Origin: Auanema rhodensis
Taxonomy: Eukaryota > Animalia > Nematoda
Length of the DNA: 64,000 bases
NCBI GenBank assembly: GCA_964057225.1
Contig: OZ059895.1
Coordinates: 12,772,001-12,836,000 of the forward strand
Direction: 5' to 3'
Part shown: piece after piece, positions 1 to 64,000 of the stretch
Position numbering within the stretch: position 1 is the first letter of the stretch
Layout: each line of letters opens with the position of its first letter
Notes under the pieces: model-generated
Databases searched by the model: none
Told to the model about the DNA's origin: nothing
The model's input: only the letters and a program-made list of their open reading frames with translations
Made by a program: the position numbers and the translations under genes

Positions 1-3000
1 GTTATTAGTTGATAATACGGGCCTGATTGGCGGCATGTTTACAAATGCTTTCAAAACTTCTTGTTTTGATGGCACCGACATGTTATTTTGAGCGAAAATG
101 GTCGGTGTAAATGCCAACTCGAGCGCTATACTTTCGGTTCGCTCTCGATAACTTCCTTCTCTTGTGAGTATTTTTTCGTCAAATTCTTCTGCTGTTAATC
201 TGTCGCCTATCTGCTCTAACAGTTGCAGGGAAGTGAGGTATTTAACGGCTCCTCTTGTGGTAGCTGCCAGTTCTTTTTGGGCGAAGAATTGAAGCATTGC
301 TTCTTCTGGGTCGTAGAATTCATATATTTTCAAGAATCTTTCTATTGATCTATCCGAAGTAGTGCTTCGTAGAAAGAATTTGAACTGCTCGGGATGTGCT
401 GAGATCCACTTAACGATAGAATATGTTGGATCTATTGTCCGTCTGGCTCGAATTATAGGAATTATTTGTGATATCCCAGGGTTACTCATTACTGGACGTA
501 AAAATGGGTATGGGCATATGTTCAATGTTAAAGTTTCGTAGTCTTCTTGTTCTTTTATCCAGCTTTCGTCCAATTGCAGTGCGCATTGCGCTATAGCCCT
601 TTTTTGACGCTTAGCTGGCAACTTTTTATATTCTCTTTCAATTAAGTTGTGTATATTACTGTCATTTGGATATTTGGGAAAGAGTATATAATTGCCCGTG
701 GTTGATTGAAATATAGGTTGCGAAAAACATGATGTAATCTGTTTTGGAATTTGTTTATTGTCGATAACAAGGGCTGACTGCGTATTGGGAATTAGTATTA
801 TGCTGTCTCCAATGATGGCATCGTATTCACTCATGTCTATGTAGTTGCATCTCTGTTCGTATGATTGGATTTCCCAGATGATCATTGAAGTATTGGATGC
901 GCATTGGCCATGATGTGCAAGACAGCCTTCCGTATTGAGTAATAGATTTGTCAATATGGTGTCGTCTGGCATCCTGGTCATAACGCCTCTTTCCAAAACC
1001 AGTCGTTCTTTTTCTTCGCATTGTTCGTAATTGAATGAGCGCGCTGGAGAGAATGTAGGTTCGGTTGTCGCGTATGTCAAGCTATCCAATTTAATCAGGT
1101 CTTCTGATTTCCATTTACGGTCGCGGACAGCCAGTCTACATTCGTTTTCTGTTGTTGGCTCAATTCGAACAATGGAGGAGTTATGATCTCTTAAAAATAG
1201 CAAATCCCTGATGCATATTTTATGTATTTCTTTTGAACATCGCCATGAATCCCATTCGTGAGCCGTCTGGTTTCTTGTATACAGATGTATGTTTGTGCGG
1301 AGGACATGTTTGGTAGGTGGTATTGTGCATTTCCTCGGGGGTGGGGGTATAAGGAGGGCTCCACCTGTAGCTTTAGTGCACATCTGATAAGCATCAGTTA
1401 TAGTGATTAGTGATAAGATCACTGATAAAGCTACTGCTAGTGTTAAGGGGGATATCAAGGTCAAATTATTGACTCTTGAGCCTCTTCCTCTACCTCTATT
1501 ATTGTTGTTTCCCCTGAAGGGATTATTACCGCGTTGACGGTTATCACTCTCCTGATTACGTGATAAGTTGTTATTTCTTTGATACCAATTTGGATTTGAG
1601 AAATTTCTACCGCGATTACCAAGATTGCGGTTTCTTGCGAAAGAATTTTGCAAATTTTGTGGTTTCTGATTATTTGATGAATTTTGATAACTTTGATAAT
1701 TTTGATAATTTTGGTAGTTTCTATTGTTAAATGATTGATAGCCTCTACCGATTCCTCGCCTTCCGGTGTCGCGCCTGGGAGGGAATGTTCTATCGATTGC
1801 GTTAACCAGTAGCGCCTGAGGGTCGGATACTTGGTTAGCAATTGATTCTTCCCATCTGGCATTATCAATTGCCTCGGCAAACGTTTTTGGTTTAGCTCTG
1901 ATTACCCCCGGGCGTATTGTGTTTTTGAGACCGCGTAGAAAGGTGGATCTAAGAATGTGGTCCTTGTGTGGGTCTGTATGTGAGAAAGCGTTTAAGCTTA
2001 GGCTTCGTAAAGTTTGTGCAAATCCATCTACTGATAGCTCGCCTTGGGTGGAATTCTGTAGCGTTATCAGCGCCGGATCTTGATTATACTCTGGGCATAG
2101 CCTAGAGGTAAGTTCTTCGATGAGAGTATTCCACGAGCCAGATGTCTTGATAGTATCGCTAAGCTGTGTATAAGCTTCTTCAGCTCGTTCGTTTTTGAGA
2201 AGTAATGGTAAGATTGTTAATCTTTCGGGCATAACTAAGCCTAAGGCGTTTGCAAAGGTGTTAAACTTGGCCACGAAGTCTCTAAAGTTGCGACTTCCGT
2301 CGTATATAGGGCAATATGGGGAGCTTAATGCCTGAGCAATGGTAGATTTACCCGCTCCTGGAAGCCGTGATGTTTCGGTCATTTCGGATGAGATGCCCTC
2401 AGGGTATGTGATAGGTGATATTATCACTTCGCTCCCTGTTGGATCTTGATGAGTGTTTTCTATTGCCTTAGGGTTTCTGCTAGAGAAGCCTATTATAGGT
2501 GTAGTTGTTGCGAAACGGGCTCTTGGAACCTGGATGACTTTACCAGATGCCTGAGGCGATGTTCTATCAGTTGATCGTGAGCTAGGGATCGCACTATCTG
2601 ATCTGTTAAGATTAGGATTATGTGAAGAAAACCGGGGTTTTGCTGTTCCGCCGGGTGTTGTTTTATCGCCTGGGGATAAGTTTAAAATCTTTATCAGTCG
2701 ATTTGTTAAAGATCTTTTGTTTTTAAACTTATCAGTTGTTAATGATAAGGGTGAAGCTTCTTGTATGCCTTCGAGGCTGGCTTCTGCTGACAAAGTTTCT
2801 GTTGCGCGCTTACTGGGTGTTTTTGTCTTCCGCTTATTAGGGATATTCTTTTTGATCTTATCAGTGATTTTTGATAAGGTTGAAGGGTTGTCACTAAGTT
2901 GGGTGGGTTCTAAAGTTAGCGAATGTGGTTGATTAATAGGCGTGGAAGACGCTTGCGGGCTTTGTGTTAACCCGAGGGATGGGGAAGGTGCGTTATCAGT

Positions 3001-3573
3001 GATAACTGATAAGTTCGACGCGTTTGGGTCTGGGGTTACCGGTGAGGCAGATGCGGTTGTCGGCTTTTTCTTTTGAATTTTTCGCAAATTTTTATTAGTA
3101 TCAACTGAGCGTACCTTGGGATTTGTAGTTGGAGTTTGAGTGCTGTCGTCGGCTATGATGAAGTCCGGGTCTTCGTCGGTGTCGTCAGAAGGTGAATATG
3201 TACCTTCTCGGGGAGTATAGAACTTGTCGACTTGCGGCTTCGGCTTCTCGTCTGGTTGGTGCGGTTCTTCTATTTGAACACTGAGAAGTCGGGTGCGGCT
3301 TCGGGTACGACTTGCGACAGTAGCGTCACTGTTGATATCGGACGGGTAAAGGGCTGGGAAAGCCGATGAGAATCTTTTGGCCACCTTTGTAGGACTTTTG
3401 GTTTGGAAAAACCGAGAATGGTGAGCTACGTGTGGGATGTTGATGTAAGGTGCGTAAGATTCTTTTAGATGTGTGTTGGGAGAGAGAGAGATTCGGGAGC
3501 AATAGGATAGTCGTGCTTCGCTGGGCGATGCGGAGGGTAAATGAGAGGGAGTTTTCCAAATCGTGGCCACCAA
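1..3573 (-). CDS. Gag-Env(-Pol) polyprotein of family B copy 1, open to the window edge
   Basis: Reads through both positions that are broken in copy 2 (…FAEAIDNARWEES… near 1860 and …YETLTLN… near 530). It is absent from the ORF track, consistent with no stop before position 1. The start codon is uncertain (TTG at 3573). Confidence 0.85.
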   Translation of the reverse strand, partial: MVATIWKTPSHLPSASPSEARLSYCSRISLSPNTHLKESYAPYINIPHVAHHSRFFQTKSPTKVAKRFSSAFPALYPSDINSDATVASRTRSRTRLLSVQIEEPHQPDEKPKPQVDKFYTPREGTYSPSDDTDEDPDFIIADDSTQTPTTNPKVRSVDTNKNLRKIQKKKPTTASASPVTPDPNASNLSVITDNAPSPSLGLTQSPQASSTPINQPHSLTLEPTQLSDNPSTLSKITDKIKKNIPNKRKTKTPSKRATETLSAEASLEGIQEASPLSLTTDKFKNKRSLTNRLIKILNLSPGDKTTPGGTAKPRFSSHNPNLNRSDSAIPSSRSTDRTSPQASGKVIQVPRARFATTTPIIGFSSRNPKAIENTHQDPTGSEVIISPITYPEGISSEMTETSRLPGAGKSTIAQALSSPYCPIYDGSRNFRDFVAKFNTFANALGLVMPERLTILPLLLKNERAEEAYTQLSDTIKTSGSWNTLIEELTSRLCPEYNQDPALITLQNSTQGELSVDGFAQTLRSLSLNAFSHTDPHKDHILRSTFLRGLKNTIRPGVIRAKPKTFAEAIDNARWEESIANQVSDPQALLVNAIDRTFPPRRDTGRRGIGRGYQSFNNRNYQNYQNYQSYQNSSNNQKPQNLQNSFARNRNLGNRGRNFSNPNWYQRNNNLSRNQESDNRQRGNNPFRGNNNNRGRGRGSRVNNLTLISPLTLAVALSVILSLITITDAYQMCTKATGGALLIPPPPRKCTIPPTKHVLRTNIHLYTRNQTAHEWDSWRCSKEIHKICIRDLLFLRDHNSSIVRIEPTTENECRLAVRDRKWKSEDLIKLDSLTYATTEPTFSPARSFNYEQCEEKERLVLERGVMTRMPDDTILTNLLLNTEGCLAHHGQCASNTSMIIWEIQSYEQRCNYIDMSEYDAIIGDSIILIPNTQSALVIDNKQIPKQITSCFSQPIFQSTTGNYILFPKYPNDSNIHNLIEREYKKLPAKRQKRAIAQCALQLDESWIKEQEDYETLTLNICPYPFLRPVMSNPGISQIIPIIRARRTIDPTYSIVKWISAHPEQFKFFLRSTTSDRSIERFLKIYEFYDPEEAMLQFFAQKELAATTRGAVKYLTSLQLLEQIGDRLTAEEFDEKILTREGSYRERTESIALELAFTPTIFAQNNMSVPSKQEVLKAFVNMPPIRPVLSTNN

Positions 3574-3800
3574 TCTGACTCCGCCTATCTACCGTAAGCT
3601 TATTATAGTTAATGATGTTTATCTCTTCTCAAAAACTATTTTTATCCGCTCTTGCACTTTCCTCTAATTTTGTTTTCTTACTGCTCTAGAATCTTCAAAA
3701 AAAACTTTATTCATGTCGTCCCCTTTGTACTTTTGCGGCCTTTGGACATTTATTTTAAGGTTAGAAACAAACGAAAAGAAAAGAAAGAAAGAAAAAAAAA

Positions 3801-4345
3801 ATGGATTTCCAACGTTATAATCCCACTGGCATGACTTATGTCCTGTGGAAATTATACGAATCCATCGTTGAATACGATGGAGAAGGAGTTTTGGCTTATA
3901 GGCCACATCCTGATATAATTTTGATGGTTTGTGTATCTCCATTTTATGTTTGATTATTTGATTACTTTAGTTTATCGAAGATCTCCAAATGTATTATTTG
4001 GGGCAGGGCCATATAAACTTTGCCACCTTCGTAGATGTAGCTCCCGAAGTGGAGCTTGTTGGTCGAAGGTGCTTAGTTGATCTATGCGCTCATGTATATA
4101 ATGATAGGGCCGGTTTATTAACCGCACGTCCTTGGGCCTGGTACCAGGAAAAGAGTCACTTTTATTATTATTTATTATATAGATTATTGTTTAAAATCTA
4201 TATTGTTTATGATGACTCATTATTTGGTTTGGAACTTAGGGTTTCGCGAGGTTTAGAATATAGTGAAGATTTAAATGCGAGCGAAACTCCTATGTTTCTT
4301 GCCTCTGAGTTTCGAACTCGGTTGCAAATCAAATATGGGTATTGA
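3801..4345 (+). CDS. Putative spliced antisense accessory gene in the family B leader (exons 3801-3926 and 3971-4345, ~166 aa, unknown function)
   Basis: ATG follows an A-run; a 44-nt GT…ctttAG intron (3927-3970) joins MDFQRY…IILM in frame to FIEDLQMYYLGQG…; AATAAA at 4349-4354 just after the stop. Confidence 0.55.
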
Positions 4346-5325
4346 CTGAATAAAGTTTGTACTCTGTGTTTTTATTTTTGTGCACTTTGCTCTGTTTTCG
4401 TCAAGAAAACGGACTTATGTTTTCAATCTTTTCCTCATTCCTTTTCCCTTAAATAGCATGTTTTGCTCAAAATGTTTTCGACATTGTGCATGCTAATGAG
4501 GTTTGAGGAGAGTTATTGAAAAGGCTGTCCTTTTTCTTGATCAAAATAAGCAAAAGTGCGTTTTCCTAAGCGAATTTCTTTTTGAAAATGAGAAAAATAC
4601 GTCTATTTTTAAACATTTTCCATTTACTTAGGATTACTGTAGGAGATAAGGGGTATCTTATGAGTTGAAACAACGAAATGATTTGAGGAAGGTGACATAA
4701 TCTACGGGGATAAAATCCGTAGCAGTTATGCTTCCGCCAACTTGACCTGACTGTCAAATAAGAGCTGAGAAGTCTTAATGCAGATTTACCAGGCTTTTTC
4801 GGACTAGTGTGGTCTCTTTTTATATTCAATTTATGTAACCGTTTTTGGTTTCCCGCAAAATAATGTGTAAAATGATCTTTTACGTCTGAATATAATAATT
4901 TTTCAAAATTCTAGTCCTGACCACAAAATATACAAACTATAATCAATTGCGCGCGTCTTATAACTTTTTGTTCCAATAATCAAACTTCTCTATGCCCAAA
5001 AAAAAATGTGAACAATTATAATTTCTCGTTTGGCGAAATTGTCCTCTAATTCAATCCAAACGTCCTCAAAATGGCATGAGAAGCGGTACAAGATACGATA
5101 TAGAAAAGGGTGGACATTCAGACGGTTTTAAATTGAGGACGGCGGGCAAAAATTTTTATTGGTCCTATCTCGCATTTAAGCGAGATCCCTTGTATCTGTA
5201 CCTTAAAACAAATTGGCGCCTTCATTTTGTTGTTTCAAGTGGAGGAATTTATAATTTAGAATGCAAAAATGGACTTTTACAATAAAAAAAAAATTTTTTT
5301 TTTTTTTTTCAAAAGATGAGTTCGA

Positions 5326-5338
5326 GGTGGAACCTCCA
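5326..5338 (-). promoter_or_regulatory. Primer-binding site (tRNA-Gln), family B copy 1
   Basis: Minus strand TGGAGGTTCCACC directly abuts the LTR; complementary to the 3' end of eukaryotic tRNA-Gln (…GGTGGAACCTCCA). Confidence 0.85.
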
Positions 5339-5683
5339 CGTTCCCTTATGCTCCTGCGTCGATAATATAAACCATTGTAGTTTATACTATGACGCGCATA
5401 GTATTCCTTGGTGTAGCGGTGAGGAATAAAGAGCATAAGGTCAATCATAAGATAAAAGAGAGAAAGATTTATTAGCATGAAACTACAACAATAATATACA
5501 AAGATAAAGATACAATACAATAATATAAATATAAGTATAAAGACTAAACTACAAGCCGTCCATGAGCTTGCTAAGAGGCGAACTCCCGACCAAGGGAACG
5601 AGGGAAGGCGGAGCCATTCCTCGGTCCTCTGGTCGTCTGGCTCTAACCCTTCAGCTACATATATGGGGAGTCCGAATGGAACG
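5339..5683 (-). repeat. Family B 5' LTR (345 bp), copy 1
   Basis: About 9 differences from the LTRs at 35670 and 47412; terminal inverted repeat CGTTCC…GGAACG. Confidence 0.95.
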
Positions 5684-5901
5684 TTAACTTTACTGTTTCT
5701 ATCTATTTCCTATTGAAACAAACATTGTTTTAACACTATACAACTGTGAAACCTTTTTTAATTTATTGTATTTGGAGCTCATAAGATTTGATATCATCGA
5801 GGAATTTAGATGTAACGTAGAAAATTACATAACTAACATGAAATTGGAAAAAAAACAATAACGAGGATAAGTATGTAAATCATTGAATATCAGATTTTTT
5901 C

Positions 5902-6020
5902 GCTTACGACCATACCACGTTGAAAGTACGCCATCCCGTCCGATCTGGCAAGTCAAGCAACGTTGGGCCCGGTTAGTACTTGGATCGGAGACGGCTTGGG
6001 AATCCCGGGTGCCGTAAGCT
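5902..6020 (+). rRNA. 5S ribosomal RNA gene (representative copy)
   Basis: GCTTACGACCATACC…GCCGTAAGCT, 119 nt; ends pair as helix I; internal control region with AGTACTTGGATCGGAG; followed by T-runs; nematode-like sequence. Confidence 0.98.
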
Positions 6021-6034
6021 TTTCAAATTTTTTT
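6020..6034 (+). terminator. Pol III oligo-T terminators (T4 then T7), present in every full unit
   Basis: TTTTcaaaTTTTTTT directly at the 5S 3' end. Confidence 0.85.
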
Positions 6035-6035
6035 A

Positions 6036-6064
6036 ACGATCATACCACGTTGAAAGTACGCCAT
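6036..6064 (+). pseudogene. 29-nt duplicate of 5S nt 5-33, downstream of each full gene (representative)
   Basis: acgatcataccacgttgaaagtacgccat versus gene acgaccataccacgttgaaagtacgccat (1 mismatch), offset exactly 130 bp. Confidence 0.93.
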
Positions 6065-9000
6065 GCAGCTGATTTTCAATTTTATCTCTTCAGTAACAAA
6101 TGTTTTTAATTTTCCAGCAGTTTTACTTAGATAGCTCAACCCAAGGCATCAAAATATCTTCAATCTTATTTCTATATTACAGTTATAAACCAGTAGTTTA
6201 TGAACCTTCATCTTAACTTTACTGTTTCTATCTATTTCCTATTGAAACAAACATTGTTTTAACACTATACAACTGTGAAACCTTTTTTAATTTATTGTAT
6301 TTGGAGCTCATAAGATTTGATATCATCGAGGAATTTAGATGTAACGTAGAAAATTACATAACTAACATGAAATTGGAAAAAAAACAATAACGAGGATAAG
6401 TATGTAAATCATTGAATATCAGGTATTTTCGCTTACGACCATACCACGTTGAAAGTACGCCATCCCGTCCGATCTGGCAAGTCAAGCAACGTTGGGCCCG
6501 GTTAGTACTTGGATCGGAGACGGCTTGGGAATCCCGGGTGCCGTAAGCTTTTCAAATTTTTTTAACGATCATACCACGTTGAAAGTACGCCATGCAGCTG
6601 ATTTTCAATTTTATCTCTTCAGTAACAAATGTTTTTAATTTTCCAGCAGTTTTACTTAGATAGCTCAACCCAAGGCATCAAAATATCTTCAATCTTATTT
6701 CTATGTTACAGTTATAAACCAGTAGTTTATGAACCTTCATCTTAACTTTACTGTTTCTATCTATTTCCTATTGAAACAAACATTGTTTTAACACTATACA
6801 ACTGTGAAACCTTTTTTAATTTATTGTATTTGGAGCTCATAAGATTTGATATCATCGAGGAATTTAGATGTAACGTAGAAAATTACATAACTAACATGAA
6901 ATTGGAAAAAAAACAATAACGAGGATAAGTATGTAAATCATTGAATATCAGGTATTTTCGCTTACGACCATACCACGTTGAAAGTACGCCATCCCGTCCG
7001 ATCTGGCAAGTCAAGCAACGTTGGCCCCGGTTAGTACTTGGATCGGAGACGGCTTGGGAATCCCGGGTGCCGTAAGCTTTTCAAATTTTTTTAACGATCA
7101 TACCACGTTGAAAGTACGCCATGCAGCTGATTTTCAATTTTATCTCTTCAGTAACAAATGTTTTTAATTTTCCAGCAGTTTTACTTAGATAGCTCAACCC
7201 AAGGCATCAAAATATCTTCAATCTTATTTCTATATTACAGTTATAAACCAGTAGTTTATGAACCTTCATCTTAACTTTACTGTTTCTATCTATTTCCTAT
7301 TGAAACAAACATTGTTTTAACACTATACAACTGTGAAACCTTTTTTAATTTATTGTATTTGGAGCTCATAAGATTTGATATCATCGAGGAATTTAGATGT
7401 AACGTAGAAAATTACATAACTAACATGAAATTGGAAAAAAAACAATAACGAGGATAAGTATGTAAATCATTGAATATCAGGTATTTTCGCTTACGACCAT
7501 ACCACGTTGAAAGTACGCCATCCCGTCCGATCTGGCAAGTCAAGCAACGTTGGGCCCGGTTAGTACTTGGATCGGAGACGGCTTGGGAATCCCGGGTGCC
7601 GTAAGCTTTTCAAATTTTTTTAACGATCATACCACGTTGAAAGTACGCCATGCAGCTGATTTTCAATTTTATCTCTTCAGTAACAAATGTTTTTAATTTT
7701 CCAGCAATTTTACTTAGATAGCTCAACCCAAGGCATCAAAATATCTTCAATCTTATTTCTATATTACAGTTATAAACCAGTAGTTTATGAACCTTCATCT
7801 TAACTTTACTGTTTCTATCTATTTCCTATTGAAACAAACATTGTTTTAACACTATACAACTGTGAAACCTTTTTTAATTTATTGTATTTGGAGCTCATAA
7901 GATTTGATATCATCGAGGAATTTAGATGTAACGTAGAAAATTACATAACTAACATGAAATTGGAAAAAAAACAATAACGAGGATAAGTATGTAAATCATT
8001 GAATATCAGGTATTTTCGCTTACGACCATACCACGTTGAAAGTACGCCATCCCGTCCGATCTGGCAAGTCAAGCAACGTTGGGCCCGGTTAGTACTTGGA
8101 TCGGAGACGGCTTGGGAATCCCGGGTGCCGTAAGCTTTTCAAATTTTTTTAACGATCATACCACGTTGAAAGTACGCCATGCAGCTGATTTTCAATTTTA
8201 TCTCTTCAGTAACAAATGTTTTTAATTTTCCAGCAGTTTTACTTAGATAGCTCAACCCAAGGCATCAAAATATCTTCAATCTTATTTCTATATTACAGTT
8301 ATAAACCAGTAGTTTATGAACCTTCATCTTAACTTTACTGTTTCTATCTATTTCCTATTGAAACAAACATTGTTTTAACACTATACAACTGTGAAACCTT
8401 TTTTAATTTATTGTATTTGGAGCTCATAAGATTTGATATCATCGAGGAATTTAGATGTAACGTAGAAAATTACATAACTAACATGAAATTGGAAAAAAAA
8501 CAATAACGAGGATAAGTATGTAAATCATTGAATATCAGATTTTTTCGCTTACGACCATACCACGTTGAAAGTACGCCATCCCGTCCGATCTGGCAAGTCA
8601 AGCAACGTTGGGCCCGGTTAGTACTTGGATCGGAGACGGCTTGGGAATCCCGGGTGCCGTAAGCTTTTCAAATTTTTTTAACGATCATACCACGTTGAAA
8701 GTACGCCATGCAGCTGATTTTCAATTTTATCTCTTCAGTAACAAATGTTTTTAATTTTCCAGCAGTTTTACTTAGATAGCTCAACCCAAGGCATCAAAAT
8801 ATCTTCAATCTTATTTCTATATTACAGTTATAAACCAGTAGTTTATGAACCTTCATCTTAACTTTACTGTTTCTATCTATTTCCTATTGAAACAAACAAT
8901 GTTTTAACACTATACAACTGTGAAACCTTTTTTAATTTATTGTATTTGGATCTCCTAAGATTTGATATCATCGAGGGATTTAGATGTAACGTAGAAAATT

Positions 9001-9075
9001 ACATAACTAACATGAAATTGAAAAAAAAACAATAACGAGGATAAGTATGTAAATCATTGAATATCAGATTTTTTC

Positions 9076-9108
9076 GCTTACGACCATACCACGTTGAAAG
9101 TACGCCAT
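9076..9108 (+). pseudogene. Truncated 5S (nt 1-33 only) of a 399-bp deletion unit (representative of ~19)
   Basis: The 5S start runs directly into spacer gcagctg; 130-bp deletion between the direct repeats removes the internal promoter. Confidence 0.93.
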
Positions 9109-12100
9109 GCAGCTGATTTTCAATTTTATCTCTTCCGTAACAAATGTTTTTAATTTTCCAGCAGTTTTACTTAGATAGCTCAACCCAAGGCATCAAAATA
9201 TCTTCAATCTTATTTCTATATTACAGTTATAAACCAGTAGTTTATGAACCTTCATCTTAACTTTACTGTTTCTATCTATTTCCTATTGAAACAAACATTG
9301 TTTTAACACTATACAACTGTGAAACCTTTTTTAATTTATTGTATTTGGAGCTCATAAGATTTGATATCATCGAGGAATTTAGATGTAACGTAGAAAATTA
9401 CATAACTAACATGAAATTGGAAAAAAAACAATAACGAGGATAAGTATGTAAATCATTGAATATCAGGTATTTTCGCTTACGACCATACCACGTTGAAAGT
9501 ACGCCATCCCGTCCGATCTGGCAAGTCAAGCAACGTTGGGCCCGGTTAGTACTTGGATCGGAGACGGCTTGGGAATCCCGGGTGCCGTAAGCTTTTCAAA
9601 TTTTTTTAACGATCATACCACGTTGAAAGTACGCCATGCAGCTGATTTTCAATTTTATCTCTTCAGTAACAAATGTTTTTAATTTTCCAGCAGTTTTACT
9701 TAGATAGCTCAACCCAAGGCATCAAAATATCTTCAATCTTATTTCTATATTACAGTTATAAACCAGTAGTTTATGAACCTTCATCTTAACTTTACTGTTT
9801 CTATCTATTTCCTATTGAAACAAACATTGTTTTAACACTATACAACTGTGAAACCTTTTTTAATTTATTGTATTTGGAGCTCATAAGATTTGATATCATC
9901 GAGGAATTTAGATGTAACGTAGAAAATTACATAACTAACATGAAATTGGAAAAAAAACAATAACGAGGATAAGTATGTAAATCATTGAATATCAGGTATT
10001 TTCGCTTACGACCATACCACGTTGAAAGTACGCCATCCCGTCCGATCTGGCAAGTCAAGCAACGTTGGGCCCGGTTAGTACTTGGATCGGAGACGGCTTG
10101 GGAATCCCGGGTGCCGTAAGCTTTTCAAATTTTTTTAACGATCATACCACGTTGAAAGTACGCCATGCAGCTGATTTTCAATTTTATCTCTTCAGTAACA
10201 AATGTTTTTAATTTTCCAGCAGTTTTACTTAGATAGCTCAACCCAAGGCATCAAAATATTTTCAATCTTATTTCTATATTACAGTTATAAACCAGTAGTT
10301 TATGAACCTTCATCTTAACTTTACTGTTTCTATCTATTTCCTATTGAAACAAACATTGTTTTAACACTATACAACTGTGAAACCTTTTTTAATTTATTGT
10401 ATTTGGAGCTCATAAGATTTGATATCATCGAGGAATTTAGATGTAACGTAGAAAATTACATAACTAACATGAAATTGGAAAAAAAACAATAACGAGGATA
10501 AGTATGTAAATCATTGAATATCAGGTATTTTCGCTTACGACCATACCACGTTGAAAGTACGCCATCCCGTCCGATCTGGCAAGTCAAGCAACGTTGGGCC
10601 CGGTTAGTACTTGGATCGGAGACGGCTTGGGAATCCCGGGTGCCGTAAGCTTTTCAAATTTTTTTAACGATCATACCACGTTGAAAGTACGCCATGCAGC
10701 TGATTTTCAATTTTATCTCTTCAGTAACAAATGTTTTTAATTTTCCAGCAGTTTTACTTAGATAGCTCAACCCAAGGCATCAAAATATCTTCAATCTTAT
10801 TTCTATATTACAGTTATAAACCAGTAGTTTATGAACCTTCATCTTAACTTTACTGTTTCTATCTATTTCCTATTGAAACAAACATTGTTTTAACACTATA
10901 CAACTGTGAAACCTTTTTTAATTTATTGTATTTGGAGCTCATAAGATTTGATATCATCGAGGAATTTAGATGTAACGTAGAAAATTACATAACTAACATG
11001 AAATTGGAAAAAAAACAATAACGAGGATAAGTATGTAAATCATTGAATATCAGGTATTTTCGCTTACGACCATACCACGTTGAAAGTACGCCATCCCGTC
11101 CGATCTGGCAAGTCAAGCAACGTTGGGCCCGGTTAGTACTTGGATCGGAGACGGCTTGGGAATCCCGGGTGCCGTAAGCTTTTCAAATTTTTTTAACGAT
11201 CATACCACGTTGAAAGTACGCCATGCAGCTGATTTTCAATTTTATCTCTTCAGTAACAAATGTTTTTAATTTTCCAGCAGTTTTACTTAGATAGCTCAAC
11301 CCAAGGCATCAAAATATCTTCAATCTTATTTCTATATTACAGTTATAAACCAGTAGTTTATGAACCTTCATCTTAACTTTACTGTTTCTATCTATTTCCT
11401 ATTGAAACAAACATTGTTTTAACACTATACAACTGTGAAACCTTTTTTAATTTATTGTATTTGGAGCTCATAAGATTTGATATCATCGAGGAATTTAGAT
11501 GTAACGTAGAAAATTACATAACTAACATGAAATTGGAAAAAAAACAATAACGAGGATAAGTATGTAAATCATTGAATATCAGGTATTTTCGCTTACGACC
11601 ATACCACGTTGAAAGTACGCCATCCCGTCCGATCTGGCAAGTCAAGCAACGTTGGGCCCGGTTAGTACTTGGATCGGAGACGGCTTGGGAATCCCGGGTG
11701 CCGTAAGCTTTTCAAATTTTTTTAACGATCATACCACGTTGAAAGTACGCCATGCAGCTGATTTTCAATTTTATCTCTTCAGTAACAAATGTTTTTAATT
11801 TTCCAGCAGTTTTACTTAGATAGCTCAACCCAAGGCATCAAAATATCTTCAATCTTATTTCTATATTACAGTTATAAACCAGTAGTTTATGAACCTTCAT
11901 CTTAACTTTACTGTTTCTATCTATTTCCTATTGAAACAAACATTGTTTTAACACTATACAACTGTGAAACCTTTTTTAATTTATTGTATTTGGAGCTCAT
12001 AAGATTTGATATCATCGAGGAATTTAGATGTAACGTAGAAAATTACATAACTAACATGAAATTGGAAAAAAAACAATAACGAGGATAAGTATGTAAATCA

Positions 12101-12595
12101 TTGAATATCAGGTATTTTCGCTTACGACCATACCACGTTGAAAGTACGCCATCCCGTCCGATCTGGCAAGTCAAGCAACGTTGGGCCCGGTTAGTACTTG
12201 GATCGGAGACGGCTTGGGAATCCCGGGTGCCGTAAGCTTTTCAAATTTTTTTAACGATCATACCACGTTGAAAGTACGCCATGCAGCTGATTTTCAATTT
12301 TATCTCTTCAGTAACAAATGTTTTTAATTTTCCAGCAGTTTTACTTAGATAGCTCAACCCAAGGCATCAAAATATCTTCAATCTTATTTCTATATTACAG
12401 TTATAAACCAGTAGTTTATGAACCTTCATCTTAACTTTACTGTTTCTATCTATTTCCTATTGAAACAAACATTGTTTTAACACTATACAACTGTGAAACC
12501 TTTTTTAATTTATTGTATTTGGAGCTCATAAGATTTGATATCATCGAGGAATTTAGATGTAACGTAGAAAATTACATAACTAACATGAAATTGGA

Positions 12596-13012
12596 TGTTA
12601 CATACATATCTCAAAGGAAAGCAGCTGACCATGGCAGCTGCTATTATTAAACTAATGCAGATAGTTTTTAAGCAATTCTGAGAATATTCTAGATGCACTT
12701 TTTATAAGCTTTGTAACAATTTGTGTAAACTGAGTAGGAGTTGTATGGATATATAAACCTGAGTCCTCAAGACTCAGGCATCTCATTATCTTATTATCTT
12801 ACTTTCTCTTTATCTTCTTTATATTCTCTTTCTTAACTCTAGCTTAAATCTTTGTATAATTATATTATAATGCGAACAATAAACCTTTATATATTTGATT
12901 TCTTGTTTCTTATTTCACCTTACATTACACACTTATATTTAAAATCATACTCATCTTCTCATAGTCTGTTTGGATCTCTCAACTTGGAACCATTGAGAAT
13001 CTAAATGGAACG
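12596..13012 (+). repeat. Family A 5' LTR (417 bp)
   Basis: TGTTAC…GGAACG; TATATAAA at 12750-12757; AATAAA at 12878-12883; repeated at 24511 and 33114. Confidence 0.97.
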
Positions 13013-13030
13013 TGGAGGTTCCACCGAGAT
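13013..13030 (+). promoter_or_regulatory. Primer-binding site (tRNA-Gln), family A
   Basis: TGGAGGTTCCACCGAGAT, an 18-nt complement of the tRNA-Gln 3' end as I recall it (ATCTCGGTGGAACCTCCA), immediately after the LTR. Confidence 0.9.
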
Positions 13031-14211
13031 CCTTCCTTTTGGACAGGATCTCGTAAAGGAACTCAAGCGCTACCGTCTACATCTCTTATTCAATTAAAAA
13101 TCTTATCTCTCTCTTAAAGTTAGCTTATAATATTTTCTTAAAAACTCTAAAAACTTTTCTATTAAAAATTATATCCAAAAACTCTTTACAAAAACTCAGT
13201 TTTCCATTCATTATATTCTCATAAATCATTTTCAATTATTCATAAGAGTACTTATATCATTTATCATTCTCTCTATCCAAAATCCTATATACGAAAATTA
13301 TTCAAATTCAATAATTAACTTTTCTAAGAATTATAAGTTTATTTTCACATTTTTTGAACAAAAATAGTTAAGTTCTTTATAAAATTAATTTAGAATTAAG
13401 AAATAAAAAAGAATATTACCTCTCAATCTTAATCATCTTATCATATTATCTGAATCTTCATCTTATCATACTATCTTAATCATCCTATCATACCATATTT
13501 TCATTATTTTCTTTATGTTCGTTTATAAAACTATTATTCTTATGCTACTACACTGTATTCTCATAAACCCACCCCTTCCCCCCCCCCGTAATTTCATAAA
13601 CAAGAAATCCCGTGTTAAACACGACAGTAAAAATATTTATTAGGCGCAGCGTATCCAAATTCCGATTACCTTAGCACCTGAAAATACGAAAAATAATTAA
13701 ATTAATCAATCAGTTTTAACTCATACGCAAAAACCATCCCCCCTCGTTAAGAATAATGCCAGACACTCAAGAGACTCGAGCGGAGGCCGACACTCAGGAT
13801 AAGACGTACGCCCCATGAAATAATTAGAGAATTTTTGAATTGAAATCTGCCCCACATTGATATAAATAATAAGAGTGGTCTCGCCATCATAGAGTCAGGG
13901 AGCAGGATGCAGAAGGCAGCTGACATACCTGTGACTCAGATAGGTTAATGAGGTCTGGGAAAATGAAATGATTGCGAAAATTCTATTTTGTATCCTTGTC
14001 CCAAAAGACTGGCGAACTATTAACTTTCATTTCATGCCTTTTTCACAATATAGAACTTGTCCCTTCGAAAAGGCACACTAGTTTCAAACCTGTGTTAGAC
14101 CCGGACGAGCTATATTGGTAAAGAGATTACTTGCAAGACTAGCTACCTTCATAAGAATCGCGCACACAAACCCAACATTATTCTTTACGTTTTTCAATAT
14201 ATAAAATTATT

Positions 14212-17200
14212 TTGGCACACGTTGGATATAACAAATTTCCTTACAGGATACCAACGATGCTGCCCAATACTGGTCCAAAACCTCCGCTGGACCCTGCTGC
14301 CACTTCAAATATTATAAGAAGAAAAAGACAACCGCCCGCAACATATTCTCCCCCCTCTGCAAAACAAGCGAAGTTAAGCATTAAAACAAAGTCAATGGTA
14401 ATACATACCCCAAGACATCGCGGCATTCAAAAACAATTCACCAATCCCAAATCACATGAAAAAACGAAGAAACAAAAAACAGACATAGTCGAAAGAAACA
14501 CCTTAGAAAAGAAAATTATCCCAAACATTAAACCTATTCCTAAAAACATAGCAAGCAAAGGGAACCCTCAAAACCCCCCAACCAACACCATACCAAATAC
14601 AATCAACCCAATCAATCCTTTAATAGCCACCCCTAGAAGAAGCAATACACCAACCACACAAAAATCACCTACGCCCGCACTTTCTTCAACCACACCCGCA
14701 GTAAGCTCATCCCCACCTCTACGAAACTCACCTTCATCCATTGATCATTCTACATCCGGGCATTCTCTATCTCCGTCTCTTCCATCGCAAACTAATCAAG
14801 CAAATACTTTTGTTGCAGAAAACAAGAGAATTAACCCAAGAATGGACCCAATGGACGAAGGCGCACCACTTACGCACACCTCGGGAAGGGCACCTGTTCC
14901 AACACCTACAATCATCCCTCAACCAGCAGCGATTCCGTCCGCCATACGCGATATAAAAGCTCCACGCTACGATGGAAAAACACCATTCAACCGCTATCTA
15001 CTATACCTAGATGAACACTTCAACGCTACAAGAACAACTATGCCCGAACGTCTTCAAAGCATACAATTATTGCTAGAAGATGATCGAGCAAGAGAAGCGT
15101 ACAGAAAACTCACAACCGAAGATAAGCGACTTGGATGGGACCATGTCAAGAAGCGACTCTCAGAAATGATCACACCGAAAAAACAGAGAGAACGAGCAAT
15201 GCACCGCCTACATGGCTTGAAACAGTTACCAACGGAATCGGTACAAAGCTTTGCAACAAGATGTTCTAACGAAGCCTACTCAGCTATGGACATGAACAAC
15301 GAAAGTGAGCTTAACATGCTCCGATCCACCTTCACCTGGGGACTAAGACCCGAAATAAGCGAACATGTTAGCCGTCTAGACCCACCAAACTTTGAGGAAG
15401 CTTACGAAATGGCCTTACGAGAAGAACTCTTTATACAAAATAGACCACCATCGTTCGTCAACAATATGGAGAAGTCGTTCAACAACCTCAACATTCGAGA
15501 CTCAAAGGACAACAATCAATACCAGAGAAACGAATCTAAGGAGTTCAAAGGAACCAAACCGATGTATAATGGCAATGGCAAACCACACAACCGATATCCG
15601 GACAGATACAACAACCAATATCGGCCTCATCAACACCAATACAGGAACCATAACTCACGATTCTCTCAAAATAAGGGATCAAGACAAAACTACTTCGACA
15701 GATCACGGAACAGAAGCCAGGAAAGACCATACTATCGAAACCGCGACCAAAACTATAGCGGACACAACAACCGGCGACAATCAAACAATCACGAACAATA
15801 CCCCTCTCAATACAATCGAAGCCAATACAACAATTATAGAAGTCGCCCGCGCAGCACCTCCAATGGACCGGAACGGTACAGAGAACGCACACAGAGCCCA
15901 GGAGTACGTTTTCAAGTCAACAACGTCACGGAAAACGAAGTACCGAACAACAAAAGAAAATCAACACCATTCCTACCCCTCTTTATCACAATTATCGCAC
16001 TCATTATAAATACATGCAGTGCAGAAACAACGTACCAGTTATGCACAGGAAACAGAGGAGGAATATATGTTGAGCCGCCATCGCCAACAGCTTGCCGATC
16101 CATCGCACCAACTAATAACCATATCCAGAAGACTACAGCAGAATTGTTCATCCAAAACCTACAACCAAAAGAATGGGAAGCATGGAAATGTGCAATTGAA
16201 ACTTACCAACTCTGCATTCACGACGTTTTCTTCATCAGAGAAACTAATGTCTCACTAGCAAAAGTTTCACCAACAACACTGCAAGAATGTTCGTCAGCTA
16301 TTAAAGAAAGAATATTCAACGGTACCAACCTTCAAAGAGAAGCACCAGGACTCTATGGAACTCCATTCCCACATACAACTATTACTAATGGTATATGGAA
16401 ACAGGAATGCGAACAACGTACCAGATTCATAGCTGAACGAGGACACATGACCAGCCTACAAGACAATACAGTACTCTCAGATATATTCATAAACGACAAC
16501 GGATGCACCAGTGACAAAGGACAATGCCTAACCAACAACGCTCTCATCATATGGACCCCACCATCAGAAAAACATAGTTGCTCGTACACTTCATTAGGCT
16601 CTCACGAAGTTTTTATATCAGAAGACACCATATTGATTCCCGGAATTCAAAGTGCTTTTATTCTAAACAATAAAACACCGGAAAAAGAAGCCTCCTCATG
16701 CTTACAAAAAGATATATTTACTACAAATAGTGGAACTCTAATCTCCTTCAACTCAACCTCAAGCTTAGGACGATCAAGAAGACACGCAATCACGGAATAC
16801 CCTAAAGGATTCTTGACAGTTCATCAATACCCCTCGCTAAGATATTCAGCCAGCAAAACCGGAACTATTCTACTATATACAACCTATATTCAACGGAAAA
16901 GACTTGACATCCATTACAATCTCAATAACATAACAAATATGTTACCTAAGTATATCGCAATCTTCAAATACCTAGGTATAAATTTTGATGTTATCAAAAA
17001 TCGTCTTATATGGCACAAATATGAAGACGTCAACATAGCCATTCTACACGCCCTAGGAGAAGCAGAAATAAGAGAAGCAACAAAAATCGCGATCGATAAT
17101 CTATCGTATAAGGAACTTACGCATAAACTTAGCAAACGGATCACAATTAAGGATTTTAAGAAGATACTACCAACCAAAACAGGAGACTACTATGAAATCG

Positions 17201-20200
17201 CGAAAGAAATTGCTTACTCACTTGCGGAAATACCTACTACGTTAGCTACAGGAGAAACAACACCATCTTTAGAAGAATACTTATATCAACTCATGCCACC
17301 AAGAAAACCAAGACTCACCAAGACACGAAACGATTTAGAACTGTACGAACAACTAGCACAAGCAAAAATTATCCTGAACGCAATAAATAATCCGAAGAAG
17401 CTACATTCAAAAGAAGAATACGAAGCAGAAATGAAGAAATGGATCAAATATGAAAAAGAACTGAACTTACCACCATTACAACTGCCAAACTACACAGTTA
17501 TCTTCGATGGCGACGATATATTCTACGGCTTCCGGAAAAGAAATCCTACAAATTATAGCATTACACAAGAGGATAGTGAAAAATTTTATAATCATTATCT
17601 ACCCCTTATCAGTACTCCCGGAACACGACCTTTTGCAACCACAATTAGAAGCACTTCGACCCCCCTACAAACTACTACTACAACCACTACCACGACCCCT
17701 AAGCCTACAACCATAAGGAACGTCATCACTTCGACAATCACACCCAAAACACATATATCCACAACAACTAGACCCAAACCAACAATACCCACGTCTTCAT
17801 CAACTACTACTACTACTACCACTACTACTACTACTACTTCTACTACTGCTAGACCCAGATCAACAACAACCACAACACCTACAACAACCACAACTATATT
17901 CACCACTCATCGACCAACACAATCATTCTCCACCCCCCAATCTACATTCAATATTACTACAAACCCAATCACAATCACCTCAAGCCAGGAATACAATAGG
18001 AAAGAATCACTCACCAAGTCACCGCCTCCAAGAACTACAAAAAGATCTATCACTACCACTCGCAGCACACCTGAAGAAATATCATCACATATTGGTAAGA
18101 AAGCTCACGTAGACTACCTTAAAGCTAAGAACGATATCGTCCAAAAATGGAATGAACATCTTCATCAACAAGAAACGCAATCTCATCTACAATATGCCAC
18201 TACCAATCTGGAAGATGATATCATACGTACGTTCACAACAAACAGAAACAACATATGCCACGTACAAAATAAACAACTACTTACCTGGTGGGCTATTCTT
18301 CAAATAAATCCTACTATAGGGATGCGTACAATGCTACGACGACAGGATATATCTGCAAGATTCATAAATGATAAACTAATTTATGTAATGCCATGCACAC
18401 CAATTCAAATTACAAAAACATACCGCGATCACAAAGTCAACAGCACGTGTTTTCTGGAAACCCCAGTCGAAACGGAACATCACGGCCAACTGTTCATCCT
18501 ACCAGGTACAAGAGACCTCACACCGATGGCACATGCCATACCATGCGGATTCACAATCAAGGATCCCTGGAAAGAAAACGATCAATGGACTAATAATAAC
18601 CAATCAATAAATGTAACATCACCAGCATACATCGACGAGTTAGGATCAATCAACCTAGAACATATCAAGTTTAATGGAAGCAACATTTTCAACAACCTAA
18701 CAGAATCAACGTTTCCTATGGCACTAGCAATATCATATGGATCCAGCTTAGCAACGCTACAGGCTACTTTACCAGGAAGAATAAAACCTGTAATCAAACA
18801 AAGATTAATTCCTAACATGAACCCTGTTACCCTAACAGCAGGAGCAGCCAGCAGCTTACTACTCAGCTACGAACATACAAAAGAAGCTATAACTTGGAAA
18901 ATGTTTGACTTTCTGTCACCAATATGGGAAAAGATTCAAACCTGGACACTACGCGTACTTGCTATCATTGGATCAATCATCATAACAATTGGCATAATCA
19001 CACTCGCCACCTGGATAATAAAAATATACGCATGTAGTTCAAGGATACCCATCAACAATGTCAAATGGGAAGCAGAATACTTACAACCACTATCAACTGA
19101 GAACACAAGAACAGAAACATCTCATCCTTCTCCGTCCGCTCCATACGTCGACAACCATCACAACAGCTGTCAACTCACATTGTATGATCCTTCAGCACCA
19201 ATTCCTGAACACATTTATGAAGCTTATTTCCCTACAAGCATGAAGAAAGAAAACATAAACTACATAGGAGGATCACAATTACCGTTTGTCCCGATTTCAA
19301 TCCACAATCACATCTTTAAGGCACTATGGGACACGGGAGCATCAGCATCATACATGCGAGAATCCACCTTCAAACAACTGCCCGCTGCAACGATGGTACT
19401 AAAACAAACAACAGCGATAGTCGCGAATAAATCTAAATTCTCATTTATGGGATACACAAGGATCCTCATAACAATAGGAACAACAGAAACAGAACACAAA
19501 TTTTATGTAGCAGAAGATAACTACTGTCCAGCACCAGTGTTACTTGGAATAGACTTCATGGAAGCATTACATCAACAAGGAATTTACACCTCACTTCGAC
19601 CGCTGGATAAAACAATTGTTATCGGCACAACACATGTTCCACTAGCACGAGAAACATCTCCGTGGGAACACCAGACCACGAAAGCATATGTGGTTAGCTT
19701 AGAAAACAAAACGCTAAGACCAGGAGAAACAAGAACGCTCACGCTAGAAGTACACGATCCAGAAAGCTATGAACAGGCGTTTCTAGATTGTAAGAAACCA
19801 GGCAACAAACTCTCTTTCACGCCTACTATATTTACGCCAACTGGATACGGAGTACAAATTTACGCGACGAACATATGCAAACAGCCACTCGAAATTCAAA
19901 TGAATCAAGAAATAGGGATAGCAGAAGCGATACCAAAGGACAACCAAGAAAAATACGAAGGACAATACATACCTCCAGAAGCTCGATGGGAAGAACAACT
20001 GCCATATTTCCCAGACAATTTCATCAATGAGCTTGACCTCTCAGAAGCCTGCTTCTCGCAAATCGAACAACAGCAACTGAAAGAAATAATTTTACTACAT
20101 AAACAAGCGTTTCTCAACGAAGATAGAAATATCGGACTCTTCCTAGGACCAATTGAACACTCCATTCCAATCATGCCAGGAAAAACACCATCATTCAAAA

Positions 20201-23200
20201 TTACTTATCGTATACCACTCTCCCAACAAGAAGAAGTGGAGAAACAAATAGAAGAAATGCTACAACAAAGAATCATTGAACCATCAAACTCAATGACAAC
20301 TAGTCCAGTAATTTTGGTGAAGAAGAAGGACAAAACTTACAGATTTGTAACGGACTTTCGAGCTCTGAATGCAATCACCCAGAAACAAGTATACGTCATA
20401 TCAAACATACAGGACATCCTAGACTTGGCCGCTGGAGCAAGGATCTTCAGCAACTTTGATTTAGTATCTGGATTTTTCCAAATACCTCTTAAGAAAGAAG
20501 ATCGTCATCTTACAGCTTTCACAACAACAAGTGGAACTTATCAATATTGTCGAATGCCGATGGGATTATGTGGATCACCCCATACTTTTCAAAACGCAGT
20601 ACGATACCTGCAATCAATGGTTAAATGCAAGCTATTCGTATATCTAGATGATTTACTGTTAATCTCTGAATCTACGACAGCACATTTAAAAGATATTGAA
20701 GAAGTTTTGGAAGCAGTAACTCAAATAGGATTCAAAATAAAACTGAAGAAATGCGCATTCGCAAGAAAGGAAGTAAAATTTCTAGGATACATAGTTGGAC
20801 AAGAAGGAATTAAACCGGACCCACATAAAATTAAGGCAATACAAGATTATCCCCAACCAAAATCAACAACAGGAGTAAGAGCTTTCATGGGAGTAGTAAA
20901 CTACTTCCGAAGGTTCATAAAGAACGCTGCAGGAATAGCAACACCACTCTACAACCTCACTCGGAAAGACACTCCGTTCAAATGGACAGAAGAAGAAGAA
21001 ATTGCTTTTAATACTTTGAAGAAAACATTGACTCAAGCACCTGTGTTACAAGCACCAATCCCGAAACGACCATATGTTATTGAAAGTGATGGAAGTATGA
21101 TAGCAGTTGGCGCTGTACTACTTCAAGCGAAAGACGATCAAGAACCATTACACCCCATAGCTTTTGCTAGTCGGAAACTCAACAAAGCTGAAAGGAATTA
21201 TCCACCAATAGAAGTAGAAGCATTAGCTCTTACATTCGCCGTTAAACAATTTCGCACCTACATACTAGGAACAGCAACCAAAATTATCACGGATCATAGA
21301 CCACTTACTAGTTTAATGACTAGAAAAGATTTAATAGGTCGTTTAGCAAAATTTCAAATTGTTTTACAAGAATACGATATTGAAATTATCTACAGACCAG
21401 GAAAATTAAATAGTGTATGTGACGCATTATCACGATATTTTGAAGATGAAATCAACGAAGCAAAACCACCAGCAAAGAAGAAAAACGAAAGAAAAACGAC
21501 GGAAGATACTATTCATCAGATAAACACCTTCACGATAGCAGATATTCGATCAGTTCAGAATCAATCAAATTGGATAAAAGAAACTATGGATAAAATAAAG
21601 AACAATACAGCTGGACGACAACTGACGGACAGATATATTGTGTACAACGATGTACTATACTCAAAACCAAAAAGAAGCCTACAAGTACCACGAACAATTT
21701 TACCACGAGAAGAACACATAATTAATCCAATTATGAAGAAATTTCATGAAGATCCGACACTCGGAGCTCATCTAGGAATAAACAAAACAATGGACTCAAT
21801 ATCAAGACGATTTACATGGACTGGAATGCAAGAAGACATTACAAACTACATCAACAGATGTCTTGCTTGTGCGAAAAGAAAGAACAACCCTCACGAAGCA
21901 ACGGTGGAACCAATGAAAAATTTTCCAACATCAACAAAACCATGGCAAAGAATACACATGGATATACTCGGACCATTACCTAGGACAGAACAAGAAAACA
22001 GATATGTTCTTTCAATTCAAGATTCTTTTTCAAAATGGATAATCGCAATTCCGCTAATCAGACAAACATCAGAAGAAATTATATCAGCTATCGAAAAATA
22101 TCTCTTTTATGTTTTTGGACCACCTGTTACTATCATCACAGACAATGGATCTAATTTTATTTCAAACGATTTCACTACTATGTGCAGTAATTTTGGAACT
22201 ACACACCACACTACTATGCCGTATTACAAAAACGCTAACGGACAAGTAGAAAGATTGCATCGGACGATCGAAGAAGCATTAACAGCCTACGTTAATGACG
22301 AACAAAACGATTGGGATAAGATACTTCCGAAGATTATTTTTACACTCAACAGATTACCAAACGCCACCACTAAAACATCACCATACGAATGTTTGTTTGG
22401 ACAAGTAGCACGTCTACCCATTGACAAAAACTTGGAAACACCGGAAGAACAAAATATCACGGATCAGCTCAAAAACTTAAGAGATATTCAAGAAAAAGTC
22501 AAGGAAAAGATTGCCACCAACGAAGAAAGAATGAAGCAGAAATACGATCAAGCACATAGGACAAAAGAAAGAATATTGGATATAGGAGATCGAGTATTTG
22601 TACAAAGAGCGAACCCAAGCAACAAATTACAAATACGAAGAGATGGACCTTACCGGATAGTGACAATTGAAGGAAACAACATCAGCATAACGGACCAAGA
22701 TGGAAATATTATAAAAGCTCACAAAAATAACATACGTTATTTTCCACCAGACGATAATCTTATATCAACAAGAAATAATGAAGAAGAGGAAGAAGAAGAC
22801 CAAGACATAGCAAACGAAGAAGAAGAAGAAGAAGAAGCAAGTTGGAATAATCTGGATGAATGGGAACAAACCAATAATACGGAAAATAACAACAACTGTT
22901 ACCCAACAGGCAGTCCAGATACTCTCGCGCAACTGTTACCTATCACAGGGAATAACAGAGGAATAAACGAAGAAGAAATTGAACATAATTCAGAAACACC
23001 TGACGACCTTGCTACAGCAAGAAGAATAACAAATTCTAATATACAATTAGAAAATGAATCAACAACAATCGACAGAATTCAAGAGGACCTCAGACAGCTG
23101 ACACCTTTCTCTCAAGAAGAAGGTCCTAATCAAAACGATATAGAAAATAATAACGCAAAAACATACGAAAAGCTACGAGATCAATTCAAGAATGAAAACA

Positions 23201-23457
23201 GAAAGGAGCTATTTGAGGACAGAAACAAAAACTCACCAGCAATCAAAAATTGGAACACTACACTTGCCGCAGCACTAGGAATAGGAAATGAAAACTCACG
23301 CCCGTATCATGTTAAACTACAACCCAAAAGAAAAACACAAGACGAAGAAATCAGAAGTAATGGAGAATTGGAACTACATGGAAAAGCGGATCAAAGCAAA
23401 AAGCAGCAGAATAAATCTCCAACGCAAAACAAAGGAGAACAAGTACGAAACTTTTAA
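14212..23457 (+). CDS. Gag-Env-Pol polyprotein (capsid, gB-like class III envelope, aspartic protease, RT, RNase H, integrase)
   Basis: Capsid-like region ~14960-15435; signal peptide ~15967-16023; furin RSRR 16771-16782; gB-like block ~18181-18470; TM ~18950-19030; LWDTGAS ~19324; YLDD 20641; RNase H ESDGS ~21082; IN HHCC/DDE ~21745-22260; GPY ~22645. First ATG at 14257. Confidence 0.95.
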   Translation: MAHVGYNKFPYRIPTMLPNTGPKPPLDPAATSNIIRRKRQPPATYSPPSAKQAKLSIKTKSMVIHTPRHRGIQKQFTNPKSHEKTKKQKTDIVERNTLEKKIIPNIKPIPKNIASKGNPQNPPTNTIPNTINPINPLIATPRRSNTPTTQKSPTPALSSTTPAVSSSPPLRNSPSSIDHSTSGHSLSPSLPSQTNQANTFVAENKRINPRMDPMDEGAPLTHTSGRAPVPTPTIIPQPAAIPSAIRDIKAPRYDGKTPFNRYLLYLDEHFNATRTTMPERLQSIQLLLEDDRAREAYRKLTTEDKRLGWDHVKKRLSEMITPKKQRERAMHRLHGLKQLPTESVQSFATRCSNEAYSAMDMNNESELNMLRSTFTWGLRPEISEHVSRLDPPNFEEAYEMALREELFIQNRPPSFVNNMEKSFNNLNIRDSKDNNQYQRNESKEFKGTKPMYNGNGKPHNRYPDRYNNQYRPHQHQYRNHNSRFSQNKGSRQNYFDRSRNRSQERPYYRNRDQNYSGHNNRRQSNNHEQYPSQYNRSQYNNYRSRPRSTSNGPERYRERTQSPGVRFQVNNVTENEVPNNKRKSTPFLPLFITIIALIINTCSAETTYQLCTGNRGGIYVEPPSPTACRSIAPTNNHIQKTTAELFIQNLQPKEWEAWKCAIETYQLCIHDVFFIRETNVSLAKVSPTTLQECSSAIKERIFNGTNLQREAPGLYGTPFPHTTITNGIWKQECEQRTRFIAERGHMTSLQDNTVLSDIFINDNGCTSDKGQCLTNNALIIWTPPSEKHSCSYTSLGSHEVFISEDTILIPGIQSAFILNNKTPEKEASSCLQKDIFTTNSGTLISFNSTSSLGRSRRHAITEYPKGFLTVHQYPSLRYSASKTGTILLYTTYIQRKRLDIHYNLNNITNMLPKYIAIFKYLGINFDVIKNRLIWHKYEDVNIAILHALGEAEIREATKIAIDNLSYKELTHKLSKRITIKDFKKILPTKTGDYYEIAKEIAYSLAEIPTTLATGETTPSLEEYLYQLMPPRKPRLTKTRNDLELYEQLAQAKIILNAINNPKKLHSKEEYEAEMKKWIKYEKELNLPPLQLPNYTVIFDGDDIFYGFRKRNPTNYSITQEDSEKFYNHYLPLISTPGTRPFATTIRSTSTPLQTTTTTTTTTPKPTTIRNVITSTITPKTHISTTTRPKPTIPTSSSTTTTTTTTTTTTSTTARPRSTTTTTPTTTTTIFTTHRPTQSFSTPQSTFNITTNPITITSSQEYNRKESLTKSPPPRTTKRSITTTRSTPEEISSHIGKKAHVDYLKAKNDIVQKWNEHLHQQETQSHLQYATTNLEDDIIRTFTTNRNNICHVQNKQLLTWWAILQINPTIGMRTMLRRQDISARFINDKLIYVMPCTPIQITKTYRDHKVNSTCFLETPVETEHHGQLFILPGTRDLTPMAHAIPCGFTIKDPWKENDQWTNNNQSINVTSPAYIDELGSINLEHIKFNGSNIFNNLTESTFPMALAISYGSSLATLQATLPGRIKPVIKQRLIPNMNPVTLTAGAASSLLLSYEHTKEAITWKMFDFLSPIWEKIQTWTLRVLAIIGSIIITIGIITLATWIIKIYACSSRIPINNVKWEAEYLQPLSTENTRTETSHPSPSAPYVDNHHNSCQLTLYDPSAPIPEHIYEAYFPTSMKKENINYIGGSQLPFVPISIHNHIFKALWDTGASASYMRESTFKQLPAATMVLKQTTAIVANKSKFSFMGYTRILITIGTTETEHKFYVAEDNYCPAPVLLGIDFMEALHQQGIYTSLRPLDKTIVIGTTHVPLARETSPWEHQTTKAYVVSLENKTLRPGETRTLTLEVHDPESYEQAFLDCKKPGNKLSFTPTIFTPTGYGVQIYATNICKQPLEIQMNQEIGIAEAIPKDNQEKYEGQYIPPEARWEEQLPYFPDNFINELDLSEACFSQIEQQQLKEIILLHKQAFLNEDRNIGLFLGPIEHSIPIMPGKTPSFKITYRIPLSQQEEVEKQIEEMLQQRIIEPSNSMTTSPVILVKKKDKTYRFVTDFRALNAITQKQVYVISNIQDILDLAAGARIFSNFDLVSGFFQIPLKKEDRHLTAFTTTSGTYQYCRMPMGLCGSPHTFQNAVRYLQSMVKCKLFVYLDDLLLISESTTAHLKDIEEVLEAVTQIGFKIKLKKCAFARKEVKFLGYIVGQEGIKPDPHKIKAIQDYPQPKSTTGVRAFMGVVNYFRRFIKNAAGIATPLYNLTRKDTPFKWTEEEEIAFNTLKKTLTQAPVLQAPIPKRPYVIESDGSMIAVGAVLLQAKDDQEPLHPIAFASRKLNKAERNYPPIEVEALALTFAVKQFRTYILGTATKIITDHRPLTSLMTRKDLIGRLAKFQIVLQEYDIEIIYRPGKLNSVCDALSRYFEDEINEAKPPAKKKNERKTTEDTIHQINTFTIADIRSVQNQSNWIKETMDKIKNNTAGRQLTDRYIVYNDVLYSKPKRSLQVPRTILPREEHIINPIMKKFHEDPTLGAHLGINKTMDSISRRFTWTGMQEDITNYINRCLACAKRKNNPHEATVEPMKNFPTSTKPWQRIHMDILGPLPRTEQENRYVLSIQDSFSKWIIAIPLIRQTSEEIISAIEKYLFYVFGPPVTIITDNGSNFISNDFTTMCSNFGTTHHTTMPYYKNANGQVERLHRTIEEALTAYVNDEQNDWDKILPKIIFTLNRLPNATTKTSPYECLFGQVARLPIDKNLETPEEQNITDQLKNLRDIQEKVKEKIATNEERMKQKYDQAHRTKERILDIGDRVFVQRANPSNKLQIRRDGPYRIVTIEGNNISITDQDGNIIKAHKNNIRYFPPDDNLISTRNNEEEEEEDQDIANEEEEEEEASWNNLDEWEQTNNTENNNNCYPTGSPDTLAQLLPITGNNRGINEEEIEHNSETPDDLATARRITNSNIQLENESTTIDRIQEDLRQLTPFSQEEGPNQNDIENNNAKTYEKLRDQFKNENRKELFEDRNKNSPAIKNWNTTLAAALGIGNENSRPYHVKLQPKRKTQDEEIRSNGELELHGKADQSKKQQNKSPTQNKGEQVRNF
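15967..19030 (+). other. Envelope glycoprotein domain embedded in the family A polyprotein
   Basis: Hydrophobic signal peptide, Cys-rich ectodomain with N-x-S/T sequons, furin site, Thr-rich mucin-like segment, LQY…C-x-x-QN…W…NP…AR…C-x-P…C-F-x-x-x-PV motif series, TM helix. Confidence 0.85.
17665..17905 (+). repeat. ACT/ACA/ACC codon repeats encoding a poly-Thr mucin-like stretch
   Basis: (act)n and (aca)n runs; the protein reads TTTTTTTTTTTT. Confidence 0.85.
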
Positions 23458-23660
23458 TTAACTAACAAAAATCGTAGAATTGTAAAAATAATTTTTCTTT
23501 CTTTCGTATAGTACATTAAACATAAGACATAGATCAAAAACCACCGAAATTCTAATTTCTATCCTTTAATTTTAACAAATTGTAACAATCACTGAAAAAC
23601 AAACTATATAAAGAGAAAATTTTGATAGAGAAAAATTCAATAACACTTTTCTTACTCAAA

Positions 23661-24305
23661 ATGACCTCCTCTCTCGCCAACGTCACACTCTCTACATTCC
23701 TCGCAACTCCAACACCACTGGTCCCTCTAGCGACCACTATTGAACAAGAATGGATAGAGGTAGAAAACCTTCGTGAAGGTCTTCTACCTATCAACTGCAT
23801 GAAGCCCAACTTAGGACCAATAATAAGCCTCCAAACGAGCAAATTGGAAAAGAAGACACAGCACATCCTATTTATGATGGAACTATTGGAGGAGAAAACC
23901 AAAAACTATAAGGAAAACGATCTGAAGGAGCTTCGCCAGCATCAAAAGAAATGGACAGAAGGATGTTCTCTCAGCCAGAAAGAGAACAGAATCCGACACA
24001 TAATGCTGGGACAACCCGCCAGAACGCAGACCACAGCTGACATCTACAAAGCAATGCCGACGTGGACAACACAGATGACACAACAAGCTGTAGGAAATAG
24101 CGGAACCGAAGAAGAAGCATCGTGGATAGAGATAGGGCAAGACCTATCAGTAGTAATCGAAAAACTACTGACAAAAAGGACTACCAACACGTCCGCATCA
24201 AAAAGTAAGGCAAAAGCAGTTAGCCAAACCATCAGAACAATGGAGCTGCTTGGACTAGCATCAATGACGGAAATGATCCAGGAAATTGACCAACTGGCGG
24301 ATTAA
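23661..24305 (+). CDS. Extra ORF 3' of pol in family A (~214 aa from ATG, unknown function, helical and charged)
   Basis: aaaATG at 23661; A-rich codon usage like the main ORF; lies between the pol stop and the 3' LTR; no obvious signal peptide or TM. Confidence 0.7.
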   Translation: MTSSLANVTLSTFLATPTPLVPLATTIEQEWIEVENLREGLLPINCMKPNLGPIISLQTSKLEKKTQHILFMMELLEEKTKNYKENDLKELRQHQKKWTEGCSLSQKENRIRHIMLGQPARTQTTADIYKAMPTWTTQMTQQAVGNSGTEEEASWIEIGQDLSVVIEKLLTKRTTNTSASKSKAKAVSQTIRTMELLGLASMTEMIQEIDQLAD

Positions 24306-24504
24306 AGAAGAGAGGAAAGGTTTAAATCATTTATAAAATTCTATCTCTTAAAATTTTTCTCTTTATCAATAGTTTGTTGAAAAAAAAAAAAAAAAATTTT
24401 TTGCTTTATCTCATGCCATTTTATTTTTTTTATTTTAATTTTTATTTTTCTCTCTTAATTATTATTTGCATATAACAGCTGAGGTCAGCTGACTTGTATC
24501 CGTT

Positions 24505-24510
24505 GGGGCA
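24505..24510 (+). promoter_or_regulatory. Minimal polypurine-tract position of family A (GGGGCA)
   Basis: Abuts the 3' LTR; family B has the same GGGCA ending; unusually short. Confidence 0.5.
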
Positions 24511-24927
24511 TGTTACATACATATCTCAAAGGAAAGCAGCTGACCATGGCAGCTGCTATTATTAAACTAATGCAGATAGTTTTTAAGCAATTCTGAGAAT
24601 ATTCTAGATGCACTTTTTATAAGCTTTGTAACAATTTGTGTAAACTGAGTAGGAGTTGTATGGATATATAAACCTGAGTCCTCAAGACTCAGGCATCTCA
24701 TTATCTTATTATCTTACTTTCTCTTTATCTTCTTTATATTCTCTTTCTTAACTCTAGCTTAAATCTTTGTATAATTATATTATAATGCGAACAATAAACC
24801 TTTATATATTTGATTTCTTGTTTCTTATTTCACCTTACATTACACACTTATATTTAAAATCATACTCATCTTCTCATAGTCTGTTTGGATCTCTCAACTT
24901 GGAACCATTGAGAATCTAAATGGAACG
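24511..24927 (+). repeat. Family A 3' LTR (417 bp)
   Basis: Identical by eye to 12596-13012. Confidence 0.97.
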
Positions 24928-27900
24928 TGGAAAAAAAACAATAACGAGGATAAGTATGTAAATCATTGAATATCAGGTATTTTCGCTTACGACCATACCA
25001 CGTTGAAAGTACGCCATCCCGTCCGATCTGGCAAGTCAAGCAACGTTGGGCCCGGTTAGTACTTGGATCGGAGACGGCTTGGGAATCCCGGGTGCCGTAA
25101 GCTTTTCAAATTTTTTTAACGATCATACCACGTTGAAAGTACGCCATGCAGCTGATTTTCAATTTTATCTCTTCAGTAACAAATGTTTTTAATTTTCCAG
25201 CAGTTTTACTTAGATAGCTCAACCCAAGGCATCAAAATATCTTCAATCTTATTTCTATATTACAGTTATAAACCAGTAGTTTATGAACCTTCATCTTAAC
25301 TTTACTGTTTCTATCTATTTCCTATTGAAACAAACATTGTTTTAACACTATACAACTGTGAAACCTTTTTTAATTTATTGTATTTGGAGCTCATAAGATT
25401 TGATATCATCGAGGAATTTAGATGTAACGTAGAAAATTACATAACTAACATGAAATTGGAAAAAAAACAATAAGGAGGATAAGTATGTAAATCATTGAAT
25501 ATCAGGTATTTTCGCTTACGACCATACCACGTTGAAAGTACGCCATCCCGTCCGATCTGGCAAGTCAAGCAACGTTGGGCCCGGTTAGTACTTGGATCGG
25601 AGACGGCTTGGGAATCCCGGGTGCCGTAAGCTTTTCAAATTTTTTTAACGATCATACCACGTTGAAAGTACGCCATGCAGCTGATTTTCAATTTTATCTC
25701 TTCAGTAACAAATGTTTTTAATTTTCCAGCAGTTTTACTTAGATAGCTCAACCCAAGGCATCAAAATATCTTCAATCTTATTTCTATATTACAGTTATAA
25801 ACCAGTAGTTTATGAACCTTCATCTTAACTTTACTGTTTCTATCTATTTCCTATTGAAACAAACATTGTTTTAACACTATACAACTGTGAAACCTTTTTT
25901 AATTTATTGTATTTGGAGCTCATAAGATTTGATATCATCGAGGAATTTAGATGTAACGTAGAAAATTACATAACTAACATGAAATTGGAAAAAAAACAAT
26001 AACGAGGATAAGTATGTAAATCATTGAATATCAGGTATTTTCGCTTACGACCATACCACGTTGAAAGTACGCCATCCCGTCCGATCTGGCAAGTCAAGCA
26101 ACGTTGGGCCCGGTTAGTACTTGGATCGGAGACGGCTTGGGAATCCCGGGTGCCGTAAGCTTTTCAAATTTTTTTAACGATCATACCACGTTGAAAGTAC
26201 GCCATGCAGCTGATTTTCAATTTTATCTCTTCAGTAACAAATGTTTTTAATTTTCCAGCAGTTTTACTTAGATAGCTCAACCCAAGGCATCAAAATATCT
26301 TCAATCTTATTTCTATATTACAGTTATAAACCAGTAGTTTATGAACCTTCATCTTAACTTTACTGTTTCTATCTATTTCCTATTGAAACAAACATTGTTT
26401 TAACACTATACAACTGTGAAACCTTTTTTAATTTATTGTATTTGGAGCTCATAAGATTTGATATCATCGAGGAATTTAGATGTAACGTAGAAAATTACAT
26501 AACTAACATGAAATTGGAAAAAAAACAATAACGAGGATAAGTATGTAAATCATTGAATATCAGGTATTTTCGCTTACGACCATACCACGTTGAAAGTACG
26601 CCATCCCGTCCGATCTGGCAAGTCAAGCAACGTTGGGCCCGGTTAGTACTTGGATCGGAGACGGCTTGGGAATCCCGGGTGCCGTAAGCTTTTCAAATTT
26701 TTTTAACGATCATACCACGTTGAAAGTACGCCATGCAGCTGATTTTCAATTTTATCTCTTCAGTAACAAATGTTTTTAATTTTCCAGCAGTTTTACTTAG
26801 ATAGCTCAACCCAAGGCATCAAAATATTTTCAATCTTATTTCTATATTACAGTTATAAACCAGTAGTTTATGAACCTTCATCTTAACTTTACTGTTTCTA
26901 TCTATTTCCTATTGAAACAAACATTGTTTTAACACTATACAACTGTGAAACCTTTTTTAATTTATTGTATTTGGAGCTCATAAGATTTGATATCATCGAG
27001 GAATTTAGATGTAACGTAGAAAATTACATAACTAACATGAAATTGGAAAAAAAACAATAACGAGGATAAGTATGTAAATCATTGAATATCAGATTTTTTC
27101 GCTTACGACCATACCACGTTGAAAGTACGCCATCCCGTCCGATCTGGCAAGTCAAGCAACGTTGGGCCCGGTTAGTACTTGGATCGGAGACGGCTTGGGA
27201 ATCCCGGGTGCCGTAAGCTTTTCAAATTTTTTTAACGATCATACCACGTTGAAAGTACGCCATGCAGCTGATTTTCAATTTTATCTCTTCAGTAACAAAT
27301 GTTTTTAATTTTCCAGCAGTTTTACTTAGATAGCTCAACCCAAGGCATCAAAATATCTTCAATCTTATTTCTATATTACAGTTATAAACCAGTAGTTTAT
27401 GAACCTTCATCTTAACTTTACTGTTTCTATCTATTTCCTATTGAAACAAACATTGTTTTAACACTATACAACTGTGAAACCTTTTTTAATTTATTGTATT
27501 TGGAGCTCATAAGATTTGATATCATCGAGGAATTTAGATGTAACGTAGAAAATTACATAACTAACATGAAATTGGAAAAAAAACAATAACGAGGATAAGT
27601 ATGTAAATCATTGAATATCAGGTATTTTCGCTTACGACCATACCACGTTGAAAGTACGCCATCCCGTCCGATCTGGCAAGTGAAGCAACGTTGGGCCCGG
27701 TTAGTACTTGGATCGGAGACGGCTTGGGAATCCCGGGTGCCGTAAGCTTTTCAAATTTTTTTAACGATCATACCACGTTGAAAGTACGCCATGCAGCTGA
27801 TTTTCAATTTTATCTCTTCAGTAACAAATGTTTTTAATTTTCCAGCAGTTTTACTTAGATAGCTCAACCCAAGGCATCAAAATATCTTCAATCTTATTTC

Positions 27901-30900
27901 TATATTACAGTTATAAACCAGTAGTTTATGAACCTTCATCTTAACTTTACTGTTTCTATCTATTTCCTATTGAAACAAACATTGTTTTAACACTATACAA
28001 CTGTGAAACCTTTTTTAATTTATTGTATTTGGAGCTCATAAGATTTGATATCATCGAGGAATTTAGATGTAACGTAGAAAATTACATAACTAACATGAAA
28101 TTGAAAAAAAACAATAACGAGGATAAGTATGTAAATCATTGAATATCAGATTTTTTCGCTTACGACCATACCACGTTGAAAGTACGCCATGCAGCTGATT
28201 TTCAATTTTATCTCTTCAGTAACAAATGTTTTTAATTTTCCAGCAGTTTTACTTAGATAGCTCAACCCAAGGCATCAAAATATCTTCAATCTTATTTCTA
28301 TATTACAGTTATAAACCAGTAGTTTATGAACCTTCATCTTAACTTTACTGTTTCTATCTATTTCCTATTGAAACAAACATTGTTTTAACACTATACAACT
28401 GTGAAACCTTTTTTAATTTATTGTATTTGGAGCTCATAAGATTTGATATCATCGAGGAATTTAGATGTAACGTAGAAAATTACATAACTAACATGAAATT
28501 GGAAAAAAAACAATAACGAGGATAAGTATGTAAATCATTGAATATCAGGTATTTTCGCTTACGACCATACCACGTTGAAAGTACGCCATCCCGTCCGATC
28601 TGGCAAGTCAAGCAACGTTGGGCCCGGTTAGTACTTGGATCGGAGACGGCTTGGGAATCCCGGGTGCCGTAAGCTTTTCAAATTTTTTTAACGATCATAC
28701 CACGTTGAAAGTACGCCATGCAGCTGATTTTCAATTTTATCTCTTCAGTAACAAATGTTTTTAATTTTCCAGCAGTTTTACTTAGATAGCTCAACCCAAG
28801 GCATCAAAATATCTTCAATCTTATTTCTATATTACAGTTATAAACCAGTAGTTTATGAACCTTCATCTTAACTTTACTGTTTCTATCTATTTCCTATTGA
28901 AACAAACATTGTTTTAACACTATACAACTGTGAAACCTTTTTTAATTTATTGTATTTGGAGCTCATAAGATTTGATATCATCGAGGAATTTAGATGTAAC
29001 GTAGAAAATTACATAACTAACATGAAATTGGAAAAAAAACAATAACGAGGATAAGTATGTAAATCATTGAATATCAGATTTTTTCGCTTACGACCATACC
29101 ACGTTGAAAGTACGCCATCCCGTCCGATCTGGCAAGTCAAGCAACGTTGGGCCCGGTTAGTACTTGGATCGGAGACGGCTTGGGAATCCCGGGTGCCGTA
29201 AGCTTTTCAAATTTTTTTAACGATCATACCACGTTGAAAGTACGCCATGCAGCTGATTTTCAATTTTATCTCTTCAGTAACAAATGTTTTTAATTTTCCA
29301 GCAGTTTTACTTAGATAGCTCAACCCAAGGCATCAAAATATCTTCAATCTTATTTCTATATTACAGTTATAAACCAGTAGTTTATGAACCTTCATCTTAA
29401 CTTTACTGTTTCTATCTATTTCCTATTGAAACAAACATTGTTTTAACACTATACAACTGTGAAACCTTTTTTAATTTATTGTATTTGGAGCTCATAAGAT
29501 TTGATATCATCGAGGAATTTAGATGTAACGTAGAAAATTACATAACTAACATGAAATTGGAAAAAAAACAATAACGAGGATAAGTATGTAAATCATTGAA
29601 TATCAGGTATTTTCGCTTACGACCATACCACGTTGAAAGTACGCCATCCCGTCCGATCTGGCAAGTCAAGCAACGTTGGGCCCGGTTAGTACTTGGATCG
29701 GAGACGGCTTGGGAATCCCGGGTGCCGTAAGCTTTTCAAATTTTTTTAACGATCATACCACGTTGAAAGTACGCCATGCAGCTGATTTTCAATTTTATCT
29801 CTTCAGTAACAAATGTTTTTAATTTTCCAGCAGTTTTACTTAGATAGCTCAACCCAAGGCATCAAAATATCTTCAATCTTATTTCTATATTACAGTTATA
29901 AACCAGTAGTTTATGAACCTTCATCTTAACTTTACTGTTTCTATCTATTTCCTATTGAAACAAACATTGTTTTAACACTATACAACTGTGAAACCTTTTT
30001 TAATTTATTGTATTTGGAGCTCATAAGATTTGATATCATCGAGGAATTTAGATGTAACGTAGAAAATTACATAACTAACATGAAATTGGAAAAAAAACAA
30101 TAACGAGGATAAGTATGTAAATCATTGAATATCAGGTATTTTCGCTTACGACCATACCACGTTGAAAGTACGCCATCCCGTCCGATCTGGCAAGTGAAGC
30201 AACGTTGGGCCCGGTTAGTACTTGGATCGGAGACGGCTTGGGAATCCCGGGTGCCGTAAGCTTTTCAAATTTTTTTAACGATCATACCACGTTGAAAGTA
30301 CGCCATGCAGCTGATTTTCAATTTTATCTCTTCAGTAACAAATGTTTTTAATTTTCCAGCAGTTTTACTTAGATAGCTCAACCCAAGGCATCAAAATATC
30401 TTCAATCTTATTTCTATATTACAGTTATAAACCAGTAGTTTATGAACCTTCATCTTAACTTTACTGTTTCTATCTATTTCCTATTGAAACAAACATTGTT
30501 TTAACACTATACAACTGTGAAACCTTTTTTAATTTATTGTATTTGGAGCTCATAAGATTTGATATCATCGAGGAATTTAGATGTAACGTAGAAAATTACA
30601 TAACTAACATGAAATTGAAAAAAAACAATAACGAGGATAAGTATGTAAATCATTGAATATCAGATTTTTTCGCTTACGACCATACCACGTTGAAAGTACG
30701 CCATGCAGCTGATTTTCAATTTTATCTCTTCAGTAACAAATGTTTTTAATTTTCCAGCAGTTTTACTTAGATAGCTCAACCCAAGGCATCAAAATATCTT
30801 CAATCTTATTTCTATATTACAGTTATAAACCAGTAGTTTATGAACCTTCATCTTAACTTTACTGTTTCTATCTATTTCCTATTGAAACAAACATTGTTTT

Positions 30901-33900
30901 AACACTATACAACTGTGAAACCTTTTTTAATTTATTGTATTTGGAGCTCATAAGATTTGATATCATCGAGGAATTTAGATGTAACGTAGAAAATTACATA
31001 ACTAACATGAAATTGGAAAAAAAACAATAACGAGGATAAGTATGTAAATCATTGAATATCAGGTATTTTCGCTTACGACCATACCACGTTGAAAGTACGC
31101 CATCCCGTCCGATCTGGCAAGTCAAGCAACGTTGGGCCCGGTTAGTACTTGGATCGGAGACGGCTTGGGAATCCCGGGTGCCGTAAGCTTTTCAAATTTT
31201 TTTAACGATCATACCACGTTGAAAGTACGCCATGCAGCTGATTTTCAATTTTATCTCTTCAGTAACAAATGTTTTTAATTTTCCAGCAGTTTTACTTAGA
31301 TAGCTCAACCCAAGGCATCAAAATATCTTCAATCTTATTTCTATATTACAGTTATAAACCAGTAGTTTATGAACCTTCATCTTAACTTTACTGTTTCTAT
31401 CTATTTCCTATTGAAACAAACATTGTTTTAACACTATACAACTGTGAAACCTTTTTTAATTTATTGTATTTGGAGCTCATAAGATTTGATATCATCGAGG
31501 AATTTAGATGTAACGTAGAAAATTACATAACTAACATGAAATTGGAAAAAAAACAATAACGAGGATAAGTATGTAAATCATTGAATATCAGATTTTTTCG
31601 CTTACGACCATACCACGTTGAAAGTACGCCATCCCGTCCGATCTGGCAAGTCAAGCAACGTTGGGCCCGGTTAGTACTTGGATCGGAGACGGCTTGGGAA
31701 TCCCGGGTGCCGTAAGCTTTTCAAATTTTTTTAACGATCATACCACGTTGAAAGTACGCCATGCAGCTGATTTTCAATTTTATCTCTTCAGTAACAAATG
31801 TTTTTAATTTTCCAGCAGTTTTACTTAGATAGCTCAACCCAAGGCATCAAAATATCTTCAATCTTATTTCTATATTACAGTTATAAACCAGTAGTTTATG
31901 AACCTTCATCTTAACTTTACTGTTTCTATCTATTTCCTATTGAAACAAACATTGTTTTAACACTATACAACTGTGAAACCTTTTTTAATTTATTGTATTT
32001 GGAGCTCATAAGATTTGATATCATCGAGGAATTTAGATGTAACGTAGAAAATTACATAACTAACATGAAATTGGAAAAAAAACAATAACGAGGATAAGTA
32101 TGTAAATCATTGAATATCAGGTATTTTCGCTTACGACCATACCACGTTGAAAGTACGCCATCCCGTCCGATCTGGCAAGTCAAGCAACGTTGGGCCCGGT
32201 TAGTACTTGGATCGGAGACGGCTTGGGAATCCCGGGTGCCGTAAGCTTTTCAAATTTTTTTAACGATCATACCACGTTGAAAGTACGCCATGCAGCTGAT
32301 TTTCAATTTTATCTCTTCAGTAACAAATGTTTTTAATTTTCCAGCAGTTTTACTTAGATAGCTCAACCCAAGGCATCAAAATATCTTCAATCTTATTTCT
32401 ATATTACAGTTATAAACCAGTAGTTTATGAACCTTCATCTTAACTTTACTGTTTCTATCTATTTCCTATTGAAACAAACATTGTTTTAACACTATACAAC
32501 TGTGAAACCTTTTTTAATTTATTGTATTTGGAGCTCATAAGATTTGATATCATCGAGGAATTTAGATGTAACGTAGAAAATTACATAACTAACATGAAAT
32601 TGGAAAAAAAACAATAACGAGGATAAGTATGTAAATCATTGAATATCAGGTATTTTCGCTTACGACCATACCACGTTGAAAGTACGCCATCCCGTCCGAT
32701 CTGGCAAGTCAAGCAACGTTGGGCCCGGTTAGTACTTGGATCGGAGACGGCTTGGGAATCCCGGGTGCCGTAAGCTTTTCAAATTTTTTTAACGATCATA
32801 CCACGTTGAAAGTACGCCATGCAGCTGATTTTCAATTTTATCTCTTCAGTAACAAATGTTTTTAATTTTCCAGCAGTTTTACTTAGATAGCTCAACCCAA
32901 GGCATCAAAATATCTTCAATCTTATTTCTATATTACAGTTATAAACCAGTAGTTTATGAACCTTCATCTTAACTTTACTGTTTCTATCTATTTCCTATTG
33001 AAACAAACATTGTTTTAACACTATACAACTGTGAAACCTTTTTTAATTTATTGTATTTGGAGCTCATAAGATTTGATATCATCGAGGAATTTAGATGTAA
33101 CGTAGAAAATTACTGTTACATACATATCTCAAAGGAAAGCAGCTGACCATGGCAGCTGCTATTATTAAACTAATGCAGATAGTTTTTAAGCAATTCTGAG
33201 AATATTCTAGATGCACTTTTTATAAGCTTTGTAACAATTTGTGTAAACTGAGTAGGAGTTGTATGGATATATAAACCTGAGTCCTCAAGACTCAGGCATC
33301 TCATTATCTCCTTATCTTACTTTCTCTTTATCTTCTTTATATTCTCTTTCTTAACTCTAGCTTTAATCTTTGTATAATTATATTATAATGCGAACAATAA
33401 ACCTTTATATATTTCATCTCTTGTTTCTTATTTCACCTTACATTACACACGTATATTTAAAATCATACTCATCGTCTCATAATCTGTTTGGATATCTCAA
33501 CTTGGAACCATTGAGAATCTAAATGGAACGTTACATAACTAACATGAAATTGGAAAAAAAACAATAACGAGGATAAGTATGTAAATCATTGAATATCAGA
33601 TTTTTTCGCTTACGACCATACCACGTTGAAAGTACGCCATCCCGTCCGATCTGGCAAGTCAAGCAACGTTGGGCCCGGTTAGTACTTGGATCGGAGACGG
33701 CTTGGGAATCCCGGGTGCCGTAAGCTTTTCAAATTTTTTTAACGATCATACCACGTTGAAAGTACGCCATGCAGCTGATTTTCAATTTTATCTCTTCAGT
33801 AACAAATGTTTTTAATTTTCCAGCAGTTTTACTTAGATAGCTCAACCCAAGGCATCAAAATATCTTCAATCTTATTTCTATATTACAGTTATAAACCAGT

Positions 33901-35669
33901 AGTTTATGAACCTTCATCTTAACTTTACTGTTTCTATCTATTTCCTATTGAAACAAACATTGTTTTAACACTATACAACTGTGAAACCTTTTTTAATTTA
34001 TTGTATTTGGAGCTCATAAGATTTGATATCATCGAGGAATTTAGATGTAACGTAGAAAATTACATAACTAACATGAAATTGGAAAAAAAACAATAACGAG
34101 GATAAGTATGTAAATCATTGAATATCAGATTTTTTCGCTTACGACCATACCACGTTGAAAGTACGCCATCCCGTCCGATCTGGCAAGTCAAGCAACGTTG
34201 GGCCCGGTTAGTACTTGGATCGGAGACGGCTTGGGAATCCCGGGTGCCGTAAGCTTTTCAAATTTTTTTAACGATCATACCACGTTGAAAGTACGCCATG
34301 CAGCTGATTTTCAATTTTATCTCTTCAGTAACAAATGTTTTTAATTTTCCAGCAGTTTTACTTAGATAGCTCAACCCAAGGCATCAAAATATCTTCAATC
34401 TTATTTCTATATTACAGTTATAAACCAGTAGTTTATAAACCTACATCTTAACTTTACTGTTTCTATCTATTTCCTATTGAAACAAACATTGTTTTAACAC
34501 TATACAACTGTGAAACCTTTTTTAATTTATTGTATTTGGAGCTCATAAGATTTGATATCATCGAGGAATTTAGATGTAACGTAGAAAATTACATAACTAA
34601 CATGAAATTGGAAAAAAAACAATAACGAGGATAAGTATGTAAATCATTGAATATCAGGTATTTTCGCTTACGACCATACCACGTTGAAAGTACGCCATCC
34701 CGTCCGATCTGGCAAGTCAAGCAACGTTGGGCCCGGTTAGTACTTGGATCGGAGACGGCTTGGGAATCCCGGGTGCCGTAAGCTTTTCAAATTTTTTTAA
34801 CGATCATACCACGTTGAAAGTACGCCATGCAGCTGATTTTCAATTTTATCTCTTCAGTAACAAATGTTTTTAATTTTCCAGCAGTTTTACTTAGATAGCT
34901 CAAATCAAGGCATCAAAATATCTTCAATCTTATTTCTATATTACAGTTATAAACCAGTAGTTTATGAACCTTCATCTTAACTTTACTGTTTCTATCTATT
35001 TCCTATTGAAACAAACATTGTTTTAACACTATACAACTGTGAAACCTTTTTTAATTTATTGTATTTGGAGCTCATAAGATTTGATATCATCGAGGAATTT
35101 AGATGTAACGTAGAAAATTACATAACTAACATGAAATTGGAAAAAAAACAATAACGAGGATAAGTATGTAAATCATTGAATATCAGATTTTTTCGCTTAC
35201 GACCATACCACGTTGAAAGTACGCCATCCCGTCCGATCTGGCAAGTCAAGCAACGTTGGGCCCGGTTAGTACTTGGATCGGAGACGGCTTGGGAATCCCG
35301 GGTGCCGTAAGCTTTTCAAATTTTTTTAACGATCATACCACGTTGAAAGTACGCCATGCAGCTGATTTTCAATTTTATCTCTTCAGTAACAAATGTTTTT
35401 AATTTTCCAGCAGTTTTACTTAGATAGCTCAACCCAAGGCATCAAAATATCTTCAATCTTATTTCTATATTACAGTTATAAACCAGTAGTTTATGAACCT
35501 TCATCTTAACTTTACTGTTTCTATCTATTTCCTATTGAAACAAACATTGTTTTAACACTATACAACTGTGAAACCTTTTTTAATTTATTGTATTTGGAGC
35601 TCATAAGATTTGATATCATCGAGGAATTTAGATGTAACGTAGAAAATTACATAACTAACATGAAATTGG
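24928..35669 (+). rRNA. 5S rDNA tandem array block 2 (18 full genes, 2 truncated units, interrupted by a solo LTR)
   Basis: Gene starts 24985, 25514, 26043, 26572, 27101, 27630, 28557, 29086, 29615, 30144, 31071, 31600, 32129, 32658, 33608, 34137, 34666, 35195; truncated at 28158 and 30672. Confidence 0.97.
33114..33530 (+). mobile_element. Family A solo LTR
   Basis: 417 bp, about 9 substitutions versus the full element's LTRs; TSD TTAC (33110-33113 / 33531-33534). Confidence 0.96.
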
Positions 35670-36013
35670 CGTTCCGTTATGCTCCTGCGTCGATAATATA
35701 AACCATTGTAGTTTATACCATGACGCGAATAGTATTCCTTGGTGTAGCGGTAGGAATACAGAGCATAAGGTCAATCATAAGATAAAAGAGAGAAAGATTT
35801 ATTGGCATGAAACTACAACAATAATATACAAAGATAAAGATACAATACAATAAGATAAATATGAGTATAAAGACTAAACTACAAGCCGTCCATCAGCTTG
35901 CTAAGAGGCGAACTCCCGACCAAGGGAACGAGGGAAGGCGGAGCCATTCCTCGGTCCTCTGGTCGTCTGGCTCTAACCCTTCAGCTACATATATGGGGAG
36001 TCCGAATGGAACG
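35670..36013 (-). repeat. Family B 3' LTR (344 bp)
   Basis: Direct repeat of 47412-47755; CGTTCC…GGAACG termini. Confidence 0.96.
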
Positions 36014-36024
36014 TGCCCTTTTTC
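36014..36024 (-). promoter_or_regulatory. Polypurine tract of family B
   Basis: Minus strand GAAAAAGGGCA immediately before the 3' LTR. Confidence 0.75.
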
Positions 36025-36768
36025 AAAGATTTTTCGCGTCCGCGCGATATAAAGAGTTTTTTAGTGTATATGTAGCTGAGTTTTAGAGTCTAGGAGTTTA
36101 CAAATAAAATTGAAAGTTTTAAAATCTACATGTAGAAAGATATATAATTAGTTTTAATAGGTTTCTTTATGGTATTAAGATAGAATTTGAATACAATAAT
36201 AGGTTTTACGTTATTTTGTAACGGAGGATTAGAAAATAAATTTAGTCACTGTAGTACTGTAATAAAAAAAAATTTTTCTTTGTTTCATGAATGTGTGATT
36301 TATGTGAGACAATAAGGAATTATTAAACATTTCGGGTACATGGTTACTCGTATCCTAATGATGATGGGGATAATTTTAGTTAATAATTTACTCGTCTCCA
36401 TATGTCTCTCTAAATGAATCCTTGAGTACTAATGGAGGCTACCACTCAGATGGGGTGTGGCTTAGGCGCCTGCCAATGTTCGTCTCTTCCTGGAGATACA
36501 TATGGAGCTCAGTTTAGCGCAAAATTTTATTTCTATCGGTCGTATAGGATTACGGTAGCCATTTATTTCTATTATATTTTTGCTTATTCCTTGTTTTTAG
36601 TTGTTTACTCACTTAATCTCTCATCAAAAATTTTCTAATTCACCGTTACTTTCATTTTACAATTTACAGAAGAAAATAATGTATATAAAGTTATTTCTTG
36701 TCGTCTTTTCATGCTTTCTCTTTTTGATTTTTCATCCGTGGTAACCATAATTCATCTCCATCTTCGTT

Positions 36769-39700
36769 CTATGATTCCGGTTCGCTATCGGTGTTATCTT
36801 GCTCGTTTCTTTTGATCACTCTTAGTATCTCTATATCGCTGTCCTCTTCTTCTTCTTCGTGATTGTTGCGTGTATTAGAGCGGGTATTGTGAGTGATATT
36901 TTGAGTCGCGTTTGAGAAGAGTTTGAGATTATCCTTGTGGATATCTTGTATCTTTCCTGATGAATTCCTTATCTGCACCTTGGATCCTTGTACGTTGATA
37001 ACTTCGTAAGGTCCGTCATAGCTTTTCCTCAGTTTCTGACCAATTTTATGTGACTTTATTGTTGTCATCACCATGTCGCCGGGTTGAATGTTCCTTTCGT
37101 GCGTTTTTTGTGTTCTATCCTTCTTCTTTCTGGCGTTTTCTTGGTTTTGGGCGATACGTTCACGTATTATTTGGTCTATTTTCATCATTTGAGGTCTTCT
37201 CGTGAGTAATTCTTCCGAAATCTCTTTGATTTTTGTTATGGTTCCCGGTAATTCGGCATCAATTTTCATTCTGCATTCTTTTCCAAAAAGTGCTACGTAT
37301 GGGGCTATGCCTGTTGTAGCATGCTGAATGTTATTGATAGCGAATGTAATTTTTGGCAATACGCTATCCCAGTCGCTTAGATCTTCCTTCAAGTAGTGTG
37401 TTAATTCTTCCTCAAGAGTTCTGTGTAGTCTTTCGACTTGTCCGTTTGAGTTCTTTTGGTGAGGAAGGGTGGGTTCATGTTGAATTCCCAGTTTTGTACA
37501 CATTTCTTCAAACTTTTGAGATACAAAATTAGATCCTCTATCGGTGATCAGTCGATGAGGCGGTCCGTATATGTATACAAAGTTGCGTAGAAATCTGTCA
37601 ATTGTTATTTCTGTCGTAATTTGCGGTACTGCTATCGTTGTTGACCATTTAGTAAAAGCATCCTGGATGGTAATAACGTAAGTACAATTCCTTTTTGACG
37701 GGGGAAAAGGTCCCATTACATCCATATGAACTCGTTCAAAAGGCTTGGTCGGTATTTCAAATTGACCTATTGGCTGTACTGTCATAGAATGTGGGTCCTT
37801 CTTCCTTTGTGCGCATTTAATGCAGTTTTTGATATATATCATGATATCATTTTGCATGTTGGTCCAATAAAATCTCCGTAGGATGGCTTCTTTAGTTTTA
37901 TTAATTCCTTGATGCGCTGCGATTGTAGGGTCTTCGTGAAATAATTCTATTATCTCGTCCTTGATTGGATGATCTTGTGGCACAACAATTGCAGGATGTG
38001 GTTTCTTGTCTGTTGGTTTTGTGTAGAGTAATCCATTTATAACGCAATATCTATCGTTAGAGACCATTTTCTTTTGCGTTCTATATTCGATGTCCGCGAT
38101 TGTTTTCTTTATCCATAGAGTATTTTGTTGAATTTCTTTTATAGCAGGTGTATCAATAGTATTTATTCTGATCGATTCTGCGTTTTTCTTTTTCTTCTTT
38201 TCCGGCTTTGCATCATTTGCTTCATCGCCTATATAACGTGACAATGCATCACATACTTTATTGAGCTGGCCCTCTCTGTACCTTATCTCAATGTCGTATT
38301 CTTGTATTACTAACTGAAATTTAGCAAGACGACCAAATAGGTCTCTGCGAGTTAGTAAACTTGTGAGAGGGCGATGGTCAGTGATACATATAGTATGCGT
38401 TCCCAGTATGTATGTTCGAAATTGATTCAGTGCGTATACTAACCCTAAGGCTTCAATTTCGATTGGTGCGTAATTGCGTTCCGCTTTTACCAGTTTTCTG
38501 CTGGCAAATGCGATAGGATGAAGATGCTTCAATGGTTGCGTGGGATCTTCTGGTTGCAATAATACTGCGCCCACAGCTATGTTGCTGCCGTCACTTTCGA
38601 TAATGAATAATCGATCAGATTTTGGTGGACTTAATACGGGCGCTTGGGTGAGACTTCTTTTTAATCGATCTACAGCTTCCTGGTGTTGCTTTTCCCAAGC
38701 GAATTCGGTATCCGTTTTTGTCAAATCGTACAATGGGCTTGCGATACTTGCAAAATCTTTAATGAATTTGCGAAAAAATCCAACCATTCCTAAGAATGCG
38801 CGAACGCCTGTTGCGTTCTTTGGTGCCGGATATTCTTGTATCGCAGCCACTTTTTGAGGGTCCGGTTTTATTCCTTCTCTTCCAATTATTAATCCGAGAA
38901 ATTTTACTTCTGGTTGAGCAAAGGCACATTTCTTTAACTTAATTTTCATTCCCAAACTTTCGACTGCATGTAATAATTCGTCGATATCTTCAAGGTGTTG
39001 CTTTCTTGTATCAGAGATTATCAGCAGATCGTCCAAGTATACAAATAATTTGCAAGAGCATTTACTTTGCAAATATCTTACTGCTGTTTGAAAAGTATGA
39101 GGGGCTCCACAGAGACCCATAGGCATTCTTTTATATTGATACGTGCCTGATGTTGTTGTAAATGCTGTTAAAGGACGATCAGATTTACGTAGTGATATTT
39201 GAAAAAATCCTGATACTAAATCAAAGTTTGAGAAGAATTGAGCTCCAGCTGCCATGTCAACTATATCCGATATGCTTGGTATAACGTATGTTTGTTTACG
39301 CGTGACACTATTGAGGGCTCGAAAATCTGTCACGAACCTATATGTCTCATCCTTCTTCTTCACTAGCACAGCAGGGCTATTGAAGAGGGATGTAGAGGGT
39401 TCGATTATGCCTTGCTCTAGCATTTCTTTTACTTGCTTTTCCACTTCTTCCTGTTTACCAAGTGGAATCCTCGTTATTCTTGACCTTGGCATGTCCATAT
39501 CCGATCTTAGTGGGATTGTATGCTCAATGGGTCCTTTAAATAGACCTATCTTCCTATCTTCATTAAGAAAGGCCTCACGATGGCTCTTAACTATGTTTGT
39601 GAGCTCGTGCTTGTCTTCATTATTCAAATCTGCTTTATCCAGATTAAGGTCATTCATAAAATTTCTTGGAAAGTGGGGTAATTTATTCTCCCAATCTGCT

Positions 39701-42594
39701 TCTGGTGGAATATATGGTTGCATAGGGTCTTCTTGTATTGTTTGCCAGCTTGGTACTTCTCCTATTGTTGCCTGCCCTATGACTGAATTAGCTTCCATAG
39801 CTAATGTTTTGTCCGTATTGTTACGGAAAACTACATATACTCCACTTGTCTCACGGAAAGCTGTTGGATAACTTGAAGCTAATGCATTTCCGTTGTCCCC
39901 TAAGATTACCACTTCGTTTGATTTGAGTGGTCTATCAGCTTTGATTGGAATAGTGGACTCTTCATCGGGTTGTATGATTCTTTTCTTCAAATTGATGATA
40001 TTTACTGTTATTGCCGTTTGTTTAATGGCGTCCTGTTCAATTAAAGGGAGTGCGTAATTTCCGATCTCTAGCATCTTTTTCGATGGTTTTAAACTGACAT
40101 CAATGTTTTCACTGTCGAGCGTGCTCATAAAGTCCATCCCAATAAGAGCAGGGGCTGGGCAATCACAGTCGTTTGAGACCAAAAAGGTATGTTCTATCTC
40201 ATAGCCAGCAATTTCGATGTTTAAATTTATTTTTCCGTATAATGTAAACGTTGTTTTGTTTGCTGCCATTGCCACTAATCGTCGCTTTTTGACGTGTTGA
40301 GCCATGTTCAGGTATTTTAATGTCGATAGCCTGACATATGAGACTGACGAGCCTGAATCCCATAAAGCTAATATCAGCTTATCTTCCACTGATATATAGA
40401 TAAGAGGTAGCTTTGTTTCTTTTGATTTAATAAAAGCAATAAATGGTATTGCTAGTGGAATGAATGTTACGAGCGCCGGGTAATACTGCTTCATTATATT
40501 TTCTGGCATTGGTTGGTCTGGGCGGCTAACGAGTTCTAATGTTTCCTCGTAGCCTGGGGGCTCGTTGTCTGCTCTTTGAATATGCATGACTGGTAGTGGC
40601 ATTGCTTTGAAAAAGTAGAATTTTCCGGCAAAGATGGTAATTATGATTGCTGCAATGATTAGAACAGTAGATCCTATTAATATTAAGGTTCTTTCGATTG
40701 TCCCCATTAAGAATTGTTTTATGCTATTCCAGGCTGTAGTTGTGAACTCAGTTGCTTTCGAAATATAATCGCTGCCCTTTTTCAAAAGAATAAAGGCTGA
40801 CGTTATCTTTGGGTCGTTGTGGATCGTATTTAGTACGTGATTTTGTCGTATTGAAGCTAAACTAGCTCCATACGCTATTGCGGTAGTCATTGAATAGACT
40901 CTTGATGAAAGATTAGTATAAAGATGAGCACCTGTGAATTTTAAAGGCGTAATTTTATGTTGGTGAGCTCCATCAAAAAGTGTGATGGGATTGACTTCCG
41001 CAGACCCATTAATGTTCATCCATTCCCCGTTTTTCTCATAAATATCAGTTGATACGTGTTCGCAGTCGATTTCTTTCCCGTACAAGAGTAAATCTCTTGA
41101 TCCCGGTGCTGCGAAATATAATTTGTTGTCTTCGGTTGTTACTGGTGTCTCTAAGTAACATGTTTCATTGATTTTATGAGAGTGGTGAACGGTTTTAGGC
41201 TCTATTGGTAGGCATATATGAACATGAACTATTTCGCTGCCCACGAAACGAGCTGCTATGTCTTCTCTGCCAAGGATTGTTCTCATTGCTATGGTTGGCT
41301 CTATTTGGAGAATTGAACGCCACAATTCGAGATATCTATTTTGTATCTCGCATATGGATTCGTAAGATTCCATAAAATGCTTTTGCAATTCTTCCTGTAT
41401 AAGAGTGGTTGCATATTGTAGATGATCTTGCGCTATTCTCTGAGATATATTTTGTTTATATTGTATCTCGTTGTTTACTTTGGAGCCTATATAATGTGCT
41501 TGCGCTTGTACTGCTTTCGTTTCAATCTCCAAAGGTGGTGATGACGTTCTCTGCTTTCTTTGCGATCTTAAAGACATATCTGTGACCGTTGCAAACGTAG
41601 TAATAGGCTGTTCTTTGTGAACACCATATATTAATGTAACCGTTGTTGGCGCGCGCGTTGATGTTATGGCTTGAGTTGTATCGATCTCTGGCGTTGTTTG
41701 AGGGTCCTGGATTAGCTTTGTTACTTCCGTTGTTGTCGTTATATATTCAGTTTTGTCTGTCAGGCGTCTGGTTGAGTAGGGAGGTGTTCTTTTATCCTCT
41801 AGTAGCGGTAGAAAGGTTTGAATGAGAAGATTTCGTGTATATTTGTTAGGACTTTTTGTTTGTTGATGGGGCCCAACAGGTATACCAAAATTATTCTCCA
41901 TATCTCGATATAATTTCTCTATATCTGGCAGGATAATAGTTGGTACAGGCAGATGTCGAAATCTTTCATCGTCTGCTCTGGCCGCTGTTCGATTGGGTTT
42001 TATTGTACGTAGTTTGAGGACTTGCTGATATAGGTCAATTGTTTCTTTAATAATCAGTTGTTCCTTTTCGTTATTAGTTGATAATACGGGCCTGATTGGC
42101 GGCATGTTTACAAATGCTTTCAAAACTTCTTGTTTTGATGGCACCGACATGTTATTTTGAGCGAAAATGGTCGGTGTAAATGCCAACTCGAGCGCTATAC
42201 TTTCGGTTCGCTCTCGATAACTTCCTTCTTTTGAGAGTATTTTTTCGTCAAATTCTTCTGCTGTTAATCTGTCGCCTATCTGCTCTAAAAGTTGCAGGGA
42301 GGTGAGGTATTTAACGGCTCCTCTTGTGGTAGCTGCCAGTTCTTTTTGGGCGAAGAATTGAAGCATTGCTTCTTCCGGGTCGTAGAATTCATATATTTTT
42401 AAGAATCTTTCTATTGATCTATCCGAAGTAGTGCTTCGTAGGAAGAATTTGAACTGCTCGGGATGTGCTGAGATCCACTTAACGATAGAATATGTTGGAT
42501 CTATTGTCCGTCTGGCTCGAATTATAGGAATTATTTGTGATATCCCAGGGTTACTCATTACTGGACGTAAAAATGGGTATGGGCATATGTTCAA
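36769..42594 (-). CDS. Family B polyprotein, C-terminal part (Env C-terminal half, protease, RT, RNase H, integrase)
   Basis: gB-like block ~41430-41140; TM ~40686-40624; LWDSGSS ~40365; YLDD 39039-39028; IN HHCC/DDE and GPY. Separated from the upstream part by a TTA>TAA nonsense change at 42598-42600. Confidence 0.93.
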   Translation of the reverse strand: MNICPYPFLRPVMSNPGISQIIPIIRARRTIDPTYSIVKWISAHPEQFKFFLRSTTSDRSIERFLKIYEFYDPEEAMLQFFAQKELAATTRGAVKYLTSLQLLEQIGDRLTAEEFDEKILSKEGSYRERTESIALELAFTPTIFAQNNMSVPSKQEVLKAFVNMPPIRPVLSTNNEKEQLIIKETIDLYQQVLKLRTIKPNRTAARADDERFRHLPVPTIILPDIEKLYRDMENNFGIPVGPHQQTKSPNKYTRNLLIQTFLPLLEDKRTPPYSTRRLTDKTEYITTTTEVTKLIQDPQTTPEIDTTQAITSTRAPTTVTLIYGVHKEQPITTFATVTDMSLRSQRKQRTSSPPLEIETKAVQAQAHYIGSKVNNEIQYKQNISQRIAQDHLQYATTLIQEELQKHFMESYESICEIQNRYLELWRSILQIEPTIAMRTILGREDIAARFVGSEIVHVHICLPIEPKTVHHSHKINETCYLETPVTTEDNKLYFAAPGSRDLLLYGKEIDCEHVSTDIYEKNGEWMNINGSAEVNPITLFDGAHQHKITPLKFTGAHLYTNLSSRVYSMTTAIAYGASLASIRQNHVLNTIHNDPKITSAFILLKKGSDYISKATEFTTTAWNSIKQFLMGTIERTLILIGSTVLIIAAIIITIFAGKFYFFKAMPLPVMHIQRADNEPPGYEETLELVSRPDQPMPENIMKQYYPALVTFIPLAIPFIAFIKSKETKLPLIYISVEDKLILALWDSGSSVSYVRLSTLKYLNMAQHVKKRRLVAMAANKTTFTLYGKINLNIEIAGYEIEHTFLVSNDCDCPAPALIGMDFMSTLDSENIDVSLKPSKKMLEIGNYALPLIEQDAIKQTAITVNIINLKKRIIQPDEESTIPIKADRPLKSNEVVILGDNGNALASSYPTAFRETSGVYVVFRNNTDKTLAMEANSVIGQATIGEVPSWQTIQEDPMQPYIPPEADWENKLPHFPRNFMNDLNLDKADLNNEDKHELTNIVKSHREAFLNEDRKIGLFKGPIEHTIPLRSDMDMPRSRITRIPLGKQEEVEKQVKEMLEQGIIEPSTSLFNSPAVLVKKKDETYRFVTDFRALNSVTRKQTYVIPSISDIVDMAAGAQFFSNFDLVSGFFQISLRKSDRPLTAFTTTSGTYQYKRMPMGLCGAPHTFQTAVRYLQSKCSCKLFVYLDDLLIISDTRKQHLEDIDELLHAVESLGMKIKLKKCAFAQPEVKFLGLIIGREGIKPDPQKVAAIQEYPAPKNATGVRAFLGMVGFFRKFIKDFASIASPLYDLTKTDTEFAWEKQHQEAVDRLKRSLTQAPVLSPPKSDRLFIIESDGSNIAVGAVLLQPEDPTQPLKHLHPIAFASRKLVKAERNYAPIEIEALGLVYALNQFRTYILGTHTICITDHRPLTSLLTRRDLFGRLAKFQLVIQEYDIEIRYREGQLNKVCDALSRYIGDEANDAKPEKKKKKNAESIRINTIDTPAIKEIQQNTLWIKKTIADIEYRTQKKMVSNDRYCVINGLLYTKPTDKKPHPAIVVPQDHPIKDEIIELFHEDPTIAAHQGINKTKEAILRRFYWTNMQNDIMIYIKNCIKCAQRKKDPHSMTVQPIGQFEIPTKPFERVHMDVMGPFPPSKRNCTYVITIQDAFTKWSTTIAVPQITTEITIDRFLRNFVYIYGPPHRLITDRGSNFVSQKFEEMCTKLGIQHEPTLPHQKNSNGQVERLHRTLEEELTHYLKEDLSDWDSVLPKITFAINNIQHATTGIAPYVALFGKECRMKIDAELPGTITKIKEISEELLTRRPQMMKIDQIIRERIAQNQENARKKKDRTQKTHERNIQPGDMVMTTIKSHKIGQKLRKSYDGPYEVINVQGSKVQIRNSSGKIQDIHKDNLKLFSNATQNITHNTRSNTRNNHEEEEEDSDIEILRVIKRNEQDNTDSEPES

Positions 42595-42597
42595 TGT

Positions 42598-43950
42598 TTA
42601 AGTTTCGTAGTCTTCTTGTTCTTTTATCCAGCTTTCGTCCAATTGCAGTGCGCATTGCGCTTTAGCCCTTTTTTGACGCTTAGCTGGCAACTTTTTATAT
42701 TCTCTTTCAATTAAGTTGTGTATATTACTGTCATTTGGATATTTGGGAAAGAGTATATAATTGCCCGTGGTTGATTGAAATATAGGTTGCGAAAAACATG
42801 ATGTAATCTGTTTTGGAATTTGTTTATTGTCGATAACAAGGGCTGACTGCGTATTGGGAATCAGTATTATGCTGTCTCCAATGATGGCATCATATTCGCT
42901 CATGTCTATATAGTTGCATCTCTGTTCGTATGATTGGATTTCCCAGATGATCATTGAAGTATTGGATGCGCATTGGCCATGATGTGCAAGACAGCCTTCC
43001 GTATTGAGTAATAGATTTGTCAATATGGTGTCGTCTGGCATCCTGGTCATAACGCCTCTTTCCAAAACCAGTCGTTCTTTTTCTTCGAATTGTTCGTAAT
43101 TGAATGAGCGCGCTGGAGAGAATGTAGGTTCGGTTGTCGCGTATGTCAAGCTATCCAATTTAATCAGGTCTTCTGATTTCCATTTACGGTCGCGGACAGC
43201 CAGTCTACATTCGTTTTCTGTTGTTGGCTCAATTCGAACAATGGAGGAGTTATGATCTCTTAAAAATAGCAAATCCCTGATGCATATTTTATGTATTCCT
43301 TTTGAACATCGCCATGAATCCCATTTGTGAGCCGTCTGGTTTCTGGTATACAGGTGTATGTTTGTGCGGAGGACATGTTTGGTAGGTGGTATTGTGCATT
43401 TCCTCAGGGGTGGGGGTATAAGGAGGGCTCCACCTGTAGCTTTAGTGCACATCTGATAAGCATCAGTTATGGTGATTAGTGATAAGATCACTGATAAAGC
43501 TACTGCTAGTGTTAAGGGGGATATCAAGGTCAAATTATTGACTCTTGAGCCTCTTCCTCTACCTCTATTATTGTTGTTTCCCTTGAAGGGATTATTGCCG
43601 CGTTGACGGTTATCACTCTCCTGATTACGTGATAAGTTGTTATTTCTTTGATACCAATTTGGATTTGAGAAATTTCTACCGCGATTACCAAGATTGCGGT
43701 TTCTTACGAAAGAATTTTGCAAATTTTGTGGTTTCTGATTATTTGATGAATTTTGATAACTTTGATAATTTTGATAATTTTGGTAGTTTCTATTGTTAAA
43801 TGATTGATAGCCTCTGCCGATTCCTCGCCTTCCGGTGTCGCGCCTGGGAGGGAATGTTCTATCGATTGCGTTAACCAGTAGCGCCTGAGGGTCGGCTACT
43901 TGGTTAGCAATTGATTCCTCCCATCTGGCATTTATCAATTGCCTCGGCAA
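42598..43950 (-). CDS. Family B polyprotein, middle part (RG/N-rich nucleocapsid-like region, signal peptide, Env N-terminal half)
   Basis: LISPLTLAVALSVILSLITITDA signal peptide ~43527-43459; YQMCT..GG…PP…C matches family A YQLCT..GG…PP…C; furin RQKR 42678-42667. Confidence 0.88.
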   Translation of the reverse strand: MPRQLINARWEESIANQVADPQALLVNAIDRTFPPRRDTGRRGIGRGYQSFNNRNYQNYQNYQSYQNSSNNQKPQNLQNSFVRNRNLGNRGRNFSNPNWYQRNNNLSRNQESDNRQRGNNPFKGNNNNRGRGRGSRVNNLTLISPLTLAVALSVILSLITITDAYQMCTKATGGALLIPPPLRKCTIPPTKHVLRTNIHLYTRNQTAHKWDSWRCSKGIHKICIRDLLFLRDHNSSIVRIEPTTENECRLAVRDRKWKSEDLIKLDSLTYATTEPTFSPARSFNYEQFEEKERLVLERGVMTRMPDDTILTNLLLNTEGCLAHHGQCASNTSMIIWEIQSYEQRCNYIDMSEYDAIIGDSIILIPNTQSALVIDNKQIPKQITSCFSQPIFQSTTGNYILFPKYPNDSNIHNLIEREYKKLPAKRQKRAKAQCALQLDESWIKEQEDYET

Positions 43951-45643
43951 ACGTTTTTGGTTTAGCTCTGATTACCCCCGGGCGTATTGTGTTTTTGAGA
44001 CCGCGTAGAAAGGTGGATCTAAGGATATGGTCCTTGTGTGGGTCTGTATGGGAGAAAGCGTTTAAGCTTAGGCTTCGTAAAGTTTGTGCAAATCCATCTA
44101 CTGATAGCTCGCCTTGGGTGGAATTCTGTAGCGTTATCAGCGCCGGATCTTGATTATACTCTGGGCATAGCCTAGAGGTAAGTTCTTCGATGAGAGTATT
44201 CCACGAGCCAGATGTCTTGATAGTATCGCTAAGCTGTGTATAAGCTTCTTCAGCTCGTTCGTTTTTGAGAAGTAATGGTAAGATTGTTAATCTTTCGGGC
44301 ATAACTAAGCCTAAGGCGTTTGCAAAGGTGTTAAACTTGGCCACGAAGTCTCTAAAGTTGCGACTTCCGTCGTATATAGGGCAATATGGGGAGCTTAATG
44401 CCTGAGCAATGGTAGATTTACCCGCTCCTGGAAGCCGTGATGTTTCGGTCATTTCGGATGAGATGCCCTCAGGGTATGTGATAGGTGATATTATCACTTC
44501 GCTCCCTGTTGGATCTTGATGAGTGTTTTCTATTGCCTTAGGGTTTCTGCTAGAGGAGCCTATTATAGGTGTAGTTGTTGCGAAACGGGCTCTTGGAACC
44601 TGGATGACTTTACCAGATGCCTGAGGCGATGTTCTATCAGTTGATCGTGAGCTAGGGATCGCACTATCTGATCTGTTAAGATTAGGATTATGTGAAGAAA
44701 ACCGGGGTTTTGCTGTTCCGCCGGGTGTTGTTTTATCGCCTGGGGATAAGTTTAAAATCTTTATCAGTCGATTTGTTAAAGATCTTTTGTTTTTAAACTT
44801 ATCAGTTGTTAATGATAAGGGTGAAGCTTCTTGTATGCCTTCGAGGCTGGCTTCTACTGACAAAGTTTCTGTTGCGCGCTTACTGGGTGTTTTTGTCTTC
44901 CGCTTATTAGGGATATTCTTTTTGATCTTATCAGTGATTTTTGATAAGGTTGAAGGGTTGTCACTAAGTTGGGTGGGTTCTAAAGTTAGCGAATGTGGTT
45001 GATTAATAGGCGTGGAAGACGCTTGCGGGCTTTGTGTTAACCCGAGGGATGGGGAAGGTGCGTTATCAGTGATAACTGATAAGTTCGACGCGTTTGGGTC
45101 TGAGGTTACCGGTGAGGCAGATGCGGTTGTCGGCTTTTTTTTTTGAATTTTTCGCAAATTTTTATTAGTATCAACTGAGCGTACCTTGGGATTTGTAGTT
45201 GGAGTTTGAGTGCTGTCGTCGGCTATGATGAAGTCCGGGTCTTCGTCAGTGTCGTCAGAAGGTGAATATGTACCTTCTCGGGGAGTATAGAACTTGTCGA
45301 CTTGCGGCTTCGGCTTCTCGTCTGGTTGGTGCGGTTCTTCTATTTGAACACTGAGAAGTCGGGTGCGGCTTCGGGTACGACTTGCGACAGTAGCGTCACT
45401 GTTGATATCGGACGGGTAAAGGGCTGGGAAAGCCGATGAGAATCTTTTGGCCACCTTTGTAGGACTTTTGGTTTGGAAAAACCGAGAATGGTGAGCTACG
45501 TGTGGGATGTTGATGTAAGGTGCGTAAGATTCTTTTAGATGTGTGTTGGGAGAGAGAGAGATTCGGGAGCAATAGGATAGTCGTGCTTCGCTGGGCGATG
45601 CGGAGGGTAGATGAGAGGGAGTTTTCCAAATCGTGGCCACCAA
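43904..45643 (-). CDS. Family B polyprotein, N-terminal part (Gag)
   Basis: PIYDGS…MPERL…LLL…RA.EAY…LRSTF..GL matches the family A capsid region; frameshifted by a 1-bp insertion near 43931 relative to copy 1. Confidence 0.88.
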   Translation of the reverse strand: MVATIWKTPSHLPSASPSEARLSYCSRISLSPNTHLKESYAPYINIPHVAHHSRFFQTKSPTKVAKRFSSAFPALYPSDINSDATVASRTRSRTRLLSVQIEEPHQPDEKPKPQVDKFYTPREGTYSPSDDTDEDPDFIIADDSTQTPTTNPKVRSVDTNKNLRKIQKKKPTTASASPVTSDPNASNLSVITDNAPSPSLGLTQSPQASSTPINQPHSLTLEPTQLSDNPSTLSKITDKIKKNIPNKRKTKTPSKRATETLSVEASLEGIQEASPLSLTTDKFKNKRSLTNRLIKILNLSPGDKTTPGGTAKPRFSSHNPNLNRSDSAIPSSRSTDRTSPQASGKVIQVPRARFATTTPIIGSSSRNPKAIENTHQDPTGSEVIISPITYPEGISSEMTETSRLPGAGKSTIAQALSSPYCPIYDGSRNFRDFVAKFNTFANALGLVMPERLTILPLLLKNERAEEAYTQLSDTIKTSGSWNTLIEELTSRLCPEYNQDPALITLQNSTQGELSVDGFAQTLRSLSLNAFSHTDPHKDHILRSTFLRGLKNTIRPGVIRAKPKTFAEAIDKCQMGGINC

Positions 45644-45867
45644 TCTGACTCCGCCTATCTACCGTAAGCTTATTATAGTTAATGATGTTTATCTCTTCTC
45701 AAAAACTATTTTTATCCGATCTTGCACTTTCCTCTAATTTTGTTTTCTTACTGCTCTAGAATCTTCAAAAAAACTTTATTCATGTCGTCCCCTTTGTACT
45801 TTTGCGGCCTTTGGACATTTATTTTAAGGTTAGAAACAAAAGAAAAGAAAAGAAAGAAAGAAAAAAA

Positions 45868-46412
45868 ATGGATTTCCAACGTTATAATCCCACTGGCATG
45901 ACTTATGTCCTGTGGAAATTATACGAATCCATCGTTGAATACGATGGAGAAGGAGTTTTGGCTTATAGGCCAAATCCTGATATAATTTTGATGGTTTGTG
46001 TATCTCCATTTTATGTTTGATTATTTGATTACTTTAGTTTATCGAAGATCTCCAAATGTATTATTTGGGGCAGGGCCATATAAACTTTGCCACCTTCGTA
46101 GATGTAGCTCCCGAAGTGGAGCTTGTTGGTCGAAGGTGCTTAGTTGATCTATGCGCTCATGTATATAATGGTAGGGCCGGTTTATTAACCGCACGTCCTT
46201 GGGCCTGGTACCAGGAAAAGAGTCATTTTTATTATTATTTATTATATAGATTATTGTTTAAAATCTATATTGTTTATGATGACTCATTATTTGGTTTGGA
46301 ACTTAGGGTTTTGCGAGGTTTAGAATATAGTGAAGATTTAATTGCGAGCGAAACTCCTATGTTTCTTGCCTCTGAGTTTCGAACTCGGTTGCAAATCAAA
46401 TATGGGTATTGA
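45868..46412 (+). CDS. Putative spliced antisense accessory gene, family B copy 2 (exons 45868-45993 and 46038-46412)
   Basis: Same structure as 3801-4345: 44-nt GT-AG intron 45994-46037; AATAAA 46416-46421. Confidence 0.55.
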
Positions 46413-47398
46413 CTGAATAAATTTTGTACTCTGTGTTTTTATTTTTATGCGCTTTGCTCTGTTTTCGTCAAGAAAATGGACTTATGTTTTCAATCTTTTT
46501 TTCATTCTTTTTCCCTTAAATAGCATGTTTTGCTCAAAATGTTTTCGACATTGTGCATGCTAATGAGGTTTGAGGAGAGTTATTGAAAAGGCTGTCCTTT
46601 TTCTTGATCAAAATAAGCAAAAGTGCGTTTTCCTAAGCGAATTTCTTTTTGAAAATGAGAAAAATACGTCTATTTTTAAACATTTCCCATTTACTTAGGA
46701 TTACTGTAGGAGATAAGGGGTATCTTATGAGTTGAAACAACGAAATGATTTGAGGAAGGTGACATAATCTACGGGGATAAAATCCGTAGCAGTTATGCTT
46801 CCGCCAACTTGACCTGACTGTCAAATAAGAGCTGAGAAGTCTTATTGCAGATTTACCAGGCTTTTTCGGACTAGTGTGGTCTCTTTTTTTTTTTTTTTTT
46901 CAATTTATGTAACCGTTTTTGGTTTCCCGCAAAATAATATGTAAAATGATCTTTTACGTCTGAATATAATAATTTTTCAAAATTCTAGTCCTGACCACAA
47001 AATATACAAACTATAATCGTTTGCGCGCGTCTTATAAATTTTTGTTCCAATAATCAAACTTCTCTATGCCCAAAAAAAATGTGAACAATTATAATTTCTC
47101 GTTTGGCGAAATTGTCCTCTATTTCAATCCAAACGTCCTCAAAATGGCATGAGAAGCGGTACAAGATACGATAAAGAAAAGGGTGGACATTCAGACGGTT
47201 TTAAATTGAGGACGGCGGGCAAAAATTTTATTGGTCCTATCTCGCATTTAAGCGAGATCCCTTGTATCTGTACCTTAAACAAATTGGCGCCTTCATTTTG
47301 TTGTTTCAAGTGGAGGAATTTATAATTTAGAATGCAAAAATGGACTTTTACAATAAAAAGAAAATTTTTTTTTTTTTTTTTTCAAAAGATGAGTTCGA

Positions 47399-47411
47399 GG
47401 TGGAACCTCCA
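47399..47411 (-). promoter_or_regulatory. Primer-binding site (tRNA-Gln), family B copy 2
   Basis: Minus strand TGGAGGTTCCACC abutting the 5' LTR. Confidence 0.85.
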
Positions 47412-47755
47412 CGTTCCGTTATGCTCCTGCGTCGATAATATAAACCATTGTAGTTTATACCATGACGCGAATAGTATTCCTTGGTGTAGCGGTAGGAATA
47501 CAGAGCATAAGGTCAATCATAAGATGAAAGAGAGAAAGATTTATTGGCATGAAACTACAACAATAATATACAAAGATAAAGATACAATACAATAAGATAA
47601 ATATGAGTATAAAGACTAAACTACAAGCCGTCCATCAGCTTGCTAAGAGGCGAACTCCCGACCAAGGGAACGAGGGAAGGCGGAGCCATTCCTCGGTCCT
47701 CTGGTCGTCTGGCTCTAACCCTTCAGCTACATATATGGGGAGTCCGAATGGAACG
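47412..47755 (-). repeat. Family B 5' LTR (344 bp)
   Basis: Direct repeat of 35670-36013. Confidence 0.96.
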
Positions 47756-50700
47756 TTGGAAAAAAAACAATAACGAGGATAAGTATGTAAATCATTGAAT
47801 ATCAGGTATTTTCGCTTACGACCATACCACGTTGAAAGTACGCCATCCCGTCCGATCTGGCAAGTCAAGCAACGTTGGGCCCGGTTAGTACTTGGATCGG
47901 AGACGGCTTGGGAATCCCGGGTGCCGTAAGCTTTTCAAATTTTTTTAACGATCATACCACGTTGAAAGTACGCCATGCAGCTGATTTTCAATTTTATCTC
48001 TTCAGTAACAAATGTTTTTAATTTTCCAGCAGTTTTACTTAGATAGCTCAACCCAAGGCATCAAAATATCTTCCATCTTATTTCTATATTACAGTTATAA
48101 ACCAGTAGTTTATGAACCTTCATCTTAACTTTACTGTTTCTATCTATTTCCTATTGAAACAAACATTGTTTAAACACTATACAACTGTGAAACCTTTTTT
48201 AATTTATTGTATTTGGATCTCATAAGATTTGATATCATCGAGGGATTTAGAAGTAACGTAGAAAATTACATAACTAACATGAAATTGGAAAAAAAACAAT
48301 AACGAGGATAAGTATGTAAATCATTGAATATCAGGTATTTTCGCTTACGACCATACCACGTTGAAAGTACGCCATCCCGTCCGATCTGGCAAGTCAAGCA
48401 ACGTTGGGCCCGGTTATTACTTGGATCGGAGACGGCTTGGGAATCCCGGGTGCCGTAAGCTTTTCAAATTTTTTTAACGATCATACCACGTTGAAAGTAC
48501 GCCATGCAGCTGATTTTCAATTTTATCTCTTCAGTAACAAATGTTTTTAATTTTCCAGCAGTTTTACTTAGATAGCTCAACCCAAGGCATCAAAATATCT
48601 TCAATCTTATTTCTATATTACAGTTATAAACCGGTAGTTTATGAACCTTCATCTTAACTTTACTGTTTCTATCTATTTCCTATTGAAACAAACATTGTTT
48701 TAACACTATACAACTGTGAAACCTTTTTTAATTTATTGTATTTGGAGCTCATAAGATTTGATATCATCGAGGAATTCAGATGTAACGTAGAAAATTACAT
48801 AACTAACATGAAATTGGAAAAAAAACAATAACGAGGATAAGTATGTAAATCATTGAATATCAGGTATTTTCGCTTACGACCATACCACGTTGAAAGTACG
48901 CCATCCCGTCCGATCTGGCAAGTCAAGCAACGTTGGGCCCGGTTAGTACTTGGATCGGAGACGGCTTGGGAATCCCGGGTGCCGTAAGCTTTTCAAATTT
49001 TTTTAACGATCATACCACGTTGAAAGTACGCCATGCAGCTGATTTTCAATTTTATCTCTTCAGTGACAAATGTTTTTAATTTTCCAGCAGTTTTACTTAG
49101 ATAGCTCAACCCAAGGCATCAAAATATCTTCAATCTTATTTCTATATTACAGTTATAAACCAGTAGTTTATGAACCTTCATCTTAACTTTACTGTTTCTA
49201 TCTATTTCCTATTGAAACAAACATTGTTTTAACACTATACAACTGTGAAACCTTTTTTAATTTATTGTATTTGGAGCTCATAAGATTTGATATCATCGAG
49301 GAATTTAGATGTAACGTAGAAAATTACATAACTAACATGAAATTGGAAAAAAAACAATAACGAGGATAAGTATGTAAATCATTGAATATCAGATTTTTTC
49401 GCTTACGACCATACCACGTTGAAAGTACGCCATGCAGCTGATTTTCAATTTTATCTCTTCCGTAACAAATGTTTTTAATTTTCCAGCAGTTTTACTTAGA
49501 TAGCTCAACCCAAGACATCAAAATATCTTCAATCTTATTTCTATATTACAGTTATAAACCAGTAGTTTATGAACCTTCATCTTAACTTTACTGTTTCTAT
49601 CTATTTCCTATTGAAACAAACATTGTTTAAACACTATACAACTGTGAAACCTTTTTTAATTTATTGTATTTGGATCTCATAAGATTTGATATCATCGAGG
49701 GATTTAGATGTAACGTAGAAAATTACATAACTAACATGAAATTGGAAAAAAAAACAATAACGAGGATAAGTATGTAAATCATTGAATATCAGGTATTTTC
49801 GCTTACGACCATACCACGTTGAAAGTACGCCATCCCGTCCGATCTGGCAAGTCAAGCAACGTTGGGCCCGGTTAGTACTTGGATCGGAGACGGCTTGGGA
49901 AACCCGGGTGCCGTAAGCTTTTCAAATTTTTTTAACGATCATACCACGTTGAAAGTACGCAATGCAGCTGATTTTTAATTTTATCTCTTCAGTAACAAAT
50001 GTTTTTAATTTTCCAGCAGTTTTACTTAGATAGCTCAACCCAAGGCATCAAAATATCTTCAATCTTATTTCTATATTACAGTTATAAACCAGTAGTTTAT
50101 GAACCTTCATCTTAACTTTACTGTTTCTATCTATTTCCTATTGAAACAAACATTGTTTTAACACTATACAACTGTGAAACCTTTTTTAATTTATTGTATT
50201 TGGAGCTCATAAGATTTGATATCATCGAGGAATTTAGATGTAACGTAGAAAATTACATAACTAACATGAAATTGGAAAAAAAACAATAACGAGGATAAGT
50301 ATGTAAATCATTGAATATCAGATTTTTTCGCTTACGACCATACCACGTTGAAAGTACGCCATGCAGCAGATTTTCAATTTTATCTCTTCCGTAACAAATG
50401 TTTTTAATTTTCCAGCAGTTTTACTTAGATAGCTCAACCCAAGGCATCAAAATATCTTCAATCTTATTTTTATATTACAGTTATAAACCAGTAGTTTATG
50501 AACCTTCATCTTAACTTTACTGTTTCTATCTATTTCCTATTGAACCAAACATTGTTTAAACACTATACAACTGTGAAACCTTTTTAATTTATTGTATTTG
50601 GATCTCATAAGATTTGATGTCATCGAGGGATTTAGATGTAACGTAGAAAATTACATAACTAACATGAAATTGGAAAAAAACAATAACGAGGATAAGTATG

Positions 50701-53700
50701 TAAATCATTGAATATCAGGTATTTTCGCTTACGACCATACCACGTTGAAAGTACGCCATCCCGTCCGATCTGGCAAGTCAAGCAACGTTGGGCCCGGTTA
50801 GTACTTGGATCGGAGACGGCTTGGGAATCCCGGGTGCCGTAAGCTTTTCAAATTTTTTTAACGATCATACCACGTTGAAAGTACGCCATGCAGCTGATTT
50901 TCAATTTTATCTCTTCCGTAACAAATGTTTTTAATTTTCCAGCAGTTTTACTTAGATAGCTCAACCCAAGACATCAAAATATCTTCAATCTTATTTCTAT
51001 ATTACAGTTATAAACCAGTAGTTTATGAACCTTCATCTTAACTTTACTGTTTCTATCTATTTCCTATTGAAACAAACATTGTTTAAACACTATACAACTG
51101 TGAAACCTTTTTTAATTTATTGTATTTGGATCTCATAAGATTTGATATCATCGAGGGATTTAGATGTAACGTAGAAAATTACATAACTAACATGAAATTG
51201 GAAAAAAAAACAATAACGAGGATAAGTATGTAAATCATTGAATATCAGGTATTTTCGCTTACGACCATACCACGTTGAAAGTACGCCATCCCGTCCGATC
51301 TGGCAAGTCAAGCAACGTTGGGCCCGGTTAGTACTTGGATCGGAGACGGCTTGGGAAACCCGGGTGCCGTAAGCTTTTCAAATTTTTTTAACGATCATAC
51401 CACGTTGAAAGTACGCAATGCAGCTGATTTTTAATTTTATCTCTTCAGTAACAAATGTTTTTAATTTTCCAGCAGTTTTACTTAGATAGCTCAACCCAAG
51501 GCATCAAAATATCTTCAATCTTATTTCTATATTACAGTTATAAACCAGTAGTTTATGAACCTTCATCTTAACTTTACTGTTTCTATCTATTTCCTATTGA
51601 AACAAACATTGTTTTAACACTATACAACTGTGAAACCTTTTTTAATTTATTGTATTTGGAGCTCATAAGATTTGATATCATCGAGGAATTTAGATGTAAC
51701 GTAGAAAATTACATAACTAACATGAAATTGGAAAAAAAACAATAACGAGGATAAGTATGTAAATCATTGAATATCAGATTTTTTCGCTTACGACCATACC
51801 ACGTTGAAAGTACGCCATGCAGCTGATTTTCAATTTTATCTCTTCCGTAACAAATGTTTTTAATTTTCCAGCAGTTTTACTTAGATAGCTCAACCCAAGA
51901 CATCAAAATATCTTCAATCTTATTTCTATATTACAGTTATAAACCAGTAGTTTATGAACCTTCATCTTAACTTTACTGTTTCTATCTATTTCCTATTGAA
52001 ACAAACATTGTTTAAACACTATACAACTGTGAAACCTTTTTTAATTTATTGTATTTGGATCTCATAAGATTTGATATCATCGAGGGATTTAGATGTAACG
52101 TAGAAAATTACATAACTAACATGAAATTGGAAAAAAAAACAATAACGAGGATAAGTATGTAAATCATTGAATATCAGGTATTTTCGCTTACGACCATACC
52201 ACGTTGAAAGTACGCCATCCCGTCCGATCTGGCAAGTCAAGCAACGTTGGGCCCGGTTAGTACTTGGATCGGAGACGGCTTGGGAAACCCGGGTGCCGTA
52301 AGCTTTTCAAATTTTTTTAACGATCATACCACGTTGAAAGTACGCAATGCAGCTGATTTTTAATTTTATCTCTTCAGTAACAAATGTTTTTAATTTTCCA
52401 GCAGTTTTACTTAGATAGCTCAACCCAAGGCATCAAAATATCTTCAATCTTATTTCTATATTACAGTTATAAACCAGTAGTTTATGAACCTTCATCTTAA
52501 CTTTACTGTTTCTATCTATTTCCTATTGAAACAAACATTGTTTTAACACTATACAACTGTGAAACCTTTTTTAATTTATTGTATTTGGAGCTCATAAGAT
52601 TTGATATCATCGAGGAATTTAGATGTAACGTAGAAAATTACATAACTAACATGAAATTGGAAAAAAAACAATAACGAGGATAAGTATGTAAATCATTGAA
52701 TATCAGATTTTTTCGCTTACGACCATACCACGTTGAAAGTACGCCATGCAGCAGATTTTCAATTTTATCTCTTCCGTAACAAATGTTTTTAATTTTCCAG
52801 CAGTTTTACTTAGATAGCTCAACCCAAGGCATCAAAATATCTTCAATCTTATTTTTATATTACAGTTATAAACCAGTAGTTTATGAACCTTCATCTTAAC
52901 TTTACTGTTTCTATCTATTTCCTATTGAACCAAACATTGTTTAAACACTATACAACTGTGAAACCTTTTTAATTTATTGTATTTGGATCTCATAAGATTT
53001 GATGTCATCGAGGGATTTAGATGTAACGTAGAAAATTACATAACTAACATGAAATTGGAAAAAAAACAATAACGAGGATAAGTATGTAAATCATTGAATA
53101 TCAGGTATTTTCGCTTACGACCATACCACGTTGAAAGTACGCCATCCCGTCCGATCTGGCAAGTCAAGCAACGTTGGGCCCGGTTAGTACTTGGATCGGA
53201 GACGGCTTGGGAATCCCGGGTGCCGTAAGCTTTTCAAATTTTTTTAACGATCATACCACGTTGAAAGTACGCCATGCAGCTGATTTTCAATTTTATCTCT
53301 TCCGTAACAAATGTTTTTAATTTTCCAGCAGTTTTACTTAGATAGCTCAACCCAAGGCATCAAAATATCTTCAATCTTATTTCTATATTACAGTTATAAA
53401 CCAGTAGTTTATGATCCTTCATCTTAACTTTACTGTTTCTCTCTATTTCCTATTGAAACAAACATTGTTTAAACACTGTACAACTGTGAAACCTTTTTTA
53501 ATTTATTGTATTTGGATCTCATAAGATTTGATATCATCGAGGGATTTAGATGTAACGTAGAAAATTACATAACTAACATGAAATTGGAAAAAAAGCAATA
53601 ACGAGGATAAGTATGTAAATCATTGAATATCAGATTTTTTCGCTTACGACCATACCACGTTGAAAGTACGCCATGCAGCTGATTTTCAATTTTATCTCTT

Positions 53701-56700
53701 CCGTAACAAATGTTTTTAATTTTCCAGCAGTTTTACTTAGATAGCTCAACCCAAGGCATCAAAATATCTTCAATCTTATTTCTATATTACAGTTATAAAC
53801 CAGTAGTTTATGAACCTTCATCTTAACTTTACTGTTTCTATCTATTTCCTATTGAAACAAACATTGTTTAAACACTGTACAACTGTGAAACCTTTTTTAA
53901 TTTATTGTATTTGGATCTCATAAGATTTGATATCATCGAGGGATTTAGATGTAACGTAGAAAATTACATAACTAACATGAAATTGGAAAAAAAACAATAA
54001 CGAGGATAAGTATGTAAATCATTGAATATCAGGTATTTTCGCTTACGACCATACCACGTTGAAAGTACGCCATCCCGTCCGATCTGGCAAGTCAAGCAAC
54101 GTTGGGCCCGGTTAGTACTTGGATCGGAGACGGCTTGGGAATCCCGGGTGCCGTAAGCTTTTCAAATTTTTTTAACGATCATACCACGTTGAAAGTACGC
54201 CATGCAGCTGATTTTCAATTTTATCTCTTCCGTAACAAATGTTTTTAATTTTCCAGCAGTTTTACTTAGATAGCTCAACCCAAGGCATCAAAATATCTTC
54301 AATCTTATTTCTATATTACAGTTATAAACCAGTAGTTTATGATCCTTCATCTTAACTTTACTGTTTCTCTCTATTTCCTATTGAAACAAACATTGTTTAA
54401 ACACTGTACAACTGTGAAACCTTTTTTAATTTATTGTATTTGGATCTCATAAGATTTGATATCATCGAGGAATTTAGATGTAACGTAGAAAATTACATAA
54501 CTAACATGAAATTGGAAAAAAAGCAATAACGAGGATAAGTATGTAAATCATTGAATATCAGATTTTTTCGCTTACGACCATACCACGTTGAAAGTACGCC
54601 ATGCAGCTGATTTTCAATTTTATCTCTTCCGTAACAAATGTTTTTAATTTTCCAGCAGTTTTACTTAGATAGCTCAACCCAAGGCATCAAAATATCTTCA
54701 ATCTTATTTCTATATTACAGTTATAAACCAGTAGTTTATGAACCTTCATCTTAACTTTACTGTTTCTATCTATTTCCTATTGAAACAAACATTGTTTAAA
54801 CACTATACAACTGTGAAACCTTTTTAATTTATTGTATTTGGATCTCATAAGATTTGATATCTTCGAGGGATTTAGATGTAACGTAGAAAATTACATAACT
54901 AACATGAAATTGGAAAAAAAAACAATAACGAGGATAAGTATGTAAATCATTGAATATCAGGTATTTTCGCTTACGACCATACCACGTTGAAAGTACGCCA
55001 TCCCGTCCGATCTGGCAAGTCAAGCCACGTTGGGCCCGGTTAGTACTTGGATCGGAGACGGCTTGGGAATCCCGGGTGCCGTAAGCTTTTCAAATTTTTT
55101 TAACGATCATACCACGTTGAAAGTACGCAATGCAGCTGATTTTCAATTTTATCTCTTCAGTAACAAATGTTTTTAATTTTCCAGCAGTTTTACTTAGATA
55201 GCTCAACCCAAGGCATCAAAATATCTTCAATCTTATTTCTATATTACAGTTATAAACCAGTAGTTTATGAACCTTCATCTTAACTTTACTGTTTCTATCT
55301 ATTTCCTATTGAAACAAACATTGTTTAAACACTATACAACTGTGAAACCTTTTTAATTTATTGTATTTGGATCTCATAAGATTTGATATCTTCGAGGGAT
55401 TTAGATGTAACGTAGAAAATTACATAACTAACATGAAATTGGAAAAAAAAACAATAACGAGGATAAATATGTAAATCATTGAATATCAGGTATTTTCGCT
55501 TACGACCATACCACGTTGAAAGTACGCCATCCCGTCCGATCTGGCAAGTCAAGCCACGTTGGGCCCGGTTAGTACTTGGATCGGAGACGGCTTGGGAATC
55601 CCGGGTGCCGTAAGCTTTTCAAATTTTTTTAACGATCATACCACGTTGAAAGTACGCCATGCAGCTGATTTTCAATTTTATCTCTTCCGTAACAAATGTT
55701 TTTAATTTTCCAGCAGTTTTACTTAGATAGCTCAACCCAAGGCATCAAAATATCTTCAATCTTATTTCTATATTACAGTTATAAACCAGTAGTTTATGAA
55801 CCTTCATCTTAACTTTACTGTTTCTATCTATTTCCTATTGAAACAAACATTGTTTAAACACTATACAACTGTGAAACCTTTTTAATTTATTGTATTTGGA
55901 TCTCATAAGATTTGATATCTTCGAGGGATTTAGATGTAACGTAGAAAATTACATAACTAACATGAAATTGGAAAAAAAAACAATAACGAGGATAAGTATG
56001 TAAATCATTGAATATCAGGTATTTTCGCTTACGACCATACCACGTTGAAAGTACGCCATCCCGTCCGATCTGGCAAGTCAAGCCACGTTGGGCCCGGTTA
56101 GTACTTGGATCGGAGACGGCTTGGGAATCCCGGGTGCCGTAAGCTTTTCAAATTTTTTTAACGATCATACCACGTTGAAAGTACGCAATGCAGCTGATTT
56201 TCAATTTTATCTCTTCCGTAACAAATGTTTTTAATTTTTCAGCAGTTTTACTTAGATAGCTCAACCCAAGGCATCAAAATATCTTCAATCTTTTTTCTAT
56301 ATTACAGTTATAAACCAGTAGTTTATGAACCTTCATCTTAACTTTACTGTTTCTATCTATTTCCTATTGAAACAAACATTGTTTAAACACTATACAACTG
56401 TGAAACCTTTTTAATTTATTGTATTTGGATCTCATAAGATTTGATATCATCGAGGGATTTAGATGTAACGTAGAAAATTACATAACTAACATGAAATTGG
56501 AAAAAAAACAATAACGAGGATAAGTATGTAAATCATTGAATATCAGGTATTTTCGCTTACGACCATACCACGTTGAAAGTACGCCATCCCGTCCGATCTG
56601 GCAAGTCAAGCAACGTTGGGCCCGGTTAGTACTTGGATCGGAGACGGCTTGGGAATCCCGGGTGCCGTAAGCTTTTCAAATTTTTTTAACGATCATACCA

Positions 56701-59700
56701 CGTTGAAAGTACGCAATGCAGCTGATTTTCAATTTTATCTCTTCAGTAACAAATGTTTTTAATTTTCCAGCAGTTTTACTTAGATAGCTCAACCCAAGGC
56801 ATCAAAATATTTTCAATCTTATTTCTATATTACAGTTATAAACCAGTAGTTTATGAACCTTCATCTTAACTTTACTGTTTCTATCTATTTCCTATTGAAA
56901 CAAACATTGTTTTAACACTATACAACTGTGAAACCTTTTTTAATTTATTGTATTTGGAGCTCATAAGATTTGATATCATCGAGGAATTTAGATGTAACGT
57001 AGAAAATTACATAACTAACATGAAATTGGAAAAAAAACAATAACGAGGATAAGTATGTAAATCATTGAATATCAGATTTTTTCGCTTACGACCATACCAC
57101 GTTGAAAGTACGCCATGCAGCTGATTTTCAATTTTATCTCTTCCGTAACAAATGTTTTTAATTTTCCAGCAGTTTTACTTAGATAGCTCAACCCAAGGCA
57201 TCAAAATATCTTCAATCTTATTTCTATATTACAGTTATAAACCAGTAGTTTATGAACCTTCATCTTAACTTTACTGTTTCTATCTATTTCCTATTGAAAC
57301 AAACATTGTTTAAACACTATACAACTGTGAAACCTTTTTTAATTTATTGTATTTGGATCTCATAAGATTTGATATCATCGAGGGATTTAGATGTAACGTA
57401 GAAAATTACATAACTAACATGAAATTGGAAAAAAAAACAATAACGAGGATAAGTATGTAAATCATTGAATATCAGGTATTTTCGCTTACGACCATACCAC
57501 GTTGAAAGTACGCCATCCCGTCCGATTTGGCAAGTCAAGCAACGTTGGGCCCGGTTAGTACTTGGATCGGAGACGGCTTGGGAAACCCGGGTGCCGTAAG
57601 CTTTTCAAATTTTTTTAACGATCATACCACGTTGAAAGTAGGCAATGCAGCTGATTTTCAATTTTATCTCTTCAGTAACAAATGTTTTTAATTTTCCAGC
57701 AGTTTTACTTAGATAGCTCAACCCAAGGCATCAAAATATCTTCAATCTTATTTCTATATTACAGTTATAAACCAGTAGTTTATGAACCTTCATCTTATTT
57801 TTACTGTTTCTATCTATTTCCTATTGAAACAAACATTGTTTTAACACTATACAACTGTGAAACCTTTTTTAATTTATTGTATTTGGAGCTCATAAGATTT
57901 GATATCATCGAGGAATTTAGATGTAACGTAGAAAATTACATAACTAACATGAAATTGGAAAAAAAACAATAACGAGGATAAGTATGTAAATCATTGAATA
58001 TCAGATTTTTTCGCTTACGACCATACCACGTTGAAAGTACGCCATGCAGCTGATTTTCAATTTTATCTCTTCCGTAACAAATGTTTTTAATTTTCCAGCA
58101 GTTTTACTTAGATAGCTCAACCCAAGGCATCAAAATATCTTCAATCTTATTTCTATATTACAGTTATAAACCAGTAGTTTATGAACCTTCATCTTAACTT
58201 TACTGTTTCTATCTATTTCCTATTGAAACAAACATTGTTTAAACACTATACAACTGTGAAACCTTTTTTAATTTATTGTATTTGGATCTCATAAGATTTG
58301 ATATCATCGAGGGATTTAGATGTAACGTAGAAAATTACATAACTAACATGAAATTGGAAAAAAAACAATAACGAGGATAAGTATGTAAATCATTGAATAT
58401 CAGATTTTTTCGCTTACGACCATACCACGTTGAAAGTACGCCATGCAGCTGATTTTCAATTTTATCTCTTCCGTAACAAATGTTTTTAATTTTCCAGCAG
58501 TTTTACTTAGATAGCTCAACCCAAGGCATCAAAATATCTTCAATCTTATTTCTATATTACAGTTATAAACCAGTAGTTTATGAACCTTCATCTTAACTTT
58601 ACTGTTTCTATCTATTTCCTATTGAAACAAACATTGTTTAAACACTATACAACTGTGAAACCTTTTTTAATTTATTGTATTTGGATCTCATAAGATTTGA
58701 TATCATCGAGGGATTTAGATGTAACGTAGAAAATTACATAACTAACATGAAATTGGAAAAAAAACAATAACGAGGATAAGTATGTAAATCATTGAATATC
58801 AGGTATTTTCGCTTACGACCATACCACGTTGAAAGTACGCCATCCCGTCCGATTTGGCAAGTCAAGCAACGTTGGGCCCGGTTAGTACTTGGATCGGAGA
58901 CGGCTTGGGAAACCCGGGTGCCGTAAGCTTTTCAAATTTTTTTAACGATCATACCACGTTGAAAGTACGCAATGCAGCTGATTTTCAATTTTATCTCTTC
59001 AGTAACAAATGTTTTTAATTTTCCAGCAGTTTTACTTAGATAGCTCAACCCAAGGCATCAAAATATCTTCAATCTTATTTCTATATTACAGTTATAAACC
59101 AGTAGTTTATGAACCTTCATCTTATTTTTACTGTTTCTATCTATTTCCTATTGAAACAAACATTGTTTTAACACTATACAACTGTGAAACCTTTTTTAAT
59201 TTATTGTATTTGGAGCTCATAAGATTTGATATCATCGAGGAATTTAGATGTAACGTAGAAAATTACATAACTAACATGAAATTGGAAAAAAAACAATAAC
59301 GAGGATAAGTATGTAAATCATTGAATATCAGATTTTTTCGCTTACGACCATACCACGTTGAAAGTACGCCATGCAGCTGATTTTCAATTTTATCTCTTCC
59401 GTAACAAATGTTTTTAATTTTCCAGCAGTTTTACTTAGATAGCTCAACCCAAGGCATCAAAATATCTTCAATCTTATTTCTATATTACAGTTATAAACCA
59501 GTAGTTTATGAACCTTCATCTTATTTTTACTGTTTCTATCTATTTCCTATTGAAACAAACATTGTTTTAACACTATACAACTGTGAAACCTTTTTTAATT
59601 TATTGTATTTGGAGCTCATAAGATTTGATATCATCGAGGAATTTAGATGTAACGTAGAAAATTACATAACTAACATGAAATTGGAAAAAAAACAATAACG

Positions 59701-62700
59701 AGGATAAGTATGTAAATCATTGAATATCAGATTTTTTCGCTTACGACCATACCACGTTGAAAGTACGCCATGCAGCTGATTTTCAATTTTATCTCTTCCG
59801 TAACAAATGTTTTTAATTTTCCAGCAGTTTTACTTAGATAGCTCAACCCAAGGCATCAAAATATCTTCAATCTTATTTCTATATTACAGTTATAAACCAG
59901 TAGTTTATGAACCTTCATCTTAACTTTACTGTTTCTATCTATTTCCTATTGAAACAAACATTGTTTAAACACTATATAACTGTGAAACCTTTTTAATTTA
60001 TTGTATTTGGATCTCATAAGATTTGATATCATCGAGGGATTTAGATGTAACGTAGAAAATTACATAACTAACATGAAATTGGAAAAAAAACAATAACGAG
60101 GATAAGTATGTAAATCATTGAATATCAGGTATTTTCGCTTACGACCATACCACGTTGAAAGTACGCCATCCCGTCCGATCTGGCAAGTCAAGCAACGTTG
60201 GGCCCGGTTAGTACTTGGATCGGAGACGGCTTGGGAATCCCGGGTGCCGTAAGCTTTTCAAATTTTTTTAACGATCATACCACGTTGAAAGTACGCAATG
60301 CAGCTGATTTTCAATTTTATCTCTTCAGTAACAAATGTTTTTAATTTTCCAGCAGTTTTACTTAGATAGCTCAACCCAAGGCATCAAAATATTTTCAATC
60401 TTATTTCTATATTACAGTTATAAACCAGTAGTTTATGAACCTTCATCTTAACTTTACTGTTTCTATCTATTTCCTATTGAAACAAACATTGTTTTAACAC
60501 TATACAACTGTGAAACCTTTTTTAATTTATTGTATTTGGAGCTCATAAGATTTGATATCATCGAGGAATTTAGATGTAACGTAGAAAATTACATAACTAA
60601 CATGAAATTGGAAAAAAAACAATAACGAGGATAAGTATGTAAATCATTGAATATCAGATTTTTTCGCTTACGACCATACCACGTTGAAAGTACGCCATGC
60701 AGCTGATTTTCAATTTTATCTCTTCCGTAACAAATGTTTTTAATTTTCCAGCAGTTTTACTTAGATAGCTCAACCCAAGGCATCAAAATATCTTCAATCT
60801 TATTTCTATATTACAGTTATAAACCAGTAGTTTATTAACCTTCATCTTAACTTTACTGTTTCTATCTATTTCCTATTGAAACAAACATTGTTTAAACACT
60901 ATACAACTGTGAAACCTTTTTTAATTTATTGTATTTGGATCTCATAAGATTTGATATCATCGAGGGATTTAGATGTAACGTAGAAAATTACATAACTAAC
61001 ATGAAATTGGAAAAAAAAACAATAACGAGGATAAGTATGTAAATCATTGAATATCAGGTATTTTCGCTTACGACCATACCACGTTGAAAGTACGCCATCC
61101 CGTCCGATTTGGCAAGTCAAGCAACGTTGGGCCCGGTTAGTACTTGGATCGGAGACGGCTTGGGAAACCCGGGTGCCGTAAGCTTTTCAAATTTTTTTAA
61201 CGATCATACCACGTTGAAAGTACGCAATGCAGCTGATTTTCAATTTTATCTCTTCAGTAACAAATGTTTTTAATTTTCCAGCAGTTTTACTTAGATAGCT
61301 CAACCCAAGGCATCAAAATATCTTCAATCTTATTTCTATATTACAGTTATAAACCAGTAGTTTATGAACCTTCATCTTATTTTTACTGTTTCTATCTATT
61401 TCCTATTGAAACAAACATTGTTTTAACACTATACAACTGTGAAACCTTTTTTAATTTATTGTATTTGGAGCTCATAAGATTTGATATCATCGAGGAATTT
61501 AGATGTAACGTAGAAAATTACATAACTAACATGAAATTGGAAAAAAAACAATAACGAGGATAAGTATGTAAATCATTGAATATCAGATTTTTTCGCTTAC
61601 GACCATACCACGTTGAAAGTACGCCATGCAGCTGATTTTCAATTTTATCTCTTCCGTAACAAATGTTTTTAATTTTCCAGCAGTTTTACTTAGATAGCTC
61701 AACCCAAGGCATCAAAATATCTTCAATCTTATTTCTATATTACAGTTATAAACCAGTAGTTTATGAACCTTCATCTTAACTTTACTGTTTCTATCTATTT
61801 CCTATTGAAACAAACATTGTTTAAACACTATACAACTGTGAAACCTTTTTTAATTTATTGTATTTGGATCTCATAAGATTTGATATCATCGAGGGATTTA
61901 GATGTAACGTAGAAAATTACATAACTAACATGAAATTGGAAAAAAAACAATAACGAGGATAAGTATGTAAATCATTGAATATCAGATTTTTTCGCTTACG
62001 ACCATACCACGTTGAAAGTACGCCATGCAGCTGATTTTCAATTTTATCTCTTCCGTAACAAATGTTTTTAATTTTCCAGCAGTTTTACTTAGATAGCTCA
62101 ACCCAAGGCATCAAAATATCTTCAATCTTATTTCTATATTACAGTTATAAACCAGTGGTTTATGAACCTTCATCTTAACTTTACTGTTTCTATCTATTTC
62201 CTATTGAAACAAACATTGTTTAACCACTATACAACTGTGAAACCTTTTTTAATTTATTGTATTTGGATCTCATAAGATTTGATATCATCGAGGGATTTAG
62301 ATGTAACGTAGAAAATTACATAACTAACATGAAATTGGAAAAAAAACAATAACGAGGATAAGTATGTAAATCATTGAAAATCAGGTATTTTCGCTTACGA
62401 CCATACCACGTTGAAAGTACGCCATCCCGTCCGATTTGGCAAGTCAAGCAACGTTGGGCCCGGTTAGTACTTGGATCGGAGACGGCTTGGGAAACCCGGG
62501 TGCCGTAAGCTTTTCAAATTTTTTTAACGATCATACCACGTTGAAAGTACGCAATGCAGCTGATTTTCAATTTTATCTCTTCAGTAACAAATGTTTTTAA
62601 TTTTCCAGCAGTTTTACTTAGATAGCTCAACCCAAGGCATCAAAATATCTTCAATCTTATTTCTATATTACAGTTATAAACCAGTAGTTTATGAACCTTC

Positions 62701-64000
62701 ATCTTATTTTTACTGTTTCTATCTATTTCCTATTGAAACAAACATTGTTTTAACACTATACAACTGTGAAACCTTTTTTAATTTATTGTATTTGGATCTC
62801 ATAAGATTTGATATCATCGAGGGATTTAGATGTAACGTAGAAAATTACATAACTAACATGAAATTGGAAAAAAAACAATAACGAGGATAAGTATGTAAAT
62901 CATTGAAAATCAGGTATTTTCGCTTACGACCATACCACGTTGAAAGTACGCCATCCCGTCCGATTTGGCAAGTCAAGCAACGTTGGGCCCGGTTAGTACT
63001 TGGATCGGAGACGGCTTGGGAAACCCGGGTGCCGTAAGCTTTTCAAATTTTTTTAACGATCATACCACGTTGAAAGTACGCAATGCAGCTGATTTTCAAT
63101 TTTATCTCTTCAGTAACAAATGTTTTTAATTTTCCAGCAGTTTTACTTAGATAGCTCAACCCAAGGCATCAAAATATCTTCAATCTTATTTCTATATTAC
63201 AGTTATAAACCAGTAGTTTATGAACCTTCATCTTATTTTTACTGTTTCTATCTATTTCCTATTGAAACAAACATTGTTTTAACACTATACAACTGTGAAA
63301 CCTTTTTTAATTTATTGTATTTGGAGCTCATAAGATTTGATATCATCGAGGAATTTAGATGTAACGTAGAAAATTACATAACTAACATGAAATTGGAAAA
63401 AAAACAATAACGAGGATAAGTATGTAAATCATTGAATATCAGATTTTTTCGCTTACGACCATACCACGTTGAAAGTACGCCATGCAGCTGATTTTCAATT
63501 TTATCTCTTCCGTAACAAATGTTTTTAATTTTCCAGCAGTTTTACTTAGATAGCTCAACCCAAGGCATCAAAATATCTTCAATCTTATTTCTATATTACA
63601 GTTATAAACCAGTAGTTTATGAACCTTCATCTTAACTTTACTGTTTCTATCTATTTCCTATTGAAACAAACATTGTTTAAACACTATACAACTGTGAAAC
63701 CTTTTTTAATTTATTGTATTTGAATCTCATAAGATTTGATATCATCGAGGGATTTAGATGTAACGTAGAAAATTACACAACTAACATGAAATTGGAAAAA
63801 AAACAATAACGAGGATAAGTATGTAAATCATTGAAAATCAGATTTTTTCGCTTACGACCATACCACGTTGAAAGTACGCCATGCAGCTGATTTTCAATTT
63901 TATCTCTTCCGTAACAAATGTTTTTAATTTTCCAGCAGTTTTACTTAGATAGCTCAACCCAAGGCATCAAAATATCTTCAATCTTATTTCTATATTACAG
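47756..64000 (+). rRNA. 5S rDNA tandem array block 3 (19 full genes, 16 truncated units; more heterogeneous)
   Basis: Full: 47814, 48343, 48872, 49801, 50727, 51257, 52186, 53113, 54041, 54969, 55498, 56027, 56555, 57484, 58811, 60137, 61066, 62393, 62922. Truncated: 49401, 50330, 51786, 52715, 53642, 54570, 57084, 58013, 58412, 59340, 59739, 60666, 61595, 61994, 63451, 63850. Confidence 0.96.

What the first reader, a model, noticed from the sequence alone, without database searches (positions are those of the whole stretch)
5684..47813. Two retroelement families repeatedly target the spacer upstream of intact 5S genes
Seen: four independent insertions with different target sites, none within a 5S coding sequence. 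Positions relative to the next 5S start are -57 (A, TSD TGGA), -58 (B, TSD TTGG, opposite orientation), -77 (A solo LTR, TSD TTAC) and -218 (B copy 1, one flank only). Two different families landed 1 bp apart in different units, and all four precede full-length genes. Known: yeast Ty3 and Ty1 and Dictyostelium elements target Pol III genes through TFIIIB/TFIIIC or Pol III contacts. Inference: this looks like Pol III-complex-guided LTR integration in an animal, just upstream of the expected TFIIIB footprint. The sample is only four sites.
Basis: partly seen in the sequence, partly recalled or inferred. Interest (0 to 1): 0.85.

Follow-up and report, generated by a model that had tools for sequence, protein, structure and literature searches.

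The report
Retrovirus-like insertions upstream of 5S genes
Four separate insertions of two sister retrovirus-like elements sit in the spacers of a nematode-type 5S rRNA gene array, three of them within 21 bp of each other about 57-77 bp upstream of a gene; this hints at, but with only four sites cannot prove, the RNA-polymerase-III-guided integration so far documented only in yeasts and slime moulds.

Summary
The window holds only a 5S rDNA array (529-bp units, plus 399-bp truncated units) and four LTR-element insertions. Each has an unambiguous 4-bp target duplication, at -57, -58, -77 and -218 from the next full-length 5S gene.

The elements are envelope-carrying Ty3/gypsy endogenous retroviruses of the known nematode GAG-ENV(gB-type)-POL kind. 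A and B are sister families, so they represent one lineage and not two independent witnesses.

The position clustering is modestly significant: p about 0.01-0.02, or 0.005 if the 1-bp coincidence is included. That test was chosen after seeing the data.

Nothing tested here shows that the Pol III machinery is the guide:
- The built-in control, the same spacer upstream of truncated genes that lack the internal promoter, has no statistical power.
- Seven related elements in other nematode genera are not next to any Pol III gene.
- The integrases carry no shared targeting module.
- The source genome could not be reached.

Verdict: real, repeated, locally focused integration into a 5S array. Pol III-complex guidance is the best single explanation (about 0.4) but is unproven. 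A safe-haven array with a local hot spot, and chance, remain live rivals. One genome-wide junction map would decide it.

The parts
5684..64000 (+). 5S rDNA tandem array. It has 49 full-length genes in 529-bp units and about 21 truncated 398/399-bp units. The array is interrupted only by the elements listed in the other parts.
   Evidence: Rfam RF00001, 102-108 bits; TRF; spacing table; coverage by the unit.
1..5683 (-). Element B, copy 1: the 5' half of a provirus, cut by the window start. The 5' LTR is about 5339-5683 and the PBS-like site is about 5326-5338. A gag-env reading frame is open from 3588 to the window edge. The array resumes at -218 of the 5S gene at 5902-6020. Only one flank is visible.
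   Evidence: 98.5% identical to B copy 2 over 5.7 kb; unit alignment; stop-to-stop map; LTR BLAST.
12596..24927 (+). Element A, a full-length provirus of 12,332 bp. LTRs are at 12596-13012 and 24511-24927 (417/417 identical). The TSD is TGGA, at 12592-12595 and 24928-24931. The PBS-like site starts at 13013. The 3' end lies 57 bp before the 5S gene at 24985-25103.
14212..23457 (+). Element A, a single uninterrupted gag-env-pol frame of 3081 codons. Features along it:
- gag 15079-15348
- signal-like stretch 15970-16023
- Thr-rich stretch 17674-17916
- gB-like match 18178-18414
- membrane anchor 18949-19035
- PR 19279-19572
- RT 20317-20796
- RNase H 20983-21375
- IN 21721-22227
- GPY/F 22636-22662
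- acidic tail to the stop
   Evidence: the ORF listing; Pfam; translation; coordinates.
33114..33530 (+). Solo LTR of family A, 417 bp, 408/417 identical to the LTRs of the full copy. The TSD is TTAC, at 33110-33113 and 33531-33534. It ends 77 bp before the 5S gene at 33608-33726.
35670..47755 (-). Element B, copy 2, a full-length provirus of 12,086 bp. LTRs are at 35670-36013 and 47412-47755 (343/344 identical). The TSD is TTGG, at 35666-35669 and 47756-47759. The PBS-like site is next to 47411. gag is at 43904-45643, a middle ORF at 42598-43950, and env(gB/Monjiviricetes fusion)-PR-RT-RH-IN at 36769-42594. The reading frame is interrupted twice: a frame change within 43904-43950 and an in-frame stop at 42598-42600. 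The 5' LTR end lies 58 bp before the 5S gene at 47814-47932.
24928..24984 (+). Example of the retained upstream spacer between an insertion and its 5S gene. It is 57 bp and includes an A8 tract (-53 to -46) and a TATA-like TATGTAAAT around -30. The same sequence precedes both full and truncated genes across the array.
   Evidence: upstream 100 bp printed and occurrences counted.
8681..9474 (+). Example of a truncated 399-bp unit. It keeps the complete upstream spacer and the first 33 nt of 5S, then joins directly to the spacer. The internal control region is missing. These units are a natural control for promoter dependence.
   Evidence: TRF; junction sequence.

Best explanation
One lineage of nematode envelope-carrying Ty3/gypsy endogenous retroviruses, represented by sister families A and B, has integrated repeatedly, at different times, into the spacers of a 5S rRNA gene array. 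Integration has a hot spot 57-77 bp upstream of the transcription start.

The most likely mechanism is that the pre-integration complex is steered by what sits on an active 5S gene. That could be direct contact of integrase with TFIIIB, TFIIIC or Pol III. It could also be indirect, through the bent DNA or positioned nucleosome at the upstream edge of that complex. Either way the DNA is joined just outside the TFIIIB footprint, leaving the gene and its 57 bp of upstream promoter intact.

Shown: the insertions, their independence, their positions, the class of the elements and their kinship.

Inferred: that the array is a preferred target rather than merely a tolerated one, and that the Pol III complex is the guide.
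For: - Exact junctions and 4-bp TSDs at four different sites.
- Different ages: A LTRs 417/417 identical, B2 LTRs 343/344, solo LTR 97.8% to A, B1 98.5% to B2. Integration into the array therefore recurred over time, although unequal crossing-over tends to purge interrupted units (general knowledge of concerted evolution).
- Clustering: 3 of 4 sites within 20 bp (p=0.017), two within 1 bp (joint p=0.005), at least 3 of 4 within 100 bp upstream of a gene (p=0.011).
- Both element orientations occur (2 and 2). There is no homology between the elements and the unit, and LTR-end/target similarity is at background. Homologous recombination or a homing sequence is therefore not the cause.
- All well-studied strongly non-random LTR or retroviral integration works by tethering to chromatin-bound factors (established knowledge; Ty1-AC40, Ty3-TFIIIB and TRE5-TFIIIB in PMC5911963).
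- The observed distances match the TRE5 and NLTR-B range given there.
- 47% of the window is provirus, whereas relatives in other nematodes are few-copy (1-10 members per cluster).
Against: - Only four sites, noticed after the fact.
- The -218 site does not fit a TFIIIB-proximal window.
- Seven relatives with both LTRs (C. auriculariae, remanei, nigoni, brenneri, Diploscapter, Mesorhabditis, Ancylostoma) have no 5S, tRNA or other Rfam Pol III gene beside them. The nearest is a tRNA-Ile 4.2 kb away.
- No module shared by the A and B integrases and absent from relatives. The C-terminal tails are acidic low-complexity sequence, as in the relatives.
- The full-versus-truncated-gene control is uninformative here (P about 0.2-0.3).
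- No data on tRNA, U6 or other Pol III genes of the host.
Confidence: 0.4

Rival explanations
1. Safe haven plus local hot spot, with no Pol III involvement. Insertions land widely in the genome, but in a compact genome they survive mainly in redundant tandem arrays. Within the repeated 529-bp unit, the related integrases of A and B share a weak DNA-shape or sequence preference, for example the edge of the A8 tract at -53 to -46. The locally best site is therefore hit again and again, because it is present in dozens to hundreds of copies.
For: - The identical target sequence occurs 63 times in the window, so repeated use of one preferred site needs no tether.
- A and B are sisters and could share an inherited base-level preference.
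- Three of four TSDs begin with TT.
- Relatives elsewhere insert in ordinary DNA near protein-coding genes.
- No targeting module is seen.
- TE fragments in animal 5S spacers have been reported without any targeting claim (Diplodus sargus, table in PMC10946416).
Against: - No common motif among the four sites or the relatives' TSDs (GAAC, ATAG, TATT, GCAT).
- Other A/T-tract edges in the unit are unused.
- Integrase sequence preferences are generally weak (established knowledge).
- Arrays homogenise and purge interrupted units, so passive accumulation of four insertions of one lineage, and of no other transposon, is not the obvious expectation.
Confidence: 0.3
2. Chance. Four neutral insertions in a tolerant array happen to include three that lie close together.
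For: - p-values of 0.005-0.03 are not extreme for a pattern picked out by eye from a large scan.
- One of the four sites (-218) is elsewhere in the unit.
- 'All upstream of full genes' is expected 20-30% of the time.
Against: - Two families landing 1 bp apart and a third event 20 bp away has a joint p of 0.005.
- All four insertions belong to one retroviral lineage, and no other transposon is in the 33.5 kb of array.
Confidence: 0.2
3. Sequence-specific homing into 5S rDNA, in the manner of R1/R2, Mutsu or Dada. The element would recognise one defined nucleotide sequence of the unit.
For: All four copies seen are in 5S units. Site-specific elements of multicopy RNA genes exist in animals (PMC3706591, PMC8869645; Mutsu in zebrafish 5S).
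Against: - Four different target sites with four different TSDs.
- The elements are integrase-encoding LTR elements with no sequence-specific endonuclease.
- The insertions lie in the spacer, not at one fixed position in the gene.
Confidence: 0.03

Closest known systems
Nematode GAG-ENV-POL endogenous retroviruses with herpesvirus-gB-type envelope (Sacco et al. 2022, cited in Chary & Hayashi, eLife 2026, PMC13524379)
   Same: - Ty3/gypsy pol (PR-RT-RH-IN).
- A gB / class III fusion-like env placed between gag and pol.
- LTRs.
- A and B nest inside a clade made only of nematode sequences.
- Shared clade traits seen here: 4-bp TSD, a PBS-like TGGAGGT(T/C)CCACC right after the 5' LTR, and TGT... 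LTR starts.
   Different: - The papers read here say nothing about integration sites (no occurrence of 'target site', 'integration site' or 'rDNA').
- A and B are long (12.1-12.3 kb).
- Their LTRs end in CG instead of CA.
- All copies seen are in a 5S array.
Ty3 (S. cerevisiae) and Tj1 (S. japonicus), Ty3/gypsy elements that integrate at Pol III transcription starts
   Same: Same superfamily. Insertion is upstream of Pol III genes, including 5S, in either orientation, and the gene is left intact (PMC5911963; PMC4600332).
   Different: - Ty3 and Tj1 insert 1-10 bp from the start site, within the TFIIIB-bound region. Here the distances are 57-77 bp, and 218 bp for one copy.
- Hosts are fungi, not animals.
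- A tRNA gene association, their hallmark, could not be tested here.
Dictyostelium DGLT-A (Ty3/gypsy), and TRE5-A and NLTR-B (non-LTR)
   Same: They show position-specific integration upstream of Pol III genes in a compact genome. TRE5 sits 40-54 bp upstream of tRNA genes and 37-41 bp upstream of 5S genes. NLTR-B sits 39-64 bp upstream. These are the distances closest to -57/-58/-77.
   Different: - TRE5 and NLTR-B are non-LTR elements that use ORF1-TFIIIB contact and target-primed reverse transcription.
- DGLT-A inserts closer, at 13-33 bp.
- The hosts are amoebozoans.
Ty1 (S. cerevisiae, Ty1/copia)
   Same: It integrates upstream of Pol III genes, including 5S, over a broad window with nucleosome-related periodicity (abstracts). 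A broad periodic pattern could accommodate both the -57/-77 and the -218 sites.
   Different: It belongs to a different superfamily. Targeting works through integrase-AC40 contact, and no comparable motif was identified here.
Site-specific elements of multicopy RNA genes in animals: R1/R2, Mutsu (5S, zebrafish), Dada DNA transposons
   Same: They follow the same 'multicopy RNA gene as safe haven' logic, in animals.
   Different: Those elements insert at one fixed nucleotide position inside the gene and use sequence-specific nucleases or transposases. Here there are four different spacer sites and an integrase.
Troyka LTR retrotransposons (Kojima 2025, PMC12440569)
   Same: They have 5'-CG...CG-3' termini like element B.
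   Different: Troyka makes 3-bp TSDs, has no env and no GPY/F motif, and was not found in nematodes. A and B make 4-bp TSDs, carry env and have GPY/F.

Membership tests
Pol III-gene-targeting retrotransposons (Ty3 / Tj1 / DGLT-A / TRE5 type behaviour) | Insertions at a narrow, reproducible distance from the Pol III transcription start | tested here: inconclusive
   Three of four sites lie at -57, -58 and -77; one lies at -218. p is 0.011-0.017, with n=4 and a test chosen post hoc.
Pol III-gene-targeting retrotransposons (Ty3 / Tj1 / DGLT-A / TRE5 type behaviour) | Association holds for unrelated Pol III genes (tRNA, U6, 5S) whose flanks share no sequence | not testable with these tools
   The window contains only 5S units. 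The source genome was not found, and the closest database relatives are no more than 56% identical in protein.
Pol III-gene-targeting retrotransposons (Ty3 / Tj1 / DGLT-A / TRE5 type behaviour) | Dependence on a functional promoter / loaded TFIIIC-TFIIIB | tested here: inconclusive
   All 4 insertions precede full genes. However, only about one third of the units with the same upstream sequence are truncated (21 of 63), so the chance probability is 0.2-0.3.
Pol III-gene-targeting retrotransposons (Ty3 / Tj1 / DGLT-A / TRE5 type behaviour) | Physical contact of integrase or Gag/ORF1 with TFIIIB, TFIIIC or Pol III subunits | not testable with these tools
   This needs protein-interaction experiments. 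Sequence shows no recognisable or A+B-specific module.
Pol III-gene-targeting retrotransposons (Ty3 / Tj1 / DGLT-A / TRE5 type behaviour) | Behaviour shared by close relatives of the element | tested here: not met
   Seven related proviruses from other nematode genera (L001-L004, L006-L008) have no Pol III gene next to either LTR. They are only 41-56% identical, so this does not exclude a trait gained in the A+B lineage.
Nematode GAG-ENV-POL gB-type Ty3/gypsy endogenous retroviruses | LTRs with target-site duplication; pol order PR-RT-RNaseH-IN with GPY/F integrase | tested here: met
Nematode GAG-ENV-POL gB-type Ty3/gypsy endogenous retroviruses | gB / class III fusion-like envelope located between gag and pol | tested here: met
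   B matches PF24664 at 7.8e-17, above the cut-off. A matches PF00606 at 5.5e-5, below the cut-off, but A aligns to B's env over 670 residues at 30% identity. A signal-like stretch and a membrane anchor are present in A.
Nematode GAG-ENV-POL gB-type Ty3/gypsy endogenous retroviruses | Phylogenetic placement among nematode elements | tested here: met
   In the RT-IN tree, A+B are sisters (SH-aLRT 99) inside a nematode-only clade (100). It was a quick search with 24 rows.
Troyka | 3-bp TSD, CG...CG termini, no env, no GPY/F | tested here: not met
   TSDs are 4 bp, and env and GPY/F are present. Only the termini of B match.
Sequence-specific rDNA elements (R1/R2/Mutsu/Dada type) | All copies at one identical nucleotide position of the target gene | tested here: not met
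   Four different spacer positions and TSDs.

The most novel reading that the evidence does not exclude
A lineage of envelope-carrying endogenous retroviruses in a nematode has evolved Pol III-transcription-complex-guided integration. It inserts about 55-80 bp upstream of 5S (and perhaps tRNA) genes. This would be the first such targeting system in an animal. It would also be an independent origin of the safe-haven strategy known from budding and fission yeasts and dictyostelids.
Probability: 0.35. Interest if true: 0.8.

Novelty: new variant of a known kind. Interest (0 to 1): 0.6.

Why it matters
Every documented case of retrotransposon integration aimed at Pol III genes is from yeasts or social amoebae. 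The 2018 review of the field (PMC5911963) lists no animal example.

An animal case would show that the safe-haven solution evolves repeatedly wherever genomes are compact. This one would be in a genetically tractable phylum, and in elements that carry a viral fusion protein and look recently active.

It would also give a new integrase-host factor pair for studying how retroviral integration is steered. It would matter for reading 5S array evolution too, since interrupted units, solo LTRs and truncated units sit side by side here.

Even if Pol III is not the guide, the window documents repeated, recent provirus integration into a 5S array. It also contains a built-in natural control, truncated genes behind identical spacers, which makes the question directly testable.

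Tried and rejected
1. Reaching the source genome.
- An exact look-up of A's polyprotein found nothing.
- The HMMER search of 1.84 billion representatives gave nothing above 52% identity.
- The metagenome scan gave one relative at 33%.
- The 19-mer at the LTR/PBS junction shared by A and B gave only a chance hit in an actinobacterium, and none in viral contigs.
- A genome-wide distribution could therefore not be obtained.

2. LTR ends resembling the target. By eye, TTACATA appears at the -77 site and TGGAA at -57. Scored against all 529 positions, the observed sites rank at 0.12-0.91, which is not significant. In that script the TSD index for B1 was offset by 4 bp. The conclusion is unaffected.

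3. Homology between elements and the 5S unit, or Rfam RNA motifs inside A: none.

4. A targeting module in the integrase C-terminus: none shared by A and B.

5. Troyka membership, suggested by the CG...CG termini: rejected on TSD length, env and GPY/F.

6. My first reading that B copy 1 is degraded was wrong. The ORF listing omits ORFs that run off the window, and the frame is in fact open to the window edge.

7. The supplement of the eLife paper, which might have named the host or the PBS type, is not held. That the PBS matches the tRNA-Gln 3' end rests on my memory only.

8. Two protein word-index searches, structure prediction and fold search were left unused, because they would not bear on target choice.

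The window is not human sequence.

Full report
**What is in the window.** Rfam finds 49 full-length 5S rRNA genes, all on the + strand. Most starts are 529 bp apart. Spacings of 926-929 and 1326-1327 bp come from one or two extra 398/399-bp units. Three spacings are anomalous: 12,865, 950 and 12,619 bp. The first 5.7 kb of the window is also not array. A BLAST of the window against the unit shows that everything outside four intervals is array: 1-5683, 12596-24927, 33114-33530 and 35670-47755. The array part totals 33.5 kb.

**Checking the observation.** I aligned each interrupted unit to a reference unit from both sides. In the three complete cases the matches sum to 533 = 529 + 4, so the 4-bp target duplications are exact.
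- A full-length: 12596-24927, TSD TGGA, spacer resumes at -57 of the 5S gene at 24985.
- A solo LTR: 33114-33530, TSD TTAC, -77 of the gene at 33608.
- B copy 2: 35670-47755, TSD TTGG, -58 of the gene at 47814, coding on the minus strand.
- B copy 1: 1-5683, ending at -218 of the gene at 5902, with its other flank outside the window.

No insertion touches a 5S coding sequence, and the four downstream genes are full length with the majority sequence.

**What the elements are.**
- A is 12,332 bp with 417-bp LTRs that are 417/417 identical. B2 is 12,086 bp with 344-bp LTRs, 343/344 identical.
- A carries one uninterrupted frame of 3081 codons. Pfam places on it a retrotransposon gag, a herpesvirus gB-like stretch, an aspartic protease, RT, RNase H, the integrase zinc-binding domain and the integrase core.
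- The translation shows a signal-like hydrophobic stretch, a Thr-rich stretch and a membrane anchor between gag and protease, and a GPY/F motif after the integrase core.
- B2 has the same order, with a clear Monjiviricetes-fusion / gB match (7.8e-17).
- B2's frame is interrupted twice: a frame change within 43904-43950 and an in-frame stop at 42598-42600. B1 is open across the homologous stretch up to the window edge.
- The closest database proteins are all from rhabditid nematodes: Heterorhabditis, several Caenorhabditis, Diploscapter, Mesorhabditis and hookworms. They are 41-56% identical and have the same gag-env-pol domain content.
- In an RT-IN tree, A and B are sisters (SH-aLRT 99) inside a clade made only of nematode sequences (100). 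They are still deeply diverged: 57% identical in PR-RT-RH and 43% in IN.
- This is the published class of nematode GAG-ENV-POL endogenous retroviruses with gB-type envelope (PMC13524379).

The host is therefore most likely a rhabditid nematode. The species was not identified, and the sequence is not human.

**Independence and timing.** The four sites and TSDs differ, so unequal crossing-over has not copied one event. LTR and copy divergences differ: A 0%, B2 0.3%, solo LTR versus A 2.2%, B1 versus B2 1.5%. Integration into this array therefore recurred over time. Two elements point with the 5S genes and two against them.

**Is the positioning more than chance?**
- For four uniform insertions on the unit, P(three within 20 bp) = 0.017, P(closest pair within 1 bp) = 0.033, and both together = 0.005. 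Restricting to the spacer gives 0.027 and 0.008.
- Taking the a priori expectation from known systems, 'within 100 bp upstream of a full gene', gives P(at least 3 of 4) = 0.011.
- The local focus is thus probably real, but it rests on four events noticed by eye.
The truncated units keep the complete upstream spacer, the start site and the first 33 nt of 5S, but lack the internal control region. They make up only about a third of the units carrying the target sequence (21 of 63), so 4 of 4 is expected 20-30% of the time.
- That same feature is valuable as a natural control for a larger sample.

**Tests bearing on mechanism.**
1. Relatives. For seven related proviruses with both LTRs in the fetched loci (L001-L004, L006-L008), ARAGORN and Rfam find no Pol III gene beside either LTR. 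The nearest is a tRNA-Ile 4.2 kb away in C. remanei. Pol III proximity is thus not a trait of the clade. If real, it arose in the A+B lineage.
2. Integrase. An alignment of A, B and seven relatives shows no insertion or motif common to A and B only. The C-terminal tails are acidic and low-complexity in many members.
3. Homology. There is no similarity between the elements and the 5S unit, and no Rfam motif inside A.
4. Resemblance between LTR ends and the target sites, which I noticed by eye, is at background level when scored over all positions.
5. No motif is shared by the four sites or by the relatives' TSDs.
6. The source genome could not be reached. The decisive genome-wide map is therefore missing.

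**Explanations.**
- I rank first (0.4) guidance by the Pol III transcription complex on active 5S genes. This could be direct tethering of the integrase, or could work through the DNA bend or positioned nucleosome at the upstream edge of TFIIIB. The reasons are that the focus is probably real, that strongly non-random LTR and retroviral integration is generally achieved by tethering to chromatin-bound factors, and that the distances (57-77 bp) fall in the range reported for TRE5 (37-54 bp, including 5S genes) and NLTR-B (39-64 bp). The insertion also leaves the gene with 57 bp of its own upstream sequence. The -218 site would need a broader, Ty1-like pattern.
- Second (0.3): the array is simply where insertions survive in a compact genome, and two related integrases share a weak base-level preference. 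That preference is exposed many times because the same spacer is present in dozens of copies.
- Third (0.2): chance.
- Sequence-specific homing of the R2, Mutsu or Dada kind is contradicted by the four different junctions.

**Comparison with the known and novelty.**
- The elements themselves are new members of a known class.
- TE fragments in animal 5S spacers, and site-specific elements inside animal 5S genes, have been reported.
- Pol III-directed integration of an LTR element in an animal is not in the literature I could search. The field's review names only fungal and dictyostelid hosts, and the papers on these nematode retroviruses do not discuss target sites.
- I therefore rate the finding a possible new variant of a known kind. 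It is a well-verified observation with an attractive but unproven mechanism.

**Limits.**
- n = 4, and the pattern was selected post hoc.
- The tree is a quick search with 24 rows.
- The assignment of the PBS to tRNA-Gln and the size of the TFIIIB footprint rest on general knowledge, not on a tool result.
- Host identity is inferred from the kinship of the elements.

Breaks are described by position only.

Noticed in passing
window 8681-9474 and about 20 further units, mostly 48000-64000: The 398/399-bp units equal the 529-bp unit minus 130 bp. The missing piece lies between two 29-nt direct repeats: 5S nt 5-33, and a near-copy 15 nt after the gene end. The units keep the upstream spacer, the start site and 33 nt of 5S, but lack the internal control region. 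They are probably products of unequal recombination. They are concentrated in the part of the array that has no provirus.
   Followed up: partly
window 12596-12599, 24924-24927, 33114-33530, 35670-35675, 47750-47755; L003 about 8096 and about 17658: The LTR termini are non-canonical. A has 5'-TG...CG-3' and B has 5'-CG...CG-3', with unambiguous 4-bp TSDs. A C. nigoni relative also ends in CG, while the other relatives end in CA. The usually invariant terminal CA is therefore replaced in part of this clade. Outside Troyka this is unusual.
   Followed up: partly
window 14212-23457: Element A encodes gag, a gB-like envelope (with a signal-like stretch, a Thr-rich mucin-like stretch at 17674-17916 and a membrane anchor at 18949-19035) and pol as one uninterrupted 3081-codon frame between identical LTRs. 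It looks like a very recent and possibly still active provirus. How an envelope protein embedded in a Gag-Pol polyprotein is expressed and routed is unclear.
   Followed up: partly
window 42598-42600 and 43904-43950 (B2) versus 1-3588 (B1): B2, despite near-identical LTRs, has a frame change and an in-frame stop in the gag-env region. The older-looking B1 is open over the same stretch up to the window edge.
   Followed up: partly
window 13013-13030, 47394-47411 (minus), 5326-5338 (minus); L001, L003, L007, L008 just after the 5' LTR: A conserved primer-binding-like sequence, TGGAGGT(T/C)CCACC, lies directly after the 5' LTR in A, B and the relatives. From memory it matches the 3' end of tRNA-Gln. 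This was not verified with a tool.
   Followed up: no
window 23622-24305: A 227-codon ORF sits between the end of pol and the 3' LTR of A. It has no Pfam match, and no ORF of 120 aa or more lies at the corresponding place in B2.
   Followed up: no
window 13013-14211 and 45644-47411: The leaders between the 5' LTR and the start of gag are very long: about 1.2 kb in A and about 1.8 kb in B2. B2's leader contains an A-run of about 18 near 47365-47385.
   Followed up: no
window 48343, 54969-56145, 57484, 58811, 61066, 62393, 62922: 5S gene variants with slightly lower Rfam scores (102-104 bits against 107.5) occur only in the right-hand part of the array. That is the part that is rich in truncated units and free of proviruses.
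   Followed up: no
L002 14296-18011: Three tRNA-Ile(AAU) genes lie 4-8 kb downstream of the C. remanei relative. They are not adjacent to its LTR, so they were not counted as an association.
   Followed up: yes

Follow-up and report, generated by a model that had tools for sequence, protein, structure and literature searches.

An intact Ty3/gypsy element of the nematode GAG-ENV-POL type in Auanema rhodensis, with a single reading frame probably threaded twice through the ER membrane

The stretch of Auanema rhodensis DNA analysed here (64,000 nucleotides of contig OZ059895.1, hereafter the window) carries an intact, recently inserted LTR element, which we named family A. The analyses presented below make it probable that this is a young member of the nematode GAG-ENV-POL type of Ty3/gypsy elements, with a single open reading frame (ORF) that encodes a polyprotein threaded twice through the membrane of the endoplasmic reticulum (ER). 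The element is 12,332 bp long (12596-24927, forward strand), is bounded by LTRs and has the two copies of a 4-bp target duplication on its flanks (12592-12595 and 24928-24931). Its features are:

12596..13012 (+): 5' LTR of family A, 417 bp, beginning with TG and ending with CG, identical to the 3' LTR
13013..13024 (+): primer-binding site of the tRNA-Gln type, directly after the 5' LTR
14257..23457 (+): single Gag-Env-Pol ORF (P0003), 3066 aa counted from the first ATG
14962..15432 (+): capsid domain, PF03732 (Retrotrans_gag) at E 2e-4, which aligns with the family B Gag
15433..15963 (+): basic Asn-rich linker (18% R+K, 17% N), with candidate protease sites aa 401 and 554 at its borders
15964..16020 (+): internal signal-peptide-like hydrophobic segment, aa 570-588, hydropathy 2.45
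16021..18948 (+): predicted class III fusion-protein ectodomain, from profile, AlphaFold and Foldseek matches
16840-17520 (+): helical Env insert of ~230 aa, after a furin-like site
17656-18078 (+): Thr-rich mucin-like stretch of Env, after the helical insert
18949..19026 (+): predicted transmembrane (TM) helix, aa 1565-1590, followed by candidate protease site aa 1599
19291..19563 (+): aspartic protease (PR, with DTG), PF13975 at E 1.7e-7
20317..21375 (+): reverse transcriptase (RT, with YLDD) and RNase H (RH), PF00078, PF17917 and PF17919, E about 1e-33
21721..22700 (+): integrase (IN; HHCC, D,D35E, GPY), PF17921 and PF00665
23661..24305 (+): small extra ORF of 214 aa, between pol and the 3' LTR
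24511..24927 (+): 3' LTR of family A, 100% identical to the 5' LTR

The frame free of stops runs from 14155 to 23457 and comprises 3100 codons from stop to stop. An earlier note, made from the sequence alone, had described an uninterrupted ORF of 3081 codons; the frame is indeed unbroken, but its proposed first codon at 14212 is a TTG and the first ATG lies at 14257. Along this ORF, Pfam families followed the order gag, gB-like segment, aspartic protease, RVT_1, RNase H, zinc finger and rve integrase, and the catalytic motifs (DTG, YLDD and D..D-35-E) were all intact, in agreement with the order capsid-Env-TM-PR-RT-RNase H-integrase that the note had read in one ORF. Its basic, R/N-rich region after the capsid was likewise borne out by composition; this linker is likely RNA-binding, and no zinc knuckle was seen in it. 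A Pro/Ser/Thr-rich N-terminus of ~235 aa precedes the capsid, and an acidic tail follows the integrase up to 23457. The small 3' ORF matched no Pfam family and gave no usable Atlas match, and on the coding strand of family B no ATG ORF of at least 40 aa was found at the corresponding place. In contigs from sequencing runs X4, X5, X10 and X12, each of the 12 indels shown (of 15) fell outside the ORF.

Three further insertions related to this element lie in the window:

1..5683 (-): second copy of family B, open from Gag into Env, stopping at the window edge
33114..33530 (+): solo LTR of family A, 97.8% identical to the LTRs of the intact element and flanked by a separate 4-bp target duplication
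35670..47755 (-): full-length copy of family B, with 344-bp LTRs that are 99.7% identical

Family B shares the domain order of A, at 27% and 39% identity to A, together with the same 12 nt as primer site, and its protein matched the Pfam family Monjiviricetes_fusion (8e-17). The earlier statement that B has the same order was thus confirmed, with the qualification that the window edge truncates the intact copy, and that a single frameshift, located in the Gag linker region, and a single in-frame stop within Env split the full copy into three ORFs. In both copies 402 open codons precede the first Met (2383-3588 and 44453-45658, both on the reverse strand), a feature suggestive of initiation at a non-AUG codon or of a spliced leader. 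The LTR termini of the two families are non-canonical, TG...CG in A and CG...CG with a 6-bp perfect inverted repeat (47755/47412) in B, and the last 6 LTR bases are common to both. A terminal CA is normally required by retroviral-type integrases.

The middle domain of the family A polyprotein is, according to profile comparisons and structural models, a class III fusion protein resembling herpes gB and nyamivirus glycoproteins. The Pfam Glycoprotein_B family matched A under the cut-off (E 5.5e-5), while an Env profile of 58 sequences matched herpes gB with E 1.5e-17 and, more weakly, chains named 'Glycoprotein' (E 6e-5). The AlphaFold model of the ectodomain (pLDDT 68, pTM only 0.43) showed a strand-rich fusion domain, a long central helix and a crown. 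When this model was compared by Foldseek, it matched gB in the PDB (E 1e-11), a rhabdo-like G (E 2e-15) and a nyavirus G (E 6e-14), and chuvirus-like glycoproteins also matched. Atlas features agreed with a class III fusion protein at scores below 0.9, and we treat them as a lead only. The description of this glycoprotein as Cys-rich did not hold, since Cys accounts for only 14 of the 970 ectodomain residues (1.4%), though the Cys positions are the most conserved columns of the ectodomain across relatives. A furin-like RSRR site is present at 16771. The helical insert that follows it was matched only in close relatives (8 other proteins of 275) and, modelled alone, reached a pLDDT of 41.

The predicted topology was assessed by hydropathy, on which the signal and TM calls rest. 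Only two segments of the family A ORF are strongly hydrophobic, aa 570-588 and 1565-1590, and these flank Env as the signal peptide and TM that had been proposed; a third, marginal segment (1.42) lies inside the ectodomain. By the same measure, and with the window's own proteins included, 42 of 44 proteins had exactly one TM separating Env from Pol, 28 of 34 Gag-Env proteins had a signal-like segment ahead of Env, and TM-like segments were absent from all 87 ectodomains. In family B, PR is preceded by an additional segment of weak hydrophobicity (1.87), and one relative lacks such a segment altogether. These comparisons support a polyprotein threaded twice through the ER membrane, an arrangement that would leave Gag and Pol in the cytosol, and they favour the earlier proposal that Env is luminal. 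We propose that unspliced genomic RNA would be translated as one polyprotein, in which the internal signal sequence would open translocation and signal peptidase would then release the N-terminus of Env. The TM helix would halt transfer and place Pol back in the cytosol while the gB-like Env folds in the lumen, where a furin-like enzyme might cleave it at RSRR. Capsids could then bud via Env-bearing membrane, possibly entering other cells.

In order to place the element among its relatives, we searched proteins with the Env region. Word-based searches returned nothing, while an index-free search gave 248 matches, the best 150 of which were analysed. Among these 150, 16 were gag-env-pol (two of them called by an RNase H match alone), 17 gag-env, 25 env-pol, 3 pol-env and 89 Env only. 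Hence gag before Env, pol after it, or both, occurred in one predicted protein in 58 cases and the reverse in 3; many of these relatives are gene models, so that 'one protein' need not be one ORF. Together with family B, the 58 proteins uphold the view that this is a conserved architecture and not a one-off capture.

The RT results agreed with the assignment to nematode Ty3/gypsy elements made in the earlier note. Identity to A over the RT region was 77% in Auanema sp. JU1783, 70% in Heterorhabditis bacteriophora, 61% in Caenorhabditis auriculariae and 56% in Diploscapter pachys; these relatives belong to the RT clade of A, and their database entries are generic or unnamed proteins, mostly partial. 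A and B fell inside a clade of 13 rows with their nearest relatives (support 100/98), and every named row of this clade was a rhabditid nematode. Two trees were computed, one from 73 of 130 rows (7 multi-repeat or partial proteins were left out) and the other from 48 chosen rows, neither containing BEL/Pao, copia or retrovirus rows. The nearest named RT matches included K02A2.6-like and transposon-412-like proteins, and A shows the traits of Metaviridae (Ty3/gypsy), namely LTRs, a target duplication, a tRNA primer site and the order PR-RT-RH-IN. In env-bearing Belpaoviridae (Atlas virus, Cer7, Tas) and in Drosophila errantiviruses, which like A are LTR elements with a fusion glycoprotein, env is located after pol. 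No BEL/Pao-type Pfam domain was matched in A, its env is not 3' of pol, and the separate F-type env ORF after pol that is typical of the Drosophila errantiviruses is absent. The Env of Atlas virus is described as phlebovirus-like.

The GAG-ENV-POL layout is already published for nematodes. According to Chary & Hayashi 2026 (eLife, PMC13524379), env-bearing Ty3/gypsy elements of nematodes show no other arrangement, and a gB-type ENV in this order is shared by elements from nematodes, bryozoans and flatworms; for nematode ERVs in which ENV and POL have swapped places, the same text cites Sacco et al. 2022. Several nematode clades are reported there, and supplement 1 lists 36 nematode elements, with the primer typed as Gln or similar in 9 of the 36 rows, all of them Caenorhabditis. 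The reverse complement of the family A primer site equals the 12-nt Gln entry given in that supplement for Clat_errantivirus_4 and Ctro_errantivirus_1. The published nematode elements resemble A in order, in a gB-type Env between signal and TM and in a tRNA-Gln primer, while the Env insert of A is larger than in these HSV/gB-type elements. The main text, as far as available, does not treat polyprotein processing, antisense splicing or 5S insertion.

One published member could be compared directly. P0274, from a 12,007-bp contig of C. brenneri, includes the domain-I letters printed for Cbre_errantivirus_2 in PMC13524379 and is one stop-free polyprotein of 2593 aa. It matched A in Env-N (2e-13), Env-C (6e-16), PR, RT, RH and IN, in the same order; between the two Gags there was no phmmer match, and this region was covered only by a long weak BLAST segment. 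Cbre_errantivirus_2 belongs to a neighbouring RT subclade, with 36% identity to A over Pol, and the node joining its clade to that of A and B had a support of 83/78, an unsettled bootstrap in a tree with one published member. The elements of Sacco et al. 2022 (J Gen Virol, doi 10.1099/jgv.0.001739) were reportedly named NERV and are said to carry gag, env, pro and pol in one continuous ORF, with an Env of nyamivirus-like type and a small additional ORF; these reported features fit A, a likeness by description only. Judging from these comparisons, A and B are additional families of the published group, so that two families are added and not a lineage. The suggestion that they form an undescribed lineage is not supported, because the order is published for nematodes, bryozoans and flatworms (PMC13524379) and because homology to a published member extends over Env and every Pol domain.

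We considered other explanations for a single ORF of this kind. An assembly chimera, or a one-off in-frame capture of a viral glycoprotein, could be suspected because tandem arrays, such as the one that holds this locus, are often misassembled, but we give it a negligible probability. Contigs run unbroken across the Gag-Env (X10 record 2) and Env-TM-PR (X4 record 16) junctions, ORF A is present in 15 listed runs from 4 studies (at least half of the sampled words in 14 of the 15), and the same order recurs in family B, in dozens of relatives among the best 150 of 248 and in P0274; the junction-spanning contigs and the order in relatives, P0274 included, rule this explanation out. Sense splicing or a subgenomic RNA might instead separate the products, for instance through a gag-pol message that skips env, with the full polyprotein as a minor species. 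Output of Gag, Env and Pol at 1:1:1 would be wasteful, and another route may avoid it; an env-skipping message would solve this problem of stoichiometry. Work on how the C. elegans Ty3/gypsy element Cer1 has its genomic RNA exported unspliced (abstract of PMC10309623) also speaks for this route, as does the fact that 15 of 19 joints were examined in contigs, which lose rare forms. Against it, sense GT..AG ends occurred in 0 of the 15 joints shown, and a 3282-nt RNA-like contig runs from Gag into Env unspliced. Moreover, acceptor-like words on the sense strand were below expectation (7 vs 14.1 in A and 3 vs 10.7 in B), and the in-frame fusion and the paired hydrophobic segments are conserved. 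We thus regard separation by splicing as unlikely.

It is also improbable, in our judgement, that Env is made and anchored without serving entry, as a tether or passenger of an element that is intracellular only. In favour of this reading, the two conserved halves of the A ectodomain are separated by an insert of 466 aa, the second longest among 87, and PMC13524379 interprets these lineages as inherited vertically with their hosts. Nevertheless, the Cys residues, the strands of the fusion domain and the long central helix are kept in relatives near 20% identity, and this retention across distant relatives makes a passenger Env unlikely. We favour the doubly threaded polyprotein with a gB-like Env.

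If Gag, Env and Pol are made as one chain, the junctions between them are candidate places for processing. The motif [VI]-N-x-hydrophobic was found in A at aa 401, 554, 1599, 1667 and 2422, positions that follow the capsid, directly precede the signal, directly follow the TM, precede PR and precede IN, respectively, with two further matches at 2214 and 2419. Among relatives it was present in 16 of 30 windows following the capsid, 18 of 30 preceding the signal, 20 of 38 following the TM, 17 of 38 preceding PR and 10 of 21 RH/IN linkers. In contrast to these 45-60% of junction windows, the motif occurred in 32 of 939 control tiles from ectodomains (3%) and in 0 of 100 from RT. Since the motif was picked out by eye in these very sequences, and since the Gag linkers have a high Asn content for which the controls were unmatched, its reading as the site of the element's own protease is only a lead. 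Cleavage by this protease at the five sites would detach Gag from its signal anchor, and Pol from the TM helix, on the cytosolic side. The capsid of flaviviruses is released from the membrane, and the release of Gag would be much like it.

Contigs from two of the runs revealed splicing on the opposite strand:

16159..20485 (-): fourteen GT-AG introns of an antisense transcript, from joints in runs X10 and X12

Eleven of these introns measured 41-77 nt, a shortness in keeping with a nematode host, and the others 469, 588 and 1015 nt. Eight joints were common to X10 and X12, two RNA-like runs (presumed RNA) from one study, and none appeared in the DNA runs X4 and X5. A protein encoded by the antisense transcript was rejected, as 9 of 13 exons had stops in all three frames and no open phase path existed. 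Conserved, selected splice sites were likewise unsupported, since both ends were kept in B for 1 of 8 alignable introns. Antisense donor words were in excess in A (34 vs 19.9 expected, z 3.5, in one of 24 tests) and this excess was absent in B; the sense strand is A-rich, which gives a U-rich antisense strand full of splice-like words. Given these words, the non-coding exons and the sites not kept in B, the antisense introns are likeliest the product of cryptic splicing of an antisense transcript. A silencing role of this transcript is possible, and the RNA may be made by the host or by the element itself.

All four insertions in the window lie in spacers of a host gene array:

5684..64000 (+): host 5S rDNA tandem array with 49 RF00001 matches, containing all four insertions

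The array has units of 529 bp interspersed with shorter ones of about 399 bp, and no spliced-leader RNA gene was found in it at the Rfam threshold. The insertions belong to two families, and their 4-bp target duplications differ where both ends are visible. The next 5S gene downstream lies 219 bp from the copy ending at 5683, 58 bp from 12596-24927, 78 bp from 33114-33530 and 59 bp from 35670-47755, so that three of the four insertions are 58-78 bp upstream of a 5S gene, within 21 bp of each other (P about 0.017 if sites were uniform along a 529-bp unit). Ty1, Ty3, DGLT-A and TRE5 likewise insert shortly upstream of Pol III genes, TRE5 at 37-41 bp upstream of 5S genes according to PMC5911963; these are elements of fungi and amoebae, and the likeness of A and B to them rests on four insertions in one window. 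In the available part of a review of transposable elements in rDNA (PMC10946416), fish are the only animals named for 5S spacers, and a limited, partial-text literature search found no Pol III-directed integration by nematode LTR elements. The clustering upstream of 5S genes resembles the Pol III targeting of yeast and amoebae and, with four insertions in one window, we take it as a lead. We advance only tentatively, and with considerable doubt, the composite proposal that A and B target the region upstream of 5S genes with a CG-end integrase, that their protease cuts Gag off its ER anchor in a flavivirus-like manner and that a spliced antisense transcript runs against env-pol.

Altogether, the comparison yields a testable processing map for these polyproteins, with two predicted membrane crossings and five candidate protease sites, and the value of the family A copy lies in its completeness and young age. 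If the clustering next to 5S genes proved to be genome-wide, it would represent Pol III-directed integration in an animal.

Follow-up and report, generated by a model that had tools for sequence, protein, structure and literature searches.

What protein is encoded at positions 18181..18600 of this 64,000-nt stretch of DNA (the window), what kind of element carries it, and what would the element gain from it? We put at roughly 85% the probability that 18181..18600 encodes a trimer-helix core belonging to an envelope protein (Env) of class III (gB/Monjiviricetes type) in recently inserted Ty3/gypsy elements, probably of a rhabditid nematode, and that this Env is likely a protein for membrane fusion from cell to cell. 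After tandem-repeat masking, four LTR insertions were found in the window; they are listed here with the Env of B and the array around them.

12596..24927, plus strand: element A, a full-length Ty3/gypsy gag-env-pol LTR element with a 4-bp target duplication (TGGA)
33114..33530, plus strand: family-A solo LTR, flanked by TTAC as target duplication
35670..47755, minus strand: element B, a second gag-env-pol family, with 344-bp LTRs (1 mismatch) and target duplication TTGG
40600..43461, minus strand: Env of B, 30% identical to the Env of A and alike in layout, including the insert
1..5683, minus strand: element C, a copy of family B (98.5%) cut by the start of the window
5684..64000, plus strand: 5S rRNA gene array hosting the elements (Rfam, 107 bits)

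The coding frame of element A was open throughout, and the parts of the element were assigned as follows.

12596..13012, plus strand: 5′ LTR of 417 bp, with no difference from the 3′ LTR
13013..13025, plus strand: primer-binding site, its first 12 bases complementary to the 3′ end of tRNA-Gln
14155..23457, plus strand: single open frame for gag, env, protease, reverse transcriptase (RT), RNase H and integrase, 3100 codons from stop to stop, first Met at 14257
15961..16029, plus strand: signal-like hydrophobic stretch that separates Gag from Env (hydropathy peak at residues 603-625)
16024-18939, plus strand: Env ectodomain, 972 residues
16033..16749, plus strand: Env domains I (fusion) and II (PH-like), with eight conserved cysteines
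near 16213-16245 and 16381-16410, plus strand: predicted fusion loops of Env domain I
16771..16782, plus strand: furin-type motif closing domain II, RSRR in A and RQKR in both B and C
16807..17583, plus strand: helical insert domain that falls in no recognised family and is 24% identical between A and B
17641..18093, plus strand: Thr/Ser/Pro-rich, mucin-like stretch, predicted to be disordered
18091..18624, plus strand: central helix of Env domain III and domain IV, the predicted trimer interface
18934..19038, plus strand: Env transmembrane segment (residues 1594-1628, hydropathy peak), in frame with the downstream protease
19279..22227, plus strand: Pol, with aspartic protease, RT, RNase H and integrase (gypsy-type Pfam set)
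24511..24927, plus strand: 3′ LTR, with its end 57 bp ahead of a 5S rRNA gene

The LTRs, target duplication, primer site and the order protease-RT-RNase H-integrase of element A are those of Ty3/gypsy elements (Metaviridae). The initial annotation had called the elements gypsy-type, and the Pfam domains of Pol agreed with this: all were gypsy-type, and no BEL domains were found by Pfam in the Pol of A. The same annotation had assigned the envelope to 18181..18600, which comprises domains III-IV only and not the whole ectodomain. Element B, which has a frame at 36769-42597 on the minus strand, is interrupted both by a 1-nt indel near 43933 and by a stop codon in frame at 42598-42600. A and B represent separate families (RT approximately 72% alike, Env 30% identical), and they share the primer site.

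The resemblance of this Env to herpesvirus glycoprotein B (gB) had been proposed from motifs in A and B, and these motifs were located where they had been reported: HLQYATT at 18184, NICHVQN at 18250 and STCFLETPV at 18442 in A, and HLQYATT at 41424, SICEIQN at 41358, TCYLETPV at 41163 and IDC at 41070 in B. The motif order given for HSV-1 was also present in aligned gB chains (LQ[YF], C-x-x-Q, W, P, A[RK], C). When the stretch of A was searched alone, 11 of 12 PDB matches were herpesvirus gB (best E 0.0019). With a profile of A and B, all 43 matches were gB (best E 5.8e-6), and the family profile matched gB with E 3e-15. The C-terminal half matched Pfam Monjiviricetes_fusion (PF24664; 46.9 bits in A and 65.7 bits in B, cut-off 27), and matches to Glycoprotein_B (PF00606) were obtained for A (E 2.5e-6, 27.5 bits) and B (E 2.2e-10, 40.9 bits), both of which missed the Pfam gathering score of 43 bits. 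Judged by sequence, the Env of A and B would work like gB, yet would not be filed as gB proper. Pfam and the viral structure library ranked glycoproteins of negative-strand RNA viruses before herpesvirus gB, in keeping with the earlier suggestion that a donor of the chuvirus type is possible.

Domains I-II alone had no match to any viral Pfam family, and the N-terminal half of Env was separately matched to fusion domains in a profile search. All 14 cysteines, the aromatic loop residues and the furin-type site were kept across A and B at 30% identity, and also across relatives; the aromatic-rich columns (residues 692-693 and 744-748) lay at predicted hairpin tips. The signal-like and C-terminal transmembrane stretches were present, by hydropathy only. 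A chance likeness, in which an amphipathic helix and a cysteine-rich beta region happened to imitate gB, would accord with the modest E value of the single sequence and with ESM Atlas scores for env below 0.9, but the profile match at E 3e-15, the fold matches across domains I-IV and the separate match of the N-terminal half make it vanishingly improbable; the family-profile and AlphaFold-model structural matches already refute it.

A structural search and trimer modelling had been proposed as checks of the fold, and both gave results in its favor. The ten best matches of the AlphaFold model were gB, a rhabdovirus G and a thogotovirus Gp. Model residues 33-247 (domains I-II) aligned to gB, Chandipura G and Thogoto Gp, and the long central helix of domain III and a beta-rich domain IV were found in the model. 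Differences in the insert and in how the domains are oriented kept whole-chain TM-scores low (0.10-0.32) and made most rmsd values large. Domain V and the stem were poorly modelled (pLDDT <50 at model residues 874-959). The predicted trimer scored 0.61, compared with 0.00 for the best control, in a model that had a pLDDT of approximately 47 and may reflect memory of gB. An AlphaFold model made from a two-row alignment was discarded (pLDDT 30). The assignment as a class III fusogen thus has the support of Pfam, profile, AlphaFold-model and trimer-model results.

In A, the insert between domains II and III was 479 residues long and consisted of the helical domain and the Thr-rich stretch. Both halves of Env were present in 91 of 150 relatives; in these the domain II-III stretch had a median length of 52 residues (one artefactual negative value included), and in only one was it longer than in A (517 residues). 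Long Thr-rich linkers were common in gypsy-type relatives, and the 260-residue helical part was matched in only 5 of 150 relatives, four of them from Auanema. The helical part had no Pfam family match and no usable ESM Atlas match; the insert was barely probed by fold searches of the whole model, in which the helical part was modelled with moderate confidence. We infer that the insert is likely an attachment domain with a glycan shield on the outside. Both elements had a basic motif immediately ahead of domain III, at 18031 in A and at 41562 in B, and given this motif one may speculate that the insert could be excised. The loop between domains II and III, where the insert sits, is a site of cleavage in many gB proteins.

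The way in which such an Env would be made and used can be proposed from the layout, the homology, the open frame of A and the purifying selection described below. One gag-env-pol polyprotein would be made. The hydrophobic stretch after Gag would thread Env into the ER and would be cut, freeing Gag; a similar stretch ahead of env was present in 52 of the 67 relatives with upstream sequence. The transmembrane segment would stop transfer, so that Pol would remain in the cytosol and be released by the protease. Env would then trimerise via the domain III helix and be cleaved at the furin-type site that follows domain II, and the two hydrophobic loops of domain I would insert into the target membrane before folding back, with the inserted helical and Thr-rich parts outside, in the loop between domains II and III. 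Env would in this way carry the particles of the element between cells as a fusion protein.

Neither border of env in A showed a slippery heptamer or other frameshift signal, so Gag, Env and Pol would be produced in equal amounts from the single frame unless the RNA is spliced or a frameshift occurs. Equal amounts would suit an Env that keeps the class III fold but does not fuse membranes, and serves instead as an ER membrane anchor organising Gag and Pol for intracellular transposition. The 479-residue insert could also hinder refolding, and the available part of PMC13524379 describes the function of nematode gB-type elements as untested. An anchor would have no need of the aromatic loop residues, the 14 cysteines and the furin-type site, all of which were kept, and we regard this alternative as quite improbable relative to a fusion protein acting between cells.

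The full HMMER search recovered 380 Env relatives; word-seeded protein searches found no relatives, which is uninformative beside the 380 obtained with HMMER. Named relatives came from Caenorhabditis, Auanema, Acrobeloides and Aphelenchus, and the relatives that were looked up (16 of 20) were nematode proteins or unnamed hypotheticals, none of them viral. Going by these names and by the short introns seen in one run, the host is probably a rhabditid nematode. When 19 long relatives were scanned, 14 were gypsy env-pol, 4 were BEL pol-env and 1 was without a pol match. Among related gag-env-pol polyproteins, including P0023, P0034 and P0019, some had two aspartic protease domains, and another related polyprotein, P0047, had an RRM domain.

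The env tree included all labelled relatives with both env halves (39 rows; unlabelled rows were left out) and was made by a quick method; it is unrooted, has no viral rows and was built with no AU test. In this tree, 14 BEL rows fell in three groups among 25 gypsy rows, with 3 changes between BEL and gypsy labels, at least 2 of them forced. It replaced an earlier tree of 117 rows and 144 columns, which was poorly resolved. The initial annotation had contrasted the gypsy-type elements with the BEL element Tas of Ascaris and concluded that a separate capture had taken place. The sequences do not establish this conclusion: the env family also occurs in BEL/Pao polyproteins, interleaved with gypsy envs, so that a second viral capture explains them no better than exchange between retroelements does. 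From the sequences, env may either have moved between retroelement lineages or have been captured more than once.

A narrower version, in which a herpesvirus or a chuvirus-like virus was the source of a separate and fairly recent capture of env by the A/B lineage, can draw on the real homology of gB and the G proteins of negative-strand viruses, and on the separate, well supported env group (SH-aLRT 100) in which A and B are joined by three relatives, two of them named from Caenorhabditis. It would also agree with Sacco et al. 2022, which, going by its title, reportedly concerns the capture of an RNA-virus glycoprotein by a metavirus. We consider a recent capture unlikely, however: no looked-up relative was viral, identity to viral G was only 8-17%, and BEL and gypsy envs were interleaved (in an unrooted tree with no viral outgroup). 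An ancient origin with rare exchange is argued in the available part of PMC13524379.

Gypsy elements of the gag-env-pol order with a gB-type env are already published for nematodes, as the accessible text of PMC13524379 documents. In that text, Chary and Hayashi describe gB-type env in gypsy elements across animals, give the gag-env-pol order as known in Nematoda, Bryozoa and Platyhelminthes, list 36 Nematoda elements with a Nematoda C1 group (e.g., Clat_errantivirus_4), and credit the first report to Sacco et al. 2022. We take element A to be a further member of this group. It has in common with these nematode errantiviruses the gag-env-pol order, the gypsy pol and a class III env between gag and pol, and, compared by eye only, the eight-cysteine pattern of domains I-II. 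A tRNA-Gln primer site occurs in 8 of the 36 listed elements; in 2 of these, both gB-type elements of Caenorhabditis, the tRNA-Gln end is the 12-mer of A. The main text of PMC13524379, in the part available, is silent on rDNA, 5S rRNA, target sites, linker and polyprotein, and the 479-residue insert with its helical domain is not described there, figures aside. The less ordinary features of A and B are the large Env insert and the placement of all four insertions in 5S rDNA.

BEL/Pao elements (Ascaris Tas and the mosquito chuvirus-like BEL elements) have the env family in common with A, as seen in 4 of the 19 scanned relatives, but differ in having env after pol, a BEL-type pol and short linkers (21-70 residues). 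Tas is described as weakly similar to gB in the accessible text of PMC9094657. In the models, herpesvirus gB and the G proteins of negative-strand viruses (rhabdo-, nyami- and chu-like) appear to share with the Env of A the five-domain class III layout, the central helix, the cysteine-linked domain IV and a predicted trimer, at an identity of only 8-18%. Unlike them, the Env of A lies within a retroelement polyprotein, is extended by a large insert where domain II leads into domain III, and is encoded with no gH, gL or gD.

Element A is a real, young element under purifying selection. Positions 17900-22700 were covered with no indels by contigs of four runs from four studies, and single contigs bridged the junction of env into pol in two of the four runs. 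There were 35 differences in all, 32 of which were synonymous (33% expected); in the env ectodomain all four differences available were synonymous. In one run, X11, which we guess to be RNA, nine joints were found between 18068 and 20119. Each has GT-AG borders when read on the minus strand; one spans 588 nt and the other eight span 42-78 nt, and none of the three DNA runs had these joints. They point to spliced antisense RNA across env and pol of A. The sense strand, which is A-rich, had far fewer splice-like motifs. We rejected a coding gene on the antisense strand, as the longest open stretch after removal of the nine introns was 88 residues.

The units of the 5S array were mostly 529 bp long, some being approximately 399 bp, and 68 5S starts were counted, 49 of them full-length. 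All four insertions lay in 5S spacers, with the edges facing 5S genes at 5683, 24927, 33530 and 47755; the distance to the next downstream 5S gene was 57 bp for A, 58 bp for B, 77 bp for the solo LTR and 218 bp for C. The probability of finding three sites within 20 bp of the 529-bp unit was 0.017 under uniform placement, and 0.005 when the pair one base apart was included (both post hoc, n = 4 sites). The four sites in the window hint at targeting of Pol III genes by elements of the A/B type. No tRNA genes were found in the window.

Elements that target Pol III genes are known from fungi and amoebae (yeast Ty1, Ty3 and Tj1; Dictyostelium DGLT-A and TRE5), with TRE5 inserting 37-41 bp upstream of 5S genes (PMC5911963, available part). 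A and B may resemble these retrotransposons in their upstream insertion near Pol III genes, which in the known cases occurs at fixed distances. The LTR elements covered by the accessible part of that review are fungal or amoebal and lack env, whereas A and B carry it. Transposons in 5S spacers are described as relatively frequent in the available part of PMC10946416; Mutsu of fish, which also targets Pol III genes, is a LINE according to that text. No report of 5S-targeting LTR elements in nematodes or other animals was found in a literature search that missed most subscription journals.

It is a doubtful but conceivable extension that env-bearing animal LTR elements target Pol III genes, with integration close upstream of 5S rRNA genes, and that their fusogen has acquired, in the loop between domains II and III, an attachment domain of its own together with a mucin-like shield. 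Herpesviruses use separate receptor-binding proteins beside the fusogen; if the extension is true, one chain does what they split among gB and those proteins, and the inserted domain is a concrete candidate for attachment. The available text of PMC13524379 leaves open how gB-type retroelement envs would mediate entry without partner glycoproteins. If the 5S clustering is real targeting, Pol III targeting would extend to env-carrying animal LTR elements, and this would account for the persistence of the elements in a compact genome. The class III claim alone confirms a published class and adds little.

Several minor features of the array and the elements were also recorded. Approximately 19 short 5S units (~399 bp) were present, more commonly beyond 49000, and every unit of the array also contained 29 bp that partially duplicate the 5S start. 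The insertions of A and B were one base apart in unit coordinates, despite their different families and opposite orientation. An acidic, Asn-rich tail of approximately 300 residues followed the integrase of A (22420-23457), with no chromodomain match; the tail of B was far shorter, and that of A is a candidate for target-site tethering. A 239-codon frame on the plus strand (23586-24305), with no Pfam match, lay between pol and the 3′ LTR of A. The LTR termini ended in CG rather than the usual CA (TG...CG in A, 12596-13012; CG...CG in B, 47412-47755), and GGAACG was the end of the LTRs in both families. Antisense frames of 209 codons lay over both polyprotein genes (15380-16009, minus strand; 39242-39871, plus strand) and are probably shadows of the coding strand.
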